Source: an uncultured Clostridia bacterium (GTDB lineage: Bacteria; Bacillota; Clostridia; TANB77; CAG-508). From it: a stretch of 64,000 bases of DNA. Position 1 is the stretch's first letter; every line of letters starts with the position of its first letter. The notes under the pieces are model-generated. The model saw only the letters and a list, made by a program, of their open reading frames with translations, did no database searches and was not told the DNA's origin. Both the position numbers and the translations under genes were made by a program. The DNA is taken from NCBI GenBank assembly GCA_944393465.1, contig CALYAG010000003.1, positions 40,404-104,403 on the forward strand, in the 5' to 3' direction. Shown here piece after piece: positions 1-64,000 of the stretch.

Positions 1-284
1 TTATATACATTGTATCCCAAAAGTGAGGCTATTTCACGAATAGACACATATATTTTATCATTTTGAAACCAAAACAATTCATCAGAATAATCGCGTTGTC
101 TATTTCCATCTAAATTAAATTTAAACTGTGTAATAGATATATGCTGGCTGTATATCCAAATGACCGCCGCTGATATTATAAGTATTATTATAAGTGCAAT
201 AACAACAAAAAATACAATTTTTGTTCCCGATAATTTTTTAGAATTATTTTCTGGAATATTTTCCATTAAATCCATGTTTTTCAT
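1..284 (-). CDS. Partial CDS for a small hypothetical membrane-anchored protein; the 3' end runs off the window edge
   Basis: Hand translation from the ATG at 284-282 (or the second ATG at 275-273, which sits better behind the AAAGGA RBS) gives MKNMDLMENIPENNSKKLSGTKIVFFVVIALIIILIISAAVIWIY... with a clear TM helix and no stop before position 1. It is not in the supplied ORF track because it is incomplete. Confidence 0.35.
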   Translation of the reverse strand, partial: MKNMDLMENIPENNSKKLSGTKIVFFVVIALIIILIISAAVIWIYSQHISITQFKFNLDGNRQRDYSDELFWFQNDKIYVSIREIASLLGYNVY

Positions 285-298
285 CCTTTCATAATATG

Positions 299-1432
<1,134 letters not shown>

Positions 1433-1440
1433 TTAAATTT

Positions 1441-1544
1441 TTTTCAGTTGGGGACGGTCCTAAATCGAAAAAATTTTATTTTTTTTGAAGTTCGTCCCTA
1501 CTTTGAAAAATTTTTTCGATTTAGGACCGTCCCCAACTGAAAAT
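1441..1544. repeat. Palindromic dispersed repeat element (family 1): two inverted arms TTTTCAGTTGGGGACGGTCCTAAATCGAAAAA around a ~35-nt loop
   Basis: Arm 1441-1472 and its reverse complement at ~1510-1543. The same arms recur at 10 or more other loci in this window. Confidence 0.85.
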
Positions 1545-1546
1545 GT

Positions 1547-2572
1547 CTACAATATTAGCATTGCATCGCCAAAACTAAAGAATCTATATTTTTCTTTTAC
1601 AGCCTCTTTGTATGCTTTCATTATATAATCTTTTCCAGCTAAAGCTGAAACAAGCATTAGTAAAGTTGATTCAGGTAGATGGAAATTTGTAATTAATCCA
1701 TCTATACATTTAAATTTATATCCTGGATAAATATAAATTCCAGTATCTCCTTCACATGCTTTAACTAAACCTGTTTTTTCATCTGCTACAGTTTCTAGAG
1801 TTCTACAAGAGGTTGTGCCGACTGAAATAACTCTTTTTCCAGATTTTTTTGTTTCATTTATTTTATCTGCATCTTCCTGTTTTATATAATAATGCTCTGT
1901 ATGCATGTGGTGGTCTTCAATATTTTTCTCTTTTACTGGTCTAAATGTTCCTATTCCAACATGTAGAGTTACATTTGCTATTTTTACACCCTTTTCCTCT
2001 ATCTTTTTTAATAATTCTGGTGTAAAATGCAAACCAGCTGTAGGAGCTGCTGCTGAACCTTCATATTTTGCATAAACAGTTTGATATCTATCATTATCTT
2101 TTAAACTCTCGTGAATATATGGTGGAAGTGGCATAAGTCCTATTTGGTCAAGTATTTCATTAAATATTCCGTCATAGGTAAATTTAACTTTTCTTGTTCC
2201 ATCTGGTAAAGTTTCAAGTATTTCTGCTTTTAAAAGTCCATCACCAAATATAACTTTTGCTCCTACATGAAGCTTATTACCTGGTCTTACCATAGCCTCC
2301 CAAATATCACCTTCAATATTTTTAAGAAGTACAAATTCTACATTTGCTCCAGTTTCTTTTTTACCATAAAGTCTTGCTGGTATAACTTTTGTATTATTTC
2401 TTACTAAGCAATCACCTGGTTCTAAATAATCAATTATATCTTTAAAAATTTTATGCTCTATTGTTTGATTTTTTCTATTAAGCACCATTAATCTTGATTC
2501 ATCTCTATTTTTTATTGGTACTTGTGCTATTAGTTCTTCTGGTAGATCATAATAAAATTCTTTAAGTTCCAT
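1547..2572 (-). CDS. queA: S-adenosylmethionine:tRNA ribosyltransferase-isomerase
   Basis: 341 aa. N-terminus [31 protein letters not shown] is the canonical QueA start. Forms a queA-tgt operon. Confidence 0.9.
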
Positions 2573-2654
2573 TAAAAAGCCTTCTTTCTATTTTCTCTTT
2601 TAGCTGTTTTTGGGAGGTATTTTTCAAAACATCCCAAAAACAACTATCCAAGTC

Positions 2655-5411
2655 CTATTTTCCTAAAACTTCTCTACATCTTGGGCATAATCCATCTTCT
2701 GTATGTTCATCATACATCCAGCATCTTTCACATTTTTCACCATCAGCATGTTCAACCTTGATGCCCATAGTTTCTTCTTTACGTTTGTTTTCTTCTATCT
2801 TTAAGCCCGAAACTATTAAAACTAATTTTATTAATTCTTCATTTTCTTTTAAGAACTTGTATTCATCACCTTCTGCATAAATTGTAACTTTTGCATCTAG
2901 TGAATTTCCAATTGTTTTATTTGCTCTTGCAAGTTCTAGTTCTTTTGAAGCTACATCTTTTAGTTTTATTATTTTATCCCATTTTGCAGATAATTCTTTA
3001 TTATCCCACTTATCATTTGGAGTTGGATAATCTGCAAGCATTGGGCTTTCTACATTTTCTTTTGCAGTATGCTTCATAGCTTTCCAAATTTCTTCTGCTG
3101 TAAATGAAGTCATTGGTGTTAATATTTTTACTAATGCGTCTAGGATATAGTACATTGTTGTTTGAGCTGCTCTTCTTTCTATTGAATCAGCTTTTGATGT
3201 ATATAATCTGTCTTTTATTATATCTAAGTAGAAACTACTCATATCTACAACACAGAATTGGTTTATATCGTGATAGCAATTTGCAAAATCATATTCATCA
3301 TAATCTTTTGTACAATCACGAATTAATTTGTTAAGTCTTGTTAATGCCCACTTGTCTATTTCCATTAAATCTTCATAAGCAACTGGATTCTCTGGGTCAT
3401 AGTCATTTGTATTTCCTAATATATATCTTGCTGTATTTCTTATTTTTCTATAAACATCTGAGATTCCTTTTAATATATCATCAGATAAATTTACGTCCAT
3501 TGAATAATCAGCTGAAAGTACCCAAAGTCTTAGTATGTCTGCGCCATATTTATTGCATACATCTATTGGAGATACACCATTTCCAAGGCTCTTAGACATT
3601 TTTCTTCCTTGTCCATCAGTTACAAATCCGTGAGTTAATACTTCTTTATATGGAGCTATTCCATTTGTTGCAACAGATGTAAGAAGTGATGATTGGAACC
3701 ATCCTCTATATTGGTCATTTCCTTCAAGATACATATCTGCTGGATAGCTTATTCCTCTTTCAACTAAAACTCCTTGATGTGTTGAACCTGAATCAAACCA
3801 AACGTCCATTATATCTGTTTCTTTTTTGAAATGTGTGCATCCACATTTAGCACATTTTGCGCCTTTTGGCATAAGCTCTGTTACTTCTTTTGCCCACCAT
3901 GCATTTGAGCCTTCTTTTCCAAATATATCTTGAATTTTCTTTATAGATTCTTTTGTAACATAAGGCTCTCCACATTCTTCACAATAGAATATTGGAAGTG
4001 GAACTCCCCATGTACGTTGTCTAGATATGCACCAGTCATTTCTGCCTTTTATCATTTCAGTCATTCTTTCTTCGCCCCATGCTGGATGCCATTTAACTGT
4101 TTTTATAGCTTTTAGAACTTCATCTCTAAAGCCATCTATTGATGCAAACCATTGTGGTGTTGCTCTGAATATGATAGGCTTTTTACATCTCCAGCAATGT
4201 GGATATGAGTGAACTAATTTAACTGCTTTTAATAAGTAACCATTTTCTTCAAGCCATTTTGTTATTTCTTTATTTGATTTTGCATAGTACATTCCTGCAA
4301 AAGGTCCTGCTTCTTCTGTTTGAACACCTTTGTCATTTACTGCAACTTTTATTTCAAGACCATCTTTTAGGCTTTGTAAATAGTCTTCTTTACCATATCC
4401 AGGTGCAGTGTGAACAGCTCCAGTACCTTCTTCTAATGTAACATTAACTCCGTCTTCTCCGCCTAAAACTACTACTGAATTTCTTTCTAGGAATGGATGT
4501 CTACACCCTACTCCTTTTAAATCTTCACCTTTAAATGTTTTTAAAACTTCGTAATCTTCTATTTCAGCAAGTTTCATAACTTTTTCAACTAAGTCACTTG
4601 CCATAACTAAGTTTCCAACATTTGTTTTTACTAAACTATATTCAAAATCTGGTCCTACTGTGATTGCAACATTTCCAGGTAATGTCCAAGGAGTAGTTGT
4701 CCAAATTACTATATAAGTATTTTCATCATCTAATATTCCTTTTCCATCAACAACTGGGAATTTAACATATATAGAAGTTGCTTCATCATCTTTGTATTCA
4801 ATTTCTGCTTCAGCTAATGCTGTTTCACAATCAGTACACCAATAAACTGGTTTTAATCCTTTATATATATATCCTTTTTGATACATATCTCCGAATACGC
4901 CAATTTGTCTAGCTTCCATTTTAGGGTCATAAGTAATATATGGATGCTCCCAATCTCCTAGAACTCCTAAACGTTTGAATCCTTCTGTTTGAATATCTTT
5001 ATATTTTCTAGTAAAATCTTGGCAAGTATCTCTAAATTGTGTAACAGGAATTTTACTTCTGTCTAGTCCTAATTTTTCAATAGCTTTCTTTTCAGTTGGC
5101 ATACCATGAGTATCATAACCAGGTACATATGGTGAATAATAGCCTTTCATTGACTTGTATCTAACAATAGTATCTTTTAGAATTTTATTTAGAGCATGTC
5201 CTGCATGTATTTCTCCATTTGCATATGGAGGTCCATCGTGAAGTACAAAGCTTGGATGACCTTCATTCTTCTTTAAAACTTTTTCATACAAACCGTTTTC
5301 AAAAACATTTTCTAATATACCTGGTTCTTTTTCAGGTAAATTTCCTCTCATAGGAAAATCTGTTTTTGGTAAGTTAAGTGTTTGACTGTAGTCTTTCTTT
5401 TCTTTTTCCAT
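2655..5411 (-). CDS. ileS: Isoleucine--tRNA ligase
   Basis: 918 aa, class I aaRS with HIGH-like PPYANGEIHAGH, KMSKS, and a C-terminal zinc-finger CxxC...CxxC. Preceded by a T-box leader. Confidence 0.95.
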   Translation of the reverse strand: MEKEKKDYSQTLNLPKTDFPMRGNLPEKEPGILENVFENGLYEKVLKKNEGHPSFVLHDGPPYANGEIHAGHALNKILKDTIVRYKSMKGYYSPYVPGYDTHGMPTEKKAIEKLGLDRSKIPVTQFRDTCQDFTRKYKDIQTEGFKRLGVLGDWEHPYITYDPKMEARQIGVFGDMYQKGYIYKGLKPVYWCTDCETALAEAEIEYKDDEATSIYVKFPVVDGKGILDDENTYIVIWTTTPWTLPGNVAITVGPDFEYSLVKTNVGNLVMASDLVEKVMKLAEIEDYEVLKTFKGEDLKGVGCRHPFLERNSVVVLGGEDGVNVTLEEGTGAVHTAPGYGKEDYLQSLKDGLEIKVAVNDKGVQTEEAGPFAGMYYAKSNKEITKWLEENGYLLKAVKLVHSYPHCWRCKKPIIFRATPQWFASIDGFRDEVLKAIKTVKWHPAWGEERMTEMIKGRNDWCISRQRTWGVPLPIFYCEECGEPYVTKESIKKIQDIFGKEGSNAWWAKEVTELMPKGAKCAKCGCTHFKKETDIMDVWFDSGSTHQGVLVERGISYPADMYLEGNDQYRGWFQSSLLTSVATNGIAPYKEVLTHGFVTDGQGRKMSKSLGNGVSPIDVCNKYGADILRLWVLSADYSMDVNLSDDILKGISDVYRKIRNTARYILGNTNDYDPENPVAYEDLMEIDKWALTRLNKLIRDCTKDYDEYDFANCYHDINQFCVVDMSSFYLDIIKDRLYTSKADSIERRAAQTTMYYILDALVKILTPMTSFTAEEIWKAMKHTAKENVESPMLADYPTPNDKWDNKELSAKWDKIIKLKDVASKELELARANKTIGNSLDAKVTIYAEGDEYKFLKENEELIKLVLIVSGLKIEENKRKEETMGIKVEHADGEKCERCWMYDEHTEDGLCPRCREVLGK

Positions 5412-5458
5412 AATTTTACCTCCTTGAATTTTGGGTGGTGCTCTGCCTTTTTTCTGCT

Positions 5459-5628
5459 TTTTTCAGTTGGGGACGGTCCTAAATCGAAAAAATGTCGATT
5501 GGGACGGTTCTGTCAATTGGGACGGTTCTATTTGACACAAACCCAAACGTGATTTTTTTACGAAAAGGTCCGTCACTAACAGAAAATTTTTTCGATTTAG
5601 GACCGTCCCCAACTGAAAAAATTTTCGA
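5459..5628. repeat. Palindromic dispersed repeat element (family 1 arms with internal family-2-like GGGACGGTTCT sub-repeats)
   Basis: Arm at 5461-5493, its inverted partner at ~5588-5625, and internal tandem gggacggttctgtcaattgggacggttctatttgaca. It lies between the T-box terminator and the ileS start codon. Confidence 0.85.
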
Positions 5629-5629
5629 A

Positions 5630-5940
5630 CCAAAAAAGACCCCATCCTTTTAGGACGAAGTCTTTCCGCGGTACCACCTAATTTAAAAGAATTTATATTA
5701 TTTCTTATTCTTTTCTCTCTAATATCTTTAACGCAGATTTACGGCTTAAACTAATAACAACCGCTTTCGTCTAAGCAACATATAAGTGATAATAAATAAA
5801 TAGTTTCTTACTAGCATCTCACCACCACTAGCTCTCTAAAAAGGCTTGTTTATTTACCGTGTCTTATATATAGTTTTTATATATGATATGACTATTTTAC
5901 AACGTTTTATGTAAAAAAGTCAAGGTTTTTCTGTAAATCT
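5630..5940 (-). promoter_or_regulatory. T-box riboswitch leader (tRNA-Ile responsive) controlling ileS
   Basis: The minus strand reads AAATTAGGTGGTACCGCGGAAAG (coords 5666-5684), the conserved T-box antiterminator motif. An AGAGAG / AGUGG stem-I-like segment lies upstream, a candidate TTGACT-N18-TAAAAT promoter near 5925-5895, and a terminator-like hairpin plus U-run at ~5630-5660. Confidence 0.75.
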
Positions 5941-5973
5941 AATTCATATTTTAAATTTACTTTTTGTCTTTTT

Positions 5974-6399
5974 CTATATTTTCCACATTTTCATTTCACT
6001 CATACCAGCAGGAATTGAAATTAAACTTCTTACTATTGGTATGAATCTACAAATAAATACAGTTTTTTGCCCTTTTGTATCAAACCATTTATCTGCTTTT
6101 TCTATATCTGATTTCTTTAATCTAAGAACTTTGCCTATTTTCCCAGATATTATTCTTTCTAATCTCTCTTTATTTAAAATTTTACCAATTAGATATAGTA
6201 CAATCGCTCCAATAGTTGAACCTAATGTCGCTGCGATTATTACTCCAACCACATTTAGTGCAGTTTTTGTTGTCATGAACCCACCAAAAGCTAATATTAC
6301 TTCTGATGGAATCGGTGGAAATATATTTTCTATTGCTATAAGTGCCCCTACTCCTAAATATCCCCACTGCTCTATTATTTGTATTATAATTTCTTGCAT
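5974..6399 (-). CDS. DedA/SNARE-associated family membrane protein, apparently C-terminally truncated (141 aa vs ~200 aa typical)
   Basis: The DedA signature G.LG..IE..FPPIPSE....GG and the RFIP..R.....PAG segment are present. The ORF stops right after PAGMSEMKMWKI, so the last ~2 TM helices are missing. The ileS T-box promoter follows immediately. Confidence 0.6.
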   Translation of the reverse strand: MQEIIIQIIEQWGYLGVGALIAIENIFPPIPSEVILAFGGFMTTKTALNVVGVIIAATLGSTIGAIVLYLIGKILNKERLERIISGKIGKVLRLKKSDIEKADKWFDTKGQKTVFICRFIPIVRSLISIPAGMSEMKMWKI

Positions 6400-6572
6400 T
6401 TCTATGTTTTAGTATATTTTATATACATTCTCCTTTTTTATTTAGATTTTTAGGCTAAATCTATAAAACCTCTTTTTTATTTCGTTAATATCTACAACGT
6501 TATATAGTAATATTCATAATTATAATTCAAATTTCATAGAATTACAACTCTTATTTATCCTCATAACCTGGC

Positions 6573-7877
6573 TTATTTATCTTCATACCCTGGTTTTTTC
6601 AATAATTTAAACATATTTGTTTTATATTTTTCTACACCTGGTTGATTAAATGGATTTACTTCTAAAAGCTCTGCTGACATAGCACATGCTTTTTCAAAGA
6701 AATATATAAGTTGTCCTACTGTTTCCTCATTAAGTTCATCTATATGAACAATTATGTTTGGCACTTCGCCTTCTGAATGTGCTTTTATTGTTCCTTGCAT
6801 TGCCATTTTGTTTACATAGCTCAATTTTTTGCCATACAAATAATTCAAATTATCTAAGTTGTCTTCATCCATATTTATGGTAATATCCGTGTTTGATTTT
6901 TCAATATCTAAAACTGTTTCAAATAATATTTTTCTTCCTTCTTGTATATATTGTCCTAATGAATGTAAGTCAGTTGTAAATTCTGCTCCTGCTGGAAATA
7001 GTCCTTTTCCATCCTTTCCTTCACTTTCACCAAATAGTTGCTTCCACCACTCTATAAAATAATGCATTCTTGGATTATATGAAACTAGCATTTCTACTGA
7101 TTTATCTCTTTCATATAATAAATTTCTTGCAACTGCATATTGATAGCATTGATTATATTCAAGTGAACTATCTGAATATTTATCCATTGCAAATCTAGCA
7201 CCTTCCATGATTTTATCTATGTCTAATCCACTTGCTGCAATTGGTAAAAGACCTACTGCTGTAAGAACTGAGAATCTTCCTCCTACATCATCTGGTATTA
7301 CAAAACTTTCATAGCCTTCAGCTTCTGATAATTGTTTTAATGCTCCCTTTTTCTTATCAGTTGTTACATATATTCTTTTTCTAGCTTCTTTGATTCCATA
7401 TTTTCCTTCTAGAATTTCTCTAAAAATTCTAAAAGCAATAGCTGGTTCTGTGGTAGTTCCTGATTTAGATATTACATTAATACTAAAGTCTTTTCCTTCT
7501 AGTACTTCTATAACATCATTTATGTAATCTGGGCTTAGGTTATTTCCAACAAATATAATATGTGGTTTATCATCTTTCATTTGTGAAAATGAACTATGTA
7601 ATGCTTCAATAACAGCCCTAGCTCCTAAGTATGAGCCACCAATTCCTATAACTAATAAAATATCTGAATCTTTTCTAATTTTTTGAGCACATTTTTTAAT
7701 TCTTTCAAACTCTTTTTTATCATATTCAGTTGGTAGTTTAAGCCAACCTAAAAATTCGCTTTCATCTTCAGATTTGTCTAGTAGTTCTTGATTTATTTCT
7801 TCTACAACACCTGCATGTTCTAATATTTCTTCCATTTTAACTTTTGATTCTTTAAAATCCAATTTAATATTTGCCAT
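6573..7877 (-). CDS. pgi: Glucose-6-phosphate isomerase
   Basis: 434 aa Firmicute-type PGI with GIGGSYLG and the SKSGTT.E conserved motifs. Confidence 0.9.
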
Positions 7878-7962
7878 TAGATTCCTCCTTTGATTTTTTA
7901 ATTATTTTATTATACTTTAAAATTAGTTGCAAGAGTTTTTTGAATTTTTTCAGTTTGTATTT

Positions 7963-8066
7963 TTTCAGTTGGGGACGGTCCTAAATCGAAAAAGATTTCA
8001 TGTAGTAACGAACTTTAAATAAAAATTATATTTTTTTCGATTTAGGACCGTCCCCAACTGAAAAAA
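7963..8066. repeat. Palindromic dispersed repeat element (family 1)
   Basis: Inverted arms at 7963-7994 and 8033-8066 around a 38-nt loop. Lies between the pgi start and the spoIIP stop. Confidence 0.85.
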
Positions 8067-9359
8067 TTACATCTCTTCAAGTATTCTTGCCAAATACTTC
8101 ATTGCTCCCATACTTTCTTCTAAGGTATTACCAGTTGAGCCAACTTCTATTATGCAGGCTGCTTTTGCAACATGCTGGTTGTATTCTGAGTTTCTTAATA
8201 TTATTGGCTTGAAAAGCCCTGGGTATAATTCATTTGCTTTTTGCTGAACTTTTATTGCAAATTTTAAGTTTTGTAGCCAATTTGTATGTGCTGAGTTTGA
8301 GCCATCGGTTCCCATTACAAACATAAGTTGTGATACATATTCATCACCTATTTTTACTTTTGGAGCATATGTTTCATCTGCTATAGCATCTCTATGTAAG
8401 TCTATAACAATGTCTGTATCAGGGTTTGCACTAAGTATGTTTTGGGCAGTCACAAGTGACCTAGAATATGAGCCGTTGTATGCAGGGTAATCATGGTATG
8501 TTTTATCATGTATGACCGTACAGCCATAACTATTTAAGCAACTTTCTAACACATCGCCTACTCTTGATACAGAAAAATTCAAATCTGTTGTTCTGAAATT
8601 TCCACTTGCCGTGTATTGGTATTGTTCTGTAGGTGTGTAGCTTTCGCAAGTATGTGTGTGATAAATTGCAACTTTGCTTTTGTTTACTTCTACATCTGGT
8701 GTAAGCATTTCTTGAGTTAAAGTGTATTTTGTACTGTTATTAATAAGCACTCCATTATATTCATCTGTATATCTAGGATTTACTCCACTATTATCTACTT
8801 CTGTTACTGTCCAGTCTTTGTTTATGCCTATAGATTGCAATACATCACCATTTTGTGTAGTTAAACCTGAATTTTCTCCATTTGCTGAATTCCCAGCATT
8901 TGATGAAATTTCTTGCCCACCTTCACCTTGACCATTATTTTCATTGTTGCTTGTTTCATTAGATGTTTCATTTGAACTATCTTTTATAGAGTCTAAAACT
9001 TCAAGTTCTGACGAGAAAGCAATTTGCACACTACTAACTTTTGTAGCTTGATCCGTTTGTTTATTTATTGCAATTTGTGGTAACATATCATCTATGCAAA
9101 ATAGCCATGCTTGCGATTTTTTTTCATTTTTCTCGCCATTTATTTCTCCGCCTTCTTCATTATTATTTTCCTCATTGGACTGTGTAACTGTTTTTTCATC
9201 GGTACTATTGCTTAATTCTGCATTTGAATTAACATCAGCACTAGATTTATTCTTTTCTCCAATCTTTAAAAATTTTACAACTAAAGCTACAGCCGTTAGC
9301 ACTATCAAAATCTTTATTAAATATTTAATTAAATCTTTTACTTTGAATACTTTTATCAT
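8067..9359 (-). CDS. spoIIP: Stage II sporulation protein P (SpoIIP-family cell-wall amidase/endopeptidase)
   Basis: 430 aa with an N-terminal TM helix and an N/S/E-rich low-complexity linker. The C-terminal domain carries the AIYHTHT.ESY...DLHRDA motifs characteristic of SpoIIP. Confidence 0.7.
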   Translation of the reverse strand: MIKVFKVKDLIKYLIKILIVLTAVALVVKFLKIGEKNKSSADVNSNAELSNSTDEKTVTQSNEENNNEEGGEINGEKNEKKSQAWLFCIDDMLPQIAINKQTDQATKVSSVQIAFSSELEVLDSIKDSSNETSNETSNNENNGQGEGGQEISSNAGNSANGENSGLTTQNGDVLQSIGINKDWTVTEVDNSGVNPRYTDEYNGVLINNSTKYTLTQEMLTPDVEVNKSKVAIYHTHTCESYTPTEQYQYTASGNFRTTDLNFSVSRVGDVLESCLNSYGCTVIHDKTYHDYPAYNGSYSRSLVTAQNILSANPDTDIVIDLHRDAIADETYAPKVKIGDEYVSQLMFVMGTDGSNSAHTNWLQNLKFAIKVQQKANELYPGLFKPIILRNSEYNQHVAKAACIIEVGSTGNTLEESMGAMKYLARILEEM

Positions 9360-9596
9360 AATAAAAATTATATTCTTTTTACATTAATTTTATGTTATTT
9401 ATTAAGTTTTTAAAATTAAAAATGGTCAAGCTTATTTTAGGAAGTGTTCTCAAAAAAATCCAAAAGCATGACAACTTTTAAAAAAACTGCATAAATTTTC
9501 AAATAAAGGAAATTCTAATATAAAATTGCGAATTATTTTTACATTAAAATTCACACGTTTTTAAGAAAAATATTAAAAATTATTAAGTGAGGAATT

Positions 9597-11279
9597 ATGA
9601 AGTTTATTAAGAAATTGAAAGAATTTTTTAATTCTCTAACTCAAAATGATGAAAGCTATGACTTTAGCATTTCTAAAGAAACACCAAGTGAGTCACAGCC
9701 AGAAGATTTGCTAAAAAATCAAAGCATTTATCCAAGTCTTGATGTTAATTTAGAGTACATTAAGGCAAGATACAATGTTTTGATTAATTCTGATATAAAA
9801 ATAAGAGAATTTATGTTAAACGCTAAAGGCAAGCAATTTAAGGCATTTCTTTTATATATTGATGGTTTAGTTGACACAACTTCTATAAATGATTTTATAT
9901 TAAATCCTCTTATGCTTAAAAATTTTTCAAATCAAAATAACGACCCTCAAATTGTATCAGAAGCTATTACTACAAATATTAGTGTTAGAAAAGTTAAAAG
10001 ATTTAATATAACAGATTATATTTATGAATGTTTGCTTCCTCAAAATAGTGTAAAAAAAATCTCATCTTTTGATGAATTAGTTCAAAATGTAAATTCTGGC
10101 GATTGTGCATTATTTGTTGATACTATCAATTTTGCTTTTGATATAGATATAAAAAAATTCGCTCAAAGAAGTATTTCTGAGCCAAAAAATGAACCTGTAG
10201 TTAGAGGTTCACAAGAAGCATTTGTTGAAAATTTAAGGACTAACACTTCTTTAATTAGAAGAAATATAAATAATGAAAATTTGATTATTGAAAATATTAC
10301 AATTGGAAAAACAAATAAAAATAACTGTGCTGTTTGCTATATTAAAGATATTGCAAATTCTAGCTTAATTTCCGAAACAAAATATAGATTAAATAACCTT
10401 GATGTTGATTATGTTCTTTCTAGTAGTGAACTCATTCAGCTTATTAAAGATGACCCTGAAACTACTTTACCTGAAATAATGACTACTGAAAGAGCAGATA
10501 AAGCTTGCTCATATTTATTACAAGGTAGAGTGATTATCATTTATAATGGTTCACCTTATGCACTTATACTTCCCATTACGCTTTTTGATTTTATATCGTC
10601 TGGGGAAGATGTTAATTTAAACTATCATTTTGCAAATTTACTAAAAATTATTAGAGGAATTGCCTTTTTTATAACTTTACTTTTGCCTGGACTTTATTTG
10701 GCAATAACAATCTATCATAGAGAACTTTTGCCTACTGAATTATTATATTCAATTGTAGCATCCCGTGTAAACGTTCCTTTTCCTATTTTAGTAGAAATTC
10801 TTATAATGGAACTTTCTTTTGAATTAATAAGAGAAGCTGGCCTTAGAGTTCCTTCTCCTCTTGGTTCAACTGTTGGTATTGTTGGTGCTCTGGTTTTAGG
10901 AGAAGCTGCAGTTTCAGCAAGTATTGTTTCTCCAATATTAATAATTATAATTGCAATTACAGCAATTTCATCATTTGCCATACCGGATTTTTCACTTGGC
11001 TTTCACTTAAGAATTGCAAGATTTGCTTATACACTTCTAGGTTCTCTTTGTGGATTCTTAGGAATTGGTGTTGGCTTATTTATACACTTAATTACACTAT
11101 GTTCTCTAAAATCTTTTGGAGTGCCTTACCTTTCTCCATATATGCCTAAGACAAATATTAGAAATAATAGCTATTTACTAAAACCAGTATGGAAAAGAGA
11201 AAAAAGGTCTGACTTTTTAAATACAAAAAGAACTACAGTTCAAGATAATATAAGTATGAAGTGGAGAGAGAAAAATTAA
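9597..11279 (+). CDS. Spore germination receptor A subunit (GerA/GerKA family)
   Basis: 560 aa. The N-terminal soluble domain and C-terminal 4-5 TM helices match the GerAA/GerKA architecture. First gene of a three-gene operon. Confidence 0.85.
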   Translation: MKFIKKLKEFFNSLTQNDESYDFSISKETPSESQPEDLLKNQSIYPSLDVNLEYIKARYNVLINSDIKIREFMLNAKGKQFKAFLLYIDGLVDTTSINDFILNPLMLKNFSNQNNDPQIVSEAITTNISVRKVKRFNITDYIYECLLPQNSVKKISSFDELVQNVNSGDCALFVDTINFAFDIDIKKFAQRSISEPKNEPVVRGSQEAFVENLRTNTSLIRRNINNENLIIENITIGKTNKNNCAVCYIKDIANSSLISETKYRLNNLDVDYVLSSSELIQLIKDDPETTLPEIMTTERADKACSYLLQGRVIIIYNGSPYALILPITLFDFISSGEDVNLNYHFANLLKIIRGIAFFITLLLPGLYLAITIYHRELLPTELLYSIVASRVNVPFPILVEILIMELSFELIREAGLRVPSPLGSTVGIVGALVLGEAAVSASIVSPILIIIIAITAISSFAIPDFSLGFHLRIARFAYTLLGSLCGFLGIGVGLFIHLITLCSLKSFGVPYLSPYMPKTNIRNNSYLLKPVWKREKRSDFLNTKRTTVQDNISMKWREKN

Positions 11280-11351
11280 TATTATTTTCGAAAATTATAT
11301 GCTTAAAAATTATTTAAAAAAAGCAAATATTAAGAAAGGAGTTAATATTTT

Positions 11352-12455
11352 ATGAATAATAACAAAATTGGTTTTGTAGAATCAATATCCCTTACCTTAA
11401 TTGTTATTATAAGTCATATTTTACTTAACCTGCCTAATGAAATATTAGGTTCTACTGCATCTAGCGGACCACTCAATGTTATTTACATTACCGTCCTTGC
11501 TGTAATCATATTTTTAGTTTTTAATAAACTCTTTTCTTCATTTCAAGGTAAAGACATTCTAGATGTGGCAGAATTTGTTGGTGGTAGTATTCTAAAAAAA
11601 GTAGTTTCAATTATTTACACATTATATTTTATCTTTACTTGCGGAATACTCTTACTAAACTTTGCTAACACATTAAAAACAATTTATTTACAAGACATGC
11701 CTACATCACTTATTTGCCTAGTATTTATACTAATTGCACTTATTGCAAATCAATTTGGCTTTAAAAATGTAAGTAGAACAAATGCCATTATATTGCCATT
11801 TATTGTTGTAGCCATTTTAATAATATTCTTTGCTTTATCAGTTCGTTTTGTACCGGAAAGGTTCTTTCCTGTTTTAGGATATGGAGTAAATAATACATTT
11901 ATATTAGGCGCTACAAACATATTTGCTTTTGGTCAAATCATTCTTTTATTTTTATTGAGGTCTCATCATAAAGAGCCAAAGGATACCAAGAAAATAGGAT
12001 TAACTTCAATAATATTGTCAGGATTAATACTATTTATAAGTGTTACCTCACTTATTTTAATATTTCCCTTCGCAACTGGTGGAGAAGGAATACTTTCTAT
12101 ATATATGATAACTAGAAGTATTCAATTCGGAACATTTTTCCAAAGAGTTGATGCATTCTTTATATTAATATGGGTATTAACATTTTTCTCATATTTATCA
12201 GTAATTTTTGCCTTTACCTTGAAAATTACTAACAAAAATTTGAAAACGCAAAATTCAAATATTCCTGCATTTTTAATTGGATTAGGAGTTTTTATTGTTA
12301 CACTAATACCTCAAAATATTGCACAAATAAGATTTGCTGAAAATGTTATTTATAAATATGTATGTTTAATTATTGTATTTGGAATGAGTTTTGCCATCTT
12401 ACTTTTGGGATATTTGAAGAAGAATAAAAAAGGTATGGTTACAATTCGTAGCTAA
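11352..12455 (+). CDS. Spore germination receptor B subunit (GerAB/GerKB, APC-superfamily permease-like)
   Basis: 367 aa polytopic membrane protein (~10 TM) immediately after the A subunit. Confidence 0.8.
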   Translation: MNNNKIGFVESISLTLIVIISHILLNLPNEILGSTASSGPLNVIYITVLAVIIFLVFNKLFSSFQGKDILDVAEFVGGSILKKVVSIIYTLYFIFTCGILLLNFANTLKTIYLQDMPTSLICLVFILIALIANQFGFKNVSRTNAIILPFIVVAILIIFFALSVRFVPERFFPVLGYGVNNTFILGATNIFAFGQIILLFLLRSHHKEPKDTKKIGLTSIILSGLILFISVTSLILIFPFATGGEGILSIYMITRSIQFGTFFQRVDAFFILIWVLTFFSYLSVIFAFTLKITNKNLKTQNSNIPAFLIGLGVFIVTLIPQNIAQIRFAENVIYKYVCLIIVFGMSFAILLLGYLKKNKKGMVTIRS

Positions 12456-12532
12456 AATATTTTATAGGATTTATTGTAGCTTTTATAATTTCAGTTATAA
12501 ATATATTATTTTTTAAAGGAGGTTTGAATTAG

Positions 12533-13825
12533 TTGAAAGCGAAAAAAATATTAGTATTTATGCTTATAGTTGTTTTAATATTAATAACATTATTCGGAAT
12601 GAATTCTGTAACATCTATGGATAATTTAGCATATGTAGTCGCAGTTGGTTTCGATATTAAAGATACTGGAAAATTAGAGCTTAGCTTTCAGATTGCCCTT
12701 CCATCTGGAAGTGAAGGCGGTTCTTCTGGTTCAAGCTCATCCCAATCTTCTAGCTCTATTGTGACTAGTGTTGAATGTAACTCCTTTGAATCTGGAGTTA
12801 ACTTAGTTAATTCATATTTAAGTAAAGAATTAAATTTATCACATTGCAAAGCAGTAGTATTTTCAGAAGAAATAGCATCACAAGGAATTGGAGAATATTT
12901 ATACACTTTAATTAACCATGTTGAAATAAGACCAACTTGTAATGTAATAATTTCAAAATGCAATGCAAAATATTTTTTGAACAATTCAAGTCCTATGCTA
13001 GAACAACTATCTTCAAAATATTACGAAATTGCTTCTACATCTGAAAGGGTTACTGGATATACTTATAATATAACTTTACTAGACTTTTTCTCAGATTTTG
13101 CTGATTCTTTTACTGAATGTTTTGCTACACTTGGAAGTGTTAATGATGGCGGTATTAGCAGTAGTGGTTCGAATAACAATTCTAGCAATAGTTCCAGTAA
13201 CGGAAGTAATAGTGACCAATCTAGCTCAAGTTTATCAAGTGAAGGTACAGATGATAGTTATGTTGCCTCTGAAACACCTATAGATTCTCAAAAGAATATT
13301 GAAAACTTAGGCTTAGCCGTTTTTAAAGGTGACAAATTAGTTGGTGAGCTAAATGGTGTGGAATGTATCGCTCACTTAATATTAACTAATGAACTAGAAA
13401 ATGCTGTAATTAGTGTTCCTAGTCCCTTTGAAAGCACAAATTATATTGATTTATATCTTACAAATAGCAAATGTAAGTCTAAAGTATATTTGACAAATGG
13501 TACACCATATATAAAACCTAGTATTGATTTAAGTGCACGAATAATTAGTATGTCTGATGATTATAAAGATTTAACTGAAGAAAATATTGAACTTATTGAA
13601 GAATATGCAAAATATTATGTAGAAAGATTTATTTATGATTATTTATATAAAACAGCTAAAGTATTTAAGTCGGATATTACAGCCTTTGGTAAATATGCTG
13701 TTTCAAATTTTGCAACTATTGATGAATGGAATAAATACAACTGGCTAGATAATTACCAAAATTCTTTCTTTAATGTGGATATAAATGTGGATATTGTTTC
13801 TAGATACTTGTTGATTGATACTTGA
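12533..13825 (+). CDS. Spore germination receptor C subunit (GerAC/GerKC lipoprotein) with Ser/Gly/Asn-rich low-complexity inserts
   Basis: 430 aa with a TTG start behind AAAGGAGG, a signal peptide/TM, and the conserved GerxC C-terminal region. Two Ser-rich inserts are present (SGSEGGSSGSSSSQSSSS and GGISSSGSNNNSSNSSSNGSNSDQSSSS). Confidence 0.8.
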   Translation: MKAKKILVFMLIVVLILITLFGMNSVTSMDNLAYVVAVGFDIKDTGKLELSFQIALPSGSEGGSSGSSSSQSSSSIVTSVECNSFESGVNLVNSYLSKELNLSHCKAVVFSEEIASQGIGEYLYTLINHVEIRPTCNVIISKCNAKYFLNNSSPMLEQLSSKYYEIASTSERVTGYTYNITLLDFFSDFADSFTECFATLGSVNDGGISSSGSNNNSSNSSSNGSNSDQSSSSLSSEGTDDSYVASETPIDSQKNIENLGLAVFKGDKLVGELNGVECIAHLILTNELENAVISVPSPFESTNYIDLYLTNSKCKSKVYLTNGTPYIKPSIDLSARIISMSDDYKDLTEENIELIEEYAKYYVERFIYDYLYKTAKVFKSDITAFGKYAVSNFATIDEWNKYNWLDNYQNSFFNVDINVDIVSRYLLIDT

Positions 13826-13964
13826 TTTTTTTCAGTTGGGGACGGTCCTAAATCGAAAATTTTCAGTTGGGGACGGTCCTAAATCGAAAAAATATTATTT
13901 TTGTTTAAATTTCGTTTCTGCTTAAAAATTTTTTTCGATTTAGGACCGTCCCCAACTGAAAATT
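13826..13964. repeat. Palindromic dispersed repeat element (family 1; two direct arms plus one inverted arm)
   Basis: Arms at 13829-13860 and 13861-13893, and an inverted arm at 13931-13964, between the convergent gerKC-like and rnr genes. Confidence 0.85.
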
Positions 13965-15953
13965 TTACACTAATTTAAAATCAATTTTTCTCGTTTGCTT
14001 ATCTGCAAATACAACTTCAATTTTTACTTTTTGTCCAAGTTTGTATACTTTTTTAGTTTCTTTGCCAATTAGTTGTTTATTTAAATCATCATAAATGTAA
14101 TAATCATCATTTATTTCTGCAAGTCTAATTAGCCCTTCTACTGTGTTATCTAATTGTACAAACATTCCCCAACTTGTTATACTTGAAATAATACCATCAT
14201 ATTGTTCGCCAATTTTATCTTGCATATATTCAGCCTTTTTAATATCTTCACTTGCTCTTTCTGCTTTTGTAGCAATTTGCTCACATTCTGAAGAACTTTC
14301 AGCGTATTTTATTGCTTGCTTTTCTAGTTTTGCCTTTGTGTTTTCATCAATTATATCATTTACTGCCTTATTACGCTTAACATTTTTGCCTTTATTCGAT
14401 TCTGTACTCATATACTCTAAGTATTTTGATATAACCCTATGTATAAATAAATCAGGATATCTACGAATTGGTGATGTAAAATGGCAATAATATTTACTTG
14501 AAATACCAAAGTGTCCTTTATTTTCCGCTTCGTACCTTGCAACTTTTAAGGTTCTTAAAAGTAAGTTAGAAACTACCCTTTCTTCATCTTTTCCTTTTAC
14601 ATCTTCTAATATTTGTGAAAATGCTTTTGGTTTTACATCGTCCAATTTTCCTTTTATTCTATATCCAAAATTAAACAAATATTTATTTAATTCTTTTACT
14701 TTATCTTCGTCTGGCTTTTCATGAACTCTATAAATAAAAGGTGCTTCTAGCCAATAAAATCTCTCTGCGACTGTTTCATTTGCTGTTAGCATAAATTGCT
14801 CAATTATTTCATGTGCGAAGTTCGTTTCATAAGGACTTATATCTATTGGCTTGCCATTTTTATCTAAAGTAATTTTGCTTTCTGGTATGTCTAAAGATAA
14901 ATATCCATCTTTTAGTCTTCTTGCTTTTAAAATCAAAGCTAGTTCTTTCATTCTATCAAAATGGGCTATATATGGCTCATATTTTTCTAAAACTTTTTCA
15001 TCGCTTCTTTCAATTATTTTGTATACATCATTGTAATTCATTCTTTTAGTTACTTTAATAATGCTTTTAAAAATATTGCTATCTACAACTTTTCCTTTTG
15101 AATCTATAGTCATTATAACTGAAATAGCATATCTATCTTTGCCTTGATTTAAGCTACAACATCCATTTGACAATTCAGTTGGAAGCATTGGAATAACTCT
15201 ATCTAGCATATACACACTTGTGCCTCTTTTTATTGCCTCTTTATTAAGCAAACTTCCGTCTTGCACATAGTAACTTACATCTGCAATATGTACTCCAAGT
15301 GTATATGTACCATCTTCATTTTTATCTACACAAACTGCATCATCTAGGTCTTTTGCATCTTCTCCATCAATAGTAAAAATTTCTTTATCTCTTAAGTCTA
15401 CTCTTCCTTCTGGCTTTATTTCCTTTTTGCTAACTCTTTTTGCCTCTTCTAAAACTTTTTTAGGAAATTCGCTTTCTAAATTATACTCTTTAATGATTGA
15501 AAGCATGTCCACACCCGTTTCATCTTCATAACCTAAAACTTCAGTAATTTTACCTTCTGCTTTCATTCCTTTTCTAGGATATTTTGTAATTTTTACTACA
15601 ACTTTTTGATGATTTTTGGCTTTTCCAAAATTAGATTTTGATATAAAAATATCTGTTCCAAGAGCGTTGTCATCTGGTATTACAAAACCAAAATTTCTAC
15701 TTTTTTCAAAAGTTCCAACTACTTGTTTTGTGTTTCTTTCTACGACTTGAACAATGGCACCTTCTTTACTGTTGCCACTATTTTCATCTATTATTTTTAC
15801 TTCAACTATGTCACCATTCATAGCATCTTTTTTATTCTTTTTGGCTATGAAAATGTCTGGCTCATCATCCGATATTTTTACAAAGCCGTAGCCACGTTCA
15901 TGGCCAATATATTTTCCTTGTATAAGCTCCATTTGTTTCCTTTCTTTTTTCAA
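13965..15953 (-). CDS. rnr: Ribonuclease R
   Basis: 662 aa with an N-terminal cold-shock/OB region (GYGFV), an RNB catalytic domain and a C-terminal S1 domain. Classic secG-rnr neighbourhood. Confidence 0.9.
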   Translation of the reverse strand: MKKERKQMELIQGKYIGHERGYGFVKISDDEPDIFIAKKNKKDAMNGDIVEVKIIDENSGNSKEGAIVQVVERNTKQVVGTFEKSRNFGFVIPDDNALGTDIFISKSNFGKAKNHQKVVVKITKYPRKGMKAEGKITEVLGYEDETGVDMLSIIKEYNLESEFPKKVLEEAKRVSKKEIKPEGRVDLRDKEIFTIDGEDAKDLDDAVCVDKNEDGTYTLGVHIADVSYYVQDGSLLNKEAIKRGTSVYMLDRVIPMLPTELSNGCCSLNQGKDRYAISVIMTIDSKGKVVDSNIFKSIIKVTKRMNYNDVYKIIERSDEKVLEKYEPYIAHFDRMKELALILKARRLKDGYLSLDIPESKITLDKNGKPIDISPYETNFAHEIIEQFMLTANETVAERFYWLEAPFIYRVHEKPDEDKVKELNKYLFNFGYRIKGKLDDVKPKAFSQILEDVKGKDEERVVSNLLLRTLKVARYEAENKGHFGISSKYYCHFTSPIRRYPDLFIHRVISKYLEYMSTESNKGKNVKRNKAVNDIIDENTKAKLEKQAIKYAESSSECEQIATKAERASEDIKKAEYMQDKIGEQYDGIISSITSWGMFVQLDNTVEGLIRLAEINDDYYIYDDLNKQLIGKETKKVYKLGQKVKIEVVFADKQTRKIDFKLV

Positions 15954-15998
15954 TCATAAAAAAAGTGCACCAACTAATTTGTGTGCACCCTATAAAAC

Positions 15999-16247
15999 TT
16001 ATAATACATAAACAATTCCTAAAGCTATAGTCAATACTGCAAATACTACACCAATTATAATTGTGTTTCTTTGAACTCTACCCTCTTTAGTTCTGCCCTT
16101 TGTTTTTTCATAAAATTTATTTGCATTTGGATTTTCTGCAATGTCTTCCATTGAATTTCTATCCTTGTTTTGCAATAATGTTATTATAATTAAGATTACA
16201 CATACTATTAAATATATTACTGTTAATATGTTTTTTGCTACTTCCAT
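15999..16247 (-). CDS. secG: Preprotein translocase subunit SecG
   Basis: 82 aa with two TM segments and an ...LLQ.K... loop. Immediately upstream of rnr as in Bacillus (secG-...-rnr-smpB). Confidence 0.65.
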   Translation of the reverse strand: MEVAKNILTVIYLIVCVILIIITLLQNKDRNSMEDIAENPNANKFYEKTKGRTKEGRVQRNTIIIGVVFAVLTIALGIVYVL

Positions 16248-16499
16248 TTTGAATAACCTCTTTCTTTCTGCCTAATATGTTCTCTATAATTAAGCTCGTT
16301 CTTCACATATAATATTATATTATCATAAAATTACGTAAAAATCAATAGTTACGCTTTCTAATTGTATAAATTTTTATTACTATGCTAAATTTTTATCTAC
16401 TTACCAAACTGTAACTTACAAAAACTTTAAATTGCTTACTTACTGAACTGTAACATTTTATAGTTACCTACTGAACTACAACAGTAACTTGTTTCGGAA

Positions 16500-18470
16500 C
16501 TATTTTTTTACTTCTTCTTTTTGCTTTTCAGTATTGTATTTTTCAATAATATCTCCAAGAGCATCTGAAAAATCTTGAAGCATTACAACCTTAATATTAG
16601 GAGCTTTTCCATTTATATAATCATCAACAACTTGTTTTAATTTATACATATTATTAAGTTCTGGCAAAAGAATTTTTGCATTTTTATCTGCTCTATCAAC
16701 AAGTTTTTCCTTTATTGAAACTATATCTTCATTGCTTGCGCAAGATATTCTTTGGAATATTTGATATGGGTCGCTGTACTTAAATATAGGAATATCCATA
16801 CATTCTTTATCAAACATATCATAGAATTTTTCCATTTTCATTGGTATGTTTTTGAATATAGTATCTGCTTTAACCCTATACATTTTGTCTTTAAGTTGAT
16901 TATTTAAGTCTCTAAACCTCGCTAATACTTCCTGCATTTCTGGCATATTTTCATCAAATGACATTTGTTTTATTTGATCTTCTGCATCTTCGCAATATTC
17001 TGATGTTATTGATGATACATTCATACCATTTAAAAATACACTATTTATTGTTTGCATATCATAATCAACCAATCCTTTTTTAACAAAATATACAAAATAA
17101 GTATATATTTTTAGCAAGTCTATTAGTTGTATTTCGCCTTTTTTAACTGACTCTAAAACATCTGAAATTACTTTAGGGAATTGGTCATCAGATATTTTCC
17201 AATATTCTTCTGTAAGAAGTCTCTTGTATCCTGGAAGTTTATCCGTATCTACTGTGTTTATTATATCTTCCATATCTTTTTTGAATGTTTTCATATCAAA
17301 TATTCTTGTTCTTACATATATTTCAATGAATTTGAAAAATCTGTATTCTGTTTTAAAATTGTAATAATAATTGTTATCAAATTCTTTTATGTAAAATTGT
17401 CTATTATCCATGAAAACTCTTGATGAAACAACCAAAGACTTATATTCTTCGTTATCATTAATATTTATAAATTTGTCCTTTGTAACTTTTCCTGCTTTAA
17501 TTTCAAAAGATACAGCTATTGTAAATATAAGCATTGTTTGTAAAATTCTGTTATTTGTATTTGGATATGATTTGTTTACCATGTCAAATACTTTTTTGAA
17601 GTCATTTAATGCATGTTTTAATATTCTTAAGTTTCTAGTACCACTTTTTATAAATGTTGAAACTATTAAATTTGTATTTTCTCTTAAAAATCTTATTAAA
17701 TCTCCATTGTTTTCATATCTAATTAACAACCCATTTATAATGTATGTAAATTCTGGTGCATATTCAAATGTTTCACCAATTAGTTTTTCTTTTATTCTTT
17801 CATAATCATTTGCTTTGTCAAATACATTTTCTATTGTTTCTTCTATCTTTTCAACCATTGGCTTATCTGTGGTAAGAAGCTTATCTTCTTTGTCTAGTAA
17901 ATATGTGGCAATGAATGTTTTCATTTCTAGGTTACTACTTTTTAGCTTTGTAGATAGCTCTTTTTCATTACATATTATGATTGTTTTTATATGGTCATGT
18001 TCGACAAAATTATTTATGTAACCTAAAATATCTATAACATCAACATTTGCTCTTTCTAGGTCATCAAAGCAAAGAACTTTGTCATCTGTTGAGAAAAAAT
18101 TTTCATAGTCTATTTTATCCCCATTTTGAGTTACGCCAAAAAAGTTAGCCATATCTAAGCCAGTTTTTGCATATTCTGGTATAACTGTTTGACCATTAGC
18201 ATCCATATATCTTTTTAAGTTTTTATCCATAAGCTGAGTAGTTTCTATGAATATTTTTTTGCTTATTTCTTCTAAGTTTGATATACCATATAAAGACATA
18301 TAAATAGTGGTTAGCTTTTTACCATTTACAGTCATGTTTTCTATTTTGTTTCTTATTTTGTGGTTCCAAAAGTAAGTTTTACCGCTTCCCCACTCACCAT
18401 TTATCATAATGGCATAGTCTGTGTAATCTGACCTTATGTAATCTAATATGCTTTCAACTAAATCATCCAT
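16500..18470 (-). CDS. KAP-family P-loop NTPase (stand-alone)
   Basis: 656 aa. N-terminal Walker A IMINGEWGSGKTYFW, then a long alpha-helical region and a DDLER-like Walker B segment, matching the KAP NTPase domain organisation. Inserted between secG and comFC. Confidence 0.7.
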   Translation of the reverse strand: MDDLVESILDYIRSDYTDYAIMINGEWGSGKTYFWNHKIRNKIENMTVNGKKLTTIYMSLYGISNLEEISKKIFIETTQLMDKNLKRYMDANGQTVIPEYAKTGLDMANFFGVTQNGDKIDYENFFSTDDKVLCFDDLERANVDVIDILGYINNFVEHDHIKTIIICNEKELSTKLKSSNLEMKTFIATYLLDKEDKLLTTDKPMVEKIEETIENVFDKANDYERIKEKLIGETFEYAPEFTYIINGLLIRYENNGDLIRFLRENTNLIVSTFIKSGTRNLRILKHALNDFKKVFDMVNKSYPNTNNRILQTMLIFTIAVSFEIKAGKVTKDKFININDNEEYKSLVVSSRVFMDNRQFYIKEFDNNYYYNFKTEYRFFKFIEIYVRTRIFDMKTFKKDMEDIINTVDTDKLPGYKRLLTEEYWKISDDQFPKVISDVLESVKKGEIQLIDLLKIYTYFVYFVKKGLVDYDMQTINSVFLNGMNVSSITSEYCEDAEDQIKQMSFDENMPEMQEVLARFRDLNNQLKDKMYRVKADTIFKNIPMKMEKFYDMFDKECMDIPIFKYSDPYQIFQRISCASNEDIVSIKEKLVDRADKNAKILLPELNNMYKLKQVVDDYINGKAPNIKVVMLQDFSDALGDIIEKYNTEKQKEEVKK

Positions 18471-18562
18471 TGTAATTTTCTCTCCTTAATTTTTAATCCA
18501 ATATATTCTTTCACTACTCTCGCCATTATCTAAAATGTATAAGATATATATTGTCTTCTTAT

Positions 18563-19282
18563 TTAATAAATATCTTTTGCTATTGCTAAAAAGCCAATTT
18601 TATTTGTAGCTTTTCTTAATGTTTTTATACACTCATTTGCAGTTGAGCCTGTAGTATAAATGTCATCAAGTAATAAAATTTTTTTATTTTTAATTTTATC
18701 CACGTTTTGAATAGCAAATACATTTTTTATGTCAATTTGCCTTTGTTTTGCTGTTTTTGTACTTTGTGGTTTTATATTTTTTGTTTTTATTAAGCATTTT
18801 GTTTCTATTGGAATTTCAAGCTTTTTTGCTATTAATTCTGTTTGATTATATCCACGTTCATTCATTCTTTTTTTATGTAGTGGAACTGGGATAATTATAT
18901 CATAACTTTTTAAAATGGAATAGATTTTTTTATTGTTTTTTATCAAATATGCAAAAGAATTTGCAAGATAACTTGCATCATTAAATTTATAATTTATTAA
19001 AAGATTTCTTATTATATCTTGGTATTTGTAGATGAAGATTTTTTGAATTTTTAAGTTACTATTTGTACTGTTATTCAAAATGTTATTTTTAATATTAAGT
19101 TCTTTATTTTCAAACGAATCTTCTAGTGATTCAGCTTTTATGTTTTCTTTAAAAATTAAATTAATTTCATATTGTTTTAGCTTTTTTTCGCATTTTTTGC
19201 AAATTGGCAAACCTATTTTTCCACATACTCCACATTTTATAGGAAAAAATAAATTGAGGGCTTTTTCAAAAATCATAAACAA
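18563..19282 (-). CDS. comFC: ComF family protein (ComFC-like phosphoribosyltransferase-domain protein)
   Basis: 239 aa with an N-terminal Cx2C...Cx2C zinc ribbon and a C-terminal PRTase-type motif ILLLDDIYTTGST. Confidence 0.8.
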   Translation of the reverse strand: MFMIFEKALNLFFPIKCGVCGKIGLPICKKCEKKLKQYEINLIFKENIKAESLEDSFENKELNIKNNILNNSTNSNLKIQKIFIYKYQDIIRNLLINYKFNDASYLANSFAYLIKNNKKIYSILKSYDIIIPVPLHKKRMNERGYNQTELIAKKLEIPIETKCLIKTKNIKPQSTKTAKQRQIDIKNVFAIQNVDKIKNKKILLLDDIYTTGSTANECIKTLRKATNKIGFLAIAKDIY

Positions 19283-19304
19283 TTCCTTTCTGCCCCCAAT
19301 TTAA

Positions 19305-21614
19305 TTACAAATTCTCCAATTTATACTTTAGTCCTGAGTTTCTTTGTTTTATTTTCTCATTGTTTATCATAAACTGGATAGTATAAGGATTTCCAATCAT
19401 TATCAACTTATCTTTTGCTCTTGTCATTCCTGTATATAGCAAGTTTCTTGTAAGTAGCATTGGTGCTGCTTGATAAATAGGTATTATTACAGTTTGGAAT
19501 TCACTTCCTTGAGATTTATGTACTGTTATTGCAAATGAATGCTCTATTTGGTCTAAGTCTTGATAACCGTAAAATGCAACTTTGTCATCATCAAATCTAA
19601 TTTTTACTTCACCTGCTTCATCATCTATTTTTTCTATTACTCCCATTTCTCCATTGAAGATTCCACTATTTATCTCACTTTTTCTTCTCCACATTATGTC
19701 GTAATTATTTTTGGTCTGCATTATTTTGTCGCCTTCTCTATATATTACTTCTCCAAACTTTTTTTCTTGTTTTACGGCACTCGCTGGATTAAATTTTTCT
19801 TGTATTAATTTATTTAAGTTTTTTGTTCCTAAATCTCCTTTTTTAGATGGTGTTATTATTTGTTCATCTAAGTTGTATAATTCTAGTATTTTGTTTATTA
19901 TTTGTGGAGTTGATTTTTCTTGAATAAAGAAGAAATCGTTTCTAGTGCCCGTTTGACTAGATGATTTTGTTTCTCCTTGTTTTTTTGATTGATTTATTTG
20001 TGAAAAATCTTTATCTGCTTCACCATTTTGCGAATTTGCTGTATCATTTTGAAAAACCATTGTCCCATTTTGCGAATCTTCTAAGAAGTTTATTCCCTCA
20101 TTTACTTTGTGAGAATTTACAATTATTTCGCTTTGGAGAGCTTGTCTAAAGATCTTGTTAAGCCTTACACATGGAACTCTTTTAGAATCTATTAAATCTT
20201 TTAAAACTGTTCCCGGTCCAACTGATGGAAGCTGGTCAGTATCTCCAACTAGCACAAGCTTTGTCCCTTTAAATAATGCTTTTACAACATAATTCATTAA
20301 GAATAAATCTACCATTGACATTTCATCTATTATAACTACATCTGCGTCAATTGGTGTTACATCCAAGTCTGGGTCAGGCTTTTCGTCTGATACTTTTCCT
20401 ATTTCTAGCAGTCTATGAAGTGTACTTGCCTCTTCTCCAGTTGCCTCAGTCATTCTTTTAGCTGCTCTACCTGTTGGAGCACAAAGCACAACCTTTTTGC
20501 CTCTTGATTTGTATATATCTATAATTGTTTTTATTATAGTTGTTTTACCAGTACCAGGTCCACCAGTTATAATACATACATTATTATCATTGACCATTTT
20601 TACCGCTTCTACTTGTTTTTCAGATAATTCAAGTGAAGTAGCTTTTTCAGTTTTTTCTAGCTCTTTATTAAAGTTTGGTATTCTTTTTATATTGTCTGCT
20701 TGTTCTAAGCTTAAAACTCTCTCAGCAATATTTAACTCTGTTTTGTAATAGTCCATTAAATATATCCAAGTTTGTATACATAACTCTGTTTTGCCATTTG
20801 TGGTAGCTATTTCTTCTCTTTCTTCTATTTTAATTTGTTCTTTTGCTCTTAAATCTTTTATTCCATCTAACACATCATCTTCCGAAACTCTTAAAAGTTT
20901 AGTTACAAATGCAATTAAATTTGCCTCTAACACACAGCTATGACCATTGTATGTAGCTAAATTAAGCCCATGACGTATTCCTGCATCAACTCTTTTTAAA
21001 TTATTTCTTTCAACACCTAAGTCCAAAGCCATTTTGTCTATCTGTGAAAAATCCACTTTTACACCAAGCTCACTTAAAACATAGGGGTCATTTTCAACTA
21101 TTGATATTGTATTAGCTCCCAACTTTTTGTAAATTGTATTAGCACTTTGAGGACCTATTCCAAACTTTTCTAAGAAACCAACAATTTGCCATAGCTCCCA
21201 ATTGGCAACAAAACTTTCATTAATTTCTTCTGCTTTTTTCTTTGTAATGCCTTTAATCTCTGTAAGTCTATCTGGATCAGCTTTTAAAACATCAACAGTT
21301 TCTGCTCCAAATTTTTTTATAATTTTTTTGGCTGTTGCAGGACCAACACCTTTTATAATACCATTTGATAAATATTTTTCCAAAGCATCTAAAGTTTCTG
21401 GCATGATTTTTTCAAAAGTTTCAACCTTAAATTGGTCTCCATAATCTGGATGAGTAACAAATTTTCCAATGATTTTAAGGCTATCACCTTTTTGCACAAA
21501 AGGTAAATAGCCTACTATAGTTGTCTCAGCTGACTCCATATCAAAGCCAGCAATTGTATATCCGTTTGTTTCATTTTTATATATTATATCTTGTACTGTT
21601 CCTTTTAGCTCCAT
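19305..21614 (-). CDS. recD2: ATP-dependent RecD-like DNA helicase (RecD2)
   Basis: N-terminal SSB-like/HhH domains, Walker A GGPGTGKTT, and a C-terminal SH3-like domain. The track ORF (to 21752) reads through the repeat element. The start is placed at the ATG at 21614 (MELKGTVQDI...), which is the first Met after the repeat-derived peptide. Confidence 0.9.
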   Translation of the reverse strand: MELKGTVQDIIYKNETNGYTIAGFDMESAETTIVGYLPFVQKGDSLKIIGKFVTHPDYGDQFKVETFEKIMPETLDALEKYLSNGIIKGVGPATAKKIIKKFGAETVDVLKADPDRLTEIKGITKKKAEEINESFVANWELWQIVGFLEKFGIGPQSANTIYKKLGANTISIVENDPYVLSELGVKVDFSQIDKMALDLGVERNNLKRVDAGIRHGLNLATYNGHSCVLEANLIAFVTKLLRVSEDDVLDGIKDLRAKEQIKIEEREEIATTNGKTELCIQTWIYLMDYYKTELNIAERVLSLEQADNIKRIPNFNKELEKTEKATSLELSEKQVEAVKMVNDNNVCIITGGPGTGKTTIIKTIIDIYKSRGKKVVLCAPTGRAAKRMTEATGEEASTLHRLLEIGKVSDEKPDPDLDVTPIDADVVIIDEMSMVDLFLMNYVVKALFKGTKLVLVGDTDQLPSVGPGTVLKDLIDSKRVPCVRLNKIFRQALQSEIIVNSHKVNEGINFLEDSQNGTMVFQNDTANSQNGEADKDFSQINQSKKQGETKSSSQTGTRNDFFFIQEKSTPQIINKILELYNLDEQIITPSKKGDLGTKNLNKLIQEKFNPASAVKQEKKFGEVIYREGDKIMQTKNNYDIMWRRKSEINSGIFNGEMGVIEKIDDEAGEVKIRFDDDKVAFYGYQDLDQIEHSFAITVHKSQGSEFQTVIIPIYQAAPMLLTRNLLYTGMTRAKDKLIMIGNPYTIQFMINNEKIKQRNSGLKYKLENL

Positions 21615-21626
21615 TTTATCCTTTCT

Positions 21627-21768
21627 TTTTTCAGTTGGGGACGGTCCTTTTCCGAAAATTTTTTTCAATCGGGGACGGTCCTTTTCCGAAATTTTTTTCA
21701 ATCGGGGACGGCCCTTTTCCGAAAATTTTTTTCGTTTTAGGACCGTCCCCAACTGAAAAAAACTGAAT
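21627..21768. repeat. Palindromic dispersed repeat element (family 1; three degenerate direct arms plus an inverted arm)
   Basis: TTTTCAGTTGGGGACGGTCCTTTTCCGAAA appears three times (21629-21720) and the inverted arm at 21733-21766. It sits in the recD2 5' leader. Confidence 0.85.
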
Positions 21769-21775
21769 TATTTTA

Positions 21776-22756
21776 TTAATATCCGTACATTTGTGACATA
21801 TACCATGAATTTATATCAAATGGTTTTTGCGTTTCTGGCATACCATAATTTATTCCATAAGTTTCAACTCTTATACTTGTTATTACTGGTGGTTCTACTG
21901 GTCTATCTTGAGTAAGTTCACTGTTTGAATCTGTTTGCGCCTCTCTTGTTTCTACTTCGACATTTGCGATTTTATCTACTACATCCATTCCTTCAGTAAC
22001 TTTACCAAATGCTGCATATAAGCCATCCAAACTGCTAGTAGAATCTTCTGTTGTTATAAAGAATTGGCATGATGCTGAATTATACCCTTCTGTTGCTAAG
22101 CTTGCACTATAACTACTATAGTCACTTCTTGCCATTGATATAACTCCTCTTTCATGTTTTAGAGTATTATCATTATCTCCATTAGCAATGAATTCACCTT
22201 TTATTGTATATTCATCATCAGAGTCCTGTCCTAAATCTTTTAAAGTAGCGTTTCCTGAACCATCACCATTAGGATCTCCACCTTGTATCATGAAATCTGG
22301 TATTGTTCTATGGAATGTAAGTCCGTCATAAAAGCCATTATTAGCTAATGCTATAAAGTTTGCAACTGTATTTGGTGCATACTCTGGATATAGCTCTACC
22401 TTTATTGTTCCAAAGTTCTCTACTTCTATTGTTGCTAGTGGATTTTGAACATAAAAGTTTTGCTTTTTTATTATTGTATTTGTAACATATGCGATTAGTC
22501 CTAAAACTAAAATTATGGCTATAATTGTTGCTACAAATTTAATTTTTGCGTATTGCTTTTCTCCGCCTGAAGCTTTAGCTTTTTCTAGTTTTTTGTTTGC
22601 CTTTTCTAATTTTGCCTCTTTCTTTTCTGACTTTGAAATTTTAGCTTTTTCTTTATTTTCAGATTTTTTAGCATTTTCTTTTACTTTTGATTCTTCTTTT
22701 AACTCTTCATCCTTTTTTGTAGTATTCATGTTTTCTTTTTTTGTATCTTTACTCAT
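21776..22756 (-). CDS. Peptidyl-prolyl cis-trans isomerase, cyclophilin type, membrane-anchored with a Lys/Glu-rich N-terminal region
   Basis: 326 aa. A K/E-rich ~65-aa N-terminus, a TM helix, then a cyclophilin domain (FHRTIPDFMIQGGDP...). Confidence 0.85.
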   Translation of the reverse strand: MSKDTKKENMNTTKKDEELKEESKVKENAKKSENKEKAKISKSEKKEAKLEKANKKLEKAKASGGEKQYAKIKFVATIIAIILVLGLIAYVTNTIIKKQNFYVQNPLATIEVENFGTIKVELYPEYAPNTVANFIALANNGFYDGLTFHRTIPDFMIQGGDPNGDGSGNATLKDLGQDSDDEYTIKGEFIANGDNDNTLKHERGVISMARSDYSSYSASLATEGYNSASCQFFITTEDSTSSLDGLYAAFGKVTEGMDVVDKIANVEVETREAQTDSNSELTQDRPVEPPVITSIRVETYGINYGMPETQKPFDINSWYMSQMYGY

Positions 22757-22854
22757 AATATGTATCCTTCCTTGTATTTTACATCCGCTTTTAACAAAAT
22801 TATTCTATCACAGAATTTATGAATTATCAACGCTATTTTTATTATTTTTCAAAG

Positions 22855-23919
22855 CTATCCAATCAAATTATCAAACACAAACTGTTCCTGCATTCTCTTT
22901 AAAGACCTTTTAATTGTTCTAGCCCTAATTTCGCCGATTCCATCAACTGCATCAAGTTCTTCTATATTGGCCTGCAATAAATTTTGAAAAGATTTGAACT
23001 TTTTAACCAAATTTTCCACAATGTTGCTTGGCATTCTTGGTATTTTACTAAGTATTCTATAACCTCTTGTATATACGCTAACCTCATCATAGCTATCTTG
23101 AGCTGTAAATCCAAGTGCTTTTGCAATATTTGTTGAAATCATAAGTTCTTCGTGAGTCATATTTTGTATTTTTTCTAATGCTTTATCTGCATTTTTGCCT
23201 TTAACATAATCTTTAATTATAAGTCCAACTTCGTTATCAACACCATCTGTTAATTCTTCCAGTTGCATTTCCAATAATCTTCCATCTGTACCAAGTTCAT
23301 AAATAGCCCTTTCAACTTCATCAACAACTTGCATAAGCATTCCTGCTCTTTGCAATGTTTCTATAACAATTTGAAGTGTAACTATGTCATTGAACTCATA
23401 CTCGTTAAGCAAGTTAAGCCTATTGTCCAATACCTTTTTGTATTTTTCAACTGTTTGAAGTGCTTGATTTGCCTCTGATGCAACTCTTGATGTATCTTCT
23501 AGTACATAACGGTTGTTTCCTTGATAAATAGTTATTATTCCTCTTCTTTGAGAAATACTAATTACTATATTTCCTGTCTGCTTTGCTACACGCTCAGCTG
23601 TTCTATGTCTTGTGCCTGTTTCTTGAGTTGGTATAGATTGTGAAGGAACTAACTGGGTATTAGCAAATAATATTTTTTTCAAATCTGAACTTAGTATGAT
23701 TGCTCCATCCATTTTGGCTAGTTCATAAAGTCTTGCAGATGTGTAGTCTACATTAATATTAAAACCACCATCTACCAAATCCATTACTTCTTTATTTTCA
23801 CCAATTACTATTAAAGCACCAGTTTTTGCTTTTAATATATTTTCTAGACCTTCTCTAATAGGTGTTCCAGGTGCTATAAGTTTTAAAATGTTAATAAAAT
23901 CATTTTCTTTAATTGCCAT
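22855..23919 (-). CDS. disA: DNA integrity scanning protein DisA (diadenylate cyclase)
   Basis: 354 aa with an N-terminal DAC domain (...DGAIIL..., RHRTAER) and a C-terminal HhH. Canonical radA-disA pair. Confidence 0.9.
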   Translation of the reverse strand: MAIKENDFINILKLIAPGTPIREGLENILKAKTGALIVIGENKEVMDLVDGGFNINVDYTSARLYELAKMDGAIILSSDLKKILFANTQLVPSQSIPTQETGTRHRTAERVAKQTGNIVISISQRRGIITIYQGNNRYVLEDTSRVASEANQALQTVEKYKKVLDNRLNLLNEYEFNDIVTLQIVIETLQRAGMLMQVVDEVERAIYELGTDGRLLEMQLEELTDGVDNEVGLIIKDYVKGKNADKALEKIQNMTHEELMISTNIAKALGFTAQDSYDEVSVYTRGYRILSKIPRMPSNIVENLVKKFKSFQNLLQANIEELDAVDGIGEIRARTIKRSLKRMQEQFVFDNLIG

Positions 23920-23932
23920 TTTGCAAACCTTT

Positions 23933-25300
23933 CTATTTTATCTCAACTGCTCTTAAAGCATCATTTATATTTCTGACACCTATTATATCTAAATTATACT
24001 TATTTTTCAATAGTTTTCTGTTATTTTCTGGTATTATACACCTTTTAAATCCAAGTCTTTCGACCTCTTTTAATCTTTTATCTATTAAATTTACGCTTCT
24101 TATTTCTCCTGTTAGTCCAACTTCCCCTATTACTGCTATATCTTTTGGAATACTTATATTTTTAAAACTAGACGCTACAACTAATGCTATACCTAAATCT
24201 GCTGCTGGCTCATTTATTCTCATTCCGCTTACAACATTTAAATAAACATCTTGATTGCCAAGTGCTAAGTTTGCTCTTTTTTCTAGCACTGCTATTAGCA
24301 AAGCTAATTTGTTGAAATCTACACCATTTGCTGTTCTTTTAGGTATTCCATAAACGCTCATTGTAGTTAGTGCTTGTACTTCTACTAAAAGTGGTCTTGT
24401 ACCTTCTATTGTGCAAATTATAACTGAGCCAGAATATTTGTCGCTTCCTTCTGAAATAAGTATTGATGATGGATTTGTAACCTCCACCATTCCCTCATTT
24501 TGCATTTCAAACATACCTACTTCATTAGTAGAACCAAATCTATTTTTTACACTTCTAACAATTCTGTATGAAAAATATCTTTCACCTTCTATGTATAAAA
24601 CTGTATCAACCATATGTTCCAAAACTCTTGGTCCTGCTATATTTCCGTCTTTAGTTACGTGTCCAATTATAATTGTAGTTATTGCTTTTTGCTTGCATAC
24701 TCTCATTATTCTAGCTGTTATTTCTCTAACTTGACTTACAGTTCCCGGAGCTGAGGTTATTTCTGAAGAATACATTGTTTGAATAGAATCTATTACTACA
24801 AGTTTTGGATTCATAGAAGCAATCTCGCTATCTACCGCATCTATGTCAGTTTCGCCCAAAAACATAATGTTGTCACTACTTATGCCAAGTCTGTCTGCTC
24901 TTAGTTTAACCTGCTCAGCAGACTCTTCTCCTGAAACATACAAAACTTTTGAATCTGGTCCTAAATTTGCAATTTTATTGCATAATTGTAAAATTAAAGT
25001 AGATTTACCAATACCAGGCTCACCACCAACAAGTACAAGAGAGCCTTTTACTAAACCACCGCCTAATACTCTATCAAGTTCCTCATAGCCCGTATGAACT
25101 CTTATGGCTTCTTTTCCTTCTACATTTTTAAGTAAAGTTGGCTTTGCTGTTTGTTTTTGCTTTCCGTCTAGGCCAACTGACTTCTGTTCTTTTTCTTCAT
25201 AAAAAGTATTCCACTCATTACAGGCTGGACATTTGCCCAGCCATTTTGGTGATTCATATCCACATGAGCTACAAACAAAAATTGTCTTTGCTTTTGCCAT
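23933..25300 (-). CDS. radA: DNA repair protein RadA/Sms
   Basis: 455 aa with an N-terminal C4 zinc finger (CSSCGYESPKWLGKCPAC), RecA-like Walker A GEPGIGKST, the KNRFG motif and a Lon-like C-terminal domain. Confidence 0.95.
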   Translation of the reverse strand: MAKAKTIFVCSSCGYESPKWLGKCPACNEWNTFYEEKEQKSVGLDGKQKQTAKPTLLKNVEGKEAIRVHTGYEELDRVLGGGLVKGSLVLVGGEPGIGKSTLILQLCNKIANLGPDSKVLYVSGEESAEQVKLRADRLGISSDNIMFLGETDIDAVDSEIASMNPKLVVIDSIQTMYSSEITSAPGTVSQVREITARIMRVCKQKAITTIIIGHVTKDGNIAGPRVLEHMVDTVLYIEGERYFSYRIVRSVKNRFGSTNEVGMFEMQNEGMVEVTNPSSILISEGSDKYSGSVIICTIEGTRPLLVEVQALTTMSVYGIPKRTANGVDFNKLALLIAVLEKRANLALGNQDVYLNVVSGMRINEPAADLGIALVVASSFKNISIPKDIAVIGEVGLTGEIRSVNLIDKRLKEVERLGFKRCIIPENNRKLLKNKYNLDIIGVRNINDALRAVEIK

Positions 25301-25315
25301 TTTATATCCTTTCTT

Positions 25316-27298
25316 TTAGTATTCCTTATTTCCATTCATCAAAAATACAAGTAATTCTATAAATACCGCATGAGACCAAGCAAGGCCTATTACCCATTTT
25401 TCATTTAAGTCACTATTTGATTGCTCTGCTAAAAAGCCTTGTGGTGTAGCACTTTGTACTATAAAGTTTAAGCACTCATTTGCTTTTTTGTCATCTCCTG
25501 CTGCATGGAAATATAAGCCCATCCAGCCAGTTGCAATTATCCAAGGATTGTTGCCTCCAAGGTAACCATCTCCCTGATATCTTAAATATCCTCCTGAGTA
25601 TGTTCTTAATGTCATGTTTATTTGATCAACCGTATTTTGCACTACTTTTTCATTTAAATCAAATACTCTAAATGGGAATATAGCAGCTATAACACTTATG
25701 TCTACTAATCTATCTGTTGTGTTTCTTAGTAGTACATTCATTTTTTTATCTACTAAGTTGTCTAAAATGTATTTTTTAGTATCTCTTTTATATTCTTCTA
25801 ATTTCTTTTTGCATTTTAAAATGTCATCTTGTTTTAATCTATTTTTTTCAAACAAGCTATATACTTCATCATATGTTTTTATCATTGAATCAAATGCTGA
25901 GTATATTGCAGCTAATGAATACAAATGTATTCCTTCTGTGTTTTCCCACAAGTCATAACTTGGATGCTTGTATATTTCATCTCTTTCTTTATAGTTGTAG
26001 TCTTTTTCTAGTTCCATTCTAACTTTATCTTCGGTTTCTTCTTTTCCTAAAATATAGTCCATATATTTTTCAAGAAATTTGGTCCCCTTTTCTAGCATTT
26101 TTAAGTTGTCTTTTAAAAATTTGGTATCCTTTTTGCCTGTTTTTCTTTCCATTACTTGAAAATGTCTATATGCACCATAAACTACTGTTGCAGTTTCATC
26201 TATTTGATATCCCCAGCAAGGTGCAAGTCTTCCATCTGTATAAAATCTTTGTTCCCACATTCCATTTTTTTCTTGAGTTTTTCTTAAAAAGTTTTCATAC
26301 AATTTTTTAGACATATTTTCAAATCCTATAAAATCTAATGCTTTATATACTAAAACTGAATCTCTAGGCCAGCAATATGCATATCTTCCTGATTTATCTC
26401 TTTCTTCGTCAACTTCAACAGAAGCAGATATTCCGCCGGTTCTTTCGTTTATTAATAATGCCATAAGTAAAATTGTTCTTTTATATATTTGAATAATTTT
26501 ATTCATATAATCTGAGCCATCTGATTTTATCTTTAAGGTGTCGTGGTCTTCAACATATTTTTTCCAGTGCTTAATAACCTTATTAATTTCTTTATTTATG
26601 TCTATTCTTCTTACTTTTTCAATCTCATCTTGCACTTGAGTTATAGTATCATCACCTGAAGATATATATATATACATGCAAAACTCTCTTGTTTCACCTG
26701 GTTTAAGTACACCCAAATCATAGCTTATAGCCGAGTCCGAGCTCATGCCAATATAATCTTTATCATAAATATTTCCTGACTGAATATTATTGTCCACATT
26801 ATTTAACTGATGACTATACAATTTTTCTTTTGAAAATGTTGCACAGGTATAGTTGTGGCTATATTGAATTAATGCATTATTTGAAATCATGCCACCAGCA
26901 GTATTGTTGTATGATGAAAATACTTTTGAATGTACTAAAAGTTTTAAGTCTAAATCTATAGTATTATCATTTTTAAAAACATATTTTTTTAGCAAAATAT
27001 CTTGACTTATCATTGCACAATCTATTTGCTTTACTTTTAAGTTAAAGTAAGTGTTTTCTATATCTGTAACTAAAACATTAGTATCATCTTCATAGTATTG
27101 ATTGTACCTATTATTTACATCATTATGTAAATAAACGATATTAGAATCATTTATTTTTACCCCTATATGATAAAAATCTGAATACTGCATATAATCTGGA
27201 GAAGGATAGTATAGCCTAAGTAATTCTCCATACTTGCTAAATGTAGCAATTAAATCTTTGTTTCCAATAAACGCATCATTGTAATACTTTTTTTTCAT
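25316..27298 (-). CDS. Glycoside hydrolase family 15-like protein (glucoamylase/glucodextranase-type (alpha/alpha)6 barrel)
   Basis: 660 aa. The C-terminal catalytic region carries a CWPRDS motif (the GH15 W-x-R-D signature) and an N-terminal beta-sandwich. Secretion was not assessed. Confidence 0.65.
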   Translation of the reverse strand: MKKKYYNDAFIGNKDLIATFSKYGELLRLYYPSPDYMQYSDFYHIGVKINDSNIVYLHNDVNNRYNQYYEDDTNVLVTDIENTYFNLKVKQIDCAMISQDILLKKYVFKNDNTIDLDLKLLVHSKVFSSYNNTAGGMISNNALIQYSHNYTCATFSKEKLYSHQLNNVDNNIQSGNIYDKDYIGMSSDSAISYDLGVLKPGETREFCMYIYISSGDDTITQVQDEIEKVRRIDINKEINKVIKHWKKYVEDHDTLKIKSDGSDYMNKIIQIYKRTILLMALLINERTGGISASVEVDEERDKSGRYAYCWPRDSVLVYKALDFIGFENMSKKLYENFLRKTQEKNGMWEQRFYTDGRLAPCWGYQIDETATVVYGAYRHFQVMERKTGKKDTKFLKDNLKMLEKGTKFLEKYMDYILGKEETEDKVRMELEKDYNYKERDEIYKHPSYDLWENTEGIHLYSLAAIYSAFDSMIKTYDEVYSLFEKNRLKQDDILKCKKKLEEYKRDTKKYILDNLVDKKMNVLLRNTTDRLVDISVIAAIFPFRVFDLNEKVVQNTVDQINMTLRTYSGGYLRYQGDGYLGGNNPWIIATGWMGLYFHAAGDDKKANECLNFIVQSATPQGFLAEQSNSDLNEKWVIGLAWSHAVFIELLVFLMNGNKEY

Positions 27299-27391
27299 TT
27301 GATTAACTCCTTTTATTTATAATTTATAATCTTGCAATATACTCCTTGAACATTTCAAGTGAGCCAAGCTATTTAACAGCTTAAGCAACAA

Positions 27392-29047
27392 TTACTTACT
27401 CTGCATTATCTCAATTATTTGCTTTCTTAAATCATTTACTCTGTTATTCAATTTTACCATATCTTCATCATAATTAGAAGACAATCTAATATTTTCTTTC
27501 AAATTATGCTTCATTTCTTCTATTTCACTTTCCAAAGCATCCATCTTAGATAGTATGTCAATTCTTTGTTTTTGTTTATTTACTGGGTTTACGCAAAGTT
27601 GACATTTTTCTAAGTTTTTGTCCAATGTGTATTCTTCACCGTATTTTGGAATTGTAACACCTATATTTGTTGTTTCTTCTATTTTTTGCTTTAAAACTTC
27701 CTGTGAATGTGGTTCACCATGCACTAAAAATATGTGGTCCGGCATTTTGCTTGTAAATGAATAAACAAAATTAAGTAGCCATTCTTGGTCTGCATGTCCC
27801 GAATATCCCTCAATATATTCAACTCTAGCTTTAACAGCAAATTCTTCGCCAAGTATTTTTACCTTTTTTTCTCCGTCAACAATTCTTCTTCCAAGTGTTC
27901 CCGGTGCTTGATATCCCACAAAAAGTATTGTGCTTTTTGGATTCCATATATTGTGCTTCAAATGGTGTTTTATTCTACCTACATCACACATGCCACTTGC
28001 AGAAATGATTATGCAAGGCTCATTTGATTCATTTAATGCTTTTGATTCTTCCACCGTTTTTGTAAATGTTAAGCCTGGAAAATCTAGTGGATTATCTCCT
28101 CTTTTTATAACCTCTTGTATTTCTGGTTTAAATAGATCCATATTTGCCTTAAATACTTCTGTTGCAGATGTTGCAAGTGGACTATCCACATAAACTTTTG
28201 CTTTCATAAGTATTTCGTACTCTTTTGCAAAAGCCTCATCATTTTTTCTTAAATCTTTTATTTTATCTAGCTCAAATAAAATTTCTTGAGTTCTACCTAC
28301 TGCAAATGAAGGAATTACAACTGTTCCGCCATTATCCAAAGTTTCTGAAACAATATCCAAAAACATTGAAGCTTTTTGATCATTTTTTAAATGAAGTCTA
28401 TCTCCATAAGTTGATTCCATTATCAAATAGTCTGCACTTTCAATCATTGTAGGGCTTGAAAGTAAAGGTATATCATTGTTTCCAATATCTCCACTAAATA
28501 CAACCTTTTTAGTTTCTCCGTTTTCATTTACCCATATTTCAATTATGCTTGAACCAAGCATATGACCTGCATCATTAAATCTTACAGAAATATTATCATC
28601 TATTTTTACTATTTCATCATATTTAACAGGAACAAATAGCTCCATAGAATCTTCAGCATCTTCTACTGTGTAAAGTGGATCAACTGGCTTTTGACCATTT
28701 CTTTTTCTTTTTTTATTTTTAATTTCATTTTCAGATTCTTGTATATGTCCACTATCTGGAAGCATTATATAACATAAATCTCTTGTTGCCTTTGTAGTAT
28801 AAATTGGCTTTCTGTATCCTTCTTTATACAATTTGGGTATTCTTCCAGAGTGGTCTATGTGAGCATGTGTTAAAAGCATAAAATCTATTGAATTAATATC
28901 ATAGTCAAAAGGCTCATCATTTAAAATTTCTTCCTCATATTTTCCTTGATGTAATCCACAGTCTATCAAAAATCTTTTTCCTGCAGCTTCTACTAAAAAG
29001 TTTGAGCCCGTAACAGTCTCTGTTGCACCTAAAAACGTAACTTTCAT
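27392..29047 (-). CDS. MBL-fold metallo-hydrolase, beta-CASP family ribonuclease (COG1236/CPSF-like) with a C-terminal coiled-coil tail
   Basis: 551 aa with an HAHIDHSG (HxHxDH) motif, beta-CASP motifs (D...H...GHAD) and a ~90-aa helical C-terminal extension. It lies next to ftsK, as RNase-J-type genes often do, but the N-terminus is not RNase J-like. Confidence 0.7.
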   Translation of the reverse strand: MKVTFLGATETVTGSNFLVEAAGKRFLIDCGLHQGKYEEEILNDEPFDYDINSIDFMLLTHAHIDHSGRIPKLYKEGYRKPIYTTKATRDLCYIMLPDSGHIQESENEIKNKKRKRNGQKPVDPLYTVEDAEDSMELFVPVKYDEIVKIDDNISVRFNDAGHMLGSSIIEIWVNENGETKKVVFSGDIGNNDIPLLSSPTMIESADYLIMESTYGDRLHLKNDQKASMFLDIVSETLDNGGTVVIPSFAVGRTQEILFELDKIKDLRKNDEAFAKEYEILMKAKVYVDSPLATSATEVFKANMDLFKPEIQEVIKRGDNPLDFPGLTFTKTVEESKALNESNEPCIIISASGMCDVGRIKHHLKHNIWNPKSTILFVGYQAPGTLGRRIVDGEKKVKILGEEFAVKARVEYIEGYSGHADQEWLLNFVYSFTSKMPDHIFLVHGEPHSQEVLKQKIEETTNIGVTIPKYGEEYTLDKNLEKCQLCVNPVNKQKQRIDILSKMDALESEIEEMKHNLKENIRLSSNYDEDMVKLNNRVNDLRKQIIEIMQSK

Positions 29048-29056
29048 AAAATCCTC

Positions 29057-30550
29057 CTAGTCAAAAATCTTGACCTTTTTTGTTTTTCTTAAATGTATAT
29101 TGCTCCCTTTTGGAAGTTCTACCTCATTTGTACTATCTAAAATATCTCCATCATAAATTTCTGAAATTAGCTTACCATCTTTTACATTTAATTTAACAAG
29201 TAAGCCTTCAATTGAAATATTTCTCGTTTCAAATAAACTTTTTAATAACAAATAGTCTGTTTTAGCATTATTTGAAATTGGTGTTATTACATTTTTTTCA
29301 ATACATTTCTCAATTGTATTTTTCTCTAAATCAGTAAAATCTATCACATCTTTCATTAGCTTATCTTGGCTAACTGGCAAATATTTTAAGTATCTTATTT
29401 TATAAATGTAATCAATTAGTCTATCCTTTTCATTTAAATCACCTAAAATTTTACTAAAATCTTTAAAAAACACTTTTTGTAAATCTTCTATTTGTATTGT
29501 ATTTACTTCTTCTGCAAACTTTATTCTATTTTCTAATTCTTGCTTGATTTTTACAAATTCTATAGGATTTTGCAGTTTATTATATTCTTCTATTTTATTC
29601 AAAATATCTTGTCTTTGCTTTTGTATCATTTCTTCATAATGACTTACGCTAAATATTTTTTGCTCATTTGGTAAATTTTTGTTATGGTTAATGTATGCAT
29701 TTCTTAACTCTTTTGGGTCATTTAATTGTTCGTCAATTTCTTTTATTTTATTAAGTAAATCTTTTTTGATATTGCTTATATTTTCAACATATTCAGAACC
29801 TGCTTCCATTTTTTCAAGTTCATCTTTATCTTTTTTTGAGTTTTGTTCTACAATTCTCGCTTGATTTTCATCATATTCTAAATAAAATTTTGTTGCTATT
29901 TTTTGCATTTGTTCTAAAAGTTCTGCTTCTACAACAGTATTTAATTTTTCTATATTACTTGACTTTAAGTTATCCACATATTTTTCGCCCAATAAAAATG
30001 TTAAATCTGTATATAAAGCATTACATTCTAGGCTTTCTATTTCACTTACTATTTGTGACCAAGAAAATCCATTAAAATCTCTAATTACTTCTGAACTTGA
30101 AATGCATTTTCCTATTTGAATAGCTCCTAACATAGACTTATCTTTTAAGCTCAAATTGGTGTTTATTTTATCTAGTCCTGCCTTTATTATGCTGTATAAT
30201 ATAACCTTTTCATTTGGAAAAAATATAACTTTTTGCTCTTTATTGTATTTATTATCAGGCTCTTCTTCTACAACTTTACACCTAGATTTATTTAATTCTT
30301 TTTCTAATTCCGAATTTGGCTTTGCAATTTCTATTTCTTTGCAATAATTTTTTACAATTTCTATTATGTTTTCTAAAAATTTCTCTTTTGATGGTACTTC
30401 TCTTTTTACAGTTCTATAGTCATTATATGCTCCGTCGGCTTTATAAAGCATGCTAAGCAAAAGGTTTTGAGCTTCTTTGTCAAACCTTTTGCTTTCGCAT
30501 ATTTCTTCTAATTCTTCACTATAATCTTTTTGTAAAAGTCTAGACTTCAA
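29057..30550 (-). CDS. Hypothetical protein, largely alpha-helical/coiled-coil
   Basis: 497 aa, K/E/N-rich with long predicted helices and no recognisable catalytic motifs. Wedged between the beta-CASP RNase and ftsK. Confidence 0.5.
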   Translation of the reverse strand: MKSRLLQKDYSEELEEICESKRFDKEAQNLLLSMLYKADGAYNDYRTVKREVPSKEKFLENIIEIVKNYCKEIEIAKPNSELEKELNKSRCKVVEEEPDNKYNKEQKVIFFPNEKVILYSIIKAGLDKINTNLSLKDKSMLGAIQIGKCISSSEVIRDFNGFSWSQIVSEIESLECNALYTDLTFLLGEKYVDNLKSSNIEKLNTVVEAELLEQMQKIATKFYLEYDENQARIVEQNSKKDKDELEKMEAGSEYVENISNIKKDLLNKIKEIDEQLNDPKELRNAYINHNKNLPNEQKIFSVSHYEEMIQKQRQDILNKIEEYNKLQNPIEFVKIKQELENRIKFAEEVNTIQIEDLQKVFFKDFSKILGDLNEKDRLIDYIYKIRYLKYLPVSQDKLMKDVIDFTDLEKNTIEKCIEKNVITPISNNAKTDYLLLKSLFETRNISIEGLLVKLNVKDGKLISEIYDGDILDSTNEVELPKGSNIHLRKTKKVKIFD

Positions 30551-30576
30551 CTTGGTTCTCCTTTGTAAGTAAAATA

Positions 30577-33006
30577 TTATCCTTCTTGCTCAGATGCTTC
30601 TACTTCAAGTGTAGCACCATCATTTGAAACTTGGCTATCTGCCGGCGCCATTTTAAGTTCTTGCCATCTTTCTTTTGACATTAGCACTTCTCTTGGCTTA
30701 CTTCCTTGATAACCAGAAATAATGCCTCTTTGCTCCATTTGATCTATTATTCTGCCAGCTCTAGCATAACCAACTTTAAACCTTCTTTGTATAAATGATG
30801 TTGAAGCTTGTCCAGTTTCTACAACTAAATCTATTGCTTCATTTAGTAATGGATCTGTATCATCTTCTTCATCATCTTCTGCTACTGCTTTATCAGGTTC
30901 TCCACTCTTTTCAATTGATTCGATTATATCTGCATCGTATGTAGTTTCACCGTCTTTTTTCAAGAATTTTACTATGTTTTCTACTTCTTTATCAGAAATA
31001 AAAGCTCCTTGAATTCTTACAGGTTTTGGTGCTCCTGATGGATAGAAAAGCATATCTCCTTTTCCTAATAGTTTTTCAGCTCCTGCTCCATCTAATATAG
31101 TTCTTGAGTCAACTTGTGAAGCTACTGAAAATGCAATTCTTGATGGTATATTTGCTTTTATAATACCAGTAATTACATTTACTGAAGGTCTTTGTGTTGC
31201 AATTACTAAATGCATGCCTGCTGCTCTAGCCATTTGAGCCAATCTACAAATAGCATCTTCAACATCTTTTTGTGCAACCATCATTAAGTCAGCAAGCTCA
31301 TCTATAATTATAACTATTTGTGGTAATTTTGGATTACCTTCTTTTTCAGCTAAATTGTTATAGCCCTTCATATCTCTAACTTTTTTCTCAGCAAATAAGC
31401 TATACCTTTTAACCATTTCTTGAACAGCCCAAGCTAGCGCTCCTGCTGCTTTTTTAGGATCTGTTACAACCGGAATTAATAAGTGTGGTATTCCATTATA
31501 TACTGAAAGCTCAACAACTTTTGGGTCTATCATAAGAAGTTTTACTTCACTAGGCTTAGCTTTATATATTATGCTTGTAATTAAAGTATTTATACATACT
31601 GATTTACCAGAACCTGTTTGACCAGCTATAAGCATGTGTGGCATTTTTGCTATGTCTGTTACAACAATACTACCTGCAACATCTTTGCCAAGTGCAAATG
31701 CAAGCTTTGACTTACTATTTATAAATTCATCTGATTCTATAATGTCTCTTAATGGCACCATATTTTTTTCTTTATTTGGCACTTCTATTCCTACTGTATG
31801 CTTACCAGGTATAGGGGCTTCAATTCTTATAGTTTCAGCCTCTAATGCTAGTGCTATATCATCTGAAAGATTAGCTATTTTACTAACTCTAACTCCCTCT
31901 GCTGGAGCTAGCTCATACCTTGTAATAGCTGGTCCTACAGACACATTTTCAACTTTTGCAGACACGCCAAAGCTATGCAATGTTCTTCTTAACTTTTCAG
32001 CGGTTGCCAAAAGTCTCTTTTCGCTATTTTTATCTGATTTATTCTCACCTTCTTCAAGCAATGTAATAGGTGGAAATTCATAATGTTCATCATGAACAGT
32101 TATACCATGGTCAAGTTGTAAAACCTCTTTAGTTTTAGCCTCTTTTTCCTCTTCTTGGCTTGTAAATAAGTCATCACTTGAAGTTTGCTGTATTACCTGC
32201 CTTGGAGAATTAGCATTTTTCTTAGAAAAAATTGATGCATCCAAATTATCTTTTGAATGGTCATATTTTTTAGGCTCATTTAAATTTATAGTAATTTGTT
32301 CTTCTAAGTTTTCCTTTTCTCTAGCTTCTTTTTCTTGTTTTTCTCTTAATTTTCTTTCTTTTCTAGTTTCATGCCTTACAGGCTCTACATTTGCCACATT
32401 TTGTTTTTGTTCTTCCCTTGCTTGCTCTCTTTCTTTACTTCTTCTTGCTTGCTTTTCAGCAAATTTATCTATTGAATTAGAAATTGCATCTGCTGGATGA
32501 AGTCCAAATATAAATACTAGAGCAATTAAACCTACACCTATTGAAGCAATTACTGTTCCAAGTAATCCTATAAGGTTTATAAGAGGAGCTGCTATTGCAG
32601 TACCTAGCACCCCACCACCAATATCCATTGTTCCTAAAGTATATGCTTGTTTTAAAATTGAATCCATTGATTTAGAAATATCTATATTACCTTTAGATAC
32701 TTGAAAACAGCTAAAAACAACATCAATTAAAACAAGAATACATACAAACATAAAAATTTTAGGCAAATAATATTTTGTATCTTTATCATATGCTATGTAT
32801 AAAGAAAACGCAAAAAGAGCTATTGGTACTAAATATTTAATGTAGCCTAAAACTCCTCCTAGCGCTGGGCTAAGGGTCTGTCCTAAATAACCTGATTTTG
32901 TATATATTAATACAGCAAGCAAAATACTAAGTACTATAAGTATTGCAACTGTAATGTTTAGCTTTTTTTGCTCTTGCTTTTTTTTGCTTTTTCTACCTCT
33001 TGGCAT
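30577..33006 (-). CDS. ftsK: DNA translocase FtsK/SpoIIIE
   Basis: 809 aa with N-terminal TM helices, a K/E-rich linker, an ATPase motor (Walker A GQTGSGKS, Walker B IIIDELAD) and a C-terminal gamma winged-helix domain. Confidence 0.9.
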   Translation of the reverse strand: MPRGRKSKKKQEQKKLNITVAILIVLSILLAVLIYTKSGYLGQTLSPALGGVLGYIKYLVPIALFAFSLYIAYDKDTKYYLPKIFMFVCILVLIDVVFSCFQVSKGNIDISKSMDSILKQAYTLGTMDIGGGVLGTAIAAPLINLIGLLGTVIASIGVGLIALVFIFGLHPADAISNSIDKFAEKQARRSKEREQAREEQKQNVANVEPVRHETRKERKLREKQEKEAREKENLEEQITINLNEPKKYDHSKDNLDASIFSKKNANSPRQVIQQTSSDDLFTSQEEEKEAKTKEVLQLDHGITVHDEHYEFPPITLLEEGENKSDKNSEKRLLATAEKLRRTLHSFGVSAKVENVSVGPAITRYELAPAEGVRVSKIANLSDDIALALEAETIRIEAPIPGKHTVGIEVPNKEKNMVPLRDIIESDEFINSKSKLAFALGKDVAGSIVVTDIAKMPHMLIAGQTGSGKSVCINTLITSIIYKAKPSEVKLLMIDPKVVELSVYNGIPHLLIPVVTDPKKAAGALAWAVQEMVKRYSLFAEKKVRDMKGYNNLAEKEGNPKLPQIVIIIDELADLMMVAQKDVEDAICRLAQMARAAGMHLVIATQRPSVNVITGIIKANIPSRIAFSVASQVDSRTILDGAGAEKLLGKGDMLFYPSGAPKPVRIQGAFISDKEVENIVKFLKKDGETTYDADIIESIEKSGEPDKAVAEDDEEDDTDPLLNEAIDLVVETGQASTSFIQRRFKVGYARAGRIIDQMEQRGIISGYQGSKPREVLMSKERWQELKMAPADSQVSNDGATLEVEASEQEG

Positions 33007-33086
33007 TAACTTTTCCTCCGTTTATTTCAATTATTCTATTGTATTGTATCATTATTATTTTTAAATTTCCACTATTTTTAAGAAAT

Positions 33087-33120
33087 TTTTTCAGTTGGGG
33101 ACGGTCCTAAATCGAAAAAG
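33087..33120. repeat. Solo (half) copy of the family-1 palindromic repeat arm
   Basis: TTTTCAGTTGGGGACGGTCCTAAATCGAAAAAG with no inverted partner within 700 bp. It directly abuts the GC-rich orphan gene cassette at 33180-33725. Confidence 0.8.
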
Positions 33121-33292
33121 TCAGGTATACCGTTATAAAATACCCGCAATTTCAAAGTCAAAATTTGATTACCAACACTTTATCAAAATTTTGAAAACTA
33201 CTTGACTTAATTTTATTAAAAGTATAATATTTAGTTAAGTTATTTTTCCTCGAAGAGTATTTTTACTCTTCTACAAAGCAAAGGAGAAAATT

Positions 33293-33640
33293 ATGGACGC
33301 TTATTTTTCGAGAGACAACATTCGTATCTGGCGTGATTCGAAAAATAATTCTTTGAATTTTATGTTCATGGAAGACGAAAAAAATTGCGTCAAACAACCT
33401 CATATCTTTTCTAAGCAGGATGTGCTTAACTTTATGATGCCGTACATTTATGAGCTTGCCTATTTTGAGGCTTATGGTGAGCCTTATATTGTCCAAGAAT
33501 ATCAAAAAGCAATTAACTTTAAAGATTCTCTTGAAGATTGGCTTAACTCATGCATTGCCTATGGAATCATGACGCTTACCGAAGCTAGTCTTGTTCTTAG
33601 TGAGCTTTATCTACCCAACGAAAAATTTTCTCCAATCTAA
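33293..33640 (+). CDS. Orphan small hypothetical protein (115 aa) in a GC-rich island with its own promoter and terminator
   Basis: ATG behind AAAGGAGAAAATT. The sequence MDAYFSRDNIRIWRDS... has no recognisable family. Local GC is ~40% vs ~28% in flanks. Candidate promoter TTGACT(33202)-N16-TATAAT(33224-33229). Two hairpins follow downstream. Confidence 0.55.
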   Translation: MDAYFSRDNIRIWRDSKNNSLNFMFMEDEKNCVKQPHIFSKQDVLNFMMPYIYELAYFEAYGEPYIVQEYQKAINFKDSLEDWLNSCIAYGIMTLTEASLVLSELYLPNEKFSPI

Positions 33641-33685
33641 TCTACCTTTGTAGATTAGAATTCTACCTATATTATTTAAAAGCAG

Positions 33686-33722
33686 CAAATCGGTATCTCT
33701 TTCGAGGTACCGATTCGCTTTT
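33686..33722 (+). terminator. Intrinsic terminator after the orphan gene
   Basis: GCAAATCGGTATCTCTTTCGAGGTACCGATTCGC followed by TTTTTAC. A second perfect hairpin, AATCTAATCTACCTTTGTAGATTAGAATT, lies at 33634-33662. Confidence 0.6.
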
Positions 33723-33784
33723 TACTATTTGACTTTTTTGTTAAATAATAATTTATTCAAAAAGTTTTGTTTTAATATTTTAAA

Positions 33785-35356
33785 TTATTTTTTCATCATA
33801 TCTTTTATTGCTTCAACTTCTTTATCTGCATTTAATCTCATAAATATTGGCTCGCCTTTTTCTATTACCTTTGTATTCTTTATGTCTTTATATTCTTTCA
33901 AAGAATCCCATGTAACATTATTGCTCATTCCAAGTTGTCTTAACATATTGTCTGATGTATCTTCCATTAGTGGTCTAATTAAAATTGCAATTTCTCTTAA
34001 ATTAGCAACCAAGTGGTAAATGCAAGATTTTAATTTTTCTTTGCTTTCTTCATCTTTTGCTAAAGCCCAAGGTGAAGTTTCATCTATATATTTGTTTGTT
34101 CTAGAAATATAGCTCCAAATTGCTTTCAAACTATTTGCAAATTCAAAGTTATTTATTTCATTTTCAAAATTTGTAATTGCATCCTTTGAAGCCTTTTCCA
34201 AATCTTCATCTACTTCGTTTTGAAGACCATTATATTCTGGAACTTTGCCATCAAAATATTTGTTAACCATTGAAATTGTTCTATTTAATAAATTACTTAA
34301 GTCATTACATAAATCAAAATTGTATCTTTCAACAAATTCTTCTGGCGAGAATAATCCATCTTGCGATGTTGGTAATTCTCTTATTAAGAAATATTTTGTA
34401 GCATCCAAGCCATATCTTTCTATAAGTTGGTCTGGGTAAATAACATTTCCTTTTGATTTGCTCATTTTACCATCTTTCATAACAAACCAGTTGTGAACAA
34501 ATATTGTTTTTGGAAGTGGCAAATCTAGTGCCATTAAAAATATAGGCCAATAAATTAAGTGAAATCTTGCAATATCTTTTCCAACTAAATGAACATCTGC
34601 TGGCCAATATTTTTTAAACTTGCTATCATCATCTGATAAATATCCAAGTGCTGTAATATAATTTGTTAAAGCATCAAGCCATACATATATAACGTGCTTT
34701 GGATCACTTTTAACTTTTATACCCCAATCAAAAGATGTTCTTGTAACACACAAATCTTCTAGCCCTGGTTTTATAAAGTTATTAATCATTTCTGTTTTTC
34801 TATACTCTGGTTTTATAAAATCTGGATGAGTATTGTAATATTCTAAAAGCCTGTCTGCATATTTTTTCATGTTGAAGAAGTATGCTTCTTCTTTCATTTT
34901 TGTAACTTCTCTGCCACAGTCTGGGCATTTGCCATCAACTAATTGTGTTTCTGTAAAATATGATTCACAAGGCTTACAATACCAGCCTTCATATTCACCT
35001 TTGTAAATATCTCCTTGTTTTAGAAATCTTTCAAATATTTCTTGAACGGCTTTGCAGTGGTATTCATCAGTTGTTCTCATGAATATATCATAGTCTATTT
35101 TCATAGTTTTCCATAGTTTTTTTGCTGCGTCTGCTTGAACATCTACATACTCTTGAGGAGACATATTTTCATCTTTTGCCTTATCCTCTATTTTTTGTCC
35201 ATGCTCATCTACACCAGTTAGCATTAGGCAGTCATATCCTTGCATTTTTTTAAGCCTCTTTAACATATCTGCTAAAGTTGTTACATAAGCTGTACCAATG
35301 TGGAATTTGCCACTTGGATAGTAAATTGGTGTTGTGACATAATAATTTTTGTCCAT
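33785..35356 (-). CDS. metG: Methionine--tRNA ligase (short form without the C-terminal tRNA-binding domain)
   Basis: HIGH motif (YYPSGKFHIGTAY), zinc knuckle CPDCG, KMSKS. The track ORF reads into the repeat element. The start is placed at the ATG at 35356 (MDKNYYVTTPIYY). Confidence 0.9.
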   Translation of the reverse strand: MDKNYYVTTPIYYPSGKFHIGTAYVTTLADMLKRLKKMQGYDCLMLTGVDEHGQKIEDKAKDENMSPQEYVDVQADAAKKLWKTMKIDYDIFMRTTDEYHCKAVQEIFERFLKQGDIYKGEYEGWYCKPCESYFTETQLVDGKCPDCGREVTKMKEEAYFFNMKKYADRLLEYYNTHPDFIKPEYRKTEMINNFIKPGLEDLCVTRTSFDWGIKVKSDPKHVIYVWLDALTNYITALGYLSDDDSKFKKYWPADVHLVGKDIARFHLIYWPIFLMALDLPLPKTIFVHNWFVMKDGKMSKSKGNVIYPDQLIERYGLDATKYFLIRELPTSQDGLFSPEEFVERYNFDLCNDLSNLLNRTISMVNKYFDGKVPEYNGLQNEVDEDLEKASKDAITNFENEINNFEFANSLKAIWSYISRTNKYIDETSPWALAKDEESKEKLKSCIYHLVANLREIAILIRPLMEDTSDNMLRQLGMSNNVTWDSLKEYKDIKNTKVIEKGEPIFMRLNADKEVEAIKDMMKK

Positions 35357-35370
35357 AATATTCTCCTCCT

Positions 35371-35588
35371 TTTTTTCAGTTGGGGACGGTCCTAAATCGA
35401 AAATTTTCATTTAAGGTCCGTCCCTGATTGAACTATATTTTCATTATAGCACATCAATCCTACAAAATCTACATTTTGGGAAATTTTTTTCAGTTGGGGA
35501 CGGTCCTAAATCGAAAAAATCTGTCAATATAGTTGTCCCGTTTAACACAATTTATTTTTTCGATTTAGGACCGTCCCCAACTGAAAAA
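35371..35588. repeat. Palindromic dispersed repeat element (family 1, composite: two direct arms, a degenerate arm and an inverted arm)
   Basis: Arms at 35373-35404 and 35487-35519, the inverted arm at 35556-35588, and a degenerate AGGTCCGTCCCTGATTG. It lies in the metG 5' leader / ABC permease 3' end. Confidence 0.85.
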
Positions 35589-35589
35589 G

Positions 35590-38268
35590 TTATATATTAT
35601 CCTTCCTAATTGTTTCAATTATATTTTGCTTATTTATTTTGTTTAGCGAATACTTCATTATTCCTCCAATTAGCAAGAATACTACTATTACAGCTACAAC
35701 TGTTGGCATCACTGGGAATGTGTATTCCATTAAAATTCCTTCTCTAAATGCTAAGTATAAAAAGTATGAACCCAATATTCCAATTGGTACACCTATTATG
35801 ATTGACTTTAGTCCATAGAATATACTTTCTAGTCTAATCATTCTATTGAATTCTTTTTTAGTCATTCCAATTGATTTTAGATTTGCAAATTCTTTGCTTC
35901 TTAAATTCATATTACTTGTTATTGTGTTAAATATGTTTGTTACACCTATTAATGAAATTACTATTATAAATCCATACAAGAATATTGCTATTATTAATAT
36001 TAATGAGTTTTGTCTATCCGCTTCTTCCTGTATGTTTACAGTATAGACATTTTGGTAATTTGCTTTTATATCTTTTTCTAATTCGGATGCGTTATCGGCA
36101 TTTACATATAATGTCCCAAAAATCCAGTCAAATTGATTTATAAATTCATCACTTACTATCATTGTTCCTTGTGTAAAAGATGTTGTTTCTAATCCCATTG
36201 GCTTTTTGGCTGTTTGTGCAATAATTGGTGCTGTAACGTCTTTAACAACTTCTGCATCATTTCCAGATACATCAAAGGTTATTTCGTCGCCTCTATTGTA
36301 ATCATATATTTCTCCAATGTATTTTTTATAGCTTCCGTCTTCATTATAAATATATCTTTCAAAATCATCTATCCAAATTATTTTGTCTTTTGCGTCATCA
36401 TAGTTTAGTCCTAAATCTTTAATATATCTTTGATATTCGTCATCTCCAAGTGCTAGCATTACCACTTGGTAATTTACATCTTCTCCATTTTCTATTGCTT
36501 CTGAATATTGTGATGTTAGGTTTGTTAAATATTCTACACCATCTTTTGATAGTTTTAAATCTTTTGTGCTCATGCTTATAAATAAATGTTTTGTTATTGT
36601 ATATGAATTTACTCTTTCGTCTTGAGCTATTTTTTTATAAGTATTATATGCCCCATTTTTATCTATATTGCTTGCACTTATTGATACTTGCAAATTATAT
36701 TTGTAGTCTGTTAAAGCCTGATTTGATACTGTAAAACTGTATTGCACTAGTGATGTTATTGATATAAATATAGCTATGCTAACTACTAAAGATATTACTG
36801 TTGTACGATATTTTTTTCTGTTTCTTTTCAAATTTTTGTATGCTATATCTCCACCTACACCAAATATTTTTTTAATAATTTTTGGAGATTTTACTTTTTT
36901 GCCTTTTATTTTTATATCTTCATTACTTCTTATTGCATCTATTGGAGATAATTTTGCTGCTCTTCTTGCTGATGCTCTGCAAGAAAAATAGATTGTTATT
37001 ACTGCTAATATTATTGAAAATATTATGGCTGTAATAGGTACTGAATATATAAATGTTACATCATCTATAACCTTTCCAATCAAGTTGTTTAATACTATTG
37101 ATAATATCCAGTTTACTAATATTCCAAGTAATATTCCTGATGGAATTCCTATTAAACCTAGTATTGCGCCTTCAAATAGTACATTTTTCCTTATTTGCTT
37201 TTTGGTTGCTCCTATTGATGATAGCATTCCATATTGCCTTGTTCTTTCGGTTATTGATATTGCAAAACTATTTCTTATAACAAATACACTTGAAATTATT
37301 ATAATAGCTACAACTACAACTCCTACTAAATAGAGCATTCTCATATATGAGTTGTTTACACCAACGCCTTCAAACTGTAATACACTTGTATTTAAACTTA
37401 TATTGTATTTGCTTCCTATATCTTCTTTTGCCATTCCTGTACTTAGTTCCATTATTCCAATGTAGCTATTGGCTTTTTGTTCTTCTGCATTTAGTCCTAA
37501 TATATTACATAATACTTCTTCGTAATTTTTCACACCCTTTTTTGTGAAATTTGCATATATATTAGCTGTACTTCCTAAATTATTCACATCTAAATATGTT
37601 AGAGCTGTGAAACCCGGCGCAGAATATGGCTCTAATGTATAATTAAGTCTTTCCATTATACCGACAATTGTATAAGTTTTTGTATACATAGTTTCTAAAT
37701 ATTCATCTTGTGTGTAAATATCATCTTGTGTAAGTTCTTTTCCGTCTAGTAACCTTTTTGAAATATCTAATGTTAATTTATCTCCTAGTTTTAATGGATT
37801 TTCTGGCTCACTTAATTCTAATTGGTTACCTTCTACTTGCATATAATCATAAATATTTTTACTTATAACTATTTCGTTACTATTGGTTGGAAATCTGCCT
37901 TCTGTTAATTTTATAGGAAGTTTAGTTTGTGCACCATTATCTATACCAACTATATAAAAATATGGTTTATCTTCATTTGTTGACTCATTAAACCTTGCAT
38001 ATCCTATATTTGATGTTAAGAAATAACTGTCTATATTTCTATTTTCTTCTATATATGACAAATCTTCTGTTGGTACATCTTTGAATTCTACCTGAAAGTC
38101 ACCATTATTTTTTATAAAATAGTCTTGTAATGTTGCTTTTCCACTAGTTACCATACCAGCAACAACTGTAATTAATGCTGTTGATAGCAATATGCCTATT
38201 ATTGTAACTAAGGTTCGCTTTTTATTAAGCTTTAGGCTCTTTATGGTTAATTTATTTAAGATTTTCAT
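35590..38268 (-). CDS. ABC transporter permease, FtsX/MacB family (two FtsX 4-TM modules with large extracytoplasmic domains)
   Basis: 892 aa. An N-terminal TM, a large extracellular domain, 4 TM, a second extracellular domain, and 4 TM. Pairs with the upstream ATPase. Confidence 0.85.
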   Translation of the reverse strand: MKILNKLTIKSLKLNKKRTLVTIIGILLSTALITVVAGMVTSGKATLQDYFIKNNGDFQVEFKDVPTEDLSYIEENRNIDSYFLTSNIGYARFNESTNEDKPYFYIVGIDNGAQTKLPIKLTEGRFPTNSNEIVISKNIYDYMQVEGNQLELSEPENPLKLGDKLTLDISKRLLDGKELTQDDIYTQDEYLETMYTKTYTIVGIMERLNYTLEPYSAPGFTALTYLDVNNLGSTANIYANFTKKGVKNYEEVLCNILGLNAEEQKANSYIGIMELSTGMAKEDIGSKYNISLNTSVLQFEGVGVNNSYMRMLYLVGVVVVAIIIISSVFVIRNSFAISITERTRQYGMLSSIGATKKQIRKNVLFEGAILGLIGIPSGILLGILVNWILSIVLNNLIGKVIDDVTFIYSVPITAIIFSIILAVITIYFSCRASARRAAKLSPIDAIRSNEDIKIKGKKVKSPKIIKKIFGVGGDIAYKNLKRNRKKYRTTVISLVVSIAIFISITSLVQYSFTVSNQALTDYKYNLQVSISASNIDKNGAYNTYKKIAQDERVNSYTITKHLFISMSTKDLKLSKDGVEYLTNLTSQYSEAIENGEDVNYQVVMLALGDDEYQRYIKDLGLNYDDAKDKIIWIDDFERYIYNEDGSYKKYIGEIYDYNRGDEITFDVSGNDAEVVKDVTAPIIAQTAKKPMGLETTSFTQGTMIVSDEFINQFDWIFGTLYVNADNASELEKDIKANYQNVYTVNIQEEADRQNSLILIIAIFLYGFIIVISLIGVTNIFNTITSNMNLRSKEFANLKSIGMTKKEFNRMIRLESIFYGLKSIIIGVPIGILGSYFLYLAFREGILMEYTFPVMPTVVAVIVVFLLIGGIMKYSLNKINKQNIIETIRKDNI

Positions 38269-38321
38269 AATTTTCTCCTTTTCTAATTTTTTAGATAACT
38301 ATCCGCCTGAAAAATATTTGG

Positions 38322-38987
38322 CTAATTTATTATCCTTCCATCTTCAATTGTTAGTACCCTATCTGCCTGATTTGCTATTTCTAAGTTGTGAGTAATCATA
38401 ATTATAGTTTGTTTGTATTTTTTATTTGTCATTTTTAAAAGTTCTACTATTTCCTCACTAGATTTTGAATCTAAGTTTCCTGTTGGCTCATCTGCTAATA
38501 TAATTGCAGGATTATTTATCAAAGCTCTTCCTATTGAAACTCTTTGCTGTTGTCCTCCTGAAAGCTCATTTGGAAGATGTTTTCTTCTATTTTCTAATCC
38601 TAAGCTTTTTAGCAATTCATTTAGTCTATTTTCATCAACTTTGTTTCCATCTAAATCGCAAGGCAGTGTTATATTTTCTTCAACATTTAATATTGGTATT
38701 AAATTATAAAATTGATAAATTATTCCTACTTGCCTTCTTCTAAATATTGCTAAGTTGTCATCATTTAATGAATAAATATCTTTTCCATCAACATAAACTT
38801 TTCCTGATGTAGGTCTGTCAACTCCACCTAGTAGATGTAAAAGTGTTGATTTTCCGCTTCCAGAACTTCCTACTATTGCAAGGAATTCTCCTTTTTCTAC
38901 TGAAAAGCTTACATTATCTACTGCAATAACTTCACTTTCTCCTTTTCCATATTTTTTTGTTAAATTCTCAGCTCTTAAAATTTCCAT
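38322..38987 (-). CDS. ABC transporter ATP-binding protein (MacB/LolD-like)
   Basis: Walker A GSSGSGKST, signature LSGGQQQR, Walker B ILADEPT. The start is placed at the ATG at 38987 (MEILRAENL...) with AAGGAAGGAG 8 nt upstream. The track ORF's TTG at 39023 is less likely. Confidence 0.9.
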   Translation of the reverse strand: MEILRAENLTKKYGKGESEVIAVDNVSFSVEKGEFLAIVGSSGSGKSTLLHLLGGVDRPTSGKVYVDGKDIYSLNDDNLAIFRRRQVGIIYQFYNLIPILNVEENITLPCDLDGNKVDENRLNELLKSLGLENRRKHLPNELSGGQQQRVSIGRALINNPAIILADEPTGNLDSKSSEEIVELLKMTNKKYKQTIIMITHNLEIANQADRVLTIEDGRIIN

Positions 38988-39087
38988 TTTAACGGCTCCT
39001 TCCTTTAATTTATTTTTTATCAAAGTAAACTTTAAAATTTGTTCTATTAATAGAATTTTTCAATAAAAGTTTTTTGTTTTTACTAAT

Positions 39088-39124
39088 TATATTATAGTGA
39101 CTTAAAGTGACTTTAAAATGACAT
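39088..39124 (-). promoter_or_regulatory. Candidate response-regulator box (three GTCA/AGTCAC repeats) fused to a TATAAT -10 for the ABC transporter operon
   Basis: The minus strand reads TGTCATTTTAAAGTCACTTTAAGTCAC-TATAAT about 60 nt upstream of the ATPase start. The direct-repeat half-sites abutting the -10 are typical of OmpR-family activator sites. Confidence 0.45.
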
Positions 39125-39240
39125 AAATAAAATTTATTATAGGTTGCAAATTGCACAAACATTTTAATAAAGGCTTTAATATTGTATCTATTTACACACA
39201 AAAAAGATGCTGACATTATCAACATCTTTATATATTTTAT

Positions 39241-39768
39241 TTAAAAAATAACTTCAAAAATCTCTGCTGGTTTCATATCTCCACAATCACAAATAGATTG
39301 AAAAGCCATTTTGTGTGCAACAACAATTACTGTATCATAATTTTCTTTATATTTATTAATAACAGACATGACTCTATTTCTTAATTGCTCTTTTGTTTCC
39401 CACTTTCTTTTTTCGCCAACTGGATATACTCCATCATTTTTTATGTAATCATTATAATATTTCTGCATTTCTTCATTATTTTTGTATTGATATGTAAGAT
39501 CAGGTTGCCATTCTCTTATATCTGGCTCAATAACAATATCCAATCCTGTCTCCTTAGATATTATACTAGCCGTTTGTAATGCTCTTGTATATGGTGAAGA
39601 AACAATAATTTGTGCTTTCTTTAATCTTTTATCTTTTGATGTTTTTATTACCTCTCCTATCCTATCTTCTTTTAATGGTGCTAAATCATGTCCTTGCCCT
39701 ATAAATCCGTGAGTATCTCCATATGAATAATCTGGTTTGCCATGTCTAATTAAATAAAATGTTGCCAT
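39241..39768 (-). CDS. Histidine phosphatase family protein (phosphoglycerate-mutase-like)
   Basis: 175 aa. The N-terminal LIRHGK motif (RHG catalytic His), the conserved Arg and the later VAH are present. Confidence 0.8.
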   Translation of the reverse strand: MATFYLIRHGKPDYSYGDTHGFIGQGHDLAPLKEDRIGEVIKTSKDKRLKKAQIIVSSPYTRALQTASIISKETGLDIVIEPDIREWQPDLTYQYKNNEEMQKYYNDYIKNDGVYPVGEKRKWETKEQLRNRVMSVINKYKENYDTVIVVAHKMAFQSICDCGDMKPAEIFEVIF

Positions 39769-39807
39769 ATTTATTCCTCCAAATAATATATTTGATTGCT
39801 GAATTTT

Positions 39808-41154
39808 TTATCTTTCATAAAAATATATTTTAAAAGTAGTTCCTTTATGTAAAACTGATGAACAAGATATGCTAGCATTTTGTTTTTCTAATATAGTTTT
39901 TGAAAGTGATAAGCCTATTCCAAAGCTGTTTTCTGAAGAATTTTTTCCTTTATAAAATCTTTCAAAAATATGCTTTAAATCTTTTTCGTCTATGCCTTCT
40001 CCCTCATCTTCTATTATTAGTTCTGTATAAACATTAGTCACTCTTATTTGTATATGTATTTTTTTACTTTCTTGTGTATGTTCAATGCAATTTTTTATTA
40101 TGTTTGTGACCGCTTCTAGCGTCCACCTATAATCACCAATAACTTCTAGACTTGCTTTATTTAATTTATTGTTTTTAGCTGAATTATTATTTAGATTTTT
40201 TTCTTTATTAACCTCGCTTACTTCGTCAAAATTAGTTTCCACTTGTATATTTTTTATTTCTAGTGGTATTTCTAAGTTTTTTATTGCATTTTGCACTAAC
40301 ACATCTAACCTATATTTGCTTTTTTCAAATTCAACTGTTCCACTATCCAATTTTGAAAGTTTTAAAAGTGCAATTGTTAAAAAGCTTATTTGCTCGGCTT
40401 GTCTACTTATCTCAAAAATAAATCTTTGCCTTGTTTCTTCATCCATATTTTGATTGTCTTTTAGTTCATCAAGCATTATTGAAATAGATGTTAAAGGTGT
40501 TTTTATTTGATGAGAAATATCTGACAGACTCTTTGCTAAAAATTTCTTATCTTTTTTAGAGTTTTCTGCTTCTTCTTTTAGCATTAATGTTATTTTGTAT
40601 AATTCATTTCTTAAATTTGATAGCTCATCTTCTGCATTTTCTTTTATTTTTAGTTCATAATTTTTGTTGTTTATTTCTCTTATATATTTTGTTATTCCAT
40701 CTATTTTTCTTTTTTGCATTATTCTACTTACTAGCCATATTGCTATTATTGCTAGTACTAGAACCCCTATTACTATCCCAGAATATATAATTGTGTTATT
40801 TTGCATTTTTTCTAAACTCAAAATTGCAGATTCGTTTTCGGTTATTCCATATTTTTGAACTAATTCTTTGCCGATTTCTGCCTTTGAATTTACATTTTCA
40901 TTTAAGTTGTTATTACTATTTGATGTTTCAGTATTATATGTTGAACTTACCGCCTCAGAATTATTTAAAATTCTTATTATCTCCTCATCTGATACTTCTG
41001 GGTAATTTTCTCTAATTGTACCTATAAGAGCATATACCTGCTCGTTATATTCTTGTATTTGCAAATTATATGAATTGTTTAATATTATACCATTTACTAC
41101 GACTGCTATTATTAGAAGTACTAATGTTAGTACAATAAACTTAGTTTTTTTCAT
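39808..41154 (-). CDS. Sensor histidine kinase (two TM helices flanking a ~100-aa extracytoplasmic loop; HisKA plus HATPase_c)
   Basis: 448 aa with an H-box SDISHQIKTPLTSI and N/G boxes (IEDEGEGI, GIGLSL). Confidence 0.85.
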   Translation of the reverse strand: MKKTKFIVLTLVLLIIAVVVNGIILNNSYNLQIQEYNEQVYALIGTIRENYPEVSDEEIIRILNNSEAVSSTYNTETSNSNNNLNENVNSKAEIGKELVQKYGITENESAILSLEKMQNNTIIYSGIVIGVLVLAIIAIWLVSRIMQKRKIDGITKYIREINNKNYELKIKENAEDELSNLRNELYKITLMLKEEAENSKKDKKFLAKSLSDISHQIKTPLTSISIMLDELKDNQNMDEETRQRFIFEISRQAEQISFLTIALLKLSKLDSGTVEFEKSKYRLDVLVQNAIKNLEIPLEIKNIQVETNFDEVSEVNKEKNLNNNSAKNNKLNKASLEVIGDYRWTLEAVTNIIKNCIEHTQESKKIHIQIRVTNVYTELIIEDEGEGIDEKDLKHIFERFYKGKNSSENSFGIGLSLSKTILEKQNASISCSSVLHKGTTFKIYFYER

Positions 41155-41205
41155 CTGCCTTAAATTTACTCCTTTATAATGTTTTTGTGTGGTGTCACTT
41201 ATTAA

Positions 41206-41931
41206 TTATTTTTCATCTACTTTGTATCCTACTCCTCTAATTGTTTTTATTATTTTACCATCTGTGTCTCCAAGTTTTTCTCTAATTCTTTTTATATATA
41301 CTGTTAATGTATTGTCATTTACAAAATTTCCTGCCAAGTCCCATATTTTATTTAATATTGCTTCTCTTGTAACTAATTTATTTTTATTGGTAAATAGCAT
41401 TAGAAGTATTTTGAATTCTAAACTTGTAAGTTCTATAGATTTGCCATCTTTTTTTACTTCCATATTTTCTGTATCTAGAATTATTCCATTGCACTCAATT
41501 GTTGATGATGAAAGCTTGTTGTATCTTCTAAGTGCCACTTTTATTCTTGAAATTAATTCTTTAACTCTAAATGGCTTTACTATATAATCTTCTGCACCTA
41601 GATCTAAACCTTTAACTATATCTATTTCTTCATCTCGTGCTGTTAAAAATATGACTGGTACATCTTCTTTTTTCTTTAATTCCTTAAAAAAGTCAAAACC
41701 ATTTCCATCTGGAAGTGTTATATCTAATAATATTAGGTCAATTTTTGAGATATCCTTATTTTTCGTTTCTTTGGCTTTGTTTATTTCAAATTCTCTACCT
41801 TGATTTATTATGCATTTTTCTGCTTCTGTTATTGTTTTTGCTGTTATTACTCTAAATCCTTCTTGCTCTAACGAATATTTTAGTCCCATTATTATTGCGT
41901 CACTGTCTTCTACTAATAAAATTGTGTTCAT
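41206..41931 (-). CDS. Response regulator, OmpR/PhoB family (winged-helix DNA-binding)
   Basis: 241 aa with a receiver Asp in LILLDITLPDGNGF and a C-terminal trans_reg_C (YIKRIREKL). Confidence 0.9.
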   Translation of the reverse strand: MNTILLVEDSDAIIMGLKYSLEQEGFRVITAKTITEAEKCIINQGREFEINKAKETKNKDISKIDLILLDITLPDGNGFDFFKELKKKEDVPVIFLTARDEEIDIVKGLDLGAEDYIVKPFRVKELISRIKVALRRYNKLSSSTIECNGIILDTENMEVKKDGKSIELTSLEFKILLMLFTNKNKLVTREAILNKIWDLAGNFVNDNTLTVYIKRIREKLGDTDGKIIKTIRGVGYKVDEK

Positions 41932-42161
41932 ATTCTCCCCTTTTTATCTTTTTAAACTTTTTTGAATTTTCTTTATAAAATCTATTTTTACTTGTTCTAT
42001 TATAACAAGTTTTTTCTTATGTTTCAATTGAAATTTTATTAAGTTTTTTGACTATGACAAAACTCTTAATAACGTATCTTAAAAATTAGTCAAAATAAAG
42101 AAACAGTCATTAATTAAATTTTGCATTATATCAATCAGTTTGAATTTGTATTATGTCAAAT

Positions 42162-42190
42162 TTGCCAAATACAATTATTTGTGCTATAAT
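42162..42190 (+). promoter_or_regulatory. Near-consensus sigma-A promoter for the GC-rich orphan gene
   Basis: TTGCCA(42162-42167)-N17-TGcTATAAT(42185-42190), followed by the GGAGG RBS and the ATG at 42222. Confidence 0.6.
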
Positions 42191-42221
42191 ATATGTATTA
42201 CTCTATTGGAGGTGTATATTA

Positions 42222-42665
42222 ATGATCATCAAGCAAAACGGACTAGAAAATGTAGAAGGACAGAAAGTCATAACATCAGAGAAGCTATTCGACGTACTTG
42301 TCGGTGCTTTGTACGCAAGTGATTTTTCTGGACAAACTTCTGTGGGAGACTTGCAGCTTATGGCAGCAATCTATCGAGATTTGCCTAGATTTGATTTAAA
42401 GTCAAAGTATGGCGATCGAGGTCTCGTTACTCGGTTGCTAACAGACTTTATAAAATCAAACCCGCAAAAGCGTGGAAACACAGGTAAGCTGGTTTCCGCA
42501 GAATTCATCTTTGTTGACGGGAAATCTCGCTCAAAGAAATTGAAGGCAAAGGCAATCAAGTTAATCACATTAGGCAGAGATAAAGGAGAAGAGGAGAAAA
42601 TTGAAAACCTCTCCTCAACATTGTCCGCCTACTGCCTGCATTACCTTTTCGGTTTTGCACAGTAA
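42222..42665 (+). CDS. Orphan small hypothetical protein (147 aa) in a GC-rich island
   Basis: The ATG at 42222 follows GGAGGTGTATATTA. The track ORF starts earlier at an alternative codon. ~43% GC vs ~28% flanks, with codon usage (CGA, CTC, GGT-rich) unlike neighbours. No recognisable motifs. A strong terminator follows. Confidence 0.55.
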   Translation: MIIKQNGLENVEGQKVITSEKLFDVLVGALYASDFSGQTSVGDLQLMAAIYRDLPRFDLKSKYGDRGLVTRLLTDFIKSNPQKRGNTGKLVSAEFIFVDGKSRSKKLKAKAIKLITLGRDKGEEEKIENLSSTLSAYCLHYLFGFAQ

Positions 42666-42671
42666 TTACAC

Positions 42672-42706
42672 CAAAAGCCGGGGAGCACCTGCTCCCCGGC
42701 TTCATT
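42672..42706. terminator. Bidirectional intrinsic terminator between the convergent orphan gene and clpX
   Basis: AAAAGCCGGGGAGCACCTGCTCCCCGGCTTCATTTT: a 10-bp GC-rich stem flanked by an A-run and a U-run. Confidence 0.75.
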
Positions 42707-42755
42707 TTGTATTAATGATATTTGTATTTTTAATACTTAAAATATTTTTCAATCT

Positions 42756-44060
42756 CTACGCTGTCTCTTTTGCCTCAGTTTTTTGTCTTCTAACCTTTTT
42801 AGGTTTTTCTACTCTATTTTCGTCAATAACAACCTCTGGCTTTGCTGTTCCTTCAACAGTTTCCTTTGTAATAGTGCATTTAACTATTTTAGGATTTGAA
42901 GGTATATCATACATTACGTCTCTCATAGTTTCTTCCATAATAGAACGTAAGCCTCTTGCGCCTGTTTTTCTTTCAATAGCTTTATCAACGATTGCTTCTA
43001 ATGCTTCCCCCGTAAACTCTAAGTCAACGCCATCTATTTGAAGTAGTTTTTTGTATTGTTTTACTAATGCATTTTTTGGCTTTGTCATAATATCTATAAG
43101 TGCATTTCTATCTAATTCGCGTAGTGTTGCTATTATAGGCAATCTACCTACAAACTCAGGAATTAAGCCGAATTTAAGCAAATCTTGTGGTAACAATTCT
43201 TCATAAATTTTGTATTTATCCACTTCTTTTGCACTTTGTATATTTGTTCCAAATCCTATAGCTTTTTTGCCTATTCTGTCACCTATTATTTTGTCTAAAC
43301 CTTCAAAAGCACCTCCACATATGAACAATATGTTTGATGTATTGATTTGTAAAAACTCTTGATGTGGATGTTTTCTTCCTCCTTGAGGTGGAACTGATGC
43401 AACTGTTCCTTCTATTATTTTTAGAAGGGCTTGTTGAACTCCTTCACCACTAACATCTCTTGTAATAGATGGATTTTCCGATTTTCTTGAAATCTTATCT
43501 ATTTCATCAATGTATATAATTCCTTTTTCAGCTTTTTCTATATTGTAATCTGCTGCTTGAATTAATTTAAGTAGAATGTTTTCAACATCTTCGCCAACAT
43601 AACCTGCCTCAGTTAATGTTGTTGCATCTGCTATTGCAAATGGAACTTTTAATATTTTAGCAAGTGTTTGAGCTAAAAATGTTTTTCCACAACCAGTAGG
43701 ACCAAGTAAAAGTACATTGCTTTTTTGTATTTCTACGTCGTCATCAGATTTTTCTTCTTCACTATTTATACGTTTATAGTGATTATATACTGCAACAGAC
43801 AAAGTTTTTTTAGCATCATCTTGACCTATAACATACTCATCTAAAATTTTTCTTATTTCTTCTGGAGTAGGTAATTTTTCTTCTTCATTTAAAGTATATC
43901 TTTCATCAAATTCTTCATAATCGTCTGTTTCTAATATGTTGTTGCATACTTGGATACACTCATTACAAATGTATACTCCTGGGCCTGCAACCATTTTATG
44001 AACACTCTCTTGTGGTTTTCCACAAAATGAGCATCTAATACTTTGAGTCTTTTTTGGCAT
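42756..44060 (-). CDS. clpX: ATP-dependent Clp protease ATP-binding subunit ClpX
   Basis: 434 aa with an N-terminal C4 zinc finger (CSFCGK...CNEC), Walker A GPTGCGKT, and an IGF-like loop. Confidence 0.95.
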
Positions 44061-44257
44061 TTTTAATCTTTCCTTTCTCGTTTCGCAGAAAATTCAATTT
44101 GGCATTTTTAAATAGGAAACACTTGATTTTCTATTTAAAAATTAATAAACACCAAACCTTAATTTTATCGTCACTTGTTTTCTTATGTGATATTATATCA
44201 AAATAATAATATTTTATTAATTTATTATTTCGCATTGTGTGTCATATTATTAAGTTA

Positions 44258-44872
44258 TTATTTTCTCTTATCCATTATGCCATCAATCAAACCATAAGCT
44301 AAAGCTTCCTGTGCTGTCATGTAATGGTCTCTTTCTGTATCTCTTTCAATTACGTCAATTGGTTGACCTGTTCTTTCACTTAATAATTTGTTGATTTTTT
44401 CTCTTGTCTTAATCATTTGGTCTGCGTGAATTTTTATTTCTGTTGCTTGACCAGAAAGGCCTCCACCTTGACCACCAATTAATGGTTGATGGATAAGTAT
44501 TTCTGCATTTGGTGTAGCAAATCTTTTGCCCTTTTCACCTGATGCTAAAAGTACTGCACCCATACTTGCTGCCATACCTACACATATTGTTGTTACTGGG
44601 CATTTGATGTAGTTCATTGTATCAACTATACCAAATCCATCTGAAACTGATCCTCCTGGTGAATTTATGTATAAAGATATTTCTTTATCTGGGTCTTCTG
44701 ACTCCAAAAATAGCATTTGAGCTATTACTAAACTTGCTGATGTTTGATTAACATCTTCACTTAAAAATATTATTCTGTCTTTTAACAATCTTGAGAAAAT
44801 ATCATATGATCTTTCTCCTCTTGCTGATTGTTCTATTACATAAGGTACTAAACTGTCATTAAATTCTTTCAT
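44258..44872 (-). CDS. clpP: ATP-dependent Clp protease proteolytic subunit ClpP
   Basis: 204 aa. The Ser-His-Asp triad context (GMAASMGA, ...IHQP...) is present. Part of the tig-clpP-clpX cluster. Confidence 0.95.
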
Positions 44873-45189
44873 ATTTTATATCCTTTCCTAGGGCTTGTAA
44901 AATTCCCTATTATTATATTTCTAGATTAGTTTAAAATTTCCTTTGTTTGGTGCTTTATATTATTTAATTTATGTATGTAATTCTAAGATTACTAACATAT
45001 TATATATACTTTTGTAAAATATATCAACCTTTTTAGTAGAAAAAGCTAAATATCGTTTTTGCTATTTTACTATTTACAGCAGTATAAAACTGCAGTTTTA
45101 CTATGTAACAAAAAGTTAGAGATATTGTTATAAAAATCATCTCCAACTTTTTATTTTACTCCGTTTATTTAGTTCGTTTTTTAATTTAT

Positions 45190-45255
45190 TTTTTCAGTTG
45201 GGGACGGTCCTTTTTCGAAAATTTTCGTTTTAGGACCGTCCCCAAACGTAAAAAT
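45190..45255. repeat. Palindromic dispersed repeat element (family 1, compact form with a ~10-nt loop)
   Basis: TTTTTTCAGTTGGGGACGGTCCTTTTTCGAAAATTTTCGTTTTAGGACCGTCCCCAAACGTAAAAA, just upstream of the tig start. Confidence 0.85.
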
Positions 45256-45257
45256 TT

Positions 45258-46547
45258 TTATTTCTTAGATATTTTTGCGCTTTTAACTATTAAATCTATT
45301 GCTTGTTCTGTTTTTGAACTTTCTGCTAAGTAATTCTTTAAGTCTTCGTTCTTTTCTAAGTCTTCTACTTTTCTGTTATATTGCTTAGCCATTTCTTCTA
45401 TTTTGTCTTTTATGTATTTTTCGTCTTCTTTTATTTTTTCATCTTTAACAATTTGATCTAAAACTAATCTTGTTTTAACATTTTTTTCTGCTTGCTCTTT
45501 GTAGTCTTTTCTAAAGTCTGCTTCTGATTTACCCATCATTTTTAGGTATTGATCTAAGTTTAGTCCTTGATAACTTAGTCTTTGGTCTAAGTTTTGCATA
45601 ATGTTGTCTATTTCTAAGTCAATCATTCCTGCTGGAATGTCTATGTTTGTATTTTTGCAAACTTCTTCTATAGCAGCATCTTCTGTTTCATGTTTTGCTC
45701 TTTCTTCATTTTCTTTTTGTTTCTTTTCTTTGATGCTGTCTTTTAATTCTTTTAATGTGTCAAATTCACTAACATCTTTAGCAAATTCATCATCTATTGT
45801 AGGTAATTGTTTTTCTTTTATTGCATGTAATACAACATGGAATGTAGCTTCTTTACCAGCTAGGTCTTTTGAGAAGTAATCTTTTGGGAATGTAACTTTT
45901 ATGTCTTTTTCTTCTCCTATTTTCATACCAATTATTTGGTCTTCAAATCCTGGGATAAATGTTTTGCTACCAATTGTTAAGTCATGATTTTCAGCCTTGC
46001 CACCTTCAAATGGTTTGCCATCTGTAAATCCTTCAAAGTCTATTGTAACTATATCTTGGTCTTTAACTGGTCTATCTTCAACTGTAACTATTCTTGAGTT
46101 GTGTTCAGCCATGTGATTTATTTCATGGTCTACATCTTCGTCAGTCACTTTGTATTCGATTTTCTTTAATGGAATTTCTTTATATTTGCCAAGTTTAACT
46201 TCTGGTTTTGTTGCAACTATAGCTGTGAATATAAGGTCTTTACCTTTTTCCATTTGAACTACATCTATTTGTGGTCTACTTGCAACTTCTATTTTATTTT
46301 CTTTTATTTCTTCATCATATACAACAGGTGCTAATTCGTTGAATGCATCCTCATAAAATATTGAATCTCCATAATATCTTTCTACTATTTTGAAAGGTGC
46401 TTTTCCTTTTCTAAATCCTGGTATATTGAAGTATTTTGCACTTTTTTTGAATACTTCTTGTATTGCTTCTTCAAATCTTGAAGCTGGTACTGTAAATGTT
46501 AGTTTTAATTCATTATTATTTTCTGTTTTTTCTTGTTTTAAGCTCAT
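45258..46547 (-). CDS. tig: Trigger factor
   Basis: 429 aa with an N-terminal ribosome-binding domain (GFRKGKAP), an FKBP-type PPIase middle domain and a C-terminal helical arm domain. Confidence 0.9.
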   Translation of the reverse strand: MSLKQEKTENNNELKLTFTVPASRFEEAIQEVFKKSAKYFNIPGFRKGKAPFKIVERYYGDSIFYEDAFNELAPVVYDEEIKENKIEVASRPQIDVVQMEKGKDLIFTAIVATKPEVKLGKYKEIPLKKIEYKVTDEDVDHEINHMAEHNSRIVTVEDRPVKDQDIVTIDFEGFTDGKPFEGGKAENHDLTIGSKTFIPGFEDQIIGMKIGEEKDIKVTFPKDYFSKDLAGKEATFHVVLHAIKEKQLPTIDDEFAKDVSEFDTLKELKDSIKEKKQKENEERAKHETEDAAIEEVCKNTNIDIPAGMIDLEIDNIMQNLDQRLSYQGLNLDQYLKMMGKSEADFRKDYKEQAEKNVKTRLVLDQIVKDEKIKEDEKYIKDKIEEMAKQYNRKVEDLEKNEDLKNYLAESSKTEQAIDLIVKSAKISKK

Positions 46548-46741
46548 TATAAATCCTTCCTTTTCTCATAAAATGCTATATTATTATAGCACAAATTATG
46601 AATAAATCAAGACTTTTTAAGAAATTTTATGTTAGCCTTCATGTAAAATCTATATTACCCCTCATTTTTCAAAGTAGCAAAGAGCTATGCATAATACACA
46701 TAGCTCTTTGCTATTTTTTTAATTGCGCTTTTAAAACTCTT

Positions 46742-47635
46742 TTAGTTATCAAGCAATTTTTTTAATTCTTCTTGTGTTATATTTAATATTTGACAAATTT
46801 GCTCATTTGTCATTTTTAGTTCTTTCATTCTTTTAGCATTTTCTTTTCGTTCTTCTGCTCTACCAGCTACTTTCCCAGCTTCAACTCCAGCCTTTTGTCC
46901 ATCCTCATATCCTTTACGTCTTATTGCCTTTTCATCCATTATAGCTTTTTCTCTTAGGTCTGCCATCCTTCTCATATGTTCATCTTCGGTCATCTCATGT
47001 ACTGTTATTACAGCTTCTTCTATATCTTTATTATCTTTCATAATTTCCTTGACCTCCTCTGTATTTGGGTCGTTTATGAATAATGCCCATTGTGCTTTTT
47101 TGTTTTTCTTGTTTCTTTCATATTCGGCCTTTACCTTGGATAACTCAATTATATCTATTTCTATTTTATCTGTCAAGACGAGGTTTTGATCAATTTCTTC
47201 TCTTAATTTCCACTTTGTTTCCATTCTTTCTATTTCTTTTGTTAAGTCTAAATTGTAGTCTAAAATTGCTATTATTACAACTCTTTTAGCCTCTATGTAA
47301 TCTTCACCTTTTTTAACCTCATTTGAATATAATTTTGAAAAATAATAAAGTAATCTTTCTTGTATATTTGACCTATCTACTAATTGAATTTCTACATCTA
47401 CTTTTTCATTTTTGTTAATATCTAATTCCAAATCTAATATGCCTAGCTTGTCCTCTGGTTTTTCTCTAAAAAGTTCTTTGTCATTGTTTATTTTTATACT
47501 TTTAACTTTTTCATCTAACAACGCTTCTGCAAATGCTTTTGTTATTTTTACGTTCTTTTTACTGAATAAACTTTCAAATACTACGTCTATCTTTGGTTTT
47601 AATAATTGTAAGTTATTTTCTTTGTTTTCATCCAT
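46742..47635 (-). CDS. Rpn-family recombination-promoting nuclease / putative transposase (PD-(D/E)XK, YhgA-like)
   Basis: 297 aa. The N-terminal D..F...F block, a central helical region, and the characteristic Firmicute Rpn C-terminal tail (...QKAGVEAGK..., then QICQILNITQEELKKLL). Confidence 0.65.
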   Translation of the reverse strand: MDENKENNLQLLKPKIDVVFESLFSKKNVKITKAFAEALLDEKVKSIKINNDKELFREKPEDKLGILDLELDINKNEKVDVEIQLVDRSNIQERLLYYFSKLYSNEVKKGEDYIEAKRVVIIAILDYNLDLTKEIERMETKWKLREEIDQNLVLTDKIEIDIIELSKVKAEYERNKKNKKAQWALFINDPNTEEVKEIMKDNKDIEEAVITVHEMTEDEHMRRMADLREKAIMDEKAIRRKGYEDGQKAGVEAGKVAGRAEERKENAKRMKELKMTNEQICQILNITQEELKKLLDN

Positions 47636-48105
47636 ATATTTTTCCTCGTATAATATATTTAAATTATAAACATATTCTTTCTTTTAAATTTTAAATATTT
47701 AATTTATTTTTCTTGCGTTAGGATTTATTTAGATATTAAATGCAATTTTTGACAGTTAAGAATTATCTAAATTAAAATTTAAAACTCGAGTTTGATTTAA
47801 GTTCTTGAAATAACTTTTTAATAATTTTATAGCTATATAAATGTATTTCCATTATATGGTATATTTTATCTTTTGTCAATGTTTAATCTATAATTTATCA
47901 TAAAAGTTTTCGACAAAATTCGACAAATGGTTGTTCTGAGAAAAATTATGAAAATAAAGAGGGCAAAACAAAATAGCAGAAAGTATAGTGATTTCTGCCA
48001 TTTTTAATTTGCATATTATTTGTTTTATATGGTACAGTGACTGTCAAACAGAACCGTCCTTATTGACATATATTTTAGTAATTATTTTTTTAAGTTTTAA
48101 AATTT

Positions 48106-48831
48106 TTATTCTACTTTATATAGCTTAAAATCTAAATAATCACTACTTACTAATTTAAAATCTATCCCATCGTAATTGCCTTCGAAGGCTTCTTGATGTG
48201 ATTCTCCGTGTAAATGACCATAAATGCAAGTTTTTACATTATATTCTTTCATTATTTCAACATAGTTTGAAACTTTTAAGTTTCTGTTCTGATTATTTGC
48301 ATCATTGTTATTTTCTTCTATTATTGGTGGATAGTGCATTATACAAATTATCTCTTTATCTCCGAAGTTATCTACTCCGCTTTGCAATGAAAGTTTTAGT
48401 CTTTCTTCTTCTCTGTGGTTCATTTTCTCGCTGTTTTCTGTATCATTTAAAGTCCAGCCTCTTGTTCCTGCAATTATTTTGTCTTCGAATAAATAACTAT
48501 TGTTATATACAAAGTCTATATTTTCAAACTTATTTTCTTGTAGGAATTCTCTCATTTTTGCAAGAGTTGACCACCAATAATCATGGTTGCCTTTTAGCAA
48601 AAGCTTTTTTCCTGGCAAATCATTCAAATATGCAAAGTCATTATACATATCTTTTAAATGCATTTCCCATGAAAAATCTCCTGGAAGTATTACTAAGTCA
48701 TTATCTTGTACAGTATTTATCCAGTTTTCTTTTATTTTTTGTGCATGATTTTTCCAGTTACCGCCAAATATGTCCATTGGCTTTTCTTTATTCAAAGATA
48801 AGTGTAAATCTCCTATTGCATATATTGACAT
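48106..48831 (-). CDS. Metallophosphoesterase (calcineurin-like phosphoesterase superfamily)
   Basis: 241 aa with GDLH near the N-terminus (AIGDLHLS), GDFSW, GNHDYW and a later GHLH, which are the canonical MPE motifs. Confidence 0.8.
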   Translation of the reverse strand: MSIYAIGDLHLSLNKEKPMDIFGGNWKNHAQKIKENWINTVQDNDLVILPGDFSWEMHLKDMYNDFAYLNDLPGKKLLLKGNHDYWWSTLAKMREFLQENKFENIDFVYNNSYLFEDKIIAGTRGWTLNDTENSEKMNHREEERLKLSLQSGVDNFGDKEIICIMHYPPIIEENNNDANNQNRNLKVSNYVEIMKEYNVKTCIYGHLHGESHQEAFEGNYDGIDFKLVSSDYLDFKLYKVE

Positions 48832-48934
48832 TTTTTCTCCAATCTACATTATAAATTTTTAAATTATTCTATTGTTCATTAATAATTAATACTTGATCTT
48901 TTCTTTTTAACAATTGTTGCATTTAACTTTTTAA

Positions 48935-49921
48935 TTAGAGTTTCAAGTTTGGTACCGCATTTAATGTTAAGTCATCTATTTTTCCATTTATGTAGTTATA
49001 ATACCCTGCTGAAGCTATCATTGCAGCATTATCTGTGCAAAGTTTTAAGTCTGGCATATAAACTTTTATTCCTTGGCTTTGCAAATTTTCAAACTCACTT
49101 CTTATATATGTATTTGCTGAAACTCCACCAGCTAGTACTATTTTATTTGCATTTGTTTTTTCTACTGCTAGTTTTACTTTTTCCATTAACATATCTGTTA
49201 CCGCTTTTTCAAAACTTGCACACAAGTTTTCCTTATTTATATCTGGTTCTTTATGATGAAGATTTATTACTGCTGTTTTAATGCCACTAAAACTAAAATC
49301 TAGGCCATCAACATGTGTTTTTGGTAATTCTATATTAGGTACGCCATTTACTGCCATTTTGTCTATTTTAGGGCCTCCTGGATAGCCTAGTTCAATTACT
49401 CTTGCTACTTTATCAAAAGCTTCACCTATTGCATCATCTTTTGTTCTGCCTAACACTTCAAAATTTAAATAGTCTTTTACATGTACTATTTGTGTATTTC
49501 CACCAGACATCATTATACATAAAAATGGTGGCTCTAAGTCAGGATAAGTTATGTAATTAGCTGCAATGTGTCCTTGTATGTGGTTTACTCCAACTAAAGG
49601 CTTTTTTAGAGCATAGCTTAAAGCTTTACCATAGGAAAGTCCTACAAGTAAAGCTCCAACTAAGCCCGGTCCATATGTGCAGGCTACTGCATTTATTTGA
49701 TTTAAGTCTATTTTAGCATCTTGTACTGCTTTTTTTGTTACATCAGATATATTGTCTATGTGATTTCTTGAAGCAATTTCAGGTACAACACCGCCATACA
49801 CAGTGTGTATTGGTATTTGAGTGTTTATTACATTAGATAAAACTATTCTGCCGTTTTTTACTACTGAAACTGCTGTTTCATCACAACTAGATTCTATACC
49901 TAATATGTATATGTCCTCCAT
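48935..49921 (-). CDS. tsaD: tRNA N6-adenosine threonylcarbamoyltransferase
   Basis: 328 aa. N-terminus ILGIESSCDETAVSVV and the conserved His pair (NHIQGH) of Kae1/TsaD. Confidence 0.9.
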   Translation of the reverse strand: MEDIYILGIESSCDETAVSVVKNGRIVLSNVINTQIPIHTVYGGVVPEIASRNHIDNISDVTKKAVQDAKIDLNQINAVACTYGPGLVGALLVGLSYGKALSYALKKPLVGVNHIQGHIAANYITYPDLEPPFLCIMMSGGNTQIVHVKDYLNFEVLGRTKDDAIGEAFDKVARVIELGYPGGPKIDKMAVNGVPNIELPKTHVDGLDFSFSGIKTAVINLHHKEPDINKENLCASFEKAVTDMLMEKVKLAVEKTNANKIVLAGGVSANTYIRSEFENLQSQGIKVYMPDLKLCTDNAAMIASAGYYNYINGKIDDLTLNAVPNLKL

Positions 49922-50007
49922 TTTATTGTCCTTTCATAATTACATTTATTCAGTATGTATTCGTTTGCTTTTCAAAAATAAATTATATATGCGTTAATTT
50001 ATATTTA

Positions 50008-50757
50008 TTAAACTAGCATTCCCACAATCGAAGCGATTAGATTTAACAATCCATTATTTATTAGTCTAATAACTGGGCTAATTATTAAAGAAGCTATTGG
50101 TGTAATCCATATAATTATGAATACTAAATATAATATTCTTTCGTGCGATTCAAACCAACTTCTTGCATTTGTTGGAAGTATTGCTACTAACACCTTTGAA
50201 CCGTCTAGTGGTGGTAATGGTATTAGGTTAAATACTCCTAATCCTACATTCATAAATATAGTGTACATAATTATATCTGTTATAATACCCCCAACTTGAG
50301 AATTAATAAATGCTATTCCACCAAATGCCAGTATTAAAGCATAAATAATGCTAAAAATAAGTGCTAAAATCAAATTCATAACTGGTCCTGCTAAAGCAAC
50401 CAATGCATTTCCTTTTCTTATGGTAATTGTTCTATTAAAGTTGTTTGGGTTTATTTCAACTGGTCTACCCCATCCAAATCCTGCAAATAAAAGCATTAGC
50501 ATTCCTATTGGTTCCATATGTTTAAATGGATTTAGTGTTAGTCTTCCTTGCCTTCTTGGAGTGTCATCTCCAAGTCTATCTGCCATCCACGCGTGCGCAA
50601 ACTCGTGAAATGTCATTGCTATAATAACTCCAGGAATGCTTAAAATTAATGCAAGTAATGCTTCAGGTGAGTATATGTAATACCTTAAGTTTTCAGCTAT
50701 TAGGATGATTACTAAAACTATCATCCAAGTATTCATTCCAAATCCTCCAAAAAACAT
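50008..50757 (-). CDS. Site-2 protease family (M50) membrane metalloprotease
   Basis: About 245 aa and polytopic. The HEFAH zinc motif (MTFHEFAHAWMADRLGD) and a later LDG motif are present. The start is uncertain (M1, M8 or M12). Confidence 0.75.
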   Translation of the reverse strand: MFFGGFGMNTWMIVLVIILIAENLRYYIYSPEALLALILSIPGVIIAMTFHEFAHAWMADRLGDDTPRRQGRLTLNPFKHMEPIGMLMLLFAGFGWGRPVEINPNNFNRTITIRKGNALVALAGPVMNLILALIFSIIYALILAFGGIAFINSQVGGIITDIIMYTIFMNVGLGVFNLIPLPPLDGSKVLVAILPTNARSWFESHERILYLVFIIIWITPIASLIISPVIRLINNGLLNLIASIVGMLV

Positions 50758-50841
50758 TTTAATTCCTCATATATGTATAAAACATATTCTTTCTTTTAAA
50801 TTTTTAAATTTATCCTTGTGTTTTTATAATATTAAATTGCT

Positions 50842-52323
50842 CTAGTTCAATGGCTTCATTGTAGGGAATAGCAATATATCTCTAATTGATGCTGAGTTTG
50901 TAAGAAGCATTATTAGTCTATCTAATCCTATTCCTAATCCTCCTGTTGGTGGAAGTCCTATTTCTAGTGCATTTACAAAGTCTTCATCCATCATGCCCGC
51001 TTCTTCATCACCATTTGCTCTAGCTTCTGCTTGTTTCTTTAATCTTTCATATTGATCTATTGGGTCATTTAATTCTGAATAAGCATTTCCGTATTCTCTA
51101 CCACCAATAAATACTTCAAATCTTTCTGTTAAACTTGGATTGTCTTTTTTTCTCTTTGTAAGTGGAGATACTTCAACTGGATAGTCCATTATAAATGTTG
51201 GCTGAATTAGTGTTTCTTCAACAAAAGTTTCAAAGAATTCGTTTATAATGTGACCTCTTGTTGTTTTGCCTTCTTCTAATTCTACGCCTTTTTCATCTGC
51301 TAGTTTTCTTGCTTCTTCATCATTTTTAACTTCATTAAAGTCTATTCCTGTTTTTTCTTTGATTGCATCTATCATAGTGATTCTTTTCCAAGGTGTAGAT
51401 AAGTCTAAATCTAGTCCTTGATAATTTATCTTCAAAGTTCCATTTACTTTCATGCATAATCTTGTAATTATTTCTTCTGTAATATCCATCATATCATTGT
51501 AATCTTCATAAGCTGCATATAACTCAACATTTGTAAATTCAGGATTATGCTTTATATCCATTCCTTCATTTCTAAAGTTTTTGCATACTTCATATACTTT
51601 GTCAAAACCACCAACTATTAGCCTTTTTAGGTTAAGCTCTGGTGCAATTCTTAAGTACATATCTAAATCTAATGTGTTATGATGTGTTTTAAATGGTCTT
51701 GCTGCATCACCAGTAATTAGGTTATTTAAAATTGGTGTTTCAACTTCTAAGTAACCTTTTTCATCAAGTATATTTCTTAATTCTTTGATGATCATACTTC
51801 TTTTAATAAAAGTATCTCTAACTTCTGGATTTACTATTAAATCTACATATCTTTGTCTATATCTTAAATCTGTATCTTTTAGACCATGGAATTTTTCTGG
51901 TAATGGCTTTAAAGATTTTGTAAGTAATGTAACCTCTTTTGCATGGATAGATATTTCACCTGTACGTGTTTTAAATACAAAACCTGTTATTCCTATAATG
52001 TCTCCAATATCATCTTCTTTGAATTGTTTGTAACTTTCTTCTCCTAAATCATTTATACTAACATAACTTTGGATTTTTCCCTCTCCATCTTGAATATGAC
52101 AAAAAGAGGCCTTACCCATTATTCTTTTAGCCATTAATCTTCCTGCTATTGTTACGTCTTTGCCTTCTAATTCATCATAATTATCTATAACTTGTTTTGT
52201 TGTATGTGTTCTATTGAACTTTGTTATTTGAAATGGGTCTTTGCCTTCTGCTCTTAATTTGTCTAGCTTTTCTCTTCTAACTTGCATTAAATGATCCATA
52301 TCTAATTCTTGATTTTCTTCCAT
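50842..52323 (-). CDS. lysS: Lysine--tRNA ligase (class II)
   Basis: N-terminal OB anticodon-binding domain and class II motifs 1-3 (GGxEx...). The start is placed at the ATG at 52323 (MEENQELD...) behind GAAAGGCAGG. The track's upstream Met codons lack an RBS. Candidate promoter TTTACA-N17-TATAAT at 52431-52403. Confidence 0.9.
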
Positions 52324-52539
52324 ATTGTCCTGCCTTTCTATACTAAAAACTTGCATAAATCTCATAGTTTTTATGTACTCTCTTTTTCTCAATTATGCTA
52401 ATATTATACCTTATATTCCACTTTTTGTAAACCTTTTTTTAAGAAAAGTGGCTTCGCCACATGTGATGCGAGCTTTGCTCGGGCTGCCTAAGGTAACTTT
52501 ATCTTGAAATATAGGCAAAATCTTCAATTTTTCCTATAT

Positions 52540-52850
52540 TATAACAAAAAGACCCCTCAAAAGAGGGGTCTTCCAAAGTCTCTGTACGAATTTGCTATTG
52601 CAAAAACGAAATAAGGCAAGTGGTCCTGTAGCAGCTACATATAGCGCGCGGACGGCCAACAATTGTGGCAAAACTGGAAAATGTGCCCGAGACTTTGTAA
52701 TGCTTATACATTTTTGCTTTTGCAACACTTGGAGGTAAGTAAAGTACGGACTAGGAGTAATACTTGCTTTATTTCACATGGGGAAACCAACAAGTTTATA
52801 TTCTCCAATTATGCAAAAATGTATTTGAAGTCGAATAAACGACCAGCACT
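52540..52850 (-). ncRNA. Candidate ~310-nt structured ncRNA of unknown class (GC-rich core, perfect sigma-A promoter, strong terminator)
   Basis: On the minus strand: TTGACA(52885-52880)-N17-TGaTATAAT(52862-52857). The GC-rich body runs ~52780-52570 and a 10-bp-stem terminator (AAGACCCCTCTTTTGAGGGGTCTT plus a U-run) lies at 52573-52543. A second hairpin terminator, GTGGCGAAGCCAC plus a U-run, sits at 52460-52441. No convincing RBS-preceded ORF. Confidence 0.4.
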
Positions 52851-53045
52851 GGAGATATTATATCACTTGTTTTAATTTATGTCAACATCTTTTGTCCATT
52901 CATTTTTATTAATTTTAAATAGCTTTTTCTTGGTAACTAGAAATTACTTTTTCTAAATAGAATTAACCTTTACAGTTAGCCTCAATTTTAACTATTTCTT
53001 ACTTATTTTTATTTTCACTAATTATTAAACTTTTCAAATAATATT

Positions 53046-54665
53046 TTATGCTGATTTTCTAAGTTCCATTGCGTGCATTCTTGCAGTCTCAGTTATTTCT
53101 CCATTTGAAATTCTGGCAACTTCGTTTATAACCTCTTCTTCATTTAATTTTTTTACTTGTGTAAATGTTCTACCTTCTTTTGATATTTTACTTATATAGA
53201 AGTTTTCATCACCTTTGGCAGCAATGCTTGGTTGATGTGTAATGCATAATACTTGGTAGCTTTTTCCTATTAGTTTTAACTTTTCTCCTACAGATTTTGC
53301 AGCTTTTCCACTAATTCCTGTATCTATTTCGTCAAAGATTAATACTGGTGTACTATCTGTATTTGCTAAAACTGTTTTTATTGCTAGCATTATTCTCGAC
53401 ATTTCACCACCAGATGCTATTTTGGCAAGTTCTTTTTCATTTTCGCCTATATTTGTTGAAATGTAGTATTCTACCTCGTCTGTACCATTTTTGTTAAATT
53501 CTACTTGATTTATGTGTGTTATAAATTTGCTATTTGGCATCTCTAAGTCGGCTAACTCTTTATTTATTTTGCTATCTAACACTTTAGCATTAGTTACTCT
53601 TATTTCATGCATTTTATCTGCTAAATTTTGCATTTTTGTTTCTACTCGTTTAAGTTCTTGCTTTAATTTGTTATTGTATTCATCTAAATTATTTATTCTA
53701 TCTATTTCTTTTTCTATTTTGTCTTTGTATTCTAGTATTTCTTCTACAGTATTTCCATATTTTCTTTTTAAAGAGTAGATTAAGTCAAGTCTTTCTTCTA
53801 CTTCATTTCTTTCGTTCTCATCAAAATACATATCTGAATTAAGTGATGATATATCTCTTGAAAGTTCTTGTACTTCATAATAAATGCTCTTTAAATTATT
53901 TAATGTGTCTTCATATTTTTTATCTAAATCACTTATTTTTTCTATGGCCCTAATTGCCTCATTAATTTTATCTATTGCACCTTCGCCAAGTGATAAATCT
54001 GCTTGATTTAGGCTTTTGCCTATTTTTTCTGAATTCATGAAAAACTTTCTTTTTTCTTCTAGTTCTTCTTCTTCACCTAGCTTTAATTCGGCATTTTCTA
54101 TTTCATCAAATTCATATTGAAGTAAGCTTAGTTGTCTTTGCTTTTCTTTGTCATCACCTAAATTAACTTTTAGCTCTTTTTTTATATCTTGTCTTTTGTT
54201 ATATAAATCTTTATACTCATTTTTTATTTGAAGTAAGTCATTGCCAATAAAATTATCTAAATATTTAATGTGATACTTTGGATTAAGTATTTTTTGATTA
54301 TCGTTCTGACCATGTATGTCTATTATGTTACTCATGAACTCTTTAAGTTCTGTTAAGGTAACTAATCTACCATTTATTTTACAAGAATTTTTGCCATTTG
54401 AATGGATTTCTCTACTGACTATTATATTATTTTCTATTGCTAAGTCATTGTTTGGAAGATATAAATTAAGCTCAACAAAAGAATAGGTTTCACCCCTTCT
54501 TATCATTTCTTTTGAAAATCTACCTCCACATATTATACTAATAGAGTCTATTATTAAAGTTTTACCTGCGCCTGTTTCACCAGTAAGCACGTTAAAGCCT
54601 TCTCCTAGCTCTATGCTTAAATCATCTATTATTCCTATATTTTTAATATGTAGAGTTGTTATCAT
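53046..54665 (-). CDS. recN: DNA repair protein RecN
   Basis: 539 aa with an N-terminal SMC-like Walker A (GETGAGKT), a long coiled coil and a C-terminal signature/Walker B (LIFDEIDTGISG). Confidence 0.85.
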   Translation of the reverse strand: MITTLHIKNIGIIDDLSIELGEGFNVLTGETGAGKTLIIDSISIICGGRFSKEMIRRGETYSFVELNLYLPNNDLAIENNIIVSREIHSNGKNSCKINGRLVTLTELKEFMSNIIDIHGQNDNQKILNPKYHIKYLDNFIGNDLLQIKNEYKDLYNKRQDIKKELKVNLGDDKEKQRQLSLLQYEFDEIENAELKLGEEEELEEKRKFFMNSEKIGKSLNQADLSLGEGAIDKINEAIRAIEKISDLDKKYEDTLNNLKSIYYEVQELSRDISSLNSDMYFDENERNEVEERLDLIYSLKRKYGNTVEEILEYKDKIEKEIDRINNLDEYNNKLKQELKRVETKMQNLADKMHEIRVTNAKVLDSKINKELADLEMPNSKFITHINQVEFNKNGTDEVEYYISTNIGENEKELAKIASGGEMSRIMLAIKTVLANTDSTPVLIFDEIDTGISGKAAKSVGEKLKLIGKSYQVLCITHQPSIAAKGDENFYISKISKEGRTFTQVKKLNEEEVINEVARISNGEITETARMHAMELRKSA

Positions 54666-54821
54666 TATTTATTCCTCCTAACATTTTGTCTAAATGCGTA
54701 GTTTACTTAATTTGCGTGTTTCTTATTTTAATATGCCATTCTTAATAAAGTCACCTGAACTTTTGTTCGTATATATTATACATACATTTGTTTGCTATGT
54801 CAAGAGGTTTTTAAAATTTTT

Positions 54822-54920
54822 TGTCAAATGGGACGGTTCTAAATTACACTGATTTGTGTCATTTAGAACCGTCCCATTTGAAATTTTTTCATTTTAGAAC
54901 CGTCACAAACTGAAAAAATT
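54822..54920. repeat. Palindromic dispersed repeat element, variant family 2 (GGGACGGTTCTAAAT arms)
   Basis: CAAATGGGACGGTTCTAAATT...ATTTAGAACCGTCCCATTTGA plus a third arm TTTAGAACCGTCACAAACTGAAAA. Related to family 1 but diverged. Sits between rplQ and recN. Confidence 0.75.
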
Positions 54921-54925
54921 TAAAA

Positions 54926-55447
54926 TTAAACTAATTTTAAGATAACTGTTTCTGCAGCATCTCCTCTACGCTGACCTAGCTTAATTATTTGTGTATATCC
55001 ACCGTCTCGATCTGTGTATCTTGGTGCGATTACATTAAATAATTTGTCTGTTAAGTCTATTGGAGTACCTTCATTATCTTTTACTTTATTTAATTTTGTC
55101 ATCATTTTTCTTCTAGCATTTAATCTTGATGGCTTGTCTTTTTGTCTTTTTTCCATTTTTTCTTCTTTAACAACTTTTAGGAATTCTTTTCCATTTTTGC
55201 TTTTTACTAATTCAGTTTCTTTATTTCCCTTGCTGTCGCGTTTTGCTTTTACAACTTTTACTTCTACTTCATCAAAGTTGTCTTTTTCTTTAACAGCAAG
55301 TGCTATTAGGCTATCTACTATAGCTTTTACTTCTTTAGCTCTAGCTTCAGTTGTTTGAATTTGCTCATGCCAAATTAGGTCTGTTGACAAGTTTTTTAGC
55401 ATTGCTAGTCTAATGTCAGTAGTTTTTCCTAATTTTCTATTTGCCAT
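54926..55447 (-). CDS. rplQ: 50S ribosomal protein L17 with a ~60-aa Lys/Glu-rich internal insertion
   Basis: 173 aa vs ~115-125 typical. Conserved ends (MANRKLGKTTDIRLAMLKNLSTDL...TTEARAKE... and ...RYTDRDGGYTQIIKLGQRRGD) flank an insertion KEKDNFDEVEVKVVKAKRDSKGNKETELVKSKNGKEFLKVVKEEKMEKRQKDK. Confidence 0.85.
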   Translation of the reverse strand: MANRKLGKTTDIRLAMLKNLSTDLIWHEQIQTTEARAKEVKAIVDSLIALAVKEKDNFDEVEVKVVKAKRDSKGNKETELVKSKNGKEFLKVVKEEKMEKRQKDKPSRLNARRKMMTKLNKVKDNEGTPIDLTDKLFNVIAPRYTDRDGGYTQIIKLGQRRGDAAETVILKLV

Positions 55448-55519
55448 TTTACCTTTCCTCCTATTCTTGGTTACATTTCATAATTTGCCTTTTAAAAGAT
55501 TATTTCTTTATTTTCTTGC

Positions 55520-56467
55520 TTATTCTTCTTCTTTGGTTAAATCTAAGCCTAAGTCGTGTAATTTTGCTATTACTTCTTCTAATGATTTTTTGCCTAAATT
55601 CTTAACTTTCATCATATCATTTTCTGTTTTATTAGCTAAATCACCAACTGTTGATATTCCTGATCTTTTTAAGCAGTTGAATGATCTTACAGATAATTCT
55701 AAGTCTTCTATAGGCATTTCTAAGATTTTTTCCTTCTTATTTTCTTCTTTTTCAATCATTATTTGAGTATTTTTTGCTGTTTCTGATAAATCTACAAATA
55801 ATTTTAAGTGTTCTGTAAGAACTTTTGCAGCTAAGCTTAATGCTTCATATGGCTCTAAGCTTCCGTCTGTCCATAATTCTATTGTTAATTTATCATAGTC
55901 AACCATTTGACCAACTCTAGTATTTTCTACTGAGTAGTTTACTTTTTTAACTGGTGAATAGATAGAATCTATTGCTATTACTCCAATTGGCTGATTTGGT
56001 GTTTTATTTTTTTCTGCAGTATTATATCCTCTTCCCATATCTGCGCACATTTCCATATTTAGTTTTCCACCTTTTGAAACTGTTGCAATATGTAAGTCTG
56101 GATTTAATATTTCTACTGTACCATCTGTAATAATGTCTCCGGCTTTTACCTCGCCTTCACCTTCGAAGTTAATTCTAAGTGTTTTTTCTTCGTTTTTGTC
56201 CATTTTTATTCTTACCATTTTTAGGTTTAGAATTATTTCTGGAACATCTTCTACTACATTTGGTATTGTAGTGAATTCGTGTTGAGCACCGTCAATTTTT
56301 ACACTCTTTATTGCACATCCTGGTAATGATGAAAGTAGTATTCTTCTTAATGAATTTCCGATAGTGATACCATAACCACGCTCTAGTGGCTCACATACAA
56401 ATTTTGCATATTTTTTTTCATCATCTATCTCCAAACATTTAATATTTGGCTTTTCGAATTCTATCAT
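55520..56467 (-). CDS. rpoA: DNA-directed RNA polymerase subunit alpha
   Basis: 315 aa with N-terminal dimerisation and C-terminal CTD domains. Canonical position between rpsD and rplQ. Confidence 0.95.
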
Positions 56468-56623
56468 TTTTACCTCCTAATAATTTGAGATTACCTCTCT
56501 TTTATAAAACTTAGTAATATAAAATTAGTTTTAATTTTTATAATCATATAATGTAATATCTTTTAATTTTAAGAATTTACATTTTGCAAACATCCGTAAT
56601 TTTATTATACTAATTAAAACCTA

Positions 56624-57250
56624 TTATTTAGAGTAAAGCTCTACTATTAAATGCTCTTCAACTGGTAGATCTACATCTTCTCTATCAGCTAATCTGACTA
56701 CTTTACCACTTAATTTTTCGCTATCTTTTTCTAACCATGTTGGAACTGGTCTTGAGCTATTAACTTCAATAGCCTGTTTGATTGTTCCATTGTCTTTTTT
56801 AATTTCTCTTACTGATATTACATCTCCAGCTTTTACAATGTATGATGGAATATTAACTTTCTTTCCATTTACATCAAAAGCTCCATGTGTTACAAGCATT
56901 CTTGCTTGAGCTCTTGAACTAGCAAAACCTAGTCTATATACTACGTTGTCTAGTCTGCTTTCTAGTAATTGTAGTAAAACTTCACCTGTTTTACCTTTTG
57001 TATTAGATGCCATTTCAAAGTATTTTCTGAATTGTTTTTCTCCAACACCATAGAATGACTTTGTTTTTTGTTTTTCTCTTAATTGTGTACCGTATTCAGA
57101 AAGTTTTGCTTTCTTTTGACCATTTTGTCCTGGAGCATAGTTTCTTCTGCTTATGCTGCATTTGTCTGAATAACATCTTTCGCCTTTAAGGAATAATTTT
57201 TGTCCTTCTCTACGGCATATACGGCACTGTTCGTCCTTATATCTTGACAT
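56624..57250 (-). CDS. rpsD: 30S ribosomal protein S4
   Basis: 208 aa. N-terminal zinc-ribbon-like [18 protein letters not shown] and an S4 RNA-binding domain. Confidence 0.95.
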
Positions 57251-57271
57251 TTTATATCCTCCTTTTTAGAA

Positions 57272-57670
57272 TTAAACTCTTCTTCTTTTTGGTGGTCTAC
57301 AACCATTGTGTGGGATTGGTGTTACATCTCTTATTGATGTAATTTCTAATCCTGCTGTTTGTAATGCTCTTATTGCAGATTCACGTCCTGCTCCTGGGCC
57401 TTTAACATATACTTCTACTGTTTTTAGTCCATGTTCCATTGCTGCTTTTGCTGCTGTTTCAGCAACTTCTCCAGCTGCAAATGGTGTACTTTTTCTTGAA
57501 CCTTTGAATCCAAGTCCTCCAGCACTTGCCCAAGATATTGTGTTACCTTGAACGTCTGAAATTGTAACTATTGTATTATTAAAACTAGAATGGATATGTG
57601 CTTTTCCACTTTCAATGTTTTTGCTTACTCTTCTTCTAGTTGTAACTTTTTTTGCTGACTTTGTAGCCAT
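57272..57670 (-). CDS. rpsK: 30S ribosomal protein S11
   Basis: 132 aa with a conserved S11 core ([16 protein letters not shown]...W.S.G). Confidence 0.95.
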
Positions 57671-57688
57671 TATTTTTCTCCTTTCACA

Positions 57689-58063
57689 TTATTTTGTTGC
57701 TGCTTTGCTCTTGCTAACCAATTTTCTTGGTCCTTTTCTTGTACGAGCATTTGTTTTTGTTCTTTGTCCTCTAACTGGTAAACCTTTTCTATGTCTTAGA
57801 CCTCTATAGCATCCCATTTCAACAAGTTGTTTAATGTTTAAAGCTACTTCTCTTCTTAAATCACCTTCAACAGTGTATCCATCCATAGCTTTTCTTATTG
57901 CTTGTTCTTGTTCTGCTGTTAAGTCTTTAACTCTAGTATCTGGGTTAACTCCAGCTTCTTTTAGTATTTTTTGAGAACTTTTTAAACCTATACCATAAAT
58001 GTATGTTAGTCCTATTTCTACCCTTTTTTCTTTAGGTAAATCAACTCCTGCTAAACGAGCCAT
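57689..58063 (-). CDS. rpsM: 30S ribosomal protein S13
   Basis: 124 aa. [10 protein letters not shown]...YGIG... conserved start. Confidence 0.95.
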
Positions 58064-58272
58064 ATTTGCACCTCTTTCTTAATATTTTGAATTGTTTGTT
58101 TATTTTTGCTCTAAAGGTGAAATGCATTAAATATTTTTAGTATAAATACGCATAGAAAGGTTTTAGCATATTTACATAAAAATATTTAATCTTTAGGAAA
58201 AAATAAACATATATATAAACACAAATCTAAAATCAGCCGCTTGCTAGATTTGTGTTAATACCAAAAATAAAA

Positions 58273-58386
58273 TTAACCTTGTCTTTGTTTATGCTTTGGA
58301 TTTTCGCATATAACTCTTATTACACCTTTTCTTTTGATAACTTTGCACTTGTCGCACATTTTCTTTACAGATGGTCTTACCTTCAT
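58273..58386 (-). CDS. rpmJ: 50S ribosomal protein L36
   Basis: Not in the ORF track (too short). Hand translation of the minus strand gives [37 protein letters not shown] (37 aa), the canonical zinc-ribbon L36, with GGAGGTG 7 nt upstream. Confidence 0.9.
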
Positions 58387-58494
58387 TTTGAACACCTCCT
58401 ATTTGTTAGCCTTGTGCTTATATGTGAAGTCAAGCACCATTTATAGTACCTCACTTCACACTAAAGCCAGTAGGCTTTTGTATTTTTTTATAAT

Positions 58495-58713
58495 TTATTT
58501 AGCTCTCCAAGTTATTCTACCTTTTGTTAAGTCATATGGTGATAACTCTACTTTAACTTTGTCGCCTGGTAAAATTTTGATGTAGTTCATTCTTAATTTA
58601 CCAGAAATGTGAGCTAGAATTTCATGTCCATTTTCTAATTTTACTTTAAATAAAGTGTTAGGTAATGCTTCTGAAACAACACCTTCAACTTCAATAACAT
58701 CTTCTTTAGACAA
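58495..58713 (-). CDS. infA: Translation initiation factor IF-1
   Basis: 72 aa with an S1-like OB fold and strong conservation ([23 protein letters not shown]...AHISGK.R). Confidence 0.95.
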
Positions 58714-58877
58714 AATTTATTCCCCCTATAATATTTAAAACTAAAATGATAAAAATTGAATTGTGTATGAAGAGTACATTAATCAACTTTTATGGCATTT
58801 TAAAATTTACAAGTTTACATATTGGAAAAACATAAGACAGTTTTTCACAATAGCTATTATATTATATAATATTTTTA

Positions 58878-59645
58878 TTATAATGTCAATATTTCTGGCT
58901 CTTTTTCTGTAATTAAAATTGTATTTTCGTAGTGAGCAGATAAACTTTCGTCTACTGTCCATATTGACCAACCATCATCGCCTTCGCAAATTTCAGGTGA
59001 ACCTGCTACAACCATTGGCTCAATTGCTAGAGTCATGCCAGGTTCAAGCCTTATGCCTTTTCCTGCTTTACCGTAGTTTGGAATGCCTGGGTCTTCATGC
59101 ATTTCTCTGCCTATGCCATGTCCTTGAAATTCTTTTATAACATCAAATCCATTTGCTTGTACAAAAGCTCCTATTGCATGACTTATGTCACCTAGTCTGT
59201 TACCTTTTTTAGCATATTTTATGCCTTCAAAGAATGATTGTTTTGTGACTTCTATTAATCTTTTGGCTTCTTCTGATACTTCACCTACACAGTAAGTCCT
59301 TGCACAGTCTCCATTGAAGCCATCTTTGTATGCAACTAAGTCAACACTTATAATGTCGCCTTCTCTTAAAATTGTATGTTTTGATGGTATTCCGTGAATA
59401 ATGTTGTCATTTATTGATGCACAAATAGATGCTGGAAAGTCTGGAACTCCTTTCATTCCGCTTGGGTAACCTTTTTCTGCAGGTATTGCTCCATTTTCTC
59501 TCATAGTAGTTTCTGCTATTTTATCTAGCTCCCATGTTGAAACTCCTGGCTTGATAGCTCTTTCTATTGCTTTTTGTGCTAAGTTTGCTACTCTACAAGC
59601 CTCTCTCATTTTTTCTATTTCATTTTTTGATTTTATATATACCAT
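58878..59645 (-). CDS. map: Type I methionyl aminopeptidase
   Basis: 255 aa with metal-binding D, D, H, E, E residues in the conserved contexts (...VDLV..K.GF.GD...HGIG...). Confidence 0.9.
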   Translation of the reverse strand: MVYIKSKNEIEKMREACRVANLAQKAIERAIKPGVSTWELDKIAETTMRENGAIPAEKGYPSGMKGVPDFPASICASINDNIIHGIPSKHTILREGDIISVDLVAYKDGFNGDCARTYCVGEVSEEAKRLIEVTKQSFFEGIKYAKKGNRLGDISHAIGAFVQANGFDVIKEFQGHGIGREMHEDPGIPNYGKAGKGIRLEPGMTLAIEPMVVAGSPEICEGDDGWSIWTVDESLSAHYENTILITEKEPEILTL

Positions 59646-59650
59646 TTTAA

Positions 59651-60310
59651 TTACCTTCTTTTATTGATTCTTTTTTCAGCTTCACTTGTTGTGTCTTCCT
59701 TTGTTGTTTCTGAATATATGTTTATTGGAATAGATTCTAATAAATCTGCCTTTTTGTAATATTCAATAAGTGGCTCAGTATTTTGGTGATAAACATCTAA
59801 TCTTTGTTTAATAGTCTCAGGTTCATCATCTTTTCTCTTAATAAGAGGTGAACCACATCTATCACAAATGCCTTCTACTTTTGGAGGCATAAATACAGTA
59901 TTGTATGATGCTCCACATTCTTTGTTTGAACAAATTACTCTGCTTGATGTTCTAACAACTATGTCTTTATCTGGAACATCTAAGTTAATTACAGCTGTAA
60001 TTTTTTTGCCTTTTTCAGCTAAATATTTATCTAAAGCCTCTGCCTGTGGTATTGTTCTTGGGAAACCATCTAATAAGACATTATCCATCTCATCAAGTTT
60101 TCCCTCAACCATTGCTATTGTAATTTCATCTGGTACTAACTTTCCCTGTGACATATATTGTTCAGCTTTTTTGCCTAATTCTGTTTGTCTTTTCATTTCA
60201 TCTCTGAATATATCTCCTGTTGCTAAATGAACTAAATTATATCTATTACAAATTTCATTTCCTATTGTTCCTTTTCCGCTTCCTGGAGCGCCTAACATTA
60301 TAATATACAT
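59651..60310 (-). CDS. adk: Adenylate kinase
   Basis: 219 aa. P-loop GAPGSGKGT and a LID domain with a C..C...C..C zinc knuckle (CSNKECG...CDRCG). AAAGGAAG RBS ahead of the ATG at 60310. Confidence 0.9.
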   Translation of the reverse strand: MYIIMLGAPGSGKGTIGNEICNRYNLVHLATGDIFRDEMKRQTELGKKAEQYMSQGKLVPDEITIAMVEGKLDEMDNVLLDGFPRTIPQAEALDKYLAEKGKKITAVINLDVPDKDIVVRTSSRVICSNKECGASYNTVFMPPKVEGICDRCGSPLIKRKDDEPETIKQRLDVYHQNTEPLIEYYKKADLLESIPINIYSETTKEDTTSEAEKRINKRR

Positions 60311-60328
60311 ACTTTTCTTCCTTTCTTT

Positions 60329-60494
60329 TTCAGCTGGGGACGGTCCTAAAATGAAAATTTAATTTTTTATTTAAATCACGTCCCAAATTATAAATTTTCG
60401 TTTTAGGACCGTCCCCAACTGAAAAATTTATTTTTTATTTAAATCACGTCCCAAATTATAAATTTTCGTTTTAGGACCGTCCCCAACTGAAAAT
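60329..60494. repeat. Palindromic dispersed repeat element (family 1) tandemly duplicated at the secY-adk junction
   Basis: Two ~80-bp units in direct tandem: CAGCTGGGGACGGTCCTAAAATGAAAA...CACGTCCCAAATTATAAATTTTCGTTTTAGGACCGTCCCCAACTGAAAA. The second copy is near-identical (60409-60494). Confidence 0.85.
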
Positions 60495-60588
60495 TCTCGT
60501 GTTTTTAGCCGTATATATTTTAGTACTTTTTTTATTATTTGTCAATAAAAATGAACTTTAGGATTTGCCCCAAAGTTCAAATTATAGT

Positions 60589-61911
60589 TTATTCTAAGAA
60601 ACCTTTGTAATGTCTCATTACTAATTGTGATTGTAATTGCTGACTTAGCTCTATTGCAACACCAACAACAATTAAGATTGATGTTCCGCCAAATGCTGTA
60701 TTAAATCCTGTGAATCTTGTTAGCATTGGTAGTATAGCTATTGCTGCTAAAAATAATCCACCAAATAATACTACTTTTGATAATACTGATGATAAGTAGT
60801 CAGCAGTTGGTTTTCCGGCTCTAATGCCTGGAATGAATCCACCATTTTGTTTAATGTTGTTTGCAACTTCTGCTGGGTTAAATGTTGCATAAGTATAGAA
60901 GTAAGTGAACCCTACAATTAACAATAAGTATATAATAGCATTTATTATTGTATATTGCCATCCAACACTTGATGACGATGTTGCTATTGATAGATTGTAT
61001 ATTACTCTCCAGAAACCTGTTTGAGTTTCTATATCACTTACAAATAATTGTATTATCATTGCTGGGAATGTCATAAATGATGAAGCAAATATTATTGGCA
61101 TAACACTTGCCATTGCTGGCTTGATTGGTATATGTGTATTTTGAGCTCCAACCATTCTTCTTCCAACAACTTTTTTAGAATATTGTACTGGTATTCTTCT
61201 TTCTGCTAATTGTACAAATACTACTCCTGTTATAAGTACAAGTACACCTATTAAAATTCCTATTGCAGTTAAAAGTCCTGTTGTGCTAAACTGTCCATCT
61301 ACAATTACTCCACTTGCTACTGCAACAACAGCACTAGGTAAAGATGATACTATACCTGCAAATATTAGCATTGAAATACCATTACCAATACCTTTTGATG
61401 TGATTTTATCTCCTAACCACATAAGTAGTGATGCTCCAGCCATAAGTGAAATAACTACAACTGCACCTGTTAAAGCACCTTCATCAACAAATATTCCTGA
61501 AGATCTATATGATAGATAAATTCCTAAGCCCTCAATTAAAGCTAATGCTAAAGTGATAATCTTAGTTATTCTATCTATTTTCTTTCTTCCTTCTTCTCCA
61601 CCTTCTTTAGTTAATCTTTCTAAAGATGGTATAATCATTCCAAGTAATTGAACAACTATTGATGCTGTAATGTATGGTGTTATAGACATTGCAAATATTG
61701 ATAATCTAGAAAAAGCACCACCAGATATCATATTTATCATACCTGTAACACTATTTGAATATGCATCCATAGAAGACTCTAATGTTACTATATCAACACC
61801 TGGTATTGTTATGTAACAACCTAATCTAAAGATTACTAATAACAATAATGTGTATAATATTTTCTTTCTAATTTCAGGAGTTTTAAGAGCGTTTTTTATT
61901 GTCTTTAGCAA
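60589..61911 (-). CDS. secY: Preprotein translocase subunit SecY
   Basis: 440 aa with 10 TM helices. Conserved at the end of the spc operon between rplO and adk. Confidence 0.95.
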   Translation of the reverse strand: MLKTIKNALKTPEIRKKILYTLLLLVIFRLGCYITIPGVDIVTLESSMDAYSNSVTGMINMISGGAFSRLSIFAMSITPYITASIVVQLLGMIIPSLERLTKEGGEEGRKKIDRITKIITLALALIEGLGIYLSYRSSGIFVDEGALTGAVVVISLMAGASLLMWLGDKITSKGIGNGISMLIFAGIVSSLPSAVVAVASGVIVDGQFSTTGLLTAIGILIGVLVLITGVVFVQLAERRIPVQYSKKVVGRRMVGAQNTHIPIKPAMASVMPIIFASSFMTFPAMIIQLFVSDIETQTGFWRVIYNLSIATSSSSVGWQYTIINAIIYLLLIVGFTYFYTYATFNPAEVANNIKQNGGFIPGIRAGKPTADYLSSVLSKVVLFGGLFLAAIAILPMLTRFTGFNTAFGGTSILIVVGVAIELSQQLQSQLVMRHYKGFLE

Positions 61912-61912
61912 A

Positions 61913-62347
61913 CTATATCACCTCTGCCTTTCCGCCTAAAGCTTCGATTTGTTCTTTAGCAGATTTAGTGAATCTTACAGCTTTGACATTTAATTTTTTG
62001 TCAAGTTTTCCAGTTGCTATAACAACTATTCCGTCATTTTCTTTGCTTATGATTTTGTCTTTTATTAAGCTTTCAGCTGTAACATCTGTTACTGTAGATT
62101 TGTTAAGCATTGTTAATGTTACTTCTGTATAATTTTTAGCAAATTTGTTTGTGAATCCTCTCTTTGGTAATCTTCTATATAATGGTGTTTGACCACCTTC
62201 AAATCCACGTCTAACTCCTCCGCCAGATCTAGCTTTTTGACCTTTATGTCCTCTACCAGATGTTTTTCCAAGTCCTGAACCTATTCCACGTCCGACTCTT
62301 GTTTTTGCTGTTTTTGCTTGTGCTGGTTTTAATTCGTCTAATTTCAT
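61913..62347 (-). CDS. rplO: 50S ribosomal protein L15
   Basis: 144 aa. [11 protein letters not shown]...RVGRG.GSG.GKT.GRG.KGQ, the canonical Gly/Arg-rich N-terminus. Confidence 0.95.
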
Positions 62348-62394
62348 ATGGATTACACCTCCTTAATTTATTATTAAGTTATAAATATTATTAA

Positions 62395-62883
62395 TTACAT
62401 AATATCTTCTACTTTTTTTCCTCTTTTTTTAGCTACTTGTTCAATAGTTTGCATGCTCTTTAATCCTTCTATTGTTGCATATACAACATTTCTTGGATTG
62501 TTTGTTCCTAGAACTTTAGTTCTAACATCTCTGTATCCTGCAAGTTCTAGAACTGGTCTTACACTACCTCCAGTAATAAGTCCAGTACCTTCTGCAGCTG
62601 GTTTTAGCATTACACTTGCACTACCGAATTTTCCTATATATTCATGAGGTACTGTTGTTCCTACGATTGGAACTTCTACTAAATTCTTCTTAGCATCTTC
62701 GATTGCTTTTTTGATAGCATCTGGAACTTCAGCAGCTTTTCCATTTCCTACGCCTACTTTTCCTTTTCCATCTCCAACAACAACTACTGCGCTAAATCTG
62801 AAAGTTCTACCACCTTTTACAACTTTAGCAACTCTGCTGATGGCTACAACTTTTTCTTTTAATTCAGTTTCGTTTTCTTGCAC
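62395..62883 (-). CDS. rpsE: 30S ribosomal protein S5
   Basis: 162 aa with conserved dsRBD-like and C-terminal domains ([27 protein letters not shown]). Confidence 0.95.
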
Positions 62884-62901
62884 TTGATTTTCCTCCTTCT
62901 C

Positions 62902-63261
62902 TTAAAAATTTAATCCGCCTTGTCTTGCACTTTCAGCTAATTCTTTTACAACTCCATGATATCTATATCCACTTCTATCAAATACAACGTCAACTATTTT
63001 CTTGTCTTTTGCTCTTTTTGCTATTAGAGCTCCAACTTCTTTAGCTGCTTCTTTATTTGCATGCTTTGTTTTTACTTCTTTATCCATTGTTGAAGCACTT
63101 ACTAAAGTATTTCCATTAACGTCATCTATAATTTGAGCATAGATATTTGTATTACTTCTATACATACAAAGTCTTGGGCATTCAGGTGTTCCACTGATTT
63201 TTCTACGAACTCTTGCATGTCTTCTATCTCTTTCAAATTTTCTATCTGTTTTAGAAATCAT
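62902..63261 (-). CDS. rplR: 50S ribosomal protein L18
   Basis: 119 aa. The ...RL.V.RSN..IYAQ.IDD..G.TL..AST.... ...VVFDR.GY.YHGRV.ALA.. pattern is present. Confidence 0.95.
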
Positions 63262-63325
63262 CGATTTTCTCCTTTCTATAATTTATTGGTATTGTAGGAA
63301 ATTCGAATTAGTATATTGCTAATTT

Positions 63326-63859
63326 TTATTTCTTACCTGTTTTACCTTCCTTACGTCTAATATGTTCTTCAACATATTTGATACCTTTTCCTCTATAAAC
63401 TTCTGGTGGTCTCTTGCTTCTTACAACAGCAGCTGTTTGACCAACTAGTTCTTTGTCTACACCTCTAACAATTATAGAGTTTGCACTTGGTACATCAAAT
63501 GTAATTCCTTCTGGTGCTTCCATCTCTACTGGATGTGAGTAACCTAAATTCATTACTAATTTTGTTCCTTGTTTTTGTGCTCTGTAACCTACACCATTGA
63601 TTTCAAGTGCTCTTGTAAATTCTTTTGTTACACCTTCAATCATGTTGCTTATTAATGTTCTTGTTAGTCCGTGTAAGTTTCCATATTCTTCTGATGGAAT
63701 TTCTACTTTTACTTCTTTGTCTTCTACTTTTACAGTAACATTATGATTTAAGTATCTTTCTAATGTTCCTTTTGGTCCTTTTACAGAAATGTGACTTCCA
63801 TTAACTGTTACTTCAACACCATCAGGTATTGCTATAGGTTTCTTTCCTATTCTTGACAT
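63326..63859 (-). CDS. rplF: 50S ribosomal protein L6
   Basis: 177 aa. MSRIGKKPI.IP.GV.V conserved start and two alpha/beta repeats. Confidence 0.95.
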   Translation of the reverse strand: MSRIGKKPIAIPDGVEVTVNGSHISVKGPKGTLERYLNHNVTVKVEDKEVKVEIPSEEYGNLHGLTRTLISNMIEGVTKEFTRALEINGVGYRAQKQGTKLVMNLGYSHPVEMEAPEGITFDVPSANSIIVRGVDKELVGQTAAVVRSKRPPEVYRGKGIKYVEEHIRRKEGKTGKK

Positions 63860-63960
63860 TTGGATTCTCCTCCTTCTTTTAATTTTTATTTATGTTCCTT
63901 GATAAAATAATGTTTTCGACCCCATTATTTTATCCCACTTTCAATTTTAAGATTTATATA

Positions 63961-64000
63961 TTACCAAACATAAGCTAAAACTTCTCCACCTAAACCTTCT
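63961..64000 (-). CDS. rpsH: 30S ribosomal protein S8, C-terminal end (partial, continues beyond the window)
   Basis: The minus strand ends ...EGLGGEVLAYVW-stop, the invariant S8 C-terminus. The stop codon is at 63963-63961. Confidence 0.8.
   Translation of the reverse strand, partial: EGLGGEVLAYVW

Follow-up and report, generated by a model that had tools for sequence, protein, structure and literature searches.

The REP, BIME and REPIN elements of E. coli, Pseudomonas and Stenotrophomonas (PMC2817692, PMC3116915, PMC5581495, PMC6006769) are abundant extragenic imperfect palindromes of about 30 nt, which also occur as inverted doublets with long hairpins and as mosaic clusters of unit subtypes. 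They sit at gene 3' ends and within operons, leave no target duplication, and have as partner a Y1/HUH gene that is present once, is inherited vertically and lies between its own units (the 'REPtron'). Target duplication apart, where a single empty site shows none, these features are shared by the repeats described here. Nearly all work on REP/REPIN-RAYT systems concerns Proteobacteria, and for the RAYT class with the most members (Group 1, subclass 2.1 or TIRYT) the literature offers no clear repeat partner or function. These three names probably stand for one class: the TIRYTs of the TIRtrons of Di Nocera et al. 2013 (PMC3733652), the TnpA_Y1 subclass 2.1 of Quentin et al. 2018 (PMC6006769) and the Group 1 RAYTs of Bertels et al. 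2017 (PMC5581495). In TIRtrons a RAYT-like gene is flanked by G-rich inverted repeats, and some TIR families are self-complementary and found in dimers or clusters. The TIR families have been called only 'moderately abundant', in few genomes (PMC3733652), and no REP-like repeats were found for subclass 2.1/Group 1, with a median of about 12 flanking 16-mers (PMC6006769, PMC5581495). Group 1 RAYTs have been reported 'also in the Clostridia'.

Other families resemble our repeats in part. The CGTC-tagged REPs (Di Nocera et al. 2013) are palindromes with CGTC, and the complement of the core found here is CGTCCCC; however, those REPs carry the tag as an unpaired hairpin end and are not known to have a transposase of their own, whereas here CGTC is internal in the loop and there is a cognate Y1 gene. 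Correia elements (Neisseria), RUP/BOX (Streptococcus) and ERIC are likewise intergenic, about 100 nt long and inverted at their ends; they are transcribed as hairpins in operons and vary from strain to strain. Unlike the present repeats, Correia and RUP are DDE-type MITEs with target duplications, and BOX and ERIC are modular with no known enzyme. No sequence similarity to any of these four was seen, and Rfam matched no family.

The window, as we call the whole 64-kb stretch of DNA analysed, comes from an uncultured, low-GC, spore-forming member of the Clostridia, whereas the hosts of the REP-RAYT systems named above are proteobacteria. We read its repeats as a REP/REPIN-RAYT system, probably of the TIRYT type. 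They are a known kind of element, because a single-copy tyrosine-transposase gene is flanked by the same repeats in a genome of the same species, in a group of bacteria where this kind was undescribed. We think it likely that these REP/REPIN-type elements are spread and maintained by that one chromosomal Y1 (HUH) transposase of the RAYT/TIRYT kind, whose gene, outside the window, occupies the slot that separates the RNase J gene from gltX.

The 31-nt core has 18 matches in the window at three or fewer mismatches, 13 of them exact, and none in shuffled sequence. An nhmmer profile made from the units detects 28–29 units, every one of them within 11 loci. The abundant palindromic family described in the original prediction is thus borne out, with all 11 coordinate ranges correct within about 3 nt. 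The unit is an imperfect palindrome of 31–33 nt, with a stem of 6–8 bp and a loop of 12–17 nt that opens with GGGGACG. Two subtypes are present, type A (TTTTCAGTTGGGGACGGTCCTAAATCGAAAA) and type B (TGTCAAATGGGACGGTTCTAAATGACA), which have a GGGACGG core in common. Despite 89% of the window being coding, all 11 loci are intergenic, in agreement with the strict intergenic placement claimed before. They total 1251 nt, about 18% of the intergenic DNA of the window, and occupy 11 of its 50 intergenic gaps (about 22%), at a density of about one cluster per 6 kb. The family is genome-wide and not local, as had been extrapolated: one fragmentary MAG of the same species contains the exact 23-mer in 45 separate stretches, and three other uncultured-Clostridia MAGs have single matches. 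In the window, Rfam at the gathering threshold gave a T-box as its sole match and left the repeats unmatched, a permissive Rfam search of the three loci with a third nested palindrome had no match, and a tRNA scan found none. A literature search by sequence returned no named family for the repeat. Readings of the repeats as a CRISPR or as operators of a regulon were rejected because the spacers are neither unique nor regular in period and the neighbouring genes are functionally unrelated.

The simplest loci are doublets and solo units (> and < give unit orientation; clusters have no strand assigned). E1 (1440–1544) is a type-A inverted doublet, 1440–1472 > and 1512–1544 <, with a 39-nt spacer that contains a decayed unit. 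It fills the gap from the queA stop (1547–1549) to the RBS and start (1420) of tgt, and its RNA fold has -59.6 kcal/mol (z -15.6). E3 (7961–8065; -57.1 kcal/mol) is again a type-A doublet with a 39-nt spacer, beginning 1 nt past the spoIIP stop (8067–8069) and ending 83 nt upstream of the pgi start (7877), with a partial 'TTTTTCAGTT' copy 15 nt beyond its left arm. E8 (45190–45251; -34.3 kcal/mol), found in every strain compared, is a back-to-back type-A doublet with no spacer, just past the tig stop (45258–45260) and 317 nt upstream of clpP; it had been placed upstream of tig, but it actually lies 3' of that gene and 5' of clpP. E6 (33087–33119, + strand) is a solo type-A unit, with ftsK 80 nt downstream of it. 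The unit borders a strain-variable segment (33119–33785), and the same site in the same-species MAG has three units and a decayed arm followed by different genes. The other solo unit, E9 (48042–48070, - strand; TGTCAATAAGGACGGTTCTGTTTGACA), lies within a strain-variable segment adjoining an Rpn-family nuclease gene. It had been regarded as a fragment (48036–48070) and is actually a complete type-B unit.

More complex clusters occupy the remaining loci. The ileS leader holds the mosaic cluster E2 (5459–5620; -78.6 kcal/mol), composed of A> 5459–5491, a partial B> 5493–5511, B> 5511–5540, a decayed unit and A< 5588–5620. It is located between the ileS start (5411) and the 3' end (5648) of the T-box riboswitch, which the Rfam search of the window placed at 5648–5880 on the minus strand with 111 bits. 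E4 (13828–13963) is a >>< cluster in the 139-nt gap, which it takes up whole, between the convergent Ger(x)C gene (stop 13823–13825) and rnr (stop 13965–13967). E5 (21627–21760; -67.2 kcal/mol) is a >>>< cluster between the stop of a PPIase gene (21776) and the recD2 start, formed by three variant type-A units (…CCTTTTCCGAAA) and then one canonical inverted unit. Here the listed recD2 ORF runs artificially into the repeat, an example of the false, repeat-encoded ORF extensions (…GPSPTEK…) that had been suspected. E7 (35372–35588; -91.1 kcal/mol) is a composite that stretches from 1 nt past the stop of an ABC-permease gene (35590) to the metG RBS, with A> 35372–35404, a decayed < unit at 35403–35432, a spacer and a type-A doublet (35486–35518 > and 35556–35588 <). 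E10 (54819–54917; -46.5 kcal/mol), just past the rplQ stop (54926) and upstream of recN, had been listed as a variant at 54822–54920. The locus stands, and its composition is now given as a type-B doublet (B> 54819–54849, B< 54854–54883) plus a decayed type-A unit (A< 54885–54917). Finally, E11 (60326–60494; -64.3 kcal/mol) is a ><< cluster in the ribosomal-protein operon, between secY (stop 60589) and the RBS/start of adk (60310), where a 68-nt module of a decayed unit and a unit occurs twice.

The pairing of units follows a strict polarity, since all 34 clusters with paired units are '><' (23 simple pairs and 11 triples) and none is '<>'. The doublet spacers measure 0–4, about 41 or 75–139 nt. 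Paired units form hairpins of -34 to -91 kcal/mol, with stability z = -9 to -16, and as DNA a single unit folds only weakly, at -2.4 to -6 kcal/mol with a z of about -1 to -3.

The putative enzyme is encoded at positions 1359–2087 of L026, a piece of the same-species MAG, as a 242-aa Y1/HUH transposase between the RNase J gene and gltX. This MAG is 95–99% identical to the window where both overlap, and the transposase is known from it and from short contigs of the same sample cohorts. The gene is flanked by two units on each side in inverted orientation, so that it occupies the 'loop' of a giant doublet with the polarity of the small ones. The protein scores 35.6 bits against Pfam Y1_Tnp (cutoff 23) and 77 bits against NCBIfam REP_Tyr_transpos, 3 below the curated cutoff of 80. 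Across 24 homologues there is little or no variation in the HUH histidines H60/H62, in Y120-x3-N124-P125 with the catalytic Tyr, and in S140-S141. The E. coli RAYT structure 4ER8 is its closest fold, being the sole match of a PDB profile search (E = 4e-5) and the best Foldseek match of an AF2 model with pLDDT 83.7 (E = 4.5e-7, TM 0.70). The clostridial proteins differ from the E. coli RAYT by their greater length (240–260 aa), by a helical C-terminal extension (residues 142–241 in the AF2 model) and by an identity of only 18%. The published TIRYTs are also longer and have a C-terminal HTH-type extension (Bac_DnaA_C, HTH_23 or HTH_28); among the clostridial proteins the HTH matches are weak, with HTH_19, HTH_23 and HTH_24 in 6 of 24 homologues each, HTH_28 in 2 of 24, and none in the 242-aa protein (P0001).

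The gene is single-copy in the sampled DNA, and no copy is present in the 64-kb window. The elements are non-autonomous, as had been proposed. Nor are the arms the ends of a known IS with its cognate transposase nearby, the enzyme being single-copy, at a fixed position and outside the window. The same flanked layout is seen in L079–L081 and, with lineage-specific units, in L050–L056, L076 and L077. The RNase J-RAYT-gltX order is kept in homologues at 69%, 66% and 44% protein identity, and the transposase is vertically inherited at a fixed chromosomal position. Spread on mobile DNA was considered and rejected: the exact arm had 0 matches among 2.9 M viral contigs, a 111-nt element had no blastn match in plasmid or phage collections, and the protein had no close copies in such collections, the plasmid ones giving distant matches at no more than 35% identity.

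Comparison between lineages links the units to the enzyme. The flanking stems read TTTTCAG…CGAAAA, TTTTACG…CGTAAAA, AACCAAT…ATTGGTT, CGGGATT…AATCCCG, AGACAA…TTGTCT or GGACAT…ATGTCC depending on the lineage, and all of them enclose the GGGGACG core. Homologues down to 39% identity have flanking units with this core and different, mutually complementary stems, and GGGACGGTT units adjoin the transposase homologue of a cultured relative. At the level of sequence, the stems are thus seen to change between transposase lineages while the GGGGACG core stays. In canonical REPs a conserved GT[AG]G tetranucleotide marks the 5' foot of a GC-rich hairpin, whereas the clostridial units have neither, their stem being short and AT-rich and their conserved GGGGACG being in the loop. 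The published TIR consensus GGGGWSAS matches GGGGACGG at 7 of 8 positions and GGGGACGT at 6 of 8, with the core kept in all lineages examined. The likeness to TIRtrons, judged by their described features, thus comprises the RAYT-like gene between G-rich inverted repeats and the self-complementary units in dimers or clusters. Unlike the surveyed TIRtrons, the present system is dense, at about one cluster in every 6 kb, forms REPIN-like doublets and turns over at the level of strains.

This turnover is directly visible: near-identical strains differ by gains, losses, inversions and expansions of copies. The tgt contigs all stop short of ileS, and the strain comparison leaves E2 and E3 out. In some strains E7 has an extra 67-nt type-B doublet within the same doublet, or a different loop. 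The 67-nt doublet distinguishes strains with only 7 differences in 5.7 kb (0.1%). A 3-nt GAC repeat bounds the variable stretch, and the polymorphism could equally be a hairpin deletion across that repeat. At E10, other strains have an extra 69-nt unit-plus-spacer, and the 26 nt that the B arms enclose run in opposite orientation in different strains, as an exact inversion. The E11 cluster measures 118, 185, 254 or 340 nt in strains 97–100% identical; arrays vary in 68-nt steps. The E7 junction had suggested a single nick site directly after GGGAC, but this idea lacks support, since partial-unit duplications have their breakpoints at several positions past the core. The sole clean empty site comes from a more distant relative, 85% identical (L005), in which the queA-tgt junction that E1 fills here reads TAG/GAGG, a plain stop-codon/RBS junction with no target duplication. 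Insertion without target-site duplication is seen in n=1 empty/filled pair, too small a sample to decide the matter; flank alignments of the elements show no target-site duplication either.

Among the alternatives, the one that survives best, though we consider it unlikely, is that the elements are structures selected by the host, either RNA hairpins that stabilise or process operon transcripts or binding sites of a nucleoid or regulatory protein, that were spread and kept uniform by recombination, gene conversion and slippage and colonised the Y1 locus as one among many. Stable hairpins are indeed found precisely past stop codons: a cluster lies within 5 nt of the stop in 28 of 61 co-directional gaps, compared with 12.8 expected (p < 5e-6), a placement that we also count in favour of the REP/REPIN reading. 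Moreover, changes of array size, loop inversion and loop replacement can occur by recombination or slippage without a transposase, and with about 22% of the gaps carrying clusters it is not vanishingly rare that both flanks of one gene are occupied. However, the Y1-flanking arrangement recurs in at least seven lineages with lineage-specific stems and the same core, and in L055, L076 and L077 the flanking pair is almost the sole copy in 16–20 kb. A transposition-like event has to be invoked for a new site like the queA-tgt junction, and the strict '><' polarity equals that of the gene-flanking pairs.

A second alternative, which the original prediction had raised in the form of bidirectional terminators, is that these are intrinsic terminators or attenuators, possibly bidirectional, that share one sequence by chance; we hold it to be very improbable. 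The elements are long GC-cored hairpins in intergenic DNA, and E4 fills a gap between convergent genes with its + strand hairpin followed by UUUU. On the other hand, the hairpins have no U-tract after them, as the outer stem ends in …CUGAAAA with a usually A-rich flank, and a consensus terminator scan leaves the elements unflagged. Clusters are also tolerated within operons and in the ileS T-box leader, and termination would do harm at three of the places they occupy: past the T-box terminator but ahead of the start of the essential ileS, from the queA stop to the tgt RBS, and in the secY-adk gap. Therefore, we do not read the elements as terminators. The mRNA-stabiliser and protein-binding roles also suggested are possible.

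Least probable of all is a classical MITE, i.e. an internally deleted DDE-IS derivative moved in trans via terminal inverted repeats of about 31–37 bp. In its favour, several copies (E1, E3, L011, L016, L037) are about 103 nt long, have long perfect inverted ends and a shared spacer of about 40 nt, and resemble Correia- or RUP-type MITEs. Against it, no target duplication is seen at the one empty site or in flank alignments, all-against-all clustering of ORFs in about 370 kb from the species gave ordinary paralogues only, with no multi-copy transposase and no IS sharing the arms, and the sole gene flanked by arms is a Y1 transposase. The arms, moreover, are hairpin units in their own right, found also alone, in tandem and nested, which is BIME/REP and not TIR behaviour. 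Of the earlier MITE/REP-like label, the REP/REPIN part is thus supported by the RAYT-like gene flanked by the same arms, and the DDE-type MITE part is not.

Returning to the RAYT-kind transposase as the agent that spreads or maintains the repeats, its mode of action may be sketched by analogy with E. coli TnpA_REP and IS608-type enzymes. The enzyme would recognise the single-stranded hairpin and the G-rich motif, would cut and rejoin single-stranded DNA, probably at replication forks, and would move doublets without target duplications, after which slippage or recombination could lengthen or shorten the tandem arrays. If the mechanism were strictly tied to the lagging strand, solo units might show an orientation bias; unit orientation shows no bias with respect to GC skew (62 vs 56), and this counts against the model, as do the weak DNA folds of single units, the NCBIfam score just under its cutoff, the missing canonical REP tag, the position of the gene outside the window and the restriction of clean empty sites to one. 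Inserted doublets would be transcribed as very stable RNA hairpins directly past stop codons, in operons and in leaders, and plausible side effects are that the 3' end is protected or the upstream cistron processed, and that ribosomes are hindered as they terminate.

Short-read assemblies of these gut Clostridia are broken by the repeats, and the RAYT contigs and many MAG contigs end there. The repeats are ready strain-typing markers, and their strain-level gains and losses are visible in public metagenomes. Their position flush with stop codons in essential operons makes them candidates for post-transcriptional effects. For the Group 1/TIRYT class, this lineage offers a clear example, with dense repeats, a syntenic single-copy enzyme, a visible motif and compensatory variation. 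We give about even chances to a broader proposal, namely that in a Gram-positive lineage a dense REPIN population has a TIRYT/Group-1-type RAYT as its active partner over the long term, with a new recognition code and with the first nucleotides past stop codons as its preferred niche. If true, a short co-varying stem and the motif GGGGACG in the loop would make up the new code and take the place of the 5' GTAG and GC-rich stem, the REPIN-RAYT 'symbiosis' would not be a proteobacterial speciality, and the large, functionally orphan Group 1 class would gain a job.

The 31-nt core TTTTCAGTTGGGGACGGTCCTAAATCGAAAA is matched 18 times in the window with at most three mismatches, 13 of them exactly, and never in 100 dinucleotide-preserving shuffles. 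With an nhmmer profile built from all units, 28–29 units are found, every one within the 11 loci (E1–E11) of the original prediction and none elsewhere in the window. The predicted ranges are correct to within a few bases, and the strictly intergenic placement holds for all 11 loci, though 89% of the window is coding. The loci occupy 11 of its 50 intergenic gaps and, with 1251 nt, about 18% of its intergenic DNA. Some details had to be revised: the supposed fragment at 48036–48070 proved to be a full unit that belongs to a second subtype; the variant at 54822–54920 is composed of a second-subtype doublet plus a decayed type-A unit; and the element at 45190–45255, which had been placed upstream of tig, lies downstream of tig and upstream of clpP. 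As anticipated, the repeats encode a peptide, …GPSPTEK…, by which mechanical ORFs on the − strand are extended N-terminally: those of recD2 (19305–21752) and metG (33785–35410) run through repeats, and the real start codons lie near 21614 and 35357, respectively.

The basic unit is an imperfect palindrome in its own right. Its two subtypes, A (TTTTCAGTTGGGGACGGTCCTAAATCGAAAA) and B (TGTCAAATGGGACGGTTCTAAATGACA), have the core GGGACGGTYCTAAAT in common and differ in their outer arms (TTTTC…GAAAA in type A versus TGTCA…TGACA in type B). Units are arranged solo, as inverted doublets, as direct tandems with a 31–34 nt period, or nested, for example a type-B doublet within a type-A doublet. In the multi-unit clusters of the window and of 49 loci of a related MAG, the inverted polarity '><' is found 34 times and '<>' never, with spacers of 0–4, about 41 or 75–139 nt. 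Since decayed units (…CGTCCC…) are present even inside the frequent spacer of ~41 nt and inside the module of 68 nt that makes up the secY-adk cluster, essentially all cluster DNA is built of units of ~31–34 nt. The long RNA hairpins that had been predicted are borne out for doublets: read in the sense of the flanking genes, these have folding energies of −34 to −91 kcal/mol (z = −9 to −16), whereas the folds of solo units are no more stable than those of shuffled sequence. At three loci (window 7946–7960, L007:1874–1888 and L016:1639–1653, L-numbers denoting sampled loci outside the window), part of the unit 5' end (TTTTTCAGTT…) is repeated beyond the left arm, at a distance of exactly 15 nt; this copy is possibly a remnant, or else a target-like motif. 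Type-B units also contain short tandem duplications of the 5' stem plus core, with a period of 18–19 nt (window 5493–5511, L069:11480–11500, L050:9344–9361), which are polymorphic between strains and have break points at several positions just after GGGAC. Another, third module of ~95–110 nt is also repeated; in it, a long stem rich in AT (AGCCAAAGCAATATGTCTATTTT…) encloses a GC-rich loop (…GCAGCGACCCGCGCCGAG…), and type-A arms often surround the whole (L006:3690–3800; L010:1170–1270 and 7420–7520; L019:1480–1580; L032:1180–1290; L044:2890–3000; as a variant, L046:2110–2240); it is absent from the window and has no match in Rfam.

The family is not local to the window. When the search with the arm was carried beyond it, an exact 23-mer was found in 49 stretches, 45 of them, many at contig ends, in BRZ_EL__bin65 (bin65), a MAG of the same species; it is present in only four GTDB species representatives, all of them 'uncultured Clostridia bacterium' MAGs. 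The window is 95–99% identical to bin65 where they overlap, and 100% identical to the ENA metagenome scaffold ONAT22-1_SAMEA6814396 scaffold_266. The arm was not found in viral contigs and the 111-nt element has no match in plasmid or phage collections; therefore, the family is confined to this lineage, where it is chromosomal and spread over the genome. The figure of hundreds of copies per genome, drawn from the density in the window, is a fair extrapolation. None of the papers in the library searched contains the sequence of the repeat.

Comparison between strains indicates how these loci change. One clean empty site is seen in L005, a relative with 85% identity in this region, where the stop codon of queA runs directly into the tgt ribosome-binding site (…ATATTATAG/GAGGAAAAATG); the queA-tgt junction of the window is occupied by E1 and a few further A/T-rich bases and shows no target duplication. 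At E7, a type-B doublet of 67 nt sits within the type-A loop of strains L084, L085 and L090 (filled junctions …AAACGGGAC/GGTTGTCAAATGGGACGG…CCCATTTGATGAC/AACTAT…); it is missing, with a seamless junction, from the window, L086, L089, L091 and L092; the filled L084 and the empty L086 show 7 differences in 5.7 kb of flanks. This 67-nt difference may be either a recent gain by insertion or a precise loss; as the junctions have a GAC repeat of 3 nt, deletion by slippage would be possible too. L088 has the same E7 arms around a different loop of ~40 nt, the canonical loop of other loci, and at E10 the 26-nt centre between two type-B arms is the exact reverse complement between strains. Among strains 97–100% identical, the secY-adk cluster measures 118, 185, 254 or 340 nt, in steps of the 68-nt module, and the rplQ-recN cluster 115, 186 or 203 nt. 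The unit types in orthologous intergenic gaps, such as that downstream of serS, vary from lineage to lineage.

A rearranged segment that varies between strains is bordered by the solo unit E6 (window 33119–33785; L042:1–1066; upstream of metG in L003, as reverse complement; downstream of metG in L088 and L091). In the window, this segment holds a 115-aa ORF (33293–33640, + strand) behind a promoter and a leader hairpin (CTCGAAGAGTA…TACTCTTC); in bin65 this leader is followed by another small ORF; metG-spoVT takes the place of metG-ORF-ftsK in other strains, which makes this a rearrangement or cassette site. Another strain-variable slot (46742–47635, − strand, and 47636–48105) lies upstream of tig, where the window has an Rpn-family (PDDEXK_2) recombination-promoting nuclease gene and other strains have an NTP_transf_2/HepT toxin-antitoxin-like pair or another ORF. 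One strain carries a ~673-nt insertion between rpsH and rplF (L069:1600–2420) with two ORFs that have no Pfam matches, and an 88-nt non-REP insertion is present between rpsM and rpsK, within the ribosomal operon, in L068 and L069 (~8620–8728).

A cognate gene was sought by scanning the sampled loci for ORFs between inverted units, which led to L026:1359–2087, in bin65. The encoded protein of 242 aa matches Pfam Y1_Tnp with 35.6 bits (cutoff 23) and reaches 77 bits, below the cutoff of 80, with the NCBIfam model 'REP-associated tyrosine transposase' (RAYT). In an alignment of 24 homologues, H62 of the H-x-H motif is invariant and H60 is kept in at least 90%, and Y120-x3-N-P is invariant, together with a Ser-Ser motif; these are signatures of class 2 (TnpA_REP) (PMC6006769). 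The alignment profile has a single match in the PDB, E. coli TnpA_REP 4ER8 (E = 4e-5), which is also the best Foldseek match (E = 4.5e-7, target TM 0.70) of the AlphaFold model (pLDDT 83.7), followed by the IS608, ISDra2 and IS200 transposases. Residues 142–241 are helical in the model, and a minority of homologues give weak matches to HTH families at the C-terminus. Units lie on both sides of the gene, two of type A upstream and two inverted ones downstream, and extend from the stop codon of RNase J to the gltX ribosome-binding site. The gene is present as one copy in ~370 kb of sampled DNA of the species, and an identical protein is encoded on short contigs, ending in flanking units, from the same metagenome cohorts as the window. 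No homologue is encoded in the window. The reading of the repeats as MITE/REP-like and non-autonomous was essentially right. The RAYT 5' leader contains a small hairpin, its loop rich in G, that is conserved across lineages (AAATTGA-ATAGGGGGCA-ATCAATTT; L026:1300–1358, and upstream of the RAYT start in L050 and L053) and could be an autoregulation site.

In the case of the homologues with 69%, 66% and 44% identity, the gene again lies between RNase J and gltX; those with 41%, 39% and 35% are positioned elsewhere, the last one in the cultured Acetoanaerobium noterae. Inverted units with the conserved core (G)GGGACG flank the homologues examined down to 39% identity; in A. noterae, units with the core GGGACGGTT survive only upstream. 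In the record of the latter (L082, NZ_CP154629.1, filed as a 2.6-Mb 'plasmid'), the RAYT-like protein is encoded at 421884–422696 with the units directly before it, and the stretch is unannotated. The outer arms vary between lineages and stay complementary within each unit: TTTTCAG…CGAAAA in the window lineage, TTTTACGTTGGGGACGGTCCTTTTCGTAAAA with the 69% homologue, AACCAATGGGGACGTT…ATTTGGTT with the 44% homologue, whose genome has a second family (CGGGATTAGGGGACGGGTCTTCAATCCCG), GAGACAAGGGGACGGAGCTTTTGTCT with the 41% homologue and GGACATGGGGACGTAGATGATGTCC with the 39% one. Folded as single-stranded DNA, nine of ten units give an outer stem of 6–8 bp and a loop of 12–17 nt starting with the G-rich motif. 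By analogy with the E. coli TnpA_REP and IS608 structures, a conserved asymmetric motif with compensatory stem changes would be expected if an HUH enzyme recognises the hairpin. In the low-copy lineages L055, L076 and L077 the gene-flanking pair is nearly the sole copy in 16–20 kb, so that the pattern cannot be put down to both flanks having been colonised by chance. On these sequence comparisons, the association of units and transposase is specific, not accidental.

The elements lie between queA and tgt (E1), T-box and ileS (E2), spoIIP and pgi (E3), the convergent Ger(x)C and rnr genes (E4), PPIase and recD2 (E5), ABC permease and metG (E7), tig and clpP (E8), rplQ and recN (E10), and secY and adk (E11), with E6 upstream of ftsK. 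The T-box leader of ileS (5648–5880, − strand) was recognised by Rfam RF00230 with 111 bits, and E2 is inserted between its terminator and the ileS ribosome-binding site. The rplQ ORF (54926–55447, − strand), of the same length in all strains, has 173 aa versus 112 aa in the L17 model, matching in two stretches, which implies an insertion of ~55 aa in ribosomal protein L17.

A role as bidirectional terminators, which had been suggested, finds no backing: the last bases of the hairpins are …CUGAAAA, with an A-rich flank behind them, they are not flagged in a terminator scan, E2 precedes the essential ileS and E1 and E11 lie inside operons, so the elements seem to be read through rather than to act as terminators. 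Of the 75 stop codons next to the 73 clusters that have a gene on each side, 39 are at most 10 nt from the outermost unit, most of them at 0–3 nt, and the median distance to the neighbouring start codon is 82 nt. In co-directional gaps (n = 61), the distance to the stop codon is at most 5 nt for 28 clusters versus 12.8 expected from uniform placement, even with the last 20 nt before the start codon excluded, and none of 200,000 simulations reached 28. This closeness may reflect either insertion targeting or simply tolerance by selection. Where a strong hairpin begins right after the stop codon, interference with terminating ribosomes is plausible, an effect that Liang, Rudd and Deutscher reportedly described in 2015 for E. 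coli REPs. The elements might also, plausibly, protect or process the 3' end of the upstream cistron, as is listed among the effects of REPs (PMC6006769).

In function and architecture, the family matches REP/BIME-REPIN systems with their RAYTs in its extragenic palindromic unit, inverted doublets, subtype mosaic and single-copy, vertically inherited Y1 gene flanked by units, and possibly also in the lack of target duplication seen at the one clean empty site. It differs from canonical REPs in one defining feature: it has no GC-rich hairpin with a 5' GT[AG]G tag at its foot, and its conserved motif is found in the loop instead, above a stem that is short and AT-rich. Among published categories it comes nearest to the TIRtrons/TIRYTs of Di Nocera et al., in which inverted repeats with the motif GGGGWSAS flank a RAYT-like gene; some of these repeats are self-complementary and form 'moderately abundant' families (PMC3733652). 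GGGGACGG matches this consensus at 7 of 8 positions. Quentin et al. equate TIRYT with subclass 2.1 (C-terminal HTH) and Bertels' Group 1 (PMC6006769), and membership in TIRYT subclass 2.1 is likely here. For this class these surveys report no REP-like partner (PMC6006769) or only low-frequency flanking 16-mers (PMC5581495), and the core REP/RAYT papers examined make no mention of Firmicutes or Clostridia. The repeats are not a new category of element; they are best explained, with fairly high confidence, as a REP/REPIN population served by a RAYT/TIRYT in an uncultured, spore-forming gut Clostridia lineage. As such, they are of interest to those working on REPINs and HUH transposases, and of practical use in assembly, annotation and strain typing.

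Follow-up and report, generated by a model that had tools for sequence, protein, structure and literature searches.

Several described systems resemble the locus analysed here. Dual-function bacterial RNAs, such as RNAIII/hld of S. aureus, SR1/SR1P of B. subtilis and VR-RNA of C. perfringens, act both as RNAs and as templates for a protein. Among the intrinsically stable mRNAs of Gram-positive bacteria that have a strong Shine-Dalgarno (SD) sequence near the 5' end are gsiB, cryIIIA with its STAB-SD element and the aprE leader, and the combination of a 5'-proximal SD, a short 5'UTR and a strong terminator gives protection against 5'-end-dependent decay. We know of no accessory protein that belongs to the BceRS/BceAB-type modules, which sense and detoxify peptide antibiotics and in which a regulator and a histidine kinase accompany an ABC transporter, and that is of the kind described below. 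The type I toxin mRNAs (hok/sok of plasmid R1; tisB/istR-1) are compact folded transcripts with their own promoter and terminator, and in hok mRNA pairing between the two ends silences the message while processing at the 3' end activates it (PMC4147584). In AT-rich genomes, structured RNAs are enriched in islands of high G+C content (PMC6429828).

The gene considered in the present work lies in a window of 64,000 nucleotides of DNA from an uncultured Clostridia bacterium (contig CALYAG010000003.1), and it shares traits with each of these systems while differing from each. Like the dual-function RNAs it is a free-standing transcript of a few hundred nucleotides with predicted structure and an open reading frame, found in a low-G+C Firmicute, but here the frame takes up 86% of a transcript of about 510 nt, selection acts on the protein, base pairs are not conserved between deep lineages, and no target-pairing region was identified in the transcript. 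Its strong terminator, its short 5'UTR and an SD with a perfect GGAGG some 12 nt downstream of the putative 5' end are traits that it has in common with the gsiB, cryIIIA and aprE mRNAs, but whereas those mRNAs draw their stability from a 5' element alone, here excess structure and a shift in codon usage extend across the whole coding sequence. The folded, self-contained transcript, with a ribosome-binding region predicted to pair near the 3' end, recalls the type I toxin mRNAs (PMC4147584); the product, however, is a soluble protein of 147 amino acids where those mRNAs encode membrane peptides shorter than 60, neither an antisense RNA nor an antisense promoter came to light at the locus, the SD is only partly paired, and there is no long 5'UTR or leader frame. 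An OmpR-type regulator, a histidine kinase and an ABC transporter of FtsX/MacB type are encoded divergently from the gene, which is the setting of a Bce-type module, yet outside the core promoter there is no conserved repeat for a regulator to bind, and at one locus (L026) a 67%-identical regulator-kinase pair is found elsewhere without the 147-aa gene. Finally, it resembles morons and genomic islets in being a self-contained promoter-frame-terminator cassette on the opposite strand, with atypical composition and in a slot whose content varies between clades, but it is richer in G+C than its host rather than poorer, it is fixed and syntenic, and it has neither a phage or mobile context nor a donor.

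The reading that we prefer, with a probability of roughly 0.55, is that this is a resident, clade-restricted gene whose excess of G+C at third codon positions (GC3) reflects selection for a tightly folded mRNA, and which expresses a soluble protein from a strong promoter. The features of the locus are collected in Table 1. Between positions 13965 and 63859 the gene is one of only two on the plus strand. The sequence-only reading had described an open reading frame with a near-consensus promoter, a ribosome-binding site and a bidirectional terminator, and all of these were recovered where it had placed them. The promoter matches the sigma-A consensus at 11 of 12 positions (TG at 42182-42183, TATAAT at 42185-42190), and it ties with the regulator's own promoter for the top promoter score; the terminator, whose 12-bp stem (42675-42702) contains nine G-C pairs, is common to the gene and to the convergent clpX (42756-44060, minus strand).

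Table 1. Features of the 147-aa gene and its divergent spacer (window coordinates)
Feature	Position	Strand	Details
Coding sequence	42222-42665	+	147-aa soluble protein of an undescribed family; GC3 0.42; hyper-structured mRNA (predicted)
Sigma-A type promoter	42162-42190	+	-35 TTGCCA at 42162-42167; 17-nt spacer; extended -10 TGcTATAAT at 42182-42190
5'UTR	42197-42221	+	~25 nt, from the putative transcription start
Shine-Dalgarno GGAGGTG	42208-42214	+	ATG 7 nt downstream
3'UTR element TTACACC	42666-42672	+	Complement of GGTGTA(A) just 3' of the SD; candidate 5'-3' end pairing
Bidirectional intrinsic terminator	42675-42712	both	Stem AAGCCGGGGAGC / GCTCCCCGGCTT, loop ACCT, T-runs on either strand
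Divergent intergenic spacer	41932-42161	.	Low conservation apart from the promoter of the regulator operon
Regulator operon promoter	42027-41999	-	TTGAAA-17-TATAAT, inside the divergent spacer

These expression signals are more strongly conserved than the sequence that they serve. The promoter and 5'UTR of the window copy are 82-91% identical to those of the main clade, compared to 67-69% for the coding sequence and 62-67% for the upstream spacer. The promoter core AATTTGC.AA ... TG.TATAAT is unchanged in four deep lineages; besides the -35 element and the extended -10, only the start region and the SD are identical in all four, and GGAGGT is retained in all lineages. The terminator stem is nearly invariant in the main clade, where one homologue (L005) has a single compensatory change from G-C to A-U and another (L001) a single G-U, while the L008 lineage uses a different G+C-rich hairpin as its terminator. 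No conserved operator or regulator-binding repeat was found at the promoter in a comparison of the four lineages, and a candidate regulator box in common with the ABC promoter region was rejected, being a weak match (70% over 27 nt) that is not conserved. The suggestion of a strongly selected small regulatory protein is supported in part, by the nearly invariant promoter and terminator and a dN/dS of about 0.12-0.2, although the comparison turned up no conserved operator or regulator motif.

The product had been described as lacking any recognised motif, and this is borne out: it is a compact, confidently modelled domain (AlphaFold2 pLDDT 84, pTM 0.81) with no significant family match in Pfam, NCBIfam, PHROGs or PADLOC, no match in a profile search of PDB sequences, and no fold match for its predicted structure in PDB or BFVD. 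With a GRAVY of -0.23, a pI of 9.4 and no transmembrane-like segment, it is most likely a small, soluble, fast-evolving cytosolic alpha/beta protein. A double-stranded RNA-binding domain was considered on account of an alpha-beta-beta-beta-alpha order in residues 68-143 and a KKxAK-like string, and it was ruled out by an hhalign probability of 0.1 against E. coli RNase III, by the lack of the KKxAK-like motif in one homologue (P0022), and by the pI, which is not conserved and drifts to 5.8 among homologues.

Nineteen full-length homologues of 147-149 amino acids were recovered, with frame, length, start and stop conserved. The order regulator, gene, clpX-clpP-tig holds in every locus recovered (L001, L003, L005-L009, L011-L018 and L021-L023), and extends to a lineage in which the protein is only 27-30% identical. 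The dN/dS of about 0.12-0.2 (0.11-0.23 wherever dS is measurable) indicates purifying selection on a coding gene. The product diverges about 7-9 times faster than ClpX in amino-acid sequence (identities of 63% and 27% for the product correspond to 96% and 89% for ClpX), and its divergence ranks agree with those of ClpX, ClpP, Tig and the regulator; since the slot is the same in all lineages and divergence is congruent with that of the neighbours, the gene has been vertically inherited. The claim of a recent moron-like insertion is contradicted by these observations and by the lack of homologues in viral contigs, phage records and plasmid records, and the presence or absence of the cassette in relatives, which had been proposed as a check, resolves into occupancy of the same slot throughout, down to 27% protein identity. 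Much of what that reading took to mark an ordinary conserved small gene was likewise found, namely the same slot, the same G+C content and purifying selection, though a match to a known family was not.

Where the gene exists it always adjoins the two-component/ABC module, and its absence is limited to two loci (L024 and L025) from which the whole two-component/ABC block is also missing; in L020 it is interrupted by a mobile element. The slot downstream of clpX is itself variable, and sister lineages have there a gene for a WHH/colicin-DNase toxin or one for a Fic protein. The 149-aa gene that lies beside the WHH toxin in L024 was considered as a possible homologue and was found to be unrelated; that gene, cargo in a sister clade's slot, has a GC3 of 0.42, which is likewise raised. 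Two homologues (P0005 and L021) are mosaic alleles, which suggests recombination between alleles.

The G+C-rich composition and distinct codons noted previously are confirmed. The frame has a G+C content of 0.417 (0.39-0.445 in 200-nt windows), whereas the window as a whole stands at 0.30 and neighbouring genes at 0.26-0.34, and it contains CGA twice, CTC twice and GGT four times. The anomaly lies mainly at third codon positions, where, at 0.42, its GC3 exceeds that of every other open reading frame in the window (48 in all, mean 0.176), and GC3 is 0.42-0.55 across all lineages compared to 0.08-0.19 in neighbouring genes. The codon adaptation index, proposed earlier as a check and here referred to the window's own genes, is 0.34 for the window copy and 0.24-0.34 among homologues, as against 0.71 +/- 0.04 (minimum 0.60) for 46 genes. 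Codons ending in G or C are used throughout the amino-acid families, and not for a single tRNA. An overlapping or antisense gene as the source of the high GC3 was rejected, antisense frames being short and without conservation.

Between the window copy and the L001 clade, four-fold sites have reached 82-87% of the composition-aware saturation level, compared to 65-77% for the adjacent regulator and 54-61% for clpX. Because the high GC3 survives this near-saturated divergence, it has been maintained and is not the legacy of a donor; donor DNA would be expected to ameliorate toward a GC3 of about 0.15, against the 0.42-0.55 observed. A raw Nei-Gojobori pS of 0.86 had seemed anomalous and had raised the ideas of hypermutation or of an allele older than the species, but these were dropped because of the same degree of four-fold saturation and because dS between close pairs resembles that of the neighbours (0.09 between L001 and L003, against 0.06-0.29).

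Thermodynamic prediction, on which all statements about mRNA folding in this work depend, gives the mRNA an excess of structure. Relative to dinucleotide shuffles, the whole transcript folds with z scores of -8.4, -8.1 and -6.5, and the coding sequence alone with z scores of -3.4 to -7.9 in eight homologues; under permutation of synonymous codons the same eight coding sequences give -4.2 to -7.1, and a ninth (L023) gives -3.3. The other 47 genes of the window have a mean z of -1.22 (sd 1.27, minimum -3.69). A 115-aa cassette at 33293-33640 is a candidate for a further member, should the gene belong to a class. The folding of the window copy (-4.7 to -6.1) is extreme, yet it is not of a different order from that of the window's ribosomal-protein genes, which reach -3.6. 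Predicted base pairs are common within one sub-clade (z = 6-15) and are not shared between three deep lineages, namely those of the window and of L008 and the main sub-clade (z <= 2.6); this retention within but not between lineages is consistent with selection on how much the mRNA folds and not on a particular architecture, and a rod-like, single conserved fold is rejected by the whole-transcript folding and the cross-lineage comparison of base pairs.

We infer from these patterns that folding itself is the target of selection, its purpose being mRNA stability or control of translation. On the preferred reading, the gene, handed down vertically within one clade of AT-rich gut Clostridia, would be an independent transcription unit that runs from a strong and seemingly constitutive sigma-A promoter to the strong terminator that clpX also uses, with G/C-ending codons chosen and positioned for base-pairing. 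Pervasive folding, a 5'-proximal strong ribosome-binding site, probable pairing of the ends and the terminator hairpin would together be expected to make the transcript long-lived by protecting it against Rho and against RNases specific for single strands, and this in turn would sustain a possibly attenuated production of protein. The rare codons and the partial pairing of the SD may point to expression that is attenuated and not high, and the high GC3 could also have a cause besides RNA folding, such as a constraint at the DNA level. If the preferred reading is true, the locus is a caution for genome scanning, in that a G+C-rich, codon-atypical, self-contained cassette, of the sort usually taken for foreign DNA, would be an old resident gene whose composition is held by selection on silent sites, and it offers a natural test of selection for mRNA folding overriding mutational codon bias, with GC3 kept at 0.42-0.55 instead of about 0.15 through saturating divergence while individual pairs turn over and the amount of folding is retained.

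A bolder version, which we hold only tentatively and think unlikely, is that the locus exemplifies a new kind of armoured coding RNA, with synonymous sites G+C-rich and (by prediction) self-paired throughout the history of the clade in a genome of 30% G+C, either because the RNA is itself functional or because it outlasts bulk mRNA decay under RNase toxins, stress or dormancy on behalf of a protective protein of novel fold. A rival reading, in which the roughly 510-nt transcript is both a structured RNA (a regulator, scaffold or sponge) and a protein template, would explain the G+C richness, and it draws on the whole-transcript z scores of -6.5 to -8.4, on a promoter, 5'UTR and terminator that stay nearly invariant as the coding sequence diverges, and on the enrichment of structured RNAs in G+C-rich islands of AT-rich genomes (PMC6429828). 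In the main clade, moreover, 12 pairs have changed on both sides, where shuffles give 4.4 +/- 1.6 and slid controls 2-4, but the consensus structure behind this count was derived from the same alignment, and the covariation term of RNAalifold is just -0.41 kcal/mol. We regard such a dual role as quite unlikely, since no Rfam family matches at the gathering score and only noise appears at E <= 10 (OLE, ROOL, GOLLD, raiA, tmRNA, RNase P and 6S included), the frame occupies 86% of the transcript, and the base pairs differ between the three deep lineages named above. A purely non-coding RNA with a chance frame was rejected: there is no Rfam match and no tmRNA by ARAGORN, and the conserved frame has a dN/dS of about 0.15.

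Another rival, a constitutively made protective protein (for instance an orphan immunity protein or a factor resembling an antitoxin, directed at the toxin of a competitor) whose folded mRNA survives RNase attack or stress-induced decay, is in our judgement distinctly improbable. It would accord with the rapid divergence and pI drift of the protein, with a core promoter conserved without an operator, with the dispensability of a gene cut by a mobile element in L020, with toxin or Fic genes in the corresponding slot of sister lineages, and with the adjoining two-component and ABC module of peptide-antibiotic type. But no toxin gene lies at any locus that carries the gene, the protein matches nothing in Pfam, NCBIfam or PADLOC and is unrelated to the 149-aa protein of L024, and there is no sign that the transcript avoids the target motif of a nuclease in the way that ACA-less mRNAs do, since no 3- or 4-mer is systematically absent from it. 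The reading is wholly inferential, and the link to stress or immunity proposed earlier is speculation.

A third alternative, very improbable in our estimation, is that translation is gated in the manner of type I toxin mRNAs, the ribosome-binding site being closed by end pairing until the transcript is processed or unfolded, for which hok mRNA is the precedent (PMC4147584). The last two G residues of the SD and the following UGUA are predicted to pair with UACACC 3' of the stop codon, and this GGUGUA/UACACC pairing has a probability of 0.6-0.99 in six of eight homologues; the L008 lineage has a version of its own, UGUGC/GCACA, which is a possible compensatory change, and L001 and L003 have instead a local anti-SD, CCCUUU. 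In the RNAalifold prediction, an internal ACNUYUC element is a further pairing partner of the SD. The end-pairing duplex, however, has just 5-7 bp, and its energy of -8 to -10 kcal/mol improves only modestly on that of shuffled 3' segments (the fraction as good is 0.00-0.26), and the SD is strongly paired at only two of its five bases, its mean pairing of 0.52-0.71 being close to the transcript average of 0.62-0.67. The soluble 147-aa product is not a small hydrophobic peptide, and a consensus scan of the minus strand (42222-42712), a method that can miss promoters, found no antisense promoter-like site within or beside the gene.

The idea that the composition is that of a G+C-richer donor, whether through a single foreign cassette or through repeated replacement by way of the conserved promoter and terminator flanks, can appeal to the atypical, self-contained, opposite-strand arrangement, to flanks more conserved than the coding sequence, to the mosaic alleles P0005 and L021, and to a slot that is variable in sister clades and whose cargo may have raised GC3 (0.42 in the 149-aa gene of L024), but it is already largely refuted, as no donor appears among 1.84 billion cluster representatives, viral contigs, phages or plasmids, every copy of known context occupies the same chromosomal slot with divergence congruent with its neighbours, and GC3 is still 0.42-0.55 after near-saturation of four-fold sites. 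The profile search of those 1.84 billion proteins gave nothing convincing outside the clade; it matched the clade's own clusters and one spurious repeat protein. The exact protein of the window copy is found in 130 index blocks of the contig collection and is common in animal-gut metagenomes.

By the conservation pattern of its homologues, the 147-aa orphan ORF between the regulator gene and clpX is a protein-coding gene and not an RNA gene. The latter reading was tested first, since islands of high G+C in AT-rich genomes typically turn out to be structured RNAs (PMC6429828), and it was rejected: the reading frame is conserved, Rfam contains zero matches to the region at gathering score (noise only at E <= 10), and ARAGORN finds no tmRNA at the locus. 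Indels among the 19 full-length homologues (147-149 aa, 59-65% identity) comprise whole codons only, 60 columns of their alignment are invariant, and dN/dS is 0.11-0.23 for pairs with measurable dS. The product is soluble by sequence, without a transmembrane segment, and its pI shifts from 9.4 to 5.8 across lineages; AlphaFold2, given a shallow alignment, predicts with confidence a compact alpha/beta model (pLDDT 84, pTM 0.81) with the element order b-b-a-a-a-a-b-b-b-a.

As far as sequence and fold comparison reach, the gene falls in no described family. Searches of Pfam, NCBIfam, PADLOC and PHROGs with the protein give no significant hit, nor does a sequence-profile search of the PDB, and Foldseek against the PDB and BFVD returns nothing at E <= 0.001, with query TM-scores all <=0.34. 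Searched exhaustively with an HMMER profile, 1.84 billion cluster representatives yield four proteins only, namely the family's own cluster, a truncated homologue (P0021), a 147-aa relative of 27-30% identity (P0022) and a repeat protein which is spurious, and the family is therefore limited to one clade of gut Clostridia. The homologues come from uncultured gut Clostridia of roughly 28-30% G+C known from metagenome-assembled genomes; the closest named ClpX, from Clostridium sp. CAG:793, is 85% identical.

The layout described by the sequence-only reading, in which promoter, Shine-Dalgarno sequence (SD), ORF and terminator are divergent from the regulator gene and convergent with clpX, was found as described (see table). 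The promoter ties with the regulator's own for the top score in a scan of 41000-44500, and the terminator hairpin also serves clpX. Between the window and its main-clade relatives, identity is 82-91% in the promoter and 5'UTR and 82-93% in the 3'UTR and terminator, compared with 67-69% in the coding sequence and 62-67% in the spacer further upstream. The -35 (AATTTGC.AA), TG.TATAAT, the start region and GGAGGT are invariant in four deep lineages, and by these measures the core promoter is strong and conserved. The same four lineages share no conserved operator at this promoter, and a weak resemblance to the ABC promoter region is not kept across lineages. The suggestion that this is a strongly selected small protein is supported in part: the dN/dS values and the nearly invariant promoter and terminator speak for it, but a conserved operator was not found. 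In one homologous locus (L022 1429-1475) the terminator keeps its stem but reads GAGCAGGTGCTC in place of GAGCACCTGCTC, an inverted loop that looks like a hairpin-loop inversion.

Positions, strands and properties of the features in the window
Feature	Position	Strand	Properties
-35 TTGCCA	42162-42167	+	17-nt spacer to extended -10
Extended -10 TGcTATAAT	42182-42190	+	promoter matches 11/12 consensus positions
SD GGAGGTG	42208-42214	+	ATG (42222) 7 nt further on
Orphan ORF	42222-42665	+	147 codons; stop codon 42663-42665
3' element UACACC	42667-42672		between stop codon and terminator
Terminator hairpin	42675-42702	both	12-bp stem, 9 G-C pairs, T-runs each side
clpX	42756-44060	-	convergent with orphan ORF
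Regulator gene	41206-41931	-	divergent from orphan ORF
Histidine kinase gene	39808-41154		
His_Phos_1 gene	39241-39768	-	between kinase and ABC ATPase
Second cassette	33180-33730	+	among - strand genes
Promoter-like TTGACT-15-TATAAT	33202-33228	+	in second cassette
115-aa ORF	33293-33640	+	5'UTR hairpin, AAAGGAG, terminator hairpin
Four adjacent genes	54926-57670	-	strongest background folding
T-box leader	5648-5880	-	Rfam RF00230, 111 bits

The orphan ORF has 41.7% G+C, compared with 30.0% for the window and 26-34% for neighbouring genes, and the excess sits mostly at third codon positions, where its G+C (GC3) of 0.42 is the top value in the window (mean 0.176 over 48 ORFs). Measured against the window's own genes, its codon-adaptation index is 0.34, compared with 0.71 +/- 0.04 (minimum 0.60) for 46 genes. 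CTC, CTG, CGA, CGC, CGG, TCC and GTC, each <=2% of its codon family in the window, are used freely, and CCA, which supplies 71% of the window's proline codons, is used zero times; the G/C-ending bias spans all codon families (AAG, GAG, CAG, NNC, NNG) and does not point to one tRNA. Across lineages GC3 is 0.42-0.55 in the orphan gene and 0.08-0.19 in neighbouring genes of the same contigs. Because composition inflates the raw Nei-Gojobori pS (0.86), four-fold sites were normalised to the saturation level of each gene pair; between the window and the L001 clade the orphan gene is 82-87% saturated, so that most silent sites have been replaced since the split, compared with 65-77% for the regulator, 54-61% for clpX, 47% for clpP and 40% for tig. 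No branch shows GC3 falling toward the genomic 0.15. Judged from these silent sites, the composition is maintained, not inherited. Local hypermutation was rejected, as dS in the close pair L001 and L003 resembles that of their neighbouring genes.

The transcript is also predicted to be unusually folded. Relative to dinucleotide shuffles, whole-transcript z is -8.4 in the window, -8.1 in L003 and -6.5 in the deep-lineage locus L008, and the coding region alone, terminator excluded, gives -3.4 to -7.9 in eight homologues. When synonymous codons are reassigned with protein and codon counts unchanged, z is -4.2 to -7.1 in eight homologues and -3.3 in a ninth (L023), and codon placement, beyond G+C content, therefore favours pairing. 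By this test the orphan gene is the extreme of the window (z -4.7; mean -1.22, sd 1.27, minimum -3.69 for 47 other genes), and its fold energy over 444 nt is -139 kcal/mol, where -50 to -100 is typical. The strongest background values (-3.5 to -3.7) belong to four adjacent genes.

A dual-function RNA, whose transcript would act in its own right beside encoding the protein, is a rival to a stable-mRNA account. RNAalifold gives 110 pairs with 94% of cells paired in the main clade, and in 12 of them both partners have changed, where shuffles give 4.4 +/- 1.6 and slid controls 2-4; the structure comes from the same alignment, and its covariation energy term is small. Pair-probability overlap on the codon alignment is high within the L003/L005/L006/L017/L018 sub-clade (z = 6-15). 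It is at null level when that sub-clade is compared with the window copy (z = 0.2-2.6), and likewise when L008 is compared with any other copy. Our reading of these models is that selection may act on the amount of folding while the actual helices turn over, a pattern that would be more in keeping with an mRNA property (stability, RNase/Rho resistance, elongation rate) than with a ribozyme-like fold.

A second rival is a gated toxin-like mRNA, in the manner of hok, for which silencing of translation through end pairing is established (PMC4147584). GGUGUA starts with the final two G residues of the SD and complements the 3' element, and partition-function folding gives this pairing a probability of 0.6-0.99 in 6/8 homologues. 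In L001 and L003 the 3' element has decayed to ACAC and a local CCCUUU anti-SD is present instead; L008 has UGUGC/GCACA in the corresponding places. These duplexes are short, with energies of -8 to -10 kcal/mol, and surpass shuffled controls by a modest margin only; the predicted end pairing is suggestive. The orphan product, however, does not qualify as a small toxin, and the promoter scan showed none in antisense orientation at the gene.

A foreign cassette is the remaining rival, and its form as a recent moron-like insertion, proposed by the sequence-only reading, is not supported by the locus. In every copy with readable surroundings the order is ABC transporter, kinase, regulator, orphan gene, clpX, clpP, tig, and the slot is the same in the 27%-identity lineage (L008, L009, L023). 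Window and L001 are 96% identical in ClpX, 98% in ClpP, 95% in Tig, 90% in the regulator and 63% in the orphan protein; for L008 the values are 89%, 96%, 84%, 74% (regulator from L009) and 27%. The divergence ranking of the orphan protein matches that of its neighbours, and it therefore changes ~7-9x faster than ClpX in amino-acid divergence on the same tree. No relative was found among viral contigs, phage genomes or plasmids.

The entire block, two-component/ABC genes and orphan gene, is missing from the clades that come next in ClpX similarity (85% and 84% identity), and the gene probably arrived with or beside this block in the clade ancestor, in an ancient event. A 67%-identical regulator-kinase pair lies after recO in another context (L026), without the orphan gene. 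Downstream of clpX, the slot holds a 246-aa WHH/colicin-DNase protein and a 149-aa gene (GC3 0.42) in L024 (5369-6741), and a Big_14 and a Fic protein in L025 (5362-6492); the 149-aa gene, considered as a homologue, is unrelated. Since sister clades carry different cargo, the site is, by gene content, a variable slot for accessory/competition genes. In the metagenomic contig L020 (703-2632) an inserted element interrupts the homologue behind codon 65 (...MAALY). The first gene of this element encodes a 561-aa large serine recombinase (Resolvase + Recombinase + Zn_ribbon_recom), and the interruption suggests that the orphan gene is dispensable and usable as an integration site.

The account we favour is that of a monocistronic gene, strongly and probably constitutively transcribed, whose mRNA would owe its compactness and long life to structure throughout its length, a 5'-proximal perfect SD, closed ends and a strong hairpin. 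Such features slow mRNA decay in Gram-positive bacteria (gsiB, cryIIIA STAB-SD). The encoded product would be a fast-evolving, dispensable cytosolic protein, for which a protective or immunity-like role is an attractive possibility, given that it evolves rapidly, that its promoter is probably constitutive, that the slot is variable and that its neighbours are involved in competition. Long-kept G+C-rich silent sites combined with a hyper-folded coding mRNA are unusual, and the proposed mechanism rests on prediction.

Several further observations concern the surroundings. Two homologous sequences look mosaic: P0005 has 100 N-terminal residues of L001 type and 47 C-terminal residues of L006 type, and L021 has an L003-type 5'UTR with L005/L018-type coding parts, reflecting either interspecies recombination or chimeric metagenome assembly. 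Some strains of the window's own species (L014 646-1933) have the histidine kinase beside the regulator broken into two ORFs, of 343 aa and 120 aa. Elsewhere the kinase is 424 aa or 448 aa long, depending on the strain (L011/L012 compared with the window), and the window protein carries an Asn-rich stretch; part of the population may have a decaying two-component system. The His_Phos_1 gene stands between the kinase and the ABC ATPase in the window lineage only, and in the L008/L023 lineage the ABC genes start 67 nt past the kinase. A second self-contained cassette is flanked by ftsK-like and metG-like genes (named by eye from translations); its 115-aa ORF has the second-highest GC3 in the window (0.365) and no significant Pfam or NCBIfam match, and with an mRNA fold z of -1.5 it does not share the hyper-folding of the 147-aa gene. 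The T-box leader represents the sole Rfam family at gathering score within the window.

What the first reader, a model, noticed from the sequence alone, without database searches (positions are those of the whole stretch)
52440..52890. GC-rich ~310-nt transcription unit with a textbook promoter and terminator and no convincing ORF: candidate abundant structured ncRNA upstream of lysS
On the minus strand there is a perfect TTGACA-N17-TGnTATAAT promoter (52885-52857). The body is far more GC-rich (~45%) than the flanks and full of local hairpins (GTGGTCCTGTAGCAGCTAC, GCGCGCGGACGGCC). A 10-bp GC-stem terminator with a U-tract closes it at 52573-52543, followed by a second terminator and then the separate lysS promoter.

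The only ORFs are short, lack an RBS and have odd composition. The architecture is typical of housekeeping ncRNAs such as 6S RNA, or of sRNAs. I could not match it by eye to SRP, tmRNA, RNase P, T-box or lysine-riboswitch signatures, so the class is open.

A minor alternative is a 30-codon peptide (TTG start after GGAGA at ~52795) of type-I-toxin-like composition.
Basis: partly seen in the sequence, partly recalled or inferred. Interest (0 to 1): 0.6.

Follow-up and report, generated by a model that had tools for sequence, protein, structure and literature searches.

The report
Novel structured small RNA beside recN
A real non-coding RNA gene of about 190-310 nt, with its own strong promoter and terminator, sits just after the DNA-repair gene recN in one narrow group of uncultured gut Clostridia; compensatory mutations preserve its fold, it matches no catalogued RNA family, and its function is still unknown (most likely regulatory).

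Summary
On the minus strand there is a 12/12 TTGACA-17-TGnTATAAT promoter (52885-52857), a GC-enriched body of about 305 nt, an 11-bp terminator with a U-tract (52573-52546), then a second terminator-like hairpin and a separate lysS promoter.

RecN-based look-ups recovered nine distinct variants of the same unit (192-311 nt), and all nine lie directly 3' of recN. They share a consensus promoter, a three-way junction (P1, P1a with an invariant UUAU loop, and a long P2), a second domain (P3/P4) and a terminator. Covariation is strong: 93% of cells are paired, against 81% in shuffles. 26 of 42 pairs change on both sides, against 15 in shuffles and 4-9 in slid controls.

No ORF is conserved, and no Rfam family matches any variant. 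The linkage is to recN rather than lysS, and the element is absent from sister lineages and other genera.

Verdict: a genuine, undescribed, genus-restricted structured sRNA family. Its function is inferred only. The best guess is a trans-acting riboregulator that displays an accessible anti-Shine-Dalgarno-like ACCUCC motif. A structure-dependent protein-binding role is nearly as likely.

The parts
52857..52885 (-). Sigma-70-type promoter: TTGACA, 17-nt spacer, TG-extended TATAAT.
   Evidence: One search gives 12/12 with TG. TTGACA is kept in all nine variants, with a TATAAT -10 in eight and TAAAAT in L127.
52546..52850 (-). Predicted transcript of about 305 nt. The start is inferred 7 nt after the -10, at the first base of helix P1. 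The 3' end lies in the U-tract.
   Evidence: The start and end are inferred, not measured.
52845..52850 (-). P1 5' strand, AGUGCU. It pairs with 52699-52704.
   Evidence: Recovered by RNAalifold on an unguided alignment. 96% canonical, with compensatory changes at 3 of 6 pairs.
52829..52844 (-). P1a hairpin, GGUCGU-UUAU-UCGACU. The UUAU loop (52835-52838) is invariant.
   Evidence: All 6 pairs show compensatory changes across the nine variants. The loop is invariant.
52813..52824 (-). P2 basal helix, 5' strand. It pairs with 52706-52717.
   Evidence: 12 bp in the window copy. 11 of 12 pairs change on both sides in A4. 95% canonical.
52718..52812 (-). P2 apex, a hypervariable expansion segment. 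It contains the non-conserved 34-codon ORF.
   Evidence: Its length and sequence differ in every variant, 39-95 nt.
52728..52736 (-). Conserved ACCUCCAAG motif, anti-Shine-Dalgarno-like, in a hairpin loop of the P2 apex.
   Evidence: CUUACCUCCAAGU is identical in W, L104 and L107 although the surrounding apices are unrelated. CCUCC-type motifs occur in the others. Predicted unpaired probability is mostly 0.6-1.0 for the CCUCC core in 7 of 9 variants.
52699..52717 (-). P2 3' strand, one A, then the P1 3' strand (AGCAUU). This begins the most conserved junction, GCAYWACAAAG.
   Evidence: Invariant columns G, C, A, A, C, A, A in A2 and A4.
52689..52697 (-). P3 5' strand, CAAAGUCUC. It pairs with 52574-52582.
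   Evidence: 100% canonical in nine variants, with compensatory changes at 3 pairs.
52614..52688 (-). Lineage-specific GC-rich inserted sub-domain (GGGCA...UGCCU).
   Evidence: Present only in W and L104. L001 has a different insert. L107, L111, L114, L120, L124 and L127 have GGGGAGA and no insert.
52591..52604 (-). P4 hairpin, UUUGC-AAUA-GCAAA.
   Evidence: Present in all variants, 87% canonical. The loop is ARUA in most.
52574..52582 (-). P3 3' strand, GAGACUUUG. It abuts the terminator directly.
52546..52573 (-). Intrinsic terminator: an 11-bp stem, a UUUU loop and a U-tract. It probably also ends recN transcripts.
   Evidence: 99% canonical with compensatory changes. No terminator-like site lies between the recN stop (53046) and this one.
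53046..54665 (-). recN (539 aa, SMC_N/AAA_23), the gene every variant of the RNA follows.
52403..52431 (-). Separate lysS promoter, TTTACA-17-TATAAT. It is not part of the RNA unit.
   Evidence: It is conserved in L003/L004, which lack the RNA.

Best explanation
**What it is (shown).** This is an independent gene for a structured non-coding RNA.
- It is about 305 nt in this window and 192-311 nt (-10 to U-tract) across nine variants.
- It is transcribed from a near-perfect sigma-70 promoter, and the predicted start coincides with the first base of helix P1.
- It ends at a strong intrinsic terminator that abuts helix P3.
- The conserved scaffold has a 5' three-way junction: P1, P1a with an invariant UUAU loop, and a long P2.
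- A 3' domain follows: P3 enclosing P4, with a purine-rich GGGGAGA / AAAAG internal loop in most variants.
- Expansion segments are tolerated at the P2 apex and in the P3/P4 loop.

**How it works (inferred).** It most likely acts in trans as a riboregulator. The scaffold presents an accessible pyrimidine-rich ACCUCC(A/U)AG loop that looks like the 3' end of 16S rRNA. That loop would pair with Shine-Dalgarno regions of target mRNAs and block translation initiation, as the C-rich regions of RoxS/RsaE do.

**Link to recN (inferred).** recN has no terminator of its own. SOS-induced recN transcripts should therefore also carry this RNA as a 3' extension.
For: **Transcription signals.** Promoter 12/12 with TG, plus a terminator. 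TTGACA and an intrinsic terminator are kept in all nine variants, with a consensus TATAAT -10 in eight and TAAAAT in L127.

**Folding.** All nine variants fold on their own into the same architecture. Folding z-scores are -5.4 and -6.4.

**Covariation.**
- RNAalifold on an unguided MAFFT alignment recovers P1, P1a, P2, P3 and the terminator. 23 of 42 pairs carry compensatory changes.
- On 11 sequences, 93.1% of cells are paired against 81.0% in shuffles (0/500).
- 26 of 42 pairs change on both sides, against 15.2 in shuffles (0/500) and 4-9 in slid controls.
- By helix, 87-100% of pairs are canonical.

**Non-coding.** No ORF is conserved, and indels are not in multiples of three.

**Motif.** The 13-nt CUUACCUCCAAGU is identical in three variants whose surrounding apices are unrelated. 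CCUCC-type motifs occur in the others. The CCUCC core is predicted mostly unpaired (0.6-1.0 per base) in 7 of 9 variants.

**Precedent.** C-rich regions of RoxS/RsaE pair with ribosome-binding sites (PMC5419742, PMC6158497, PMC8216469; located, abstracts only read).

**recN read-through.** No terminator-like site lies between the recN stop and the RNA terminator. In L111 the -35 starts 2 nt after the recN stop.
Against: **No expression data.** No transcript has been observed. Promoter strength and abundance are inferred from sequence.

**The base-pairing mechanism is weakly supported.**
- No target is known.
- The extended complement ACUUGGAGGUAAG has no match in the 64-kb window apart from the gene itself.
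- In L120 the pyrimidine stretch (CCUUCUC) is predicted to be mostly paired, and in L127 it is only partly accessible.
- A bare CCUCC would pair with almost any SD and gives no specificity.

**The conservation pattern fits another model equally well.** A multi-helix scaffold with invariant loop and junction nucleotides is more typical of protein-binding or otherwise structure-dependent RNAs than of simple base-pairing sRNAs.

**Limits of the data.** The family is narrow (RecN at least 85% identical) and patchy at this locus. The sequences are closely related, so the shuffle statistics overstate independence.
Confidence: 0.4

Rival explanations
1. It is a structure-dependent ribonucleoprotein or housekeeping-type RNA. 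The conserved scaffold would be a binding platform for one or more proteins, used for sequestration, scaffolding or an unknown activity. The relevant features are the P1/P1a/P2 junction, the invariant UUAU loop, the GCAYWACAAAG junction and the purine-rich P3/P4 internal loop. Base-pairing to mRNAs would be secondary or absent.
For: Multi-helix architecture is kept by compensatory changes while loop and junction nucleotides stay invariant. Expansion segments are tolerated at defined peripheral sites, as in RNase P, tmRNA and SRP RNAs. The promoter is of constitutive consensus type. The GGGGAGA loop is predicted to be accessible.
Against: The phyletic range is very narrow and the RNA is absent at this locus in sister lineages, which argues against an essential housekeeping role. 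No partner protein gene is consistently adjacent other than recN. The GGGGAGA loop is replaced in W, L104 and L001. No known protein-binding motif was recognised; the K-turn check failed by inspection.
Confidence: 0.3
2. It is a cis-acting element rather than a trans-acting RNA. One version is a structured 3' UTR and terminator module that stabilises or terminates recN mRNA. The other is an upstream promoter plus attenuator leader that feeds regulated read-through into lysS.
For: It always lies immediately 3' of recN with no intervening terminator. lysS is the next gene in seven of the nine variants (window/L082 type, L001, L104, L107, L114, L124, L127); it is a MucBP gene in L111 and unresolved in L120, where the contig ends. 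tRNA-synthetase genes are often controlled by leader RNAs, and a true T-box precedes ileS in this same window.
Against: It has its own consensus promoter in every variant, which a 3' UTR does not need. P3 and the terminator are adjacent and do not overlap, so no antiterminator alternative is evident. The T-box and lysine-riboswitch models do not match, although the T-box model scores 111 bits elsewhere in the window. lysS keeps its own promoter, which is also present in relatives lacking the RNA. In L111 the downstream gene is a MucBP adhesin with about 150 nt of spacer.
Confidence: 0.12
3. It is non-functional or selfish DNA: a lineage-specific insertion, for example a remnant of a mobile element. 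Its promoter-like and terminator-like ends and hairpins would have no cellular role.
For: It is absent from the recN-lysS spacer of the nearest outgroups, where recN is followed directly by the lysS promoter. Its interior is hypervariable. The neighbourhood carries other insertions and repeats.
Against: It is single-copy in the window, and no copies occur elsewhere in the 130 fetched loci apart from the post-recN position. It is not found in viral contigs. Neutral sequence would not keep six helices by compensatory change across lineages in which recN DNA differs by 5% or more and RecN protein by up to 15%. Nor would it keep a TTGACA -35 in all nine variants and a consensus -10 in eight.
Confidence: 0.06
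4. It is an mRNA for a small peptide, such as the 30/34-codon type-I-toxin-like ORF proposed by the first reader.
For: A TTG-initiated ORF follows GGAGA at 52704-52808.
Against: That segment is deleted or replaced in every other variant. No ORF of 20 codons or more is shared. The substitution pattern is compensatory in stems, not codon-like. The peptide carries charged residues inside its hydrophobic stretch.
Confidence: 0.03

Closest known systems
RoxS / RsaE (Rfam RsaE family): C-rich base-pairing sRNAs of Bacillota
   Same: It is a stand-alone sRNA gene in a low-GC Gram-positive, ending in an intrinsic terminator. It exposes a pyrimidine-rich motif complementary to Shine-Dalgarno sequences. 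This is the mechanism I propose by analogy (PMC5419742, PMC6158497, PMC8216469).
   Different: There is no sequence or covariance-model similarity. RoxS/RsaE are about 100-115 nt with several CCCC/UCCC motifs and are conserved across Bacillota. This RNA is 190-310 nt, has two covarying multi-helix domains and one ACCUCC-type motif, and is confined to one genus-level clade.
Staphylococcus aureus RNAIII (from my own knowledge of the literature)
   Same: Both are large, highly structured regulatory RNAs of many hairpins. In RNAIII, C-rich hairpin loops pair with the ribosome-binding sites of targets.
   Different: RNAIII is 514 nt, encodes delta-haemolysin and is driven by the agr quorum-sensing promoter. 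Here there is no ORF and no agr context, and the promoter looks constitutive.
6S RNA (ssrS)
   Same: Both are abundant-looking small RNAs with a strong promoter, about 200 nt in the short variants.
   Different: 6S is a single rod closed by 5'/3' end pairing, with a large central bubble. Here the 5' end pairs with the middle of the RNA (P1) and a second domain follows. The Rfam 6S models give no hit.
3'-UTR-associated sRNAs with their own promoter, such as DapZ or MicL in enterobacteria (from my own knowledge)
   Same: The RNA lies immediately after a protein gene that lacks its own terminator and shares the terminator with that mRNA. It could therefore arise both from its own promoter and from read-through or processing.
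   Different: The promoter here lies after the stop codon rather than inside the coding sequence. No processing evidence exists. Those examples are Hfq-dependent proteobacterial RNAs.
T-box leader RNAs upstream of aminoacyl-tRNA synthetase genes
   Same: It sits upstream of an aaRS gene (lysS), is 200-300 nt long, is structured and ends in a terminator.
   Different: It has no T-box sequence, no specifier-loop architecture and no competing antiterminator. lysS has its own promoter. The Rfam T-box model finds the genuine ileS T-box in this window (111 bits) but not this element.

Membership tests
Any Rfam 15 family | A covariance-model match at or near the gathering score. | tested here: not met
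   There is no hit in the region at gathering threshold. At E up to 10 only terminator-driven sub-threshold matches appear, 15-29 bits against thresholds of 39-141. None of the eight other variants has a hit on the RNA at E up to 5.
6S RNA | A rod-like fold closed by pairing of the 5' and 3' ends, with a large central bubble. | tested here: not met
   The covariation-supported P1 pairs the 5' end with the middle of the RNA. A separate P3/P4 domain and the terminator follow.
T-box riboswitch | A conserved T-box sequence and antiterminator that competes with the terminator, plus Stem I with a specifier loop. | tested here: not met
   The Rfam T-box model gives no hit here, although it scores 111 bits at 5648-5880. 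P3 and the terminator are adjacent and do not overlap. The AAG next to CCUCC is not conserved as a Lys codon: it is AAU in L001 and UAG in L114.
Lysine riboswitch, SRP RNA, RNase P RNA, tmRNA | The family-specific conserved cores, as encoded in the Rfam models and ARAGORN. | tested here: not met
   There are no cmscan hits, and ARAGORN finds nothing in the window. The P4-like AAAGUC..GACUUU resemblance to RNase P is not conserved, for example AAAUUUUC in L111.
Type I toxin mRNA or small-protein gene | A conserved short ORF with an RBS, typically a hydrophobic peptide. | tested here: not met
   The candidate ORF lies in a non-conserved segment, and no ORF is shared among variants.
C-rich base-pairing sRNAs of Bacillota (RoxS/RsaE-like, by mechanism and not by homology) | An accessible, conserved pyrimidine-rich motif complementary to SD sequences. 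| tested here: met
   The ACCUCC(A/U)AG-type motif is conserved. Its core is predicted mostly unpaired (0.6-1.0 per base) in 7 of 9 variants.
C-rich base-pairing sRNAs of Bacillota (RoxS/RsaE-like, by mechanism and not by homology) | Demonstrated mRNA targets paired at their ribosome-binding sites. | not testable with these tools
   Only 64 kb of the genome is available. No extended complement was found in it. This needs the whole genome plus an interactome or genetics.
C-rich base-pairing sRNAs of Bacillota (RoxS/RsaE-like, by mechanism and not by homology) | Sequence or structure homology to RsaE/RoxS. | tested here: not met
   There is no RsaE hit in cmscan.
Independent sRNA gene | Its own promoter and terminator conserved across relatives. 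| tested here: met
   TTGACA with a 16-17-nt spacer and a terminator are found in 9 of 9 variants, with a TATAAT -10 in eight and TAAAAT in L127.
Independent sRNA gene | A discrete transcript is detected. | not testable with these tools
   No expression data are available.

The most novel reading that the evidence does not exclude
The RNA would be an abundant mimic of the 3' end of 16S rRNA. Its exposed ACCUCC loop, held on a conserved scaffold, would titrate Shine-Dalgarno sequences, or a factor that recognises the anti-SD. That would make it a global modulator of translation initiation rather than a gene-specific sRNA. Its dose would rise during the SOS response, because LexA-controlled recN transcripts read through into it. 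This would be a previously undescribed link between DNA damage and translation.
Probability: 0.07. Interest if true: 0.7.

Novelty: new member of a known kind. Interest (0 to 1): 0.4.

Why it matters
This adds a well-supported, previously uncatalogued structured RNA family from uncultured, small-genome gut Clostridia, a group with essentially no experimental RNA biology.

Four features make it a clean candidate for metatranscriptomic validation and for asking what a strongly expressed RNA does in these organisms:
- a near-perfect promoter;
- a fold preserved by many compensatory changes;
- defined sites that tolerate large expansion segments;
- a conserved anti-SD-like loop.

Practically, it shows that the recN-lysS spacer in these genomes is not empty. 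It also shows that recN probably shares its terminator with an RNA gene.

It does not overturn any concept. New genus-restricted sRNA families are found regularly.

Tried and rejected
**Known RNA families**
- Rfam at gathering and at permissive E-values, on the window and on eight other variants, gave nothing real.
- ARAGORN found no tRNA or tmRNA.

**Searches for copies elsewhere**
- A phage similarity search found no match.
- Four viral-contig pattern scans were run. Two early ones gave only chance seeds and two structure-aware ones gave nothing.
It showed that relatives with LysS at most 91% identical have no such element near lysS.
- The single metagenome scan used a degenerate P1/P3/terminator pattern. 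It gave one true hit (an L107-type copy in the same context) and one chance hit inside an ORF.
- An nhmmer profile found no copies outside the post-recN position, and none elsewhere in the window.

**Covariance model**
- A 115-position 'core' model (R1) was built from trimmed sequences. It found nothing below E = 3 in 658 kb of relatives.
- R1 performs poorly on long-insert variants, including the window copy, so it was not used for pair counts.

**Structural and mechanistic ideas**
- A pseudoknot between CCUCC and GGGGAGA was rejected. W, L104 and L001 lose GGGGAGA but keep CCUCC, so there is no covariation.
- A K-turn in the P3/P4 loop was rejected, because no conserved GA lies next to the helix on the partner strand.
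- An antiterminator alternative was rejected, because P3 and the terminator do not overlap.
- An RNase P P4-like resemblance was rejected as not conserved.
- A CsrA sponge was rejected. Each variant has only about 3 GGA motifs, which is uninformative.
- A mini-ORF after GGGGAGA was rejected as not conserved.
- Opposite-strand ORFs share only the conserved DNA.
- The extended target search in the window found only the gene itself.

**Side check**
- The 493-aa gene upstream of recN in L120 is not lysS.

Full report
**1. Observation**

- **Promoter.** The consensus scan reports TTGACA-17-TATAAT at 52885-52857, 12/12 with TG before the -10. It is the best site in the region.
- **Terminators and lysS promoter.** There are two terminator-like hairpins (52566-52553 and 52460-52448; 2 found against 0.6 expected). 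A second promoter, TTTACA-17-TATAAT at 52431-52403 (11/12), precedes lysS.
- **Composition.** GC reaches 0.42-0.47 in the 150-nt windows spanning 52550-52774, against 0.22-0.32 around it.
- **Folding.** The 310-nt minus-strand RNA folds at -93.5 kcal/mol, z = -5.4. The opposite strand gives z = -3.9.
- **ORFs.** Only short ORFs are present.

**2. Known families**

- Rfam 15 at gathering thresholds finds one element in the whole window, a T-box at 5648-5880.
- A permissive scan of 52300-53060 returns only sub-threshold matches. They are driven by the terminator hairpin.
- ARAGORN finds no tRNA or tmRNA.
- There is no similarity to deposited phage records.

**3. Relatives**

*LysS route.*
- Identical LysS is encoded on one other contig, L001. 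Its lysS and recN DNA are 95-96% identical to the window.
- L001 keeps the promoter, the first 50 nt or so, a central junction and the terminator. The interior is replaced and shorter.
- In one genome per GTDB species, the 80 closest LysS loci (at most 91% identity) have nothing similar.
- In the nearest of these, L003/L004, the recN stop is followed directly by the lysS promoter.

*RecN route.*
- A RecN homology search gave a ladder of RecN alleles from 80 to 100% identity.
- Looking up their contigs gave nine distinct versions of the unit: window/L082-84, L001, L104-106, L107-110, L111-113, L114-117, L120, L124 and L127.
- The versions measure 192-311 nt from the -10 to the U-tract.
- Each one starts between 2 and about 160 nt after the recN stop.
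- Each has TTGACA, a 16-17-nt spacer and a TATAAT -10 (TAAAAT in L127), most with TG. Each ends in a terminator of about 11 bp.

*Gene context.*
- The gene upstream of recN varies: rplQ, a DUF2207 gene, or an unrelated 493-aa gene.
- The downstream gene is lysS in seven of the nine. It is a MucBP adhesin in L111 and is not resolved in L120, where the contig ends.
- The constant neighbour is therefore recN, not lysS.

*Absences.*
- The unit is missing after recN in lineages where an ABC transporter follows (L118/119 and L128-130; RecN 89-91%).
- It is also missing in the 81% lineage (L121-123).

*Wider searches.*
It found one further L107-type copy in the same context and one chance match.
- Viral contigs have none.
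- An nhmmer profile and a trimmed covariance model find no other copy in the window or in about 650 kb of relatives.

**4. Structure**

All nine variants fold on their own into the same plan. From 5' to 3':
- P1 closes a three-way junction. The predicted start site coincides with its first base.
- P1a follows, a 5-7-bp hairpin with an invariant UUAU loop.
- P2 is a long helix with a hypervariable apex.
- After one or two nucleotides comes P3, which encloses hairpin P4.
- The terminator stacks directly on P3.

Support from alignments:
- RNAalifold on an unguided MAFFT alignment recovers P1, P1a, P2, P3 and the terminator. 23 of 42 pairs carry compensatory changes.
- On 11 sequences, 93.1% of cells are paired against 81.0% in column shuffles (0/500).
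- 26 of 42 pairs change on both sides, against 15.2 in shuffles (0/500).
- Sliding the partners by 1-3 columns gives 38-50% paired and 4-9 such pairs.
- My block alignment gives canonical pairing of 96% (P1), 94% (P1a), 95% (P2), 100% (P3), 87% (P4) and 99% (terminator). Nearly every P1a and P2 pair shows a compensatory change.

The sequences are related, so the shuffle test overstates independence. The slid control does not share that weakness and is equally clear.

**5. What is conserved and what is not**

Invariant or nearly invariant:
- the UUAU loop;
- the junction GCAYWACAAAG;
- the UUUGG at the P3/terminator boundary;
- the P4 hairpin.

Two accessible motifs recur.
- **ACCUCC(A/U)AG in the P2 apex.** CUUACCUCCAAGU is identical in W, L104 and L107 although their apices are otherwise unrelated. 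Its CCUCC core is predicted mostly unpaired (0.6-1.0 per base) in 7 of 9 variants.
- **GGGGAGA in the P3/P4 internal loop.** It occurs in six variants.

The window copy is the largest. It also has a 75-nt GC-rich sub-domain (52614-52688) that replaces GGGGAGA. These two segments produce the GC bump and the named hairpins. They are the least conserved parts.

**6. Interpretation**

*Shown.* This is a conserved, independently promoted and terminated, non-coding, structured RNA family with no Rfam match. It is restricted to a genus-level clade of uncultured gut Clostridia and is syntenic with recN.

*Inferred.*
- Expression is high, judging from the consensus promoter.
- The 5' end is protected by P1.
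- recN transcripts end at the RNA's terminator, because no terminator-like site intervenes.
- The recN promoter carries a Cheo-type LexA box, CGAACAAAAGTTC, at 54769-54757. DNA damage should therefore add read-through copies.

*Mechanism.* I commit, at low confidence, to a trans-acting riboregulator. It would use the exposed anti-SD-like loop to pair with ribosome-binding sites, by analogy with the C-rich regions of RoxS/RsaE (papers located).

*Arguments against that mechanism.*
- No extended target lies in the 64 kb available.
- The motif is predicted mostly paired in L120 and only partly accessible in L127.
- The degree of scaffold conservation would suit a protein-binding RNA at least as well. 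I rate that rival almost as high.

*Other rivals.*
- Cis-regulatory readings (a recN 3' UTR module or a lysS attenuator) fit poorly. The unit has its own promoter and a non-competing terminator, lysS has an independent promoter, and L111 has a different downstream gene.
- A peptide gene is effectively excluded, and neutral junk is unlikely.

**7. Comparison with known systems and novelty**

- By mechanism, it most resembles C-rich base-pairing sRNAs of Bacillota and, in size and structure, RNAIII-like regulators.
- By position, it resembles 3'-UTR-associated sRNAs that have their own promoter.
- It is not a member of the 6S, T-box, lysine-riboswitch, SRP, RNase P, tmRNA or RsaE families. In each case the defining features were tested and not met.
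- It is a new family of a known kind. Interest is moderate.

Noticed in passing
window 5648-5880 (-), with ileS at 2655-5411 (-): A genuine T-box leader (Rfam RF00230, 111 bits) lies upstream of isoleucyl-tRNA synthetase. About 237 nt separate the T-box from the ileS start, and that gap contains a copy of the palindromic repeat described in the next item (5458-5621).
   Followed up: partly
window 54754-54881; further copies near 1431-1543, 5458-5621, 7948-8068, 13818-13991, 21626-21762, 33083-33119, 35370-35599, 45180-45257 and 60326-60495; also L001:1704-1890: A dispersed intergenic repeat family with 10 or more copies in 64 kb. It is built on a palindrome of about 35 bp (AAATGGGACGGTTCTAAAT...ATTTAGAACCGTCCCATTT), so it looks REP- or MITE-like. 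Permissive Rfam scans pick up the corresponding repeats in relatives' loci as spurious miRNA-precursor hits.
   Followed up: partly
window 54757-54803 (-): The recN promoter is TTGACA-17-TATAAT at 54803-54775. A Cheo-type LexA box, CGAACAAAAGTTC (54769-54757), follows it immediately. This is consistent with SOS control of recN and, by read-through, of the downstream RNA.
   Followed up: no
window about 52444-52541 (-): An insertion of about 97 nt lies between the RNA terminator and the lysS promoter. It is absent from L104, and L001 has only a short unrelated spacer at that position. It carries the 'second terminator' (GTGGCGAAGCCAC plus Us) and small GAGCAAAGCTC-type hairpins. Similar GNNNAAAGNNNC-type hairpins fill the lysS upstream region of L025.
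   Followed up: partly
L118:4120-4416 and L128:4120-4407: In lineages lacking the RNA after recN, the spacer instead holds an AT-rich region with a GGAGGGGAG...CUCCCC terminator-like hairpin ahead of an ABC-transporter operon. Whether the RNA has moved elsewhere in those genomes is unknown.
   Followed up: no
L006 about 2590-2650 (upstream of lysS): There are two tandem copies of TTGACAAAAATCTCCGTCCC(C/T)A between recN and lysS in a more distant relative. They are unrelated to the RNA family.
   Followed up: no
L001 5762-9482 compared with window 48935-50757: The gene content downstream of lysS differs between two contigs that encode identical LysS. L001 has ParA/ParB and a SpaA-domain protein; the window has an M50 peptidase and tsaD. 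This indicates rearrangement or island insertion just after lysS.
   Followed up: no
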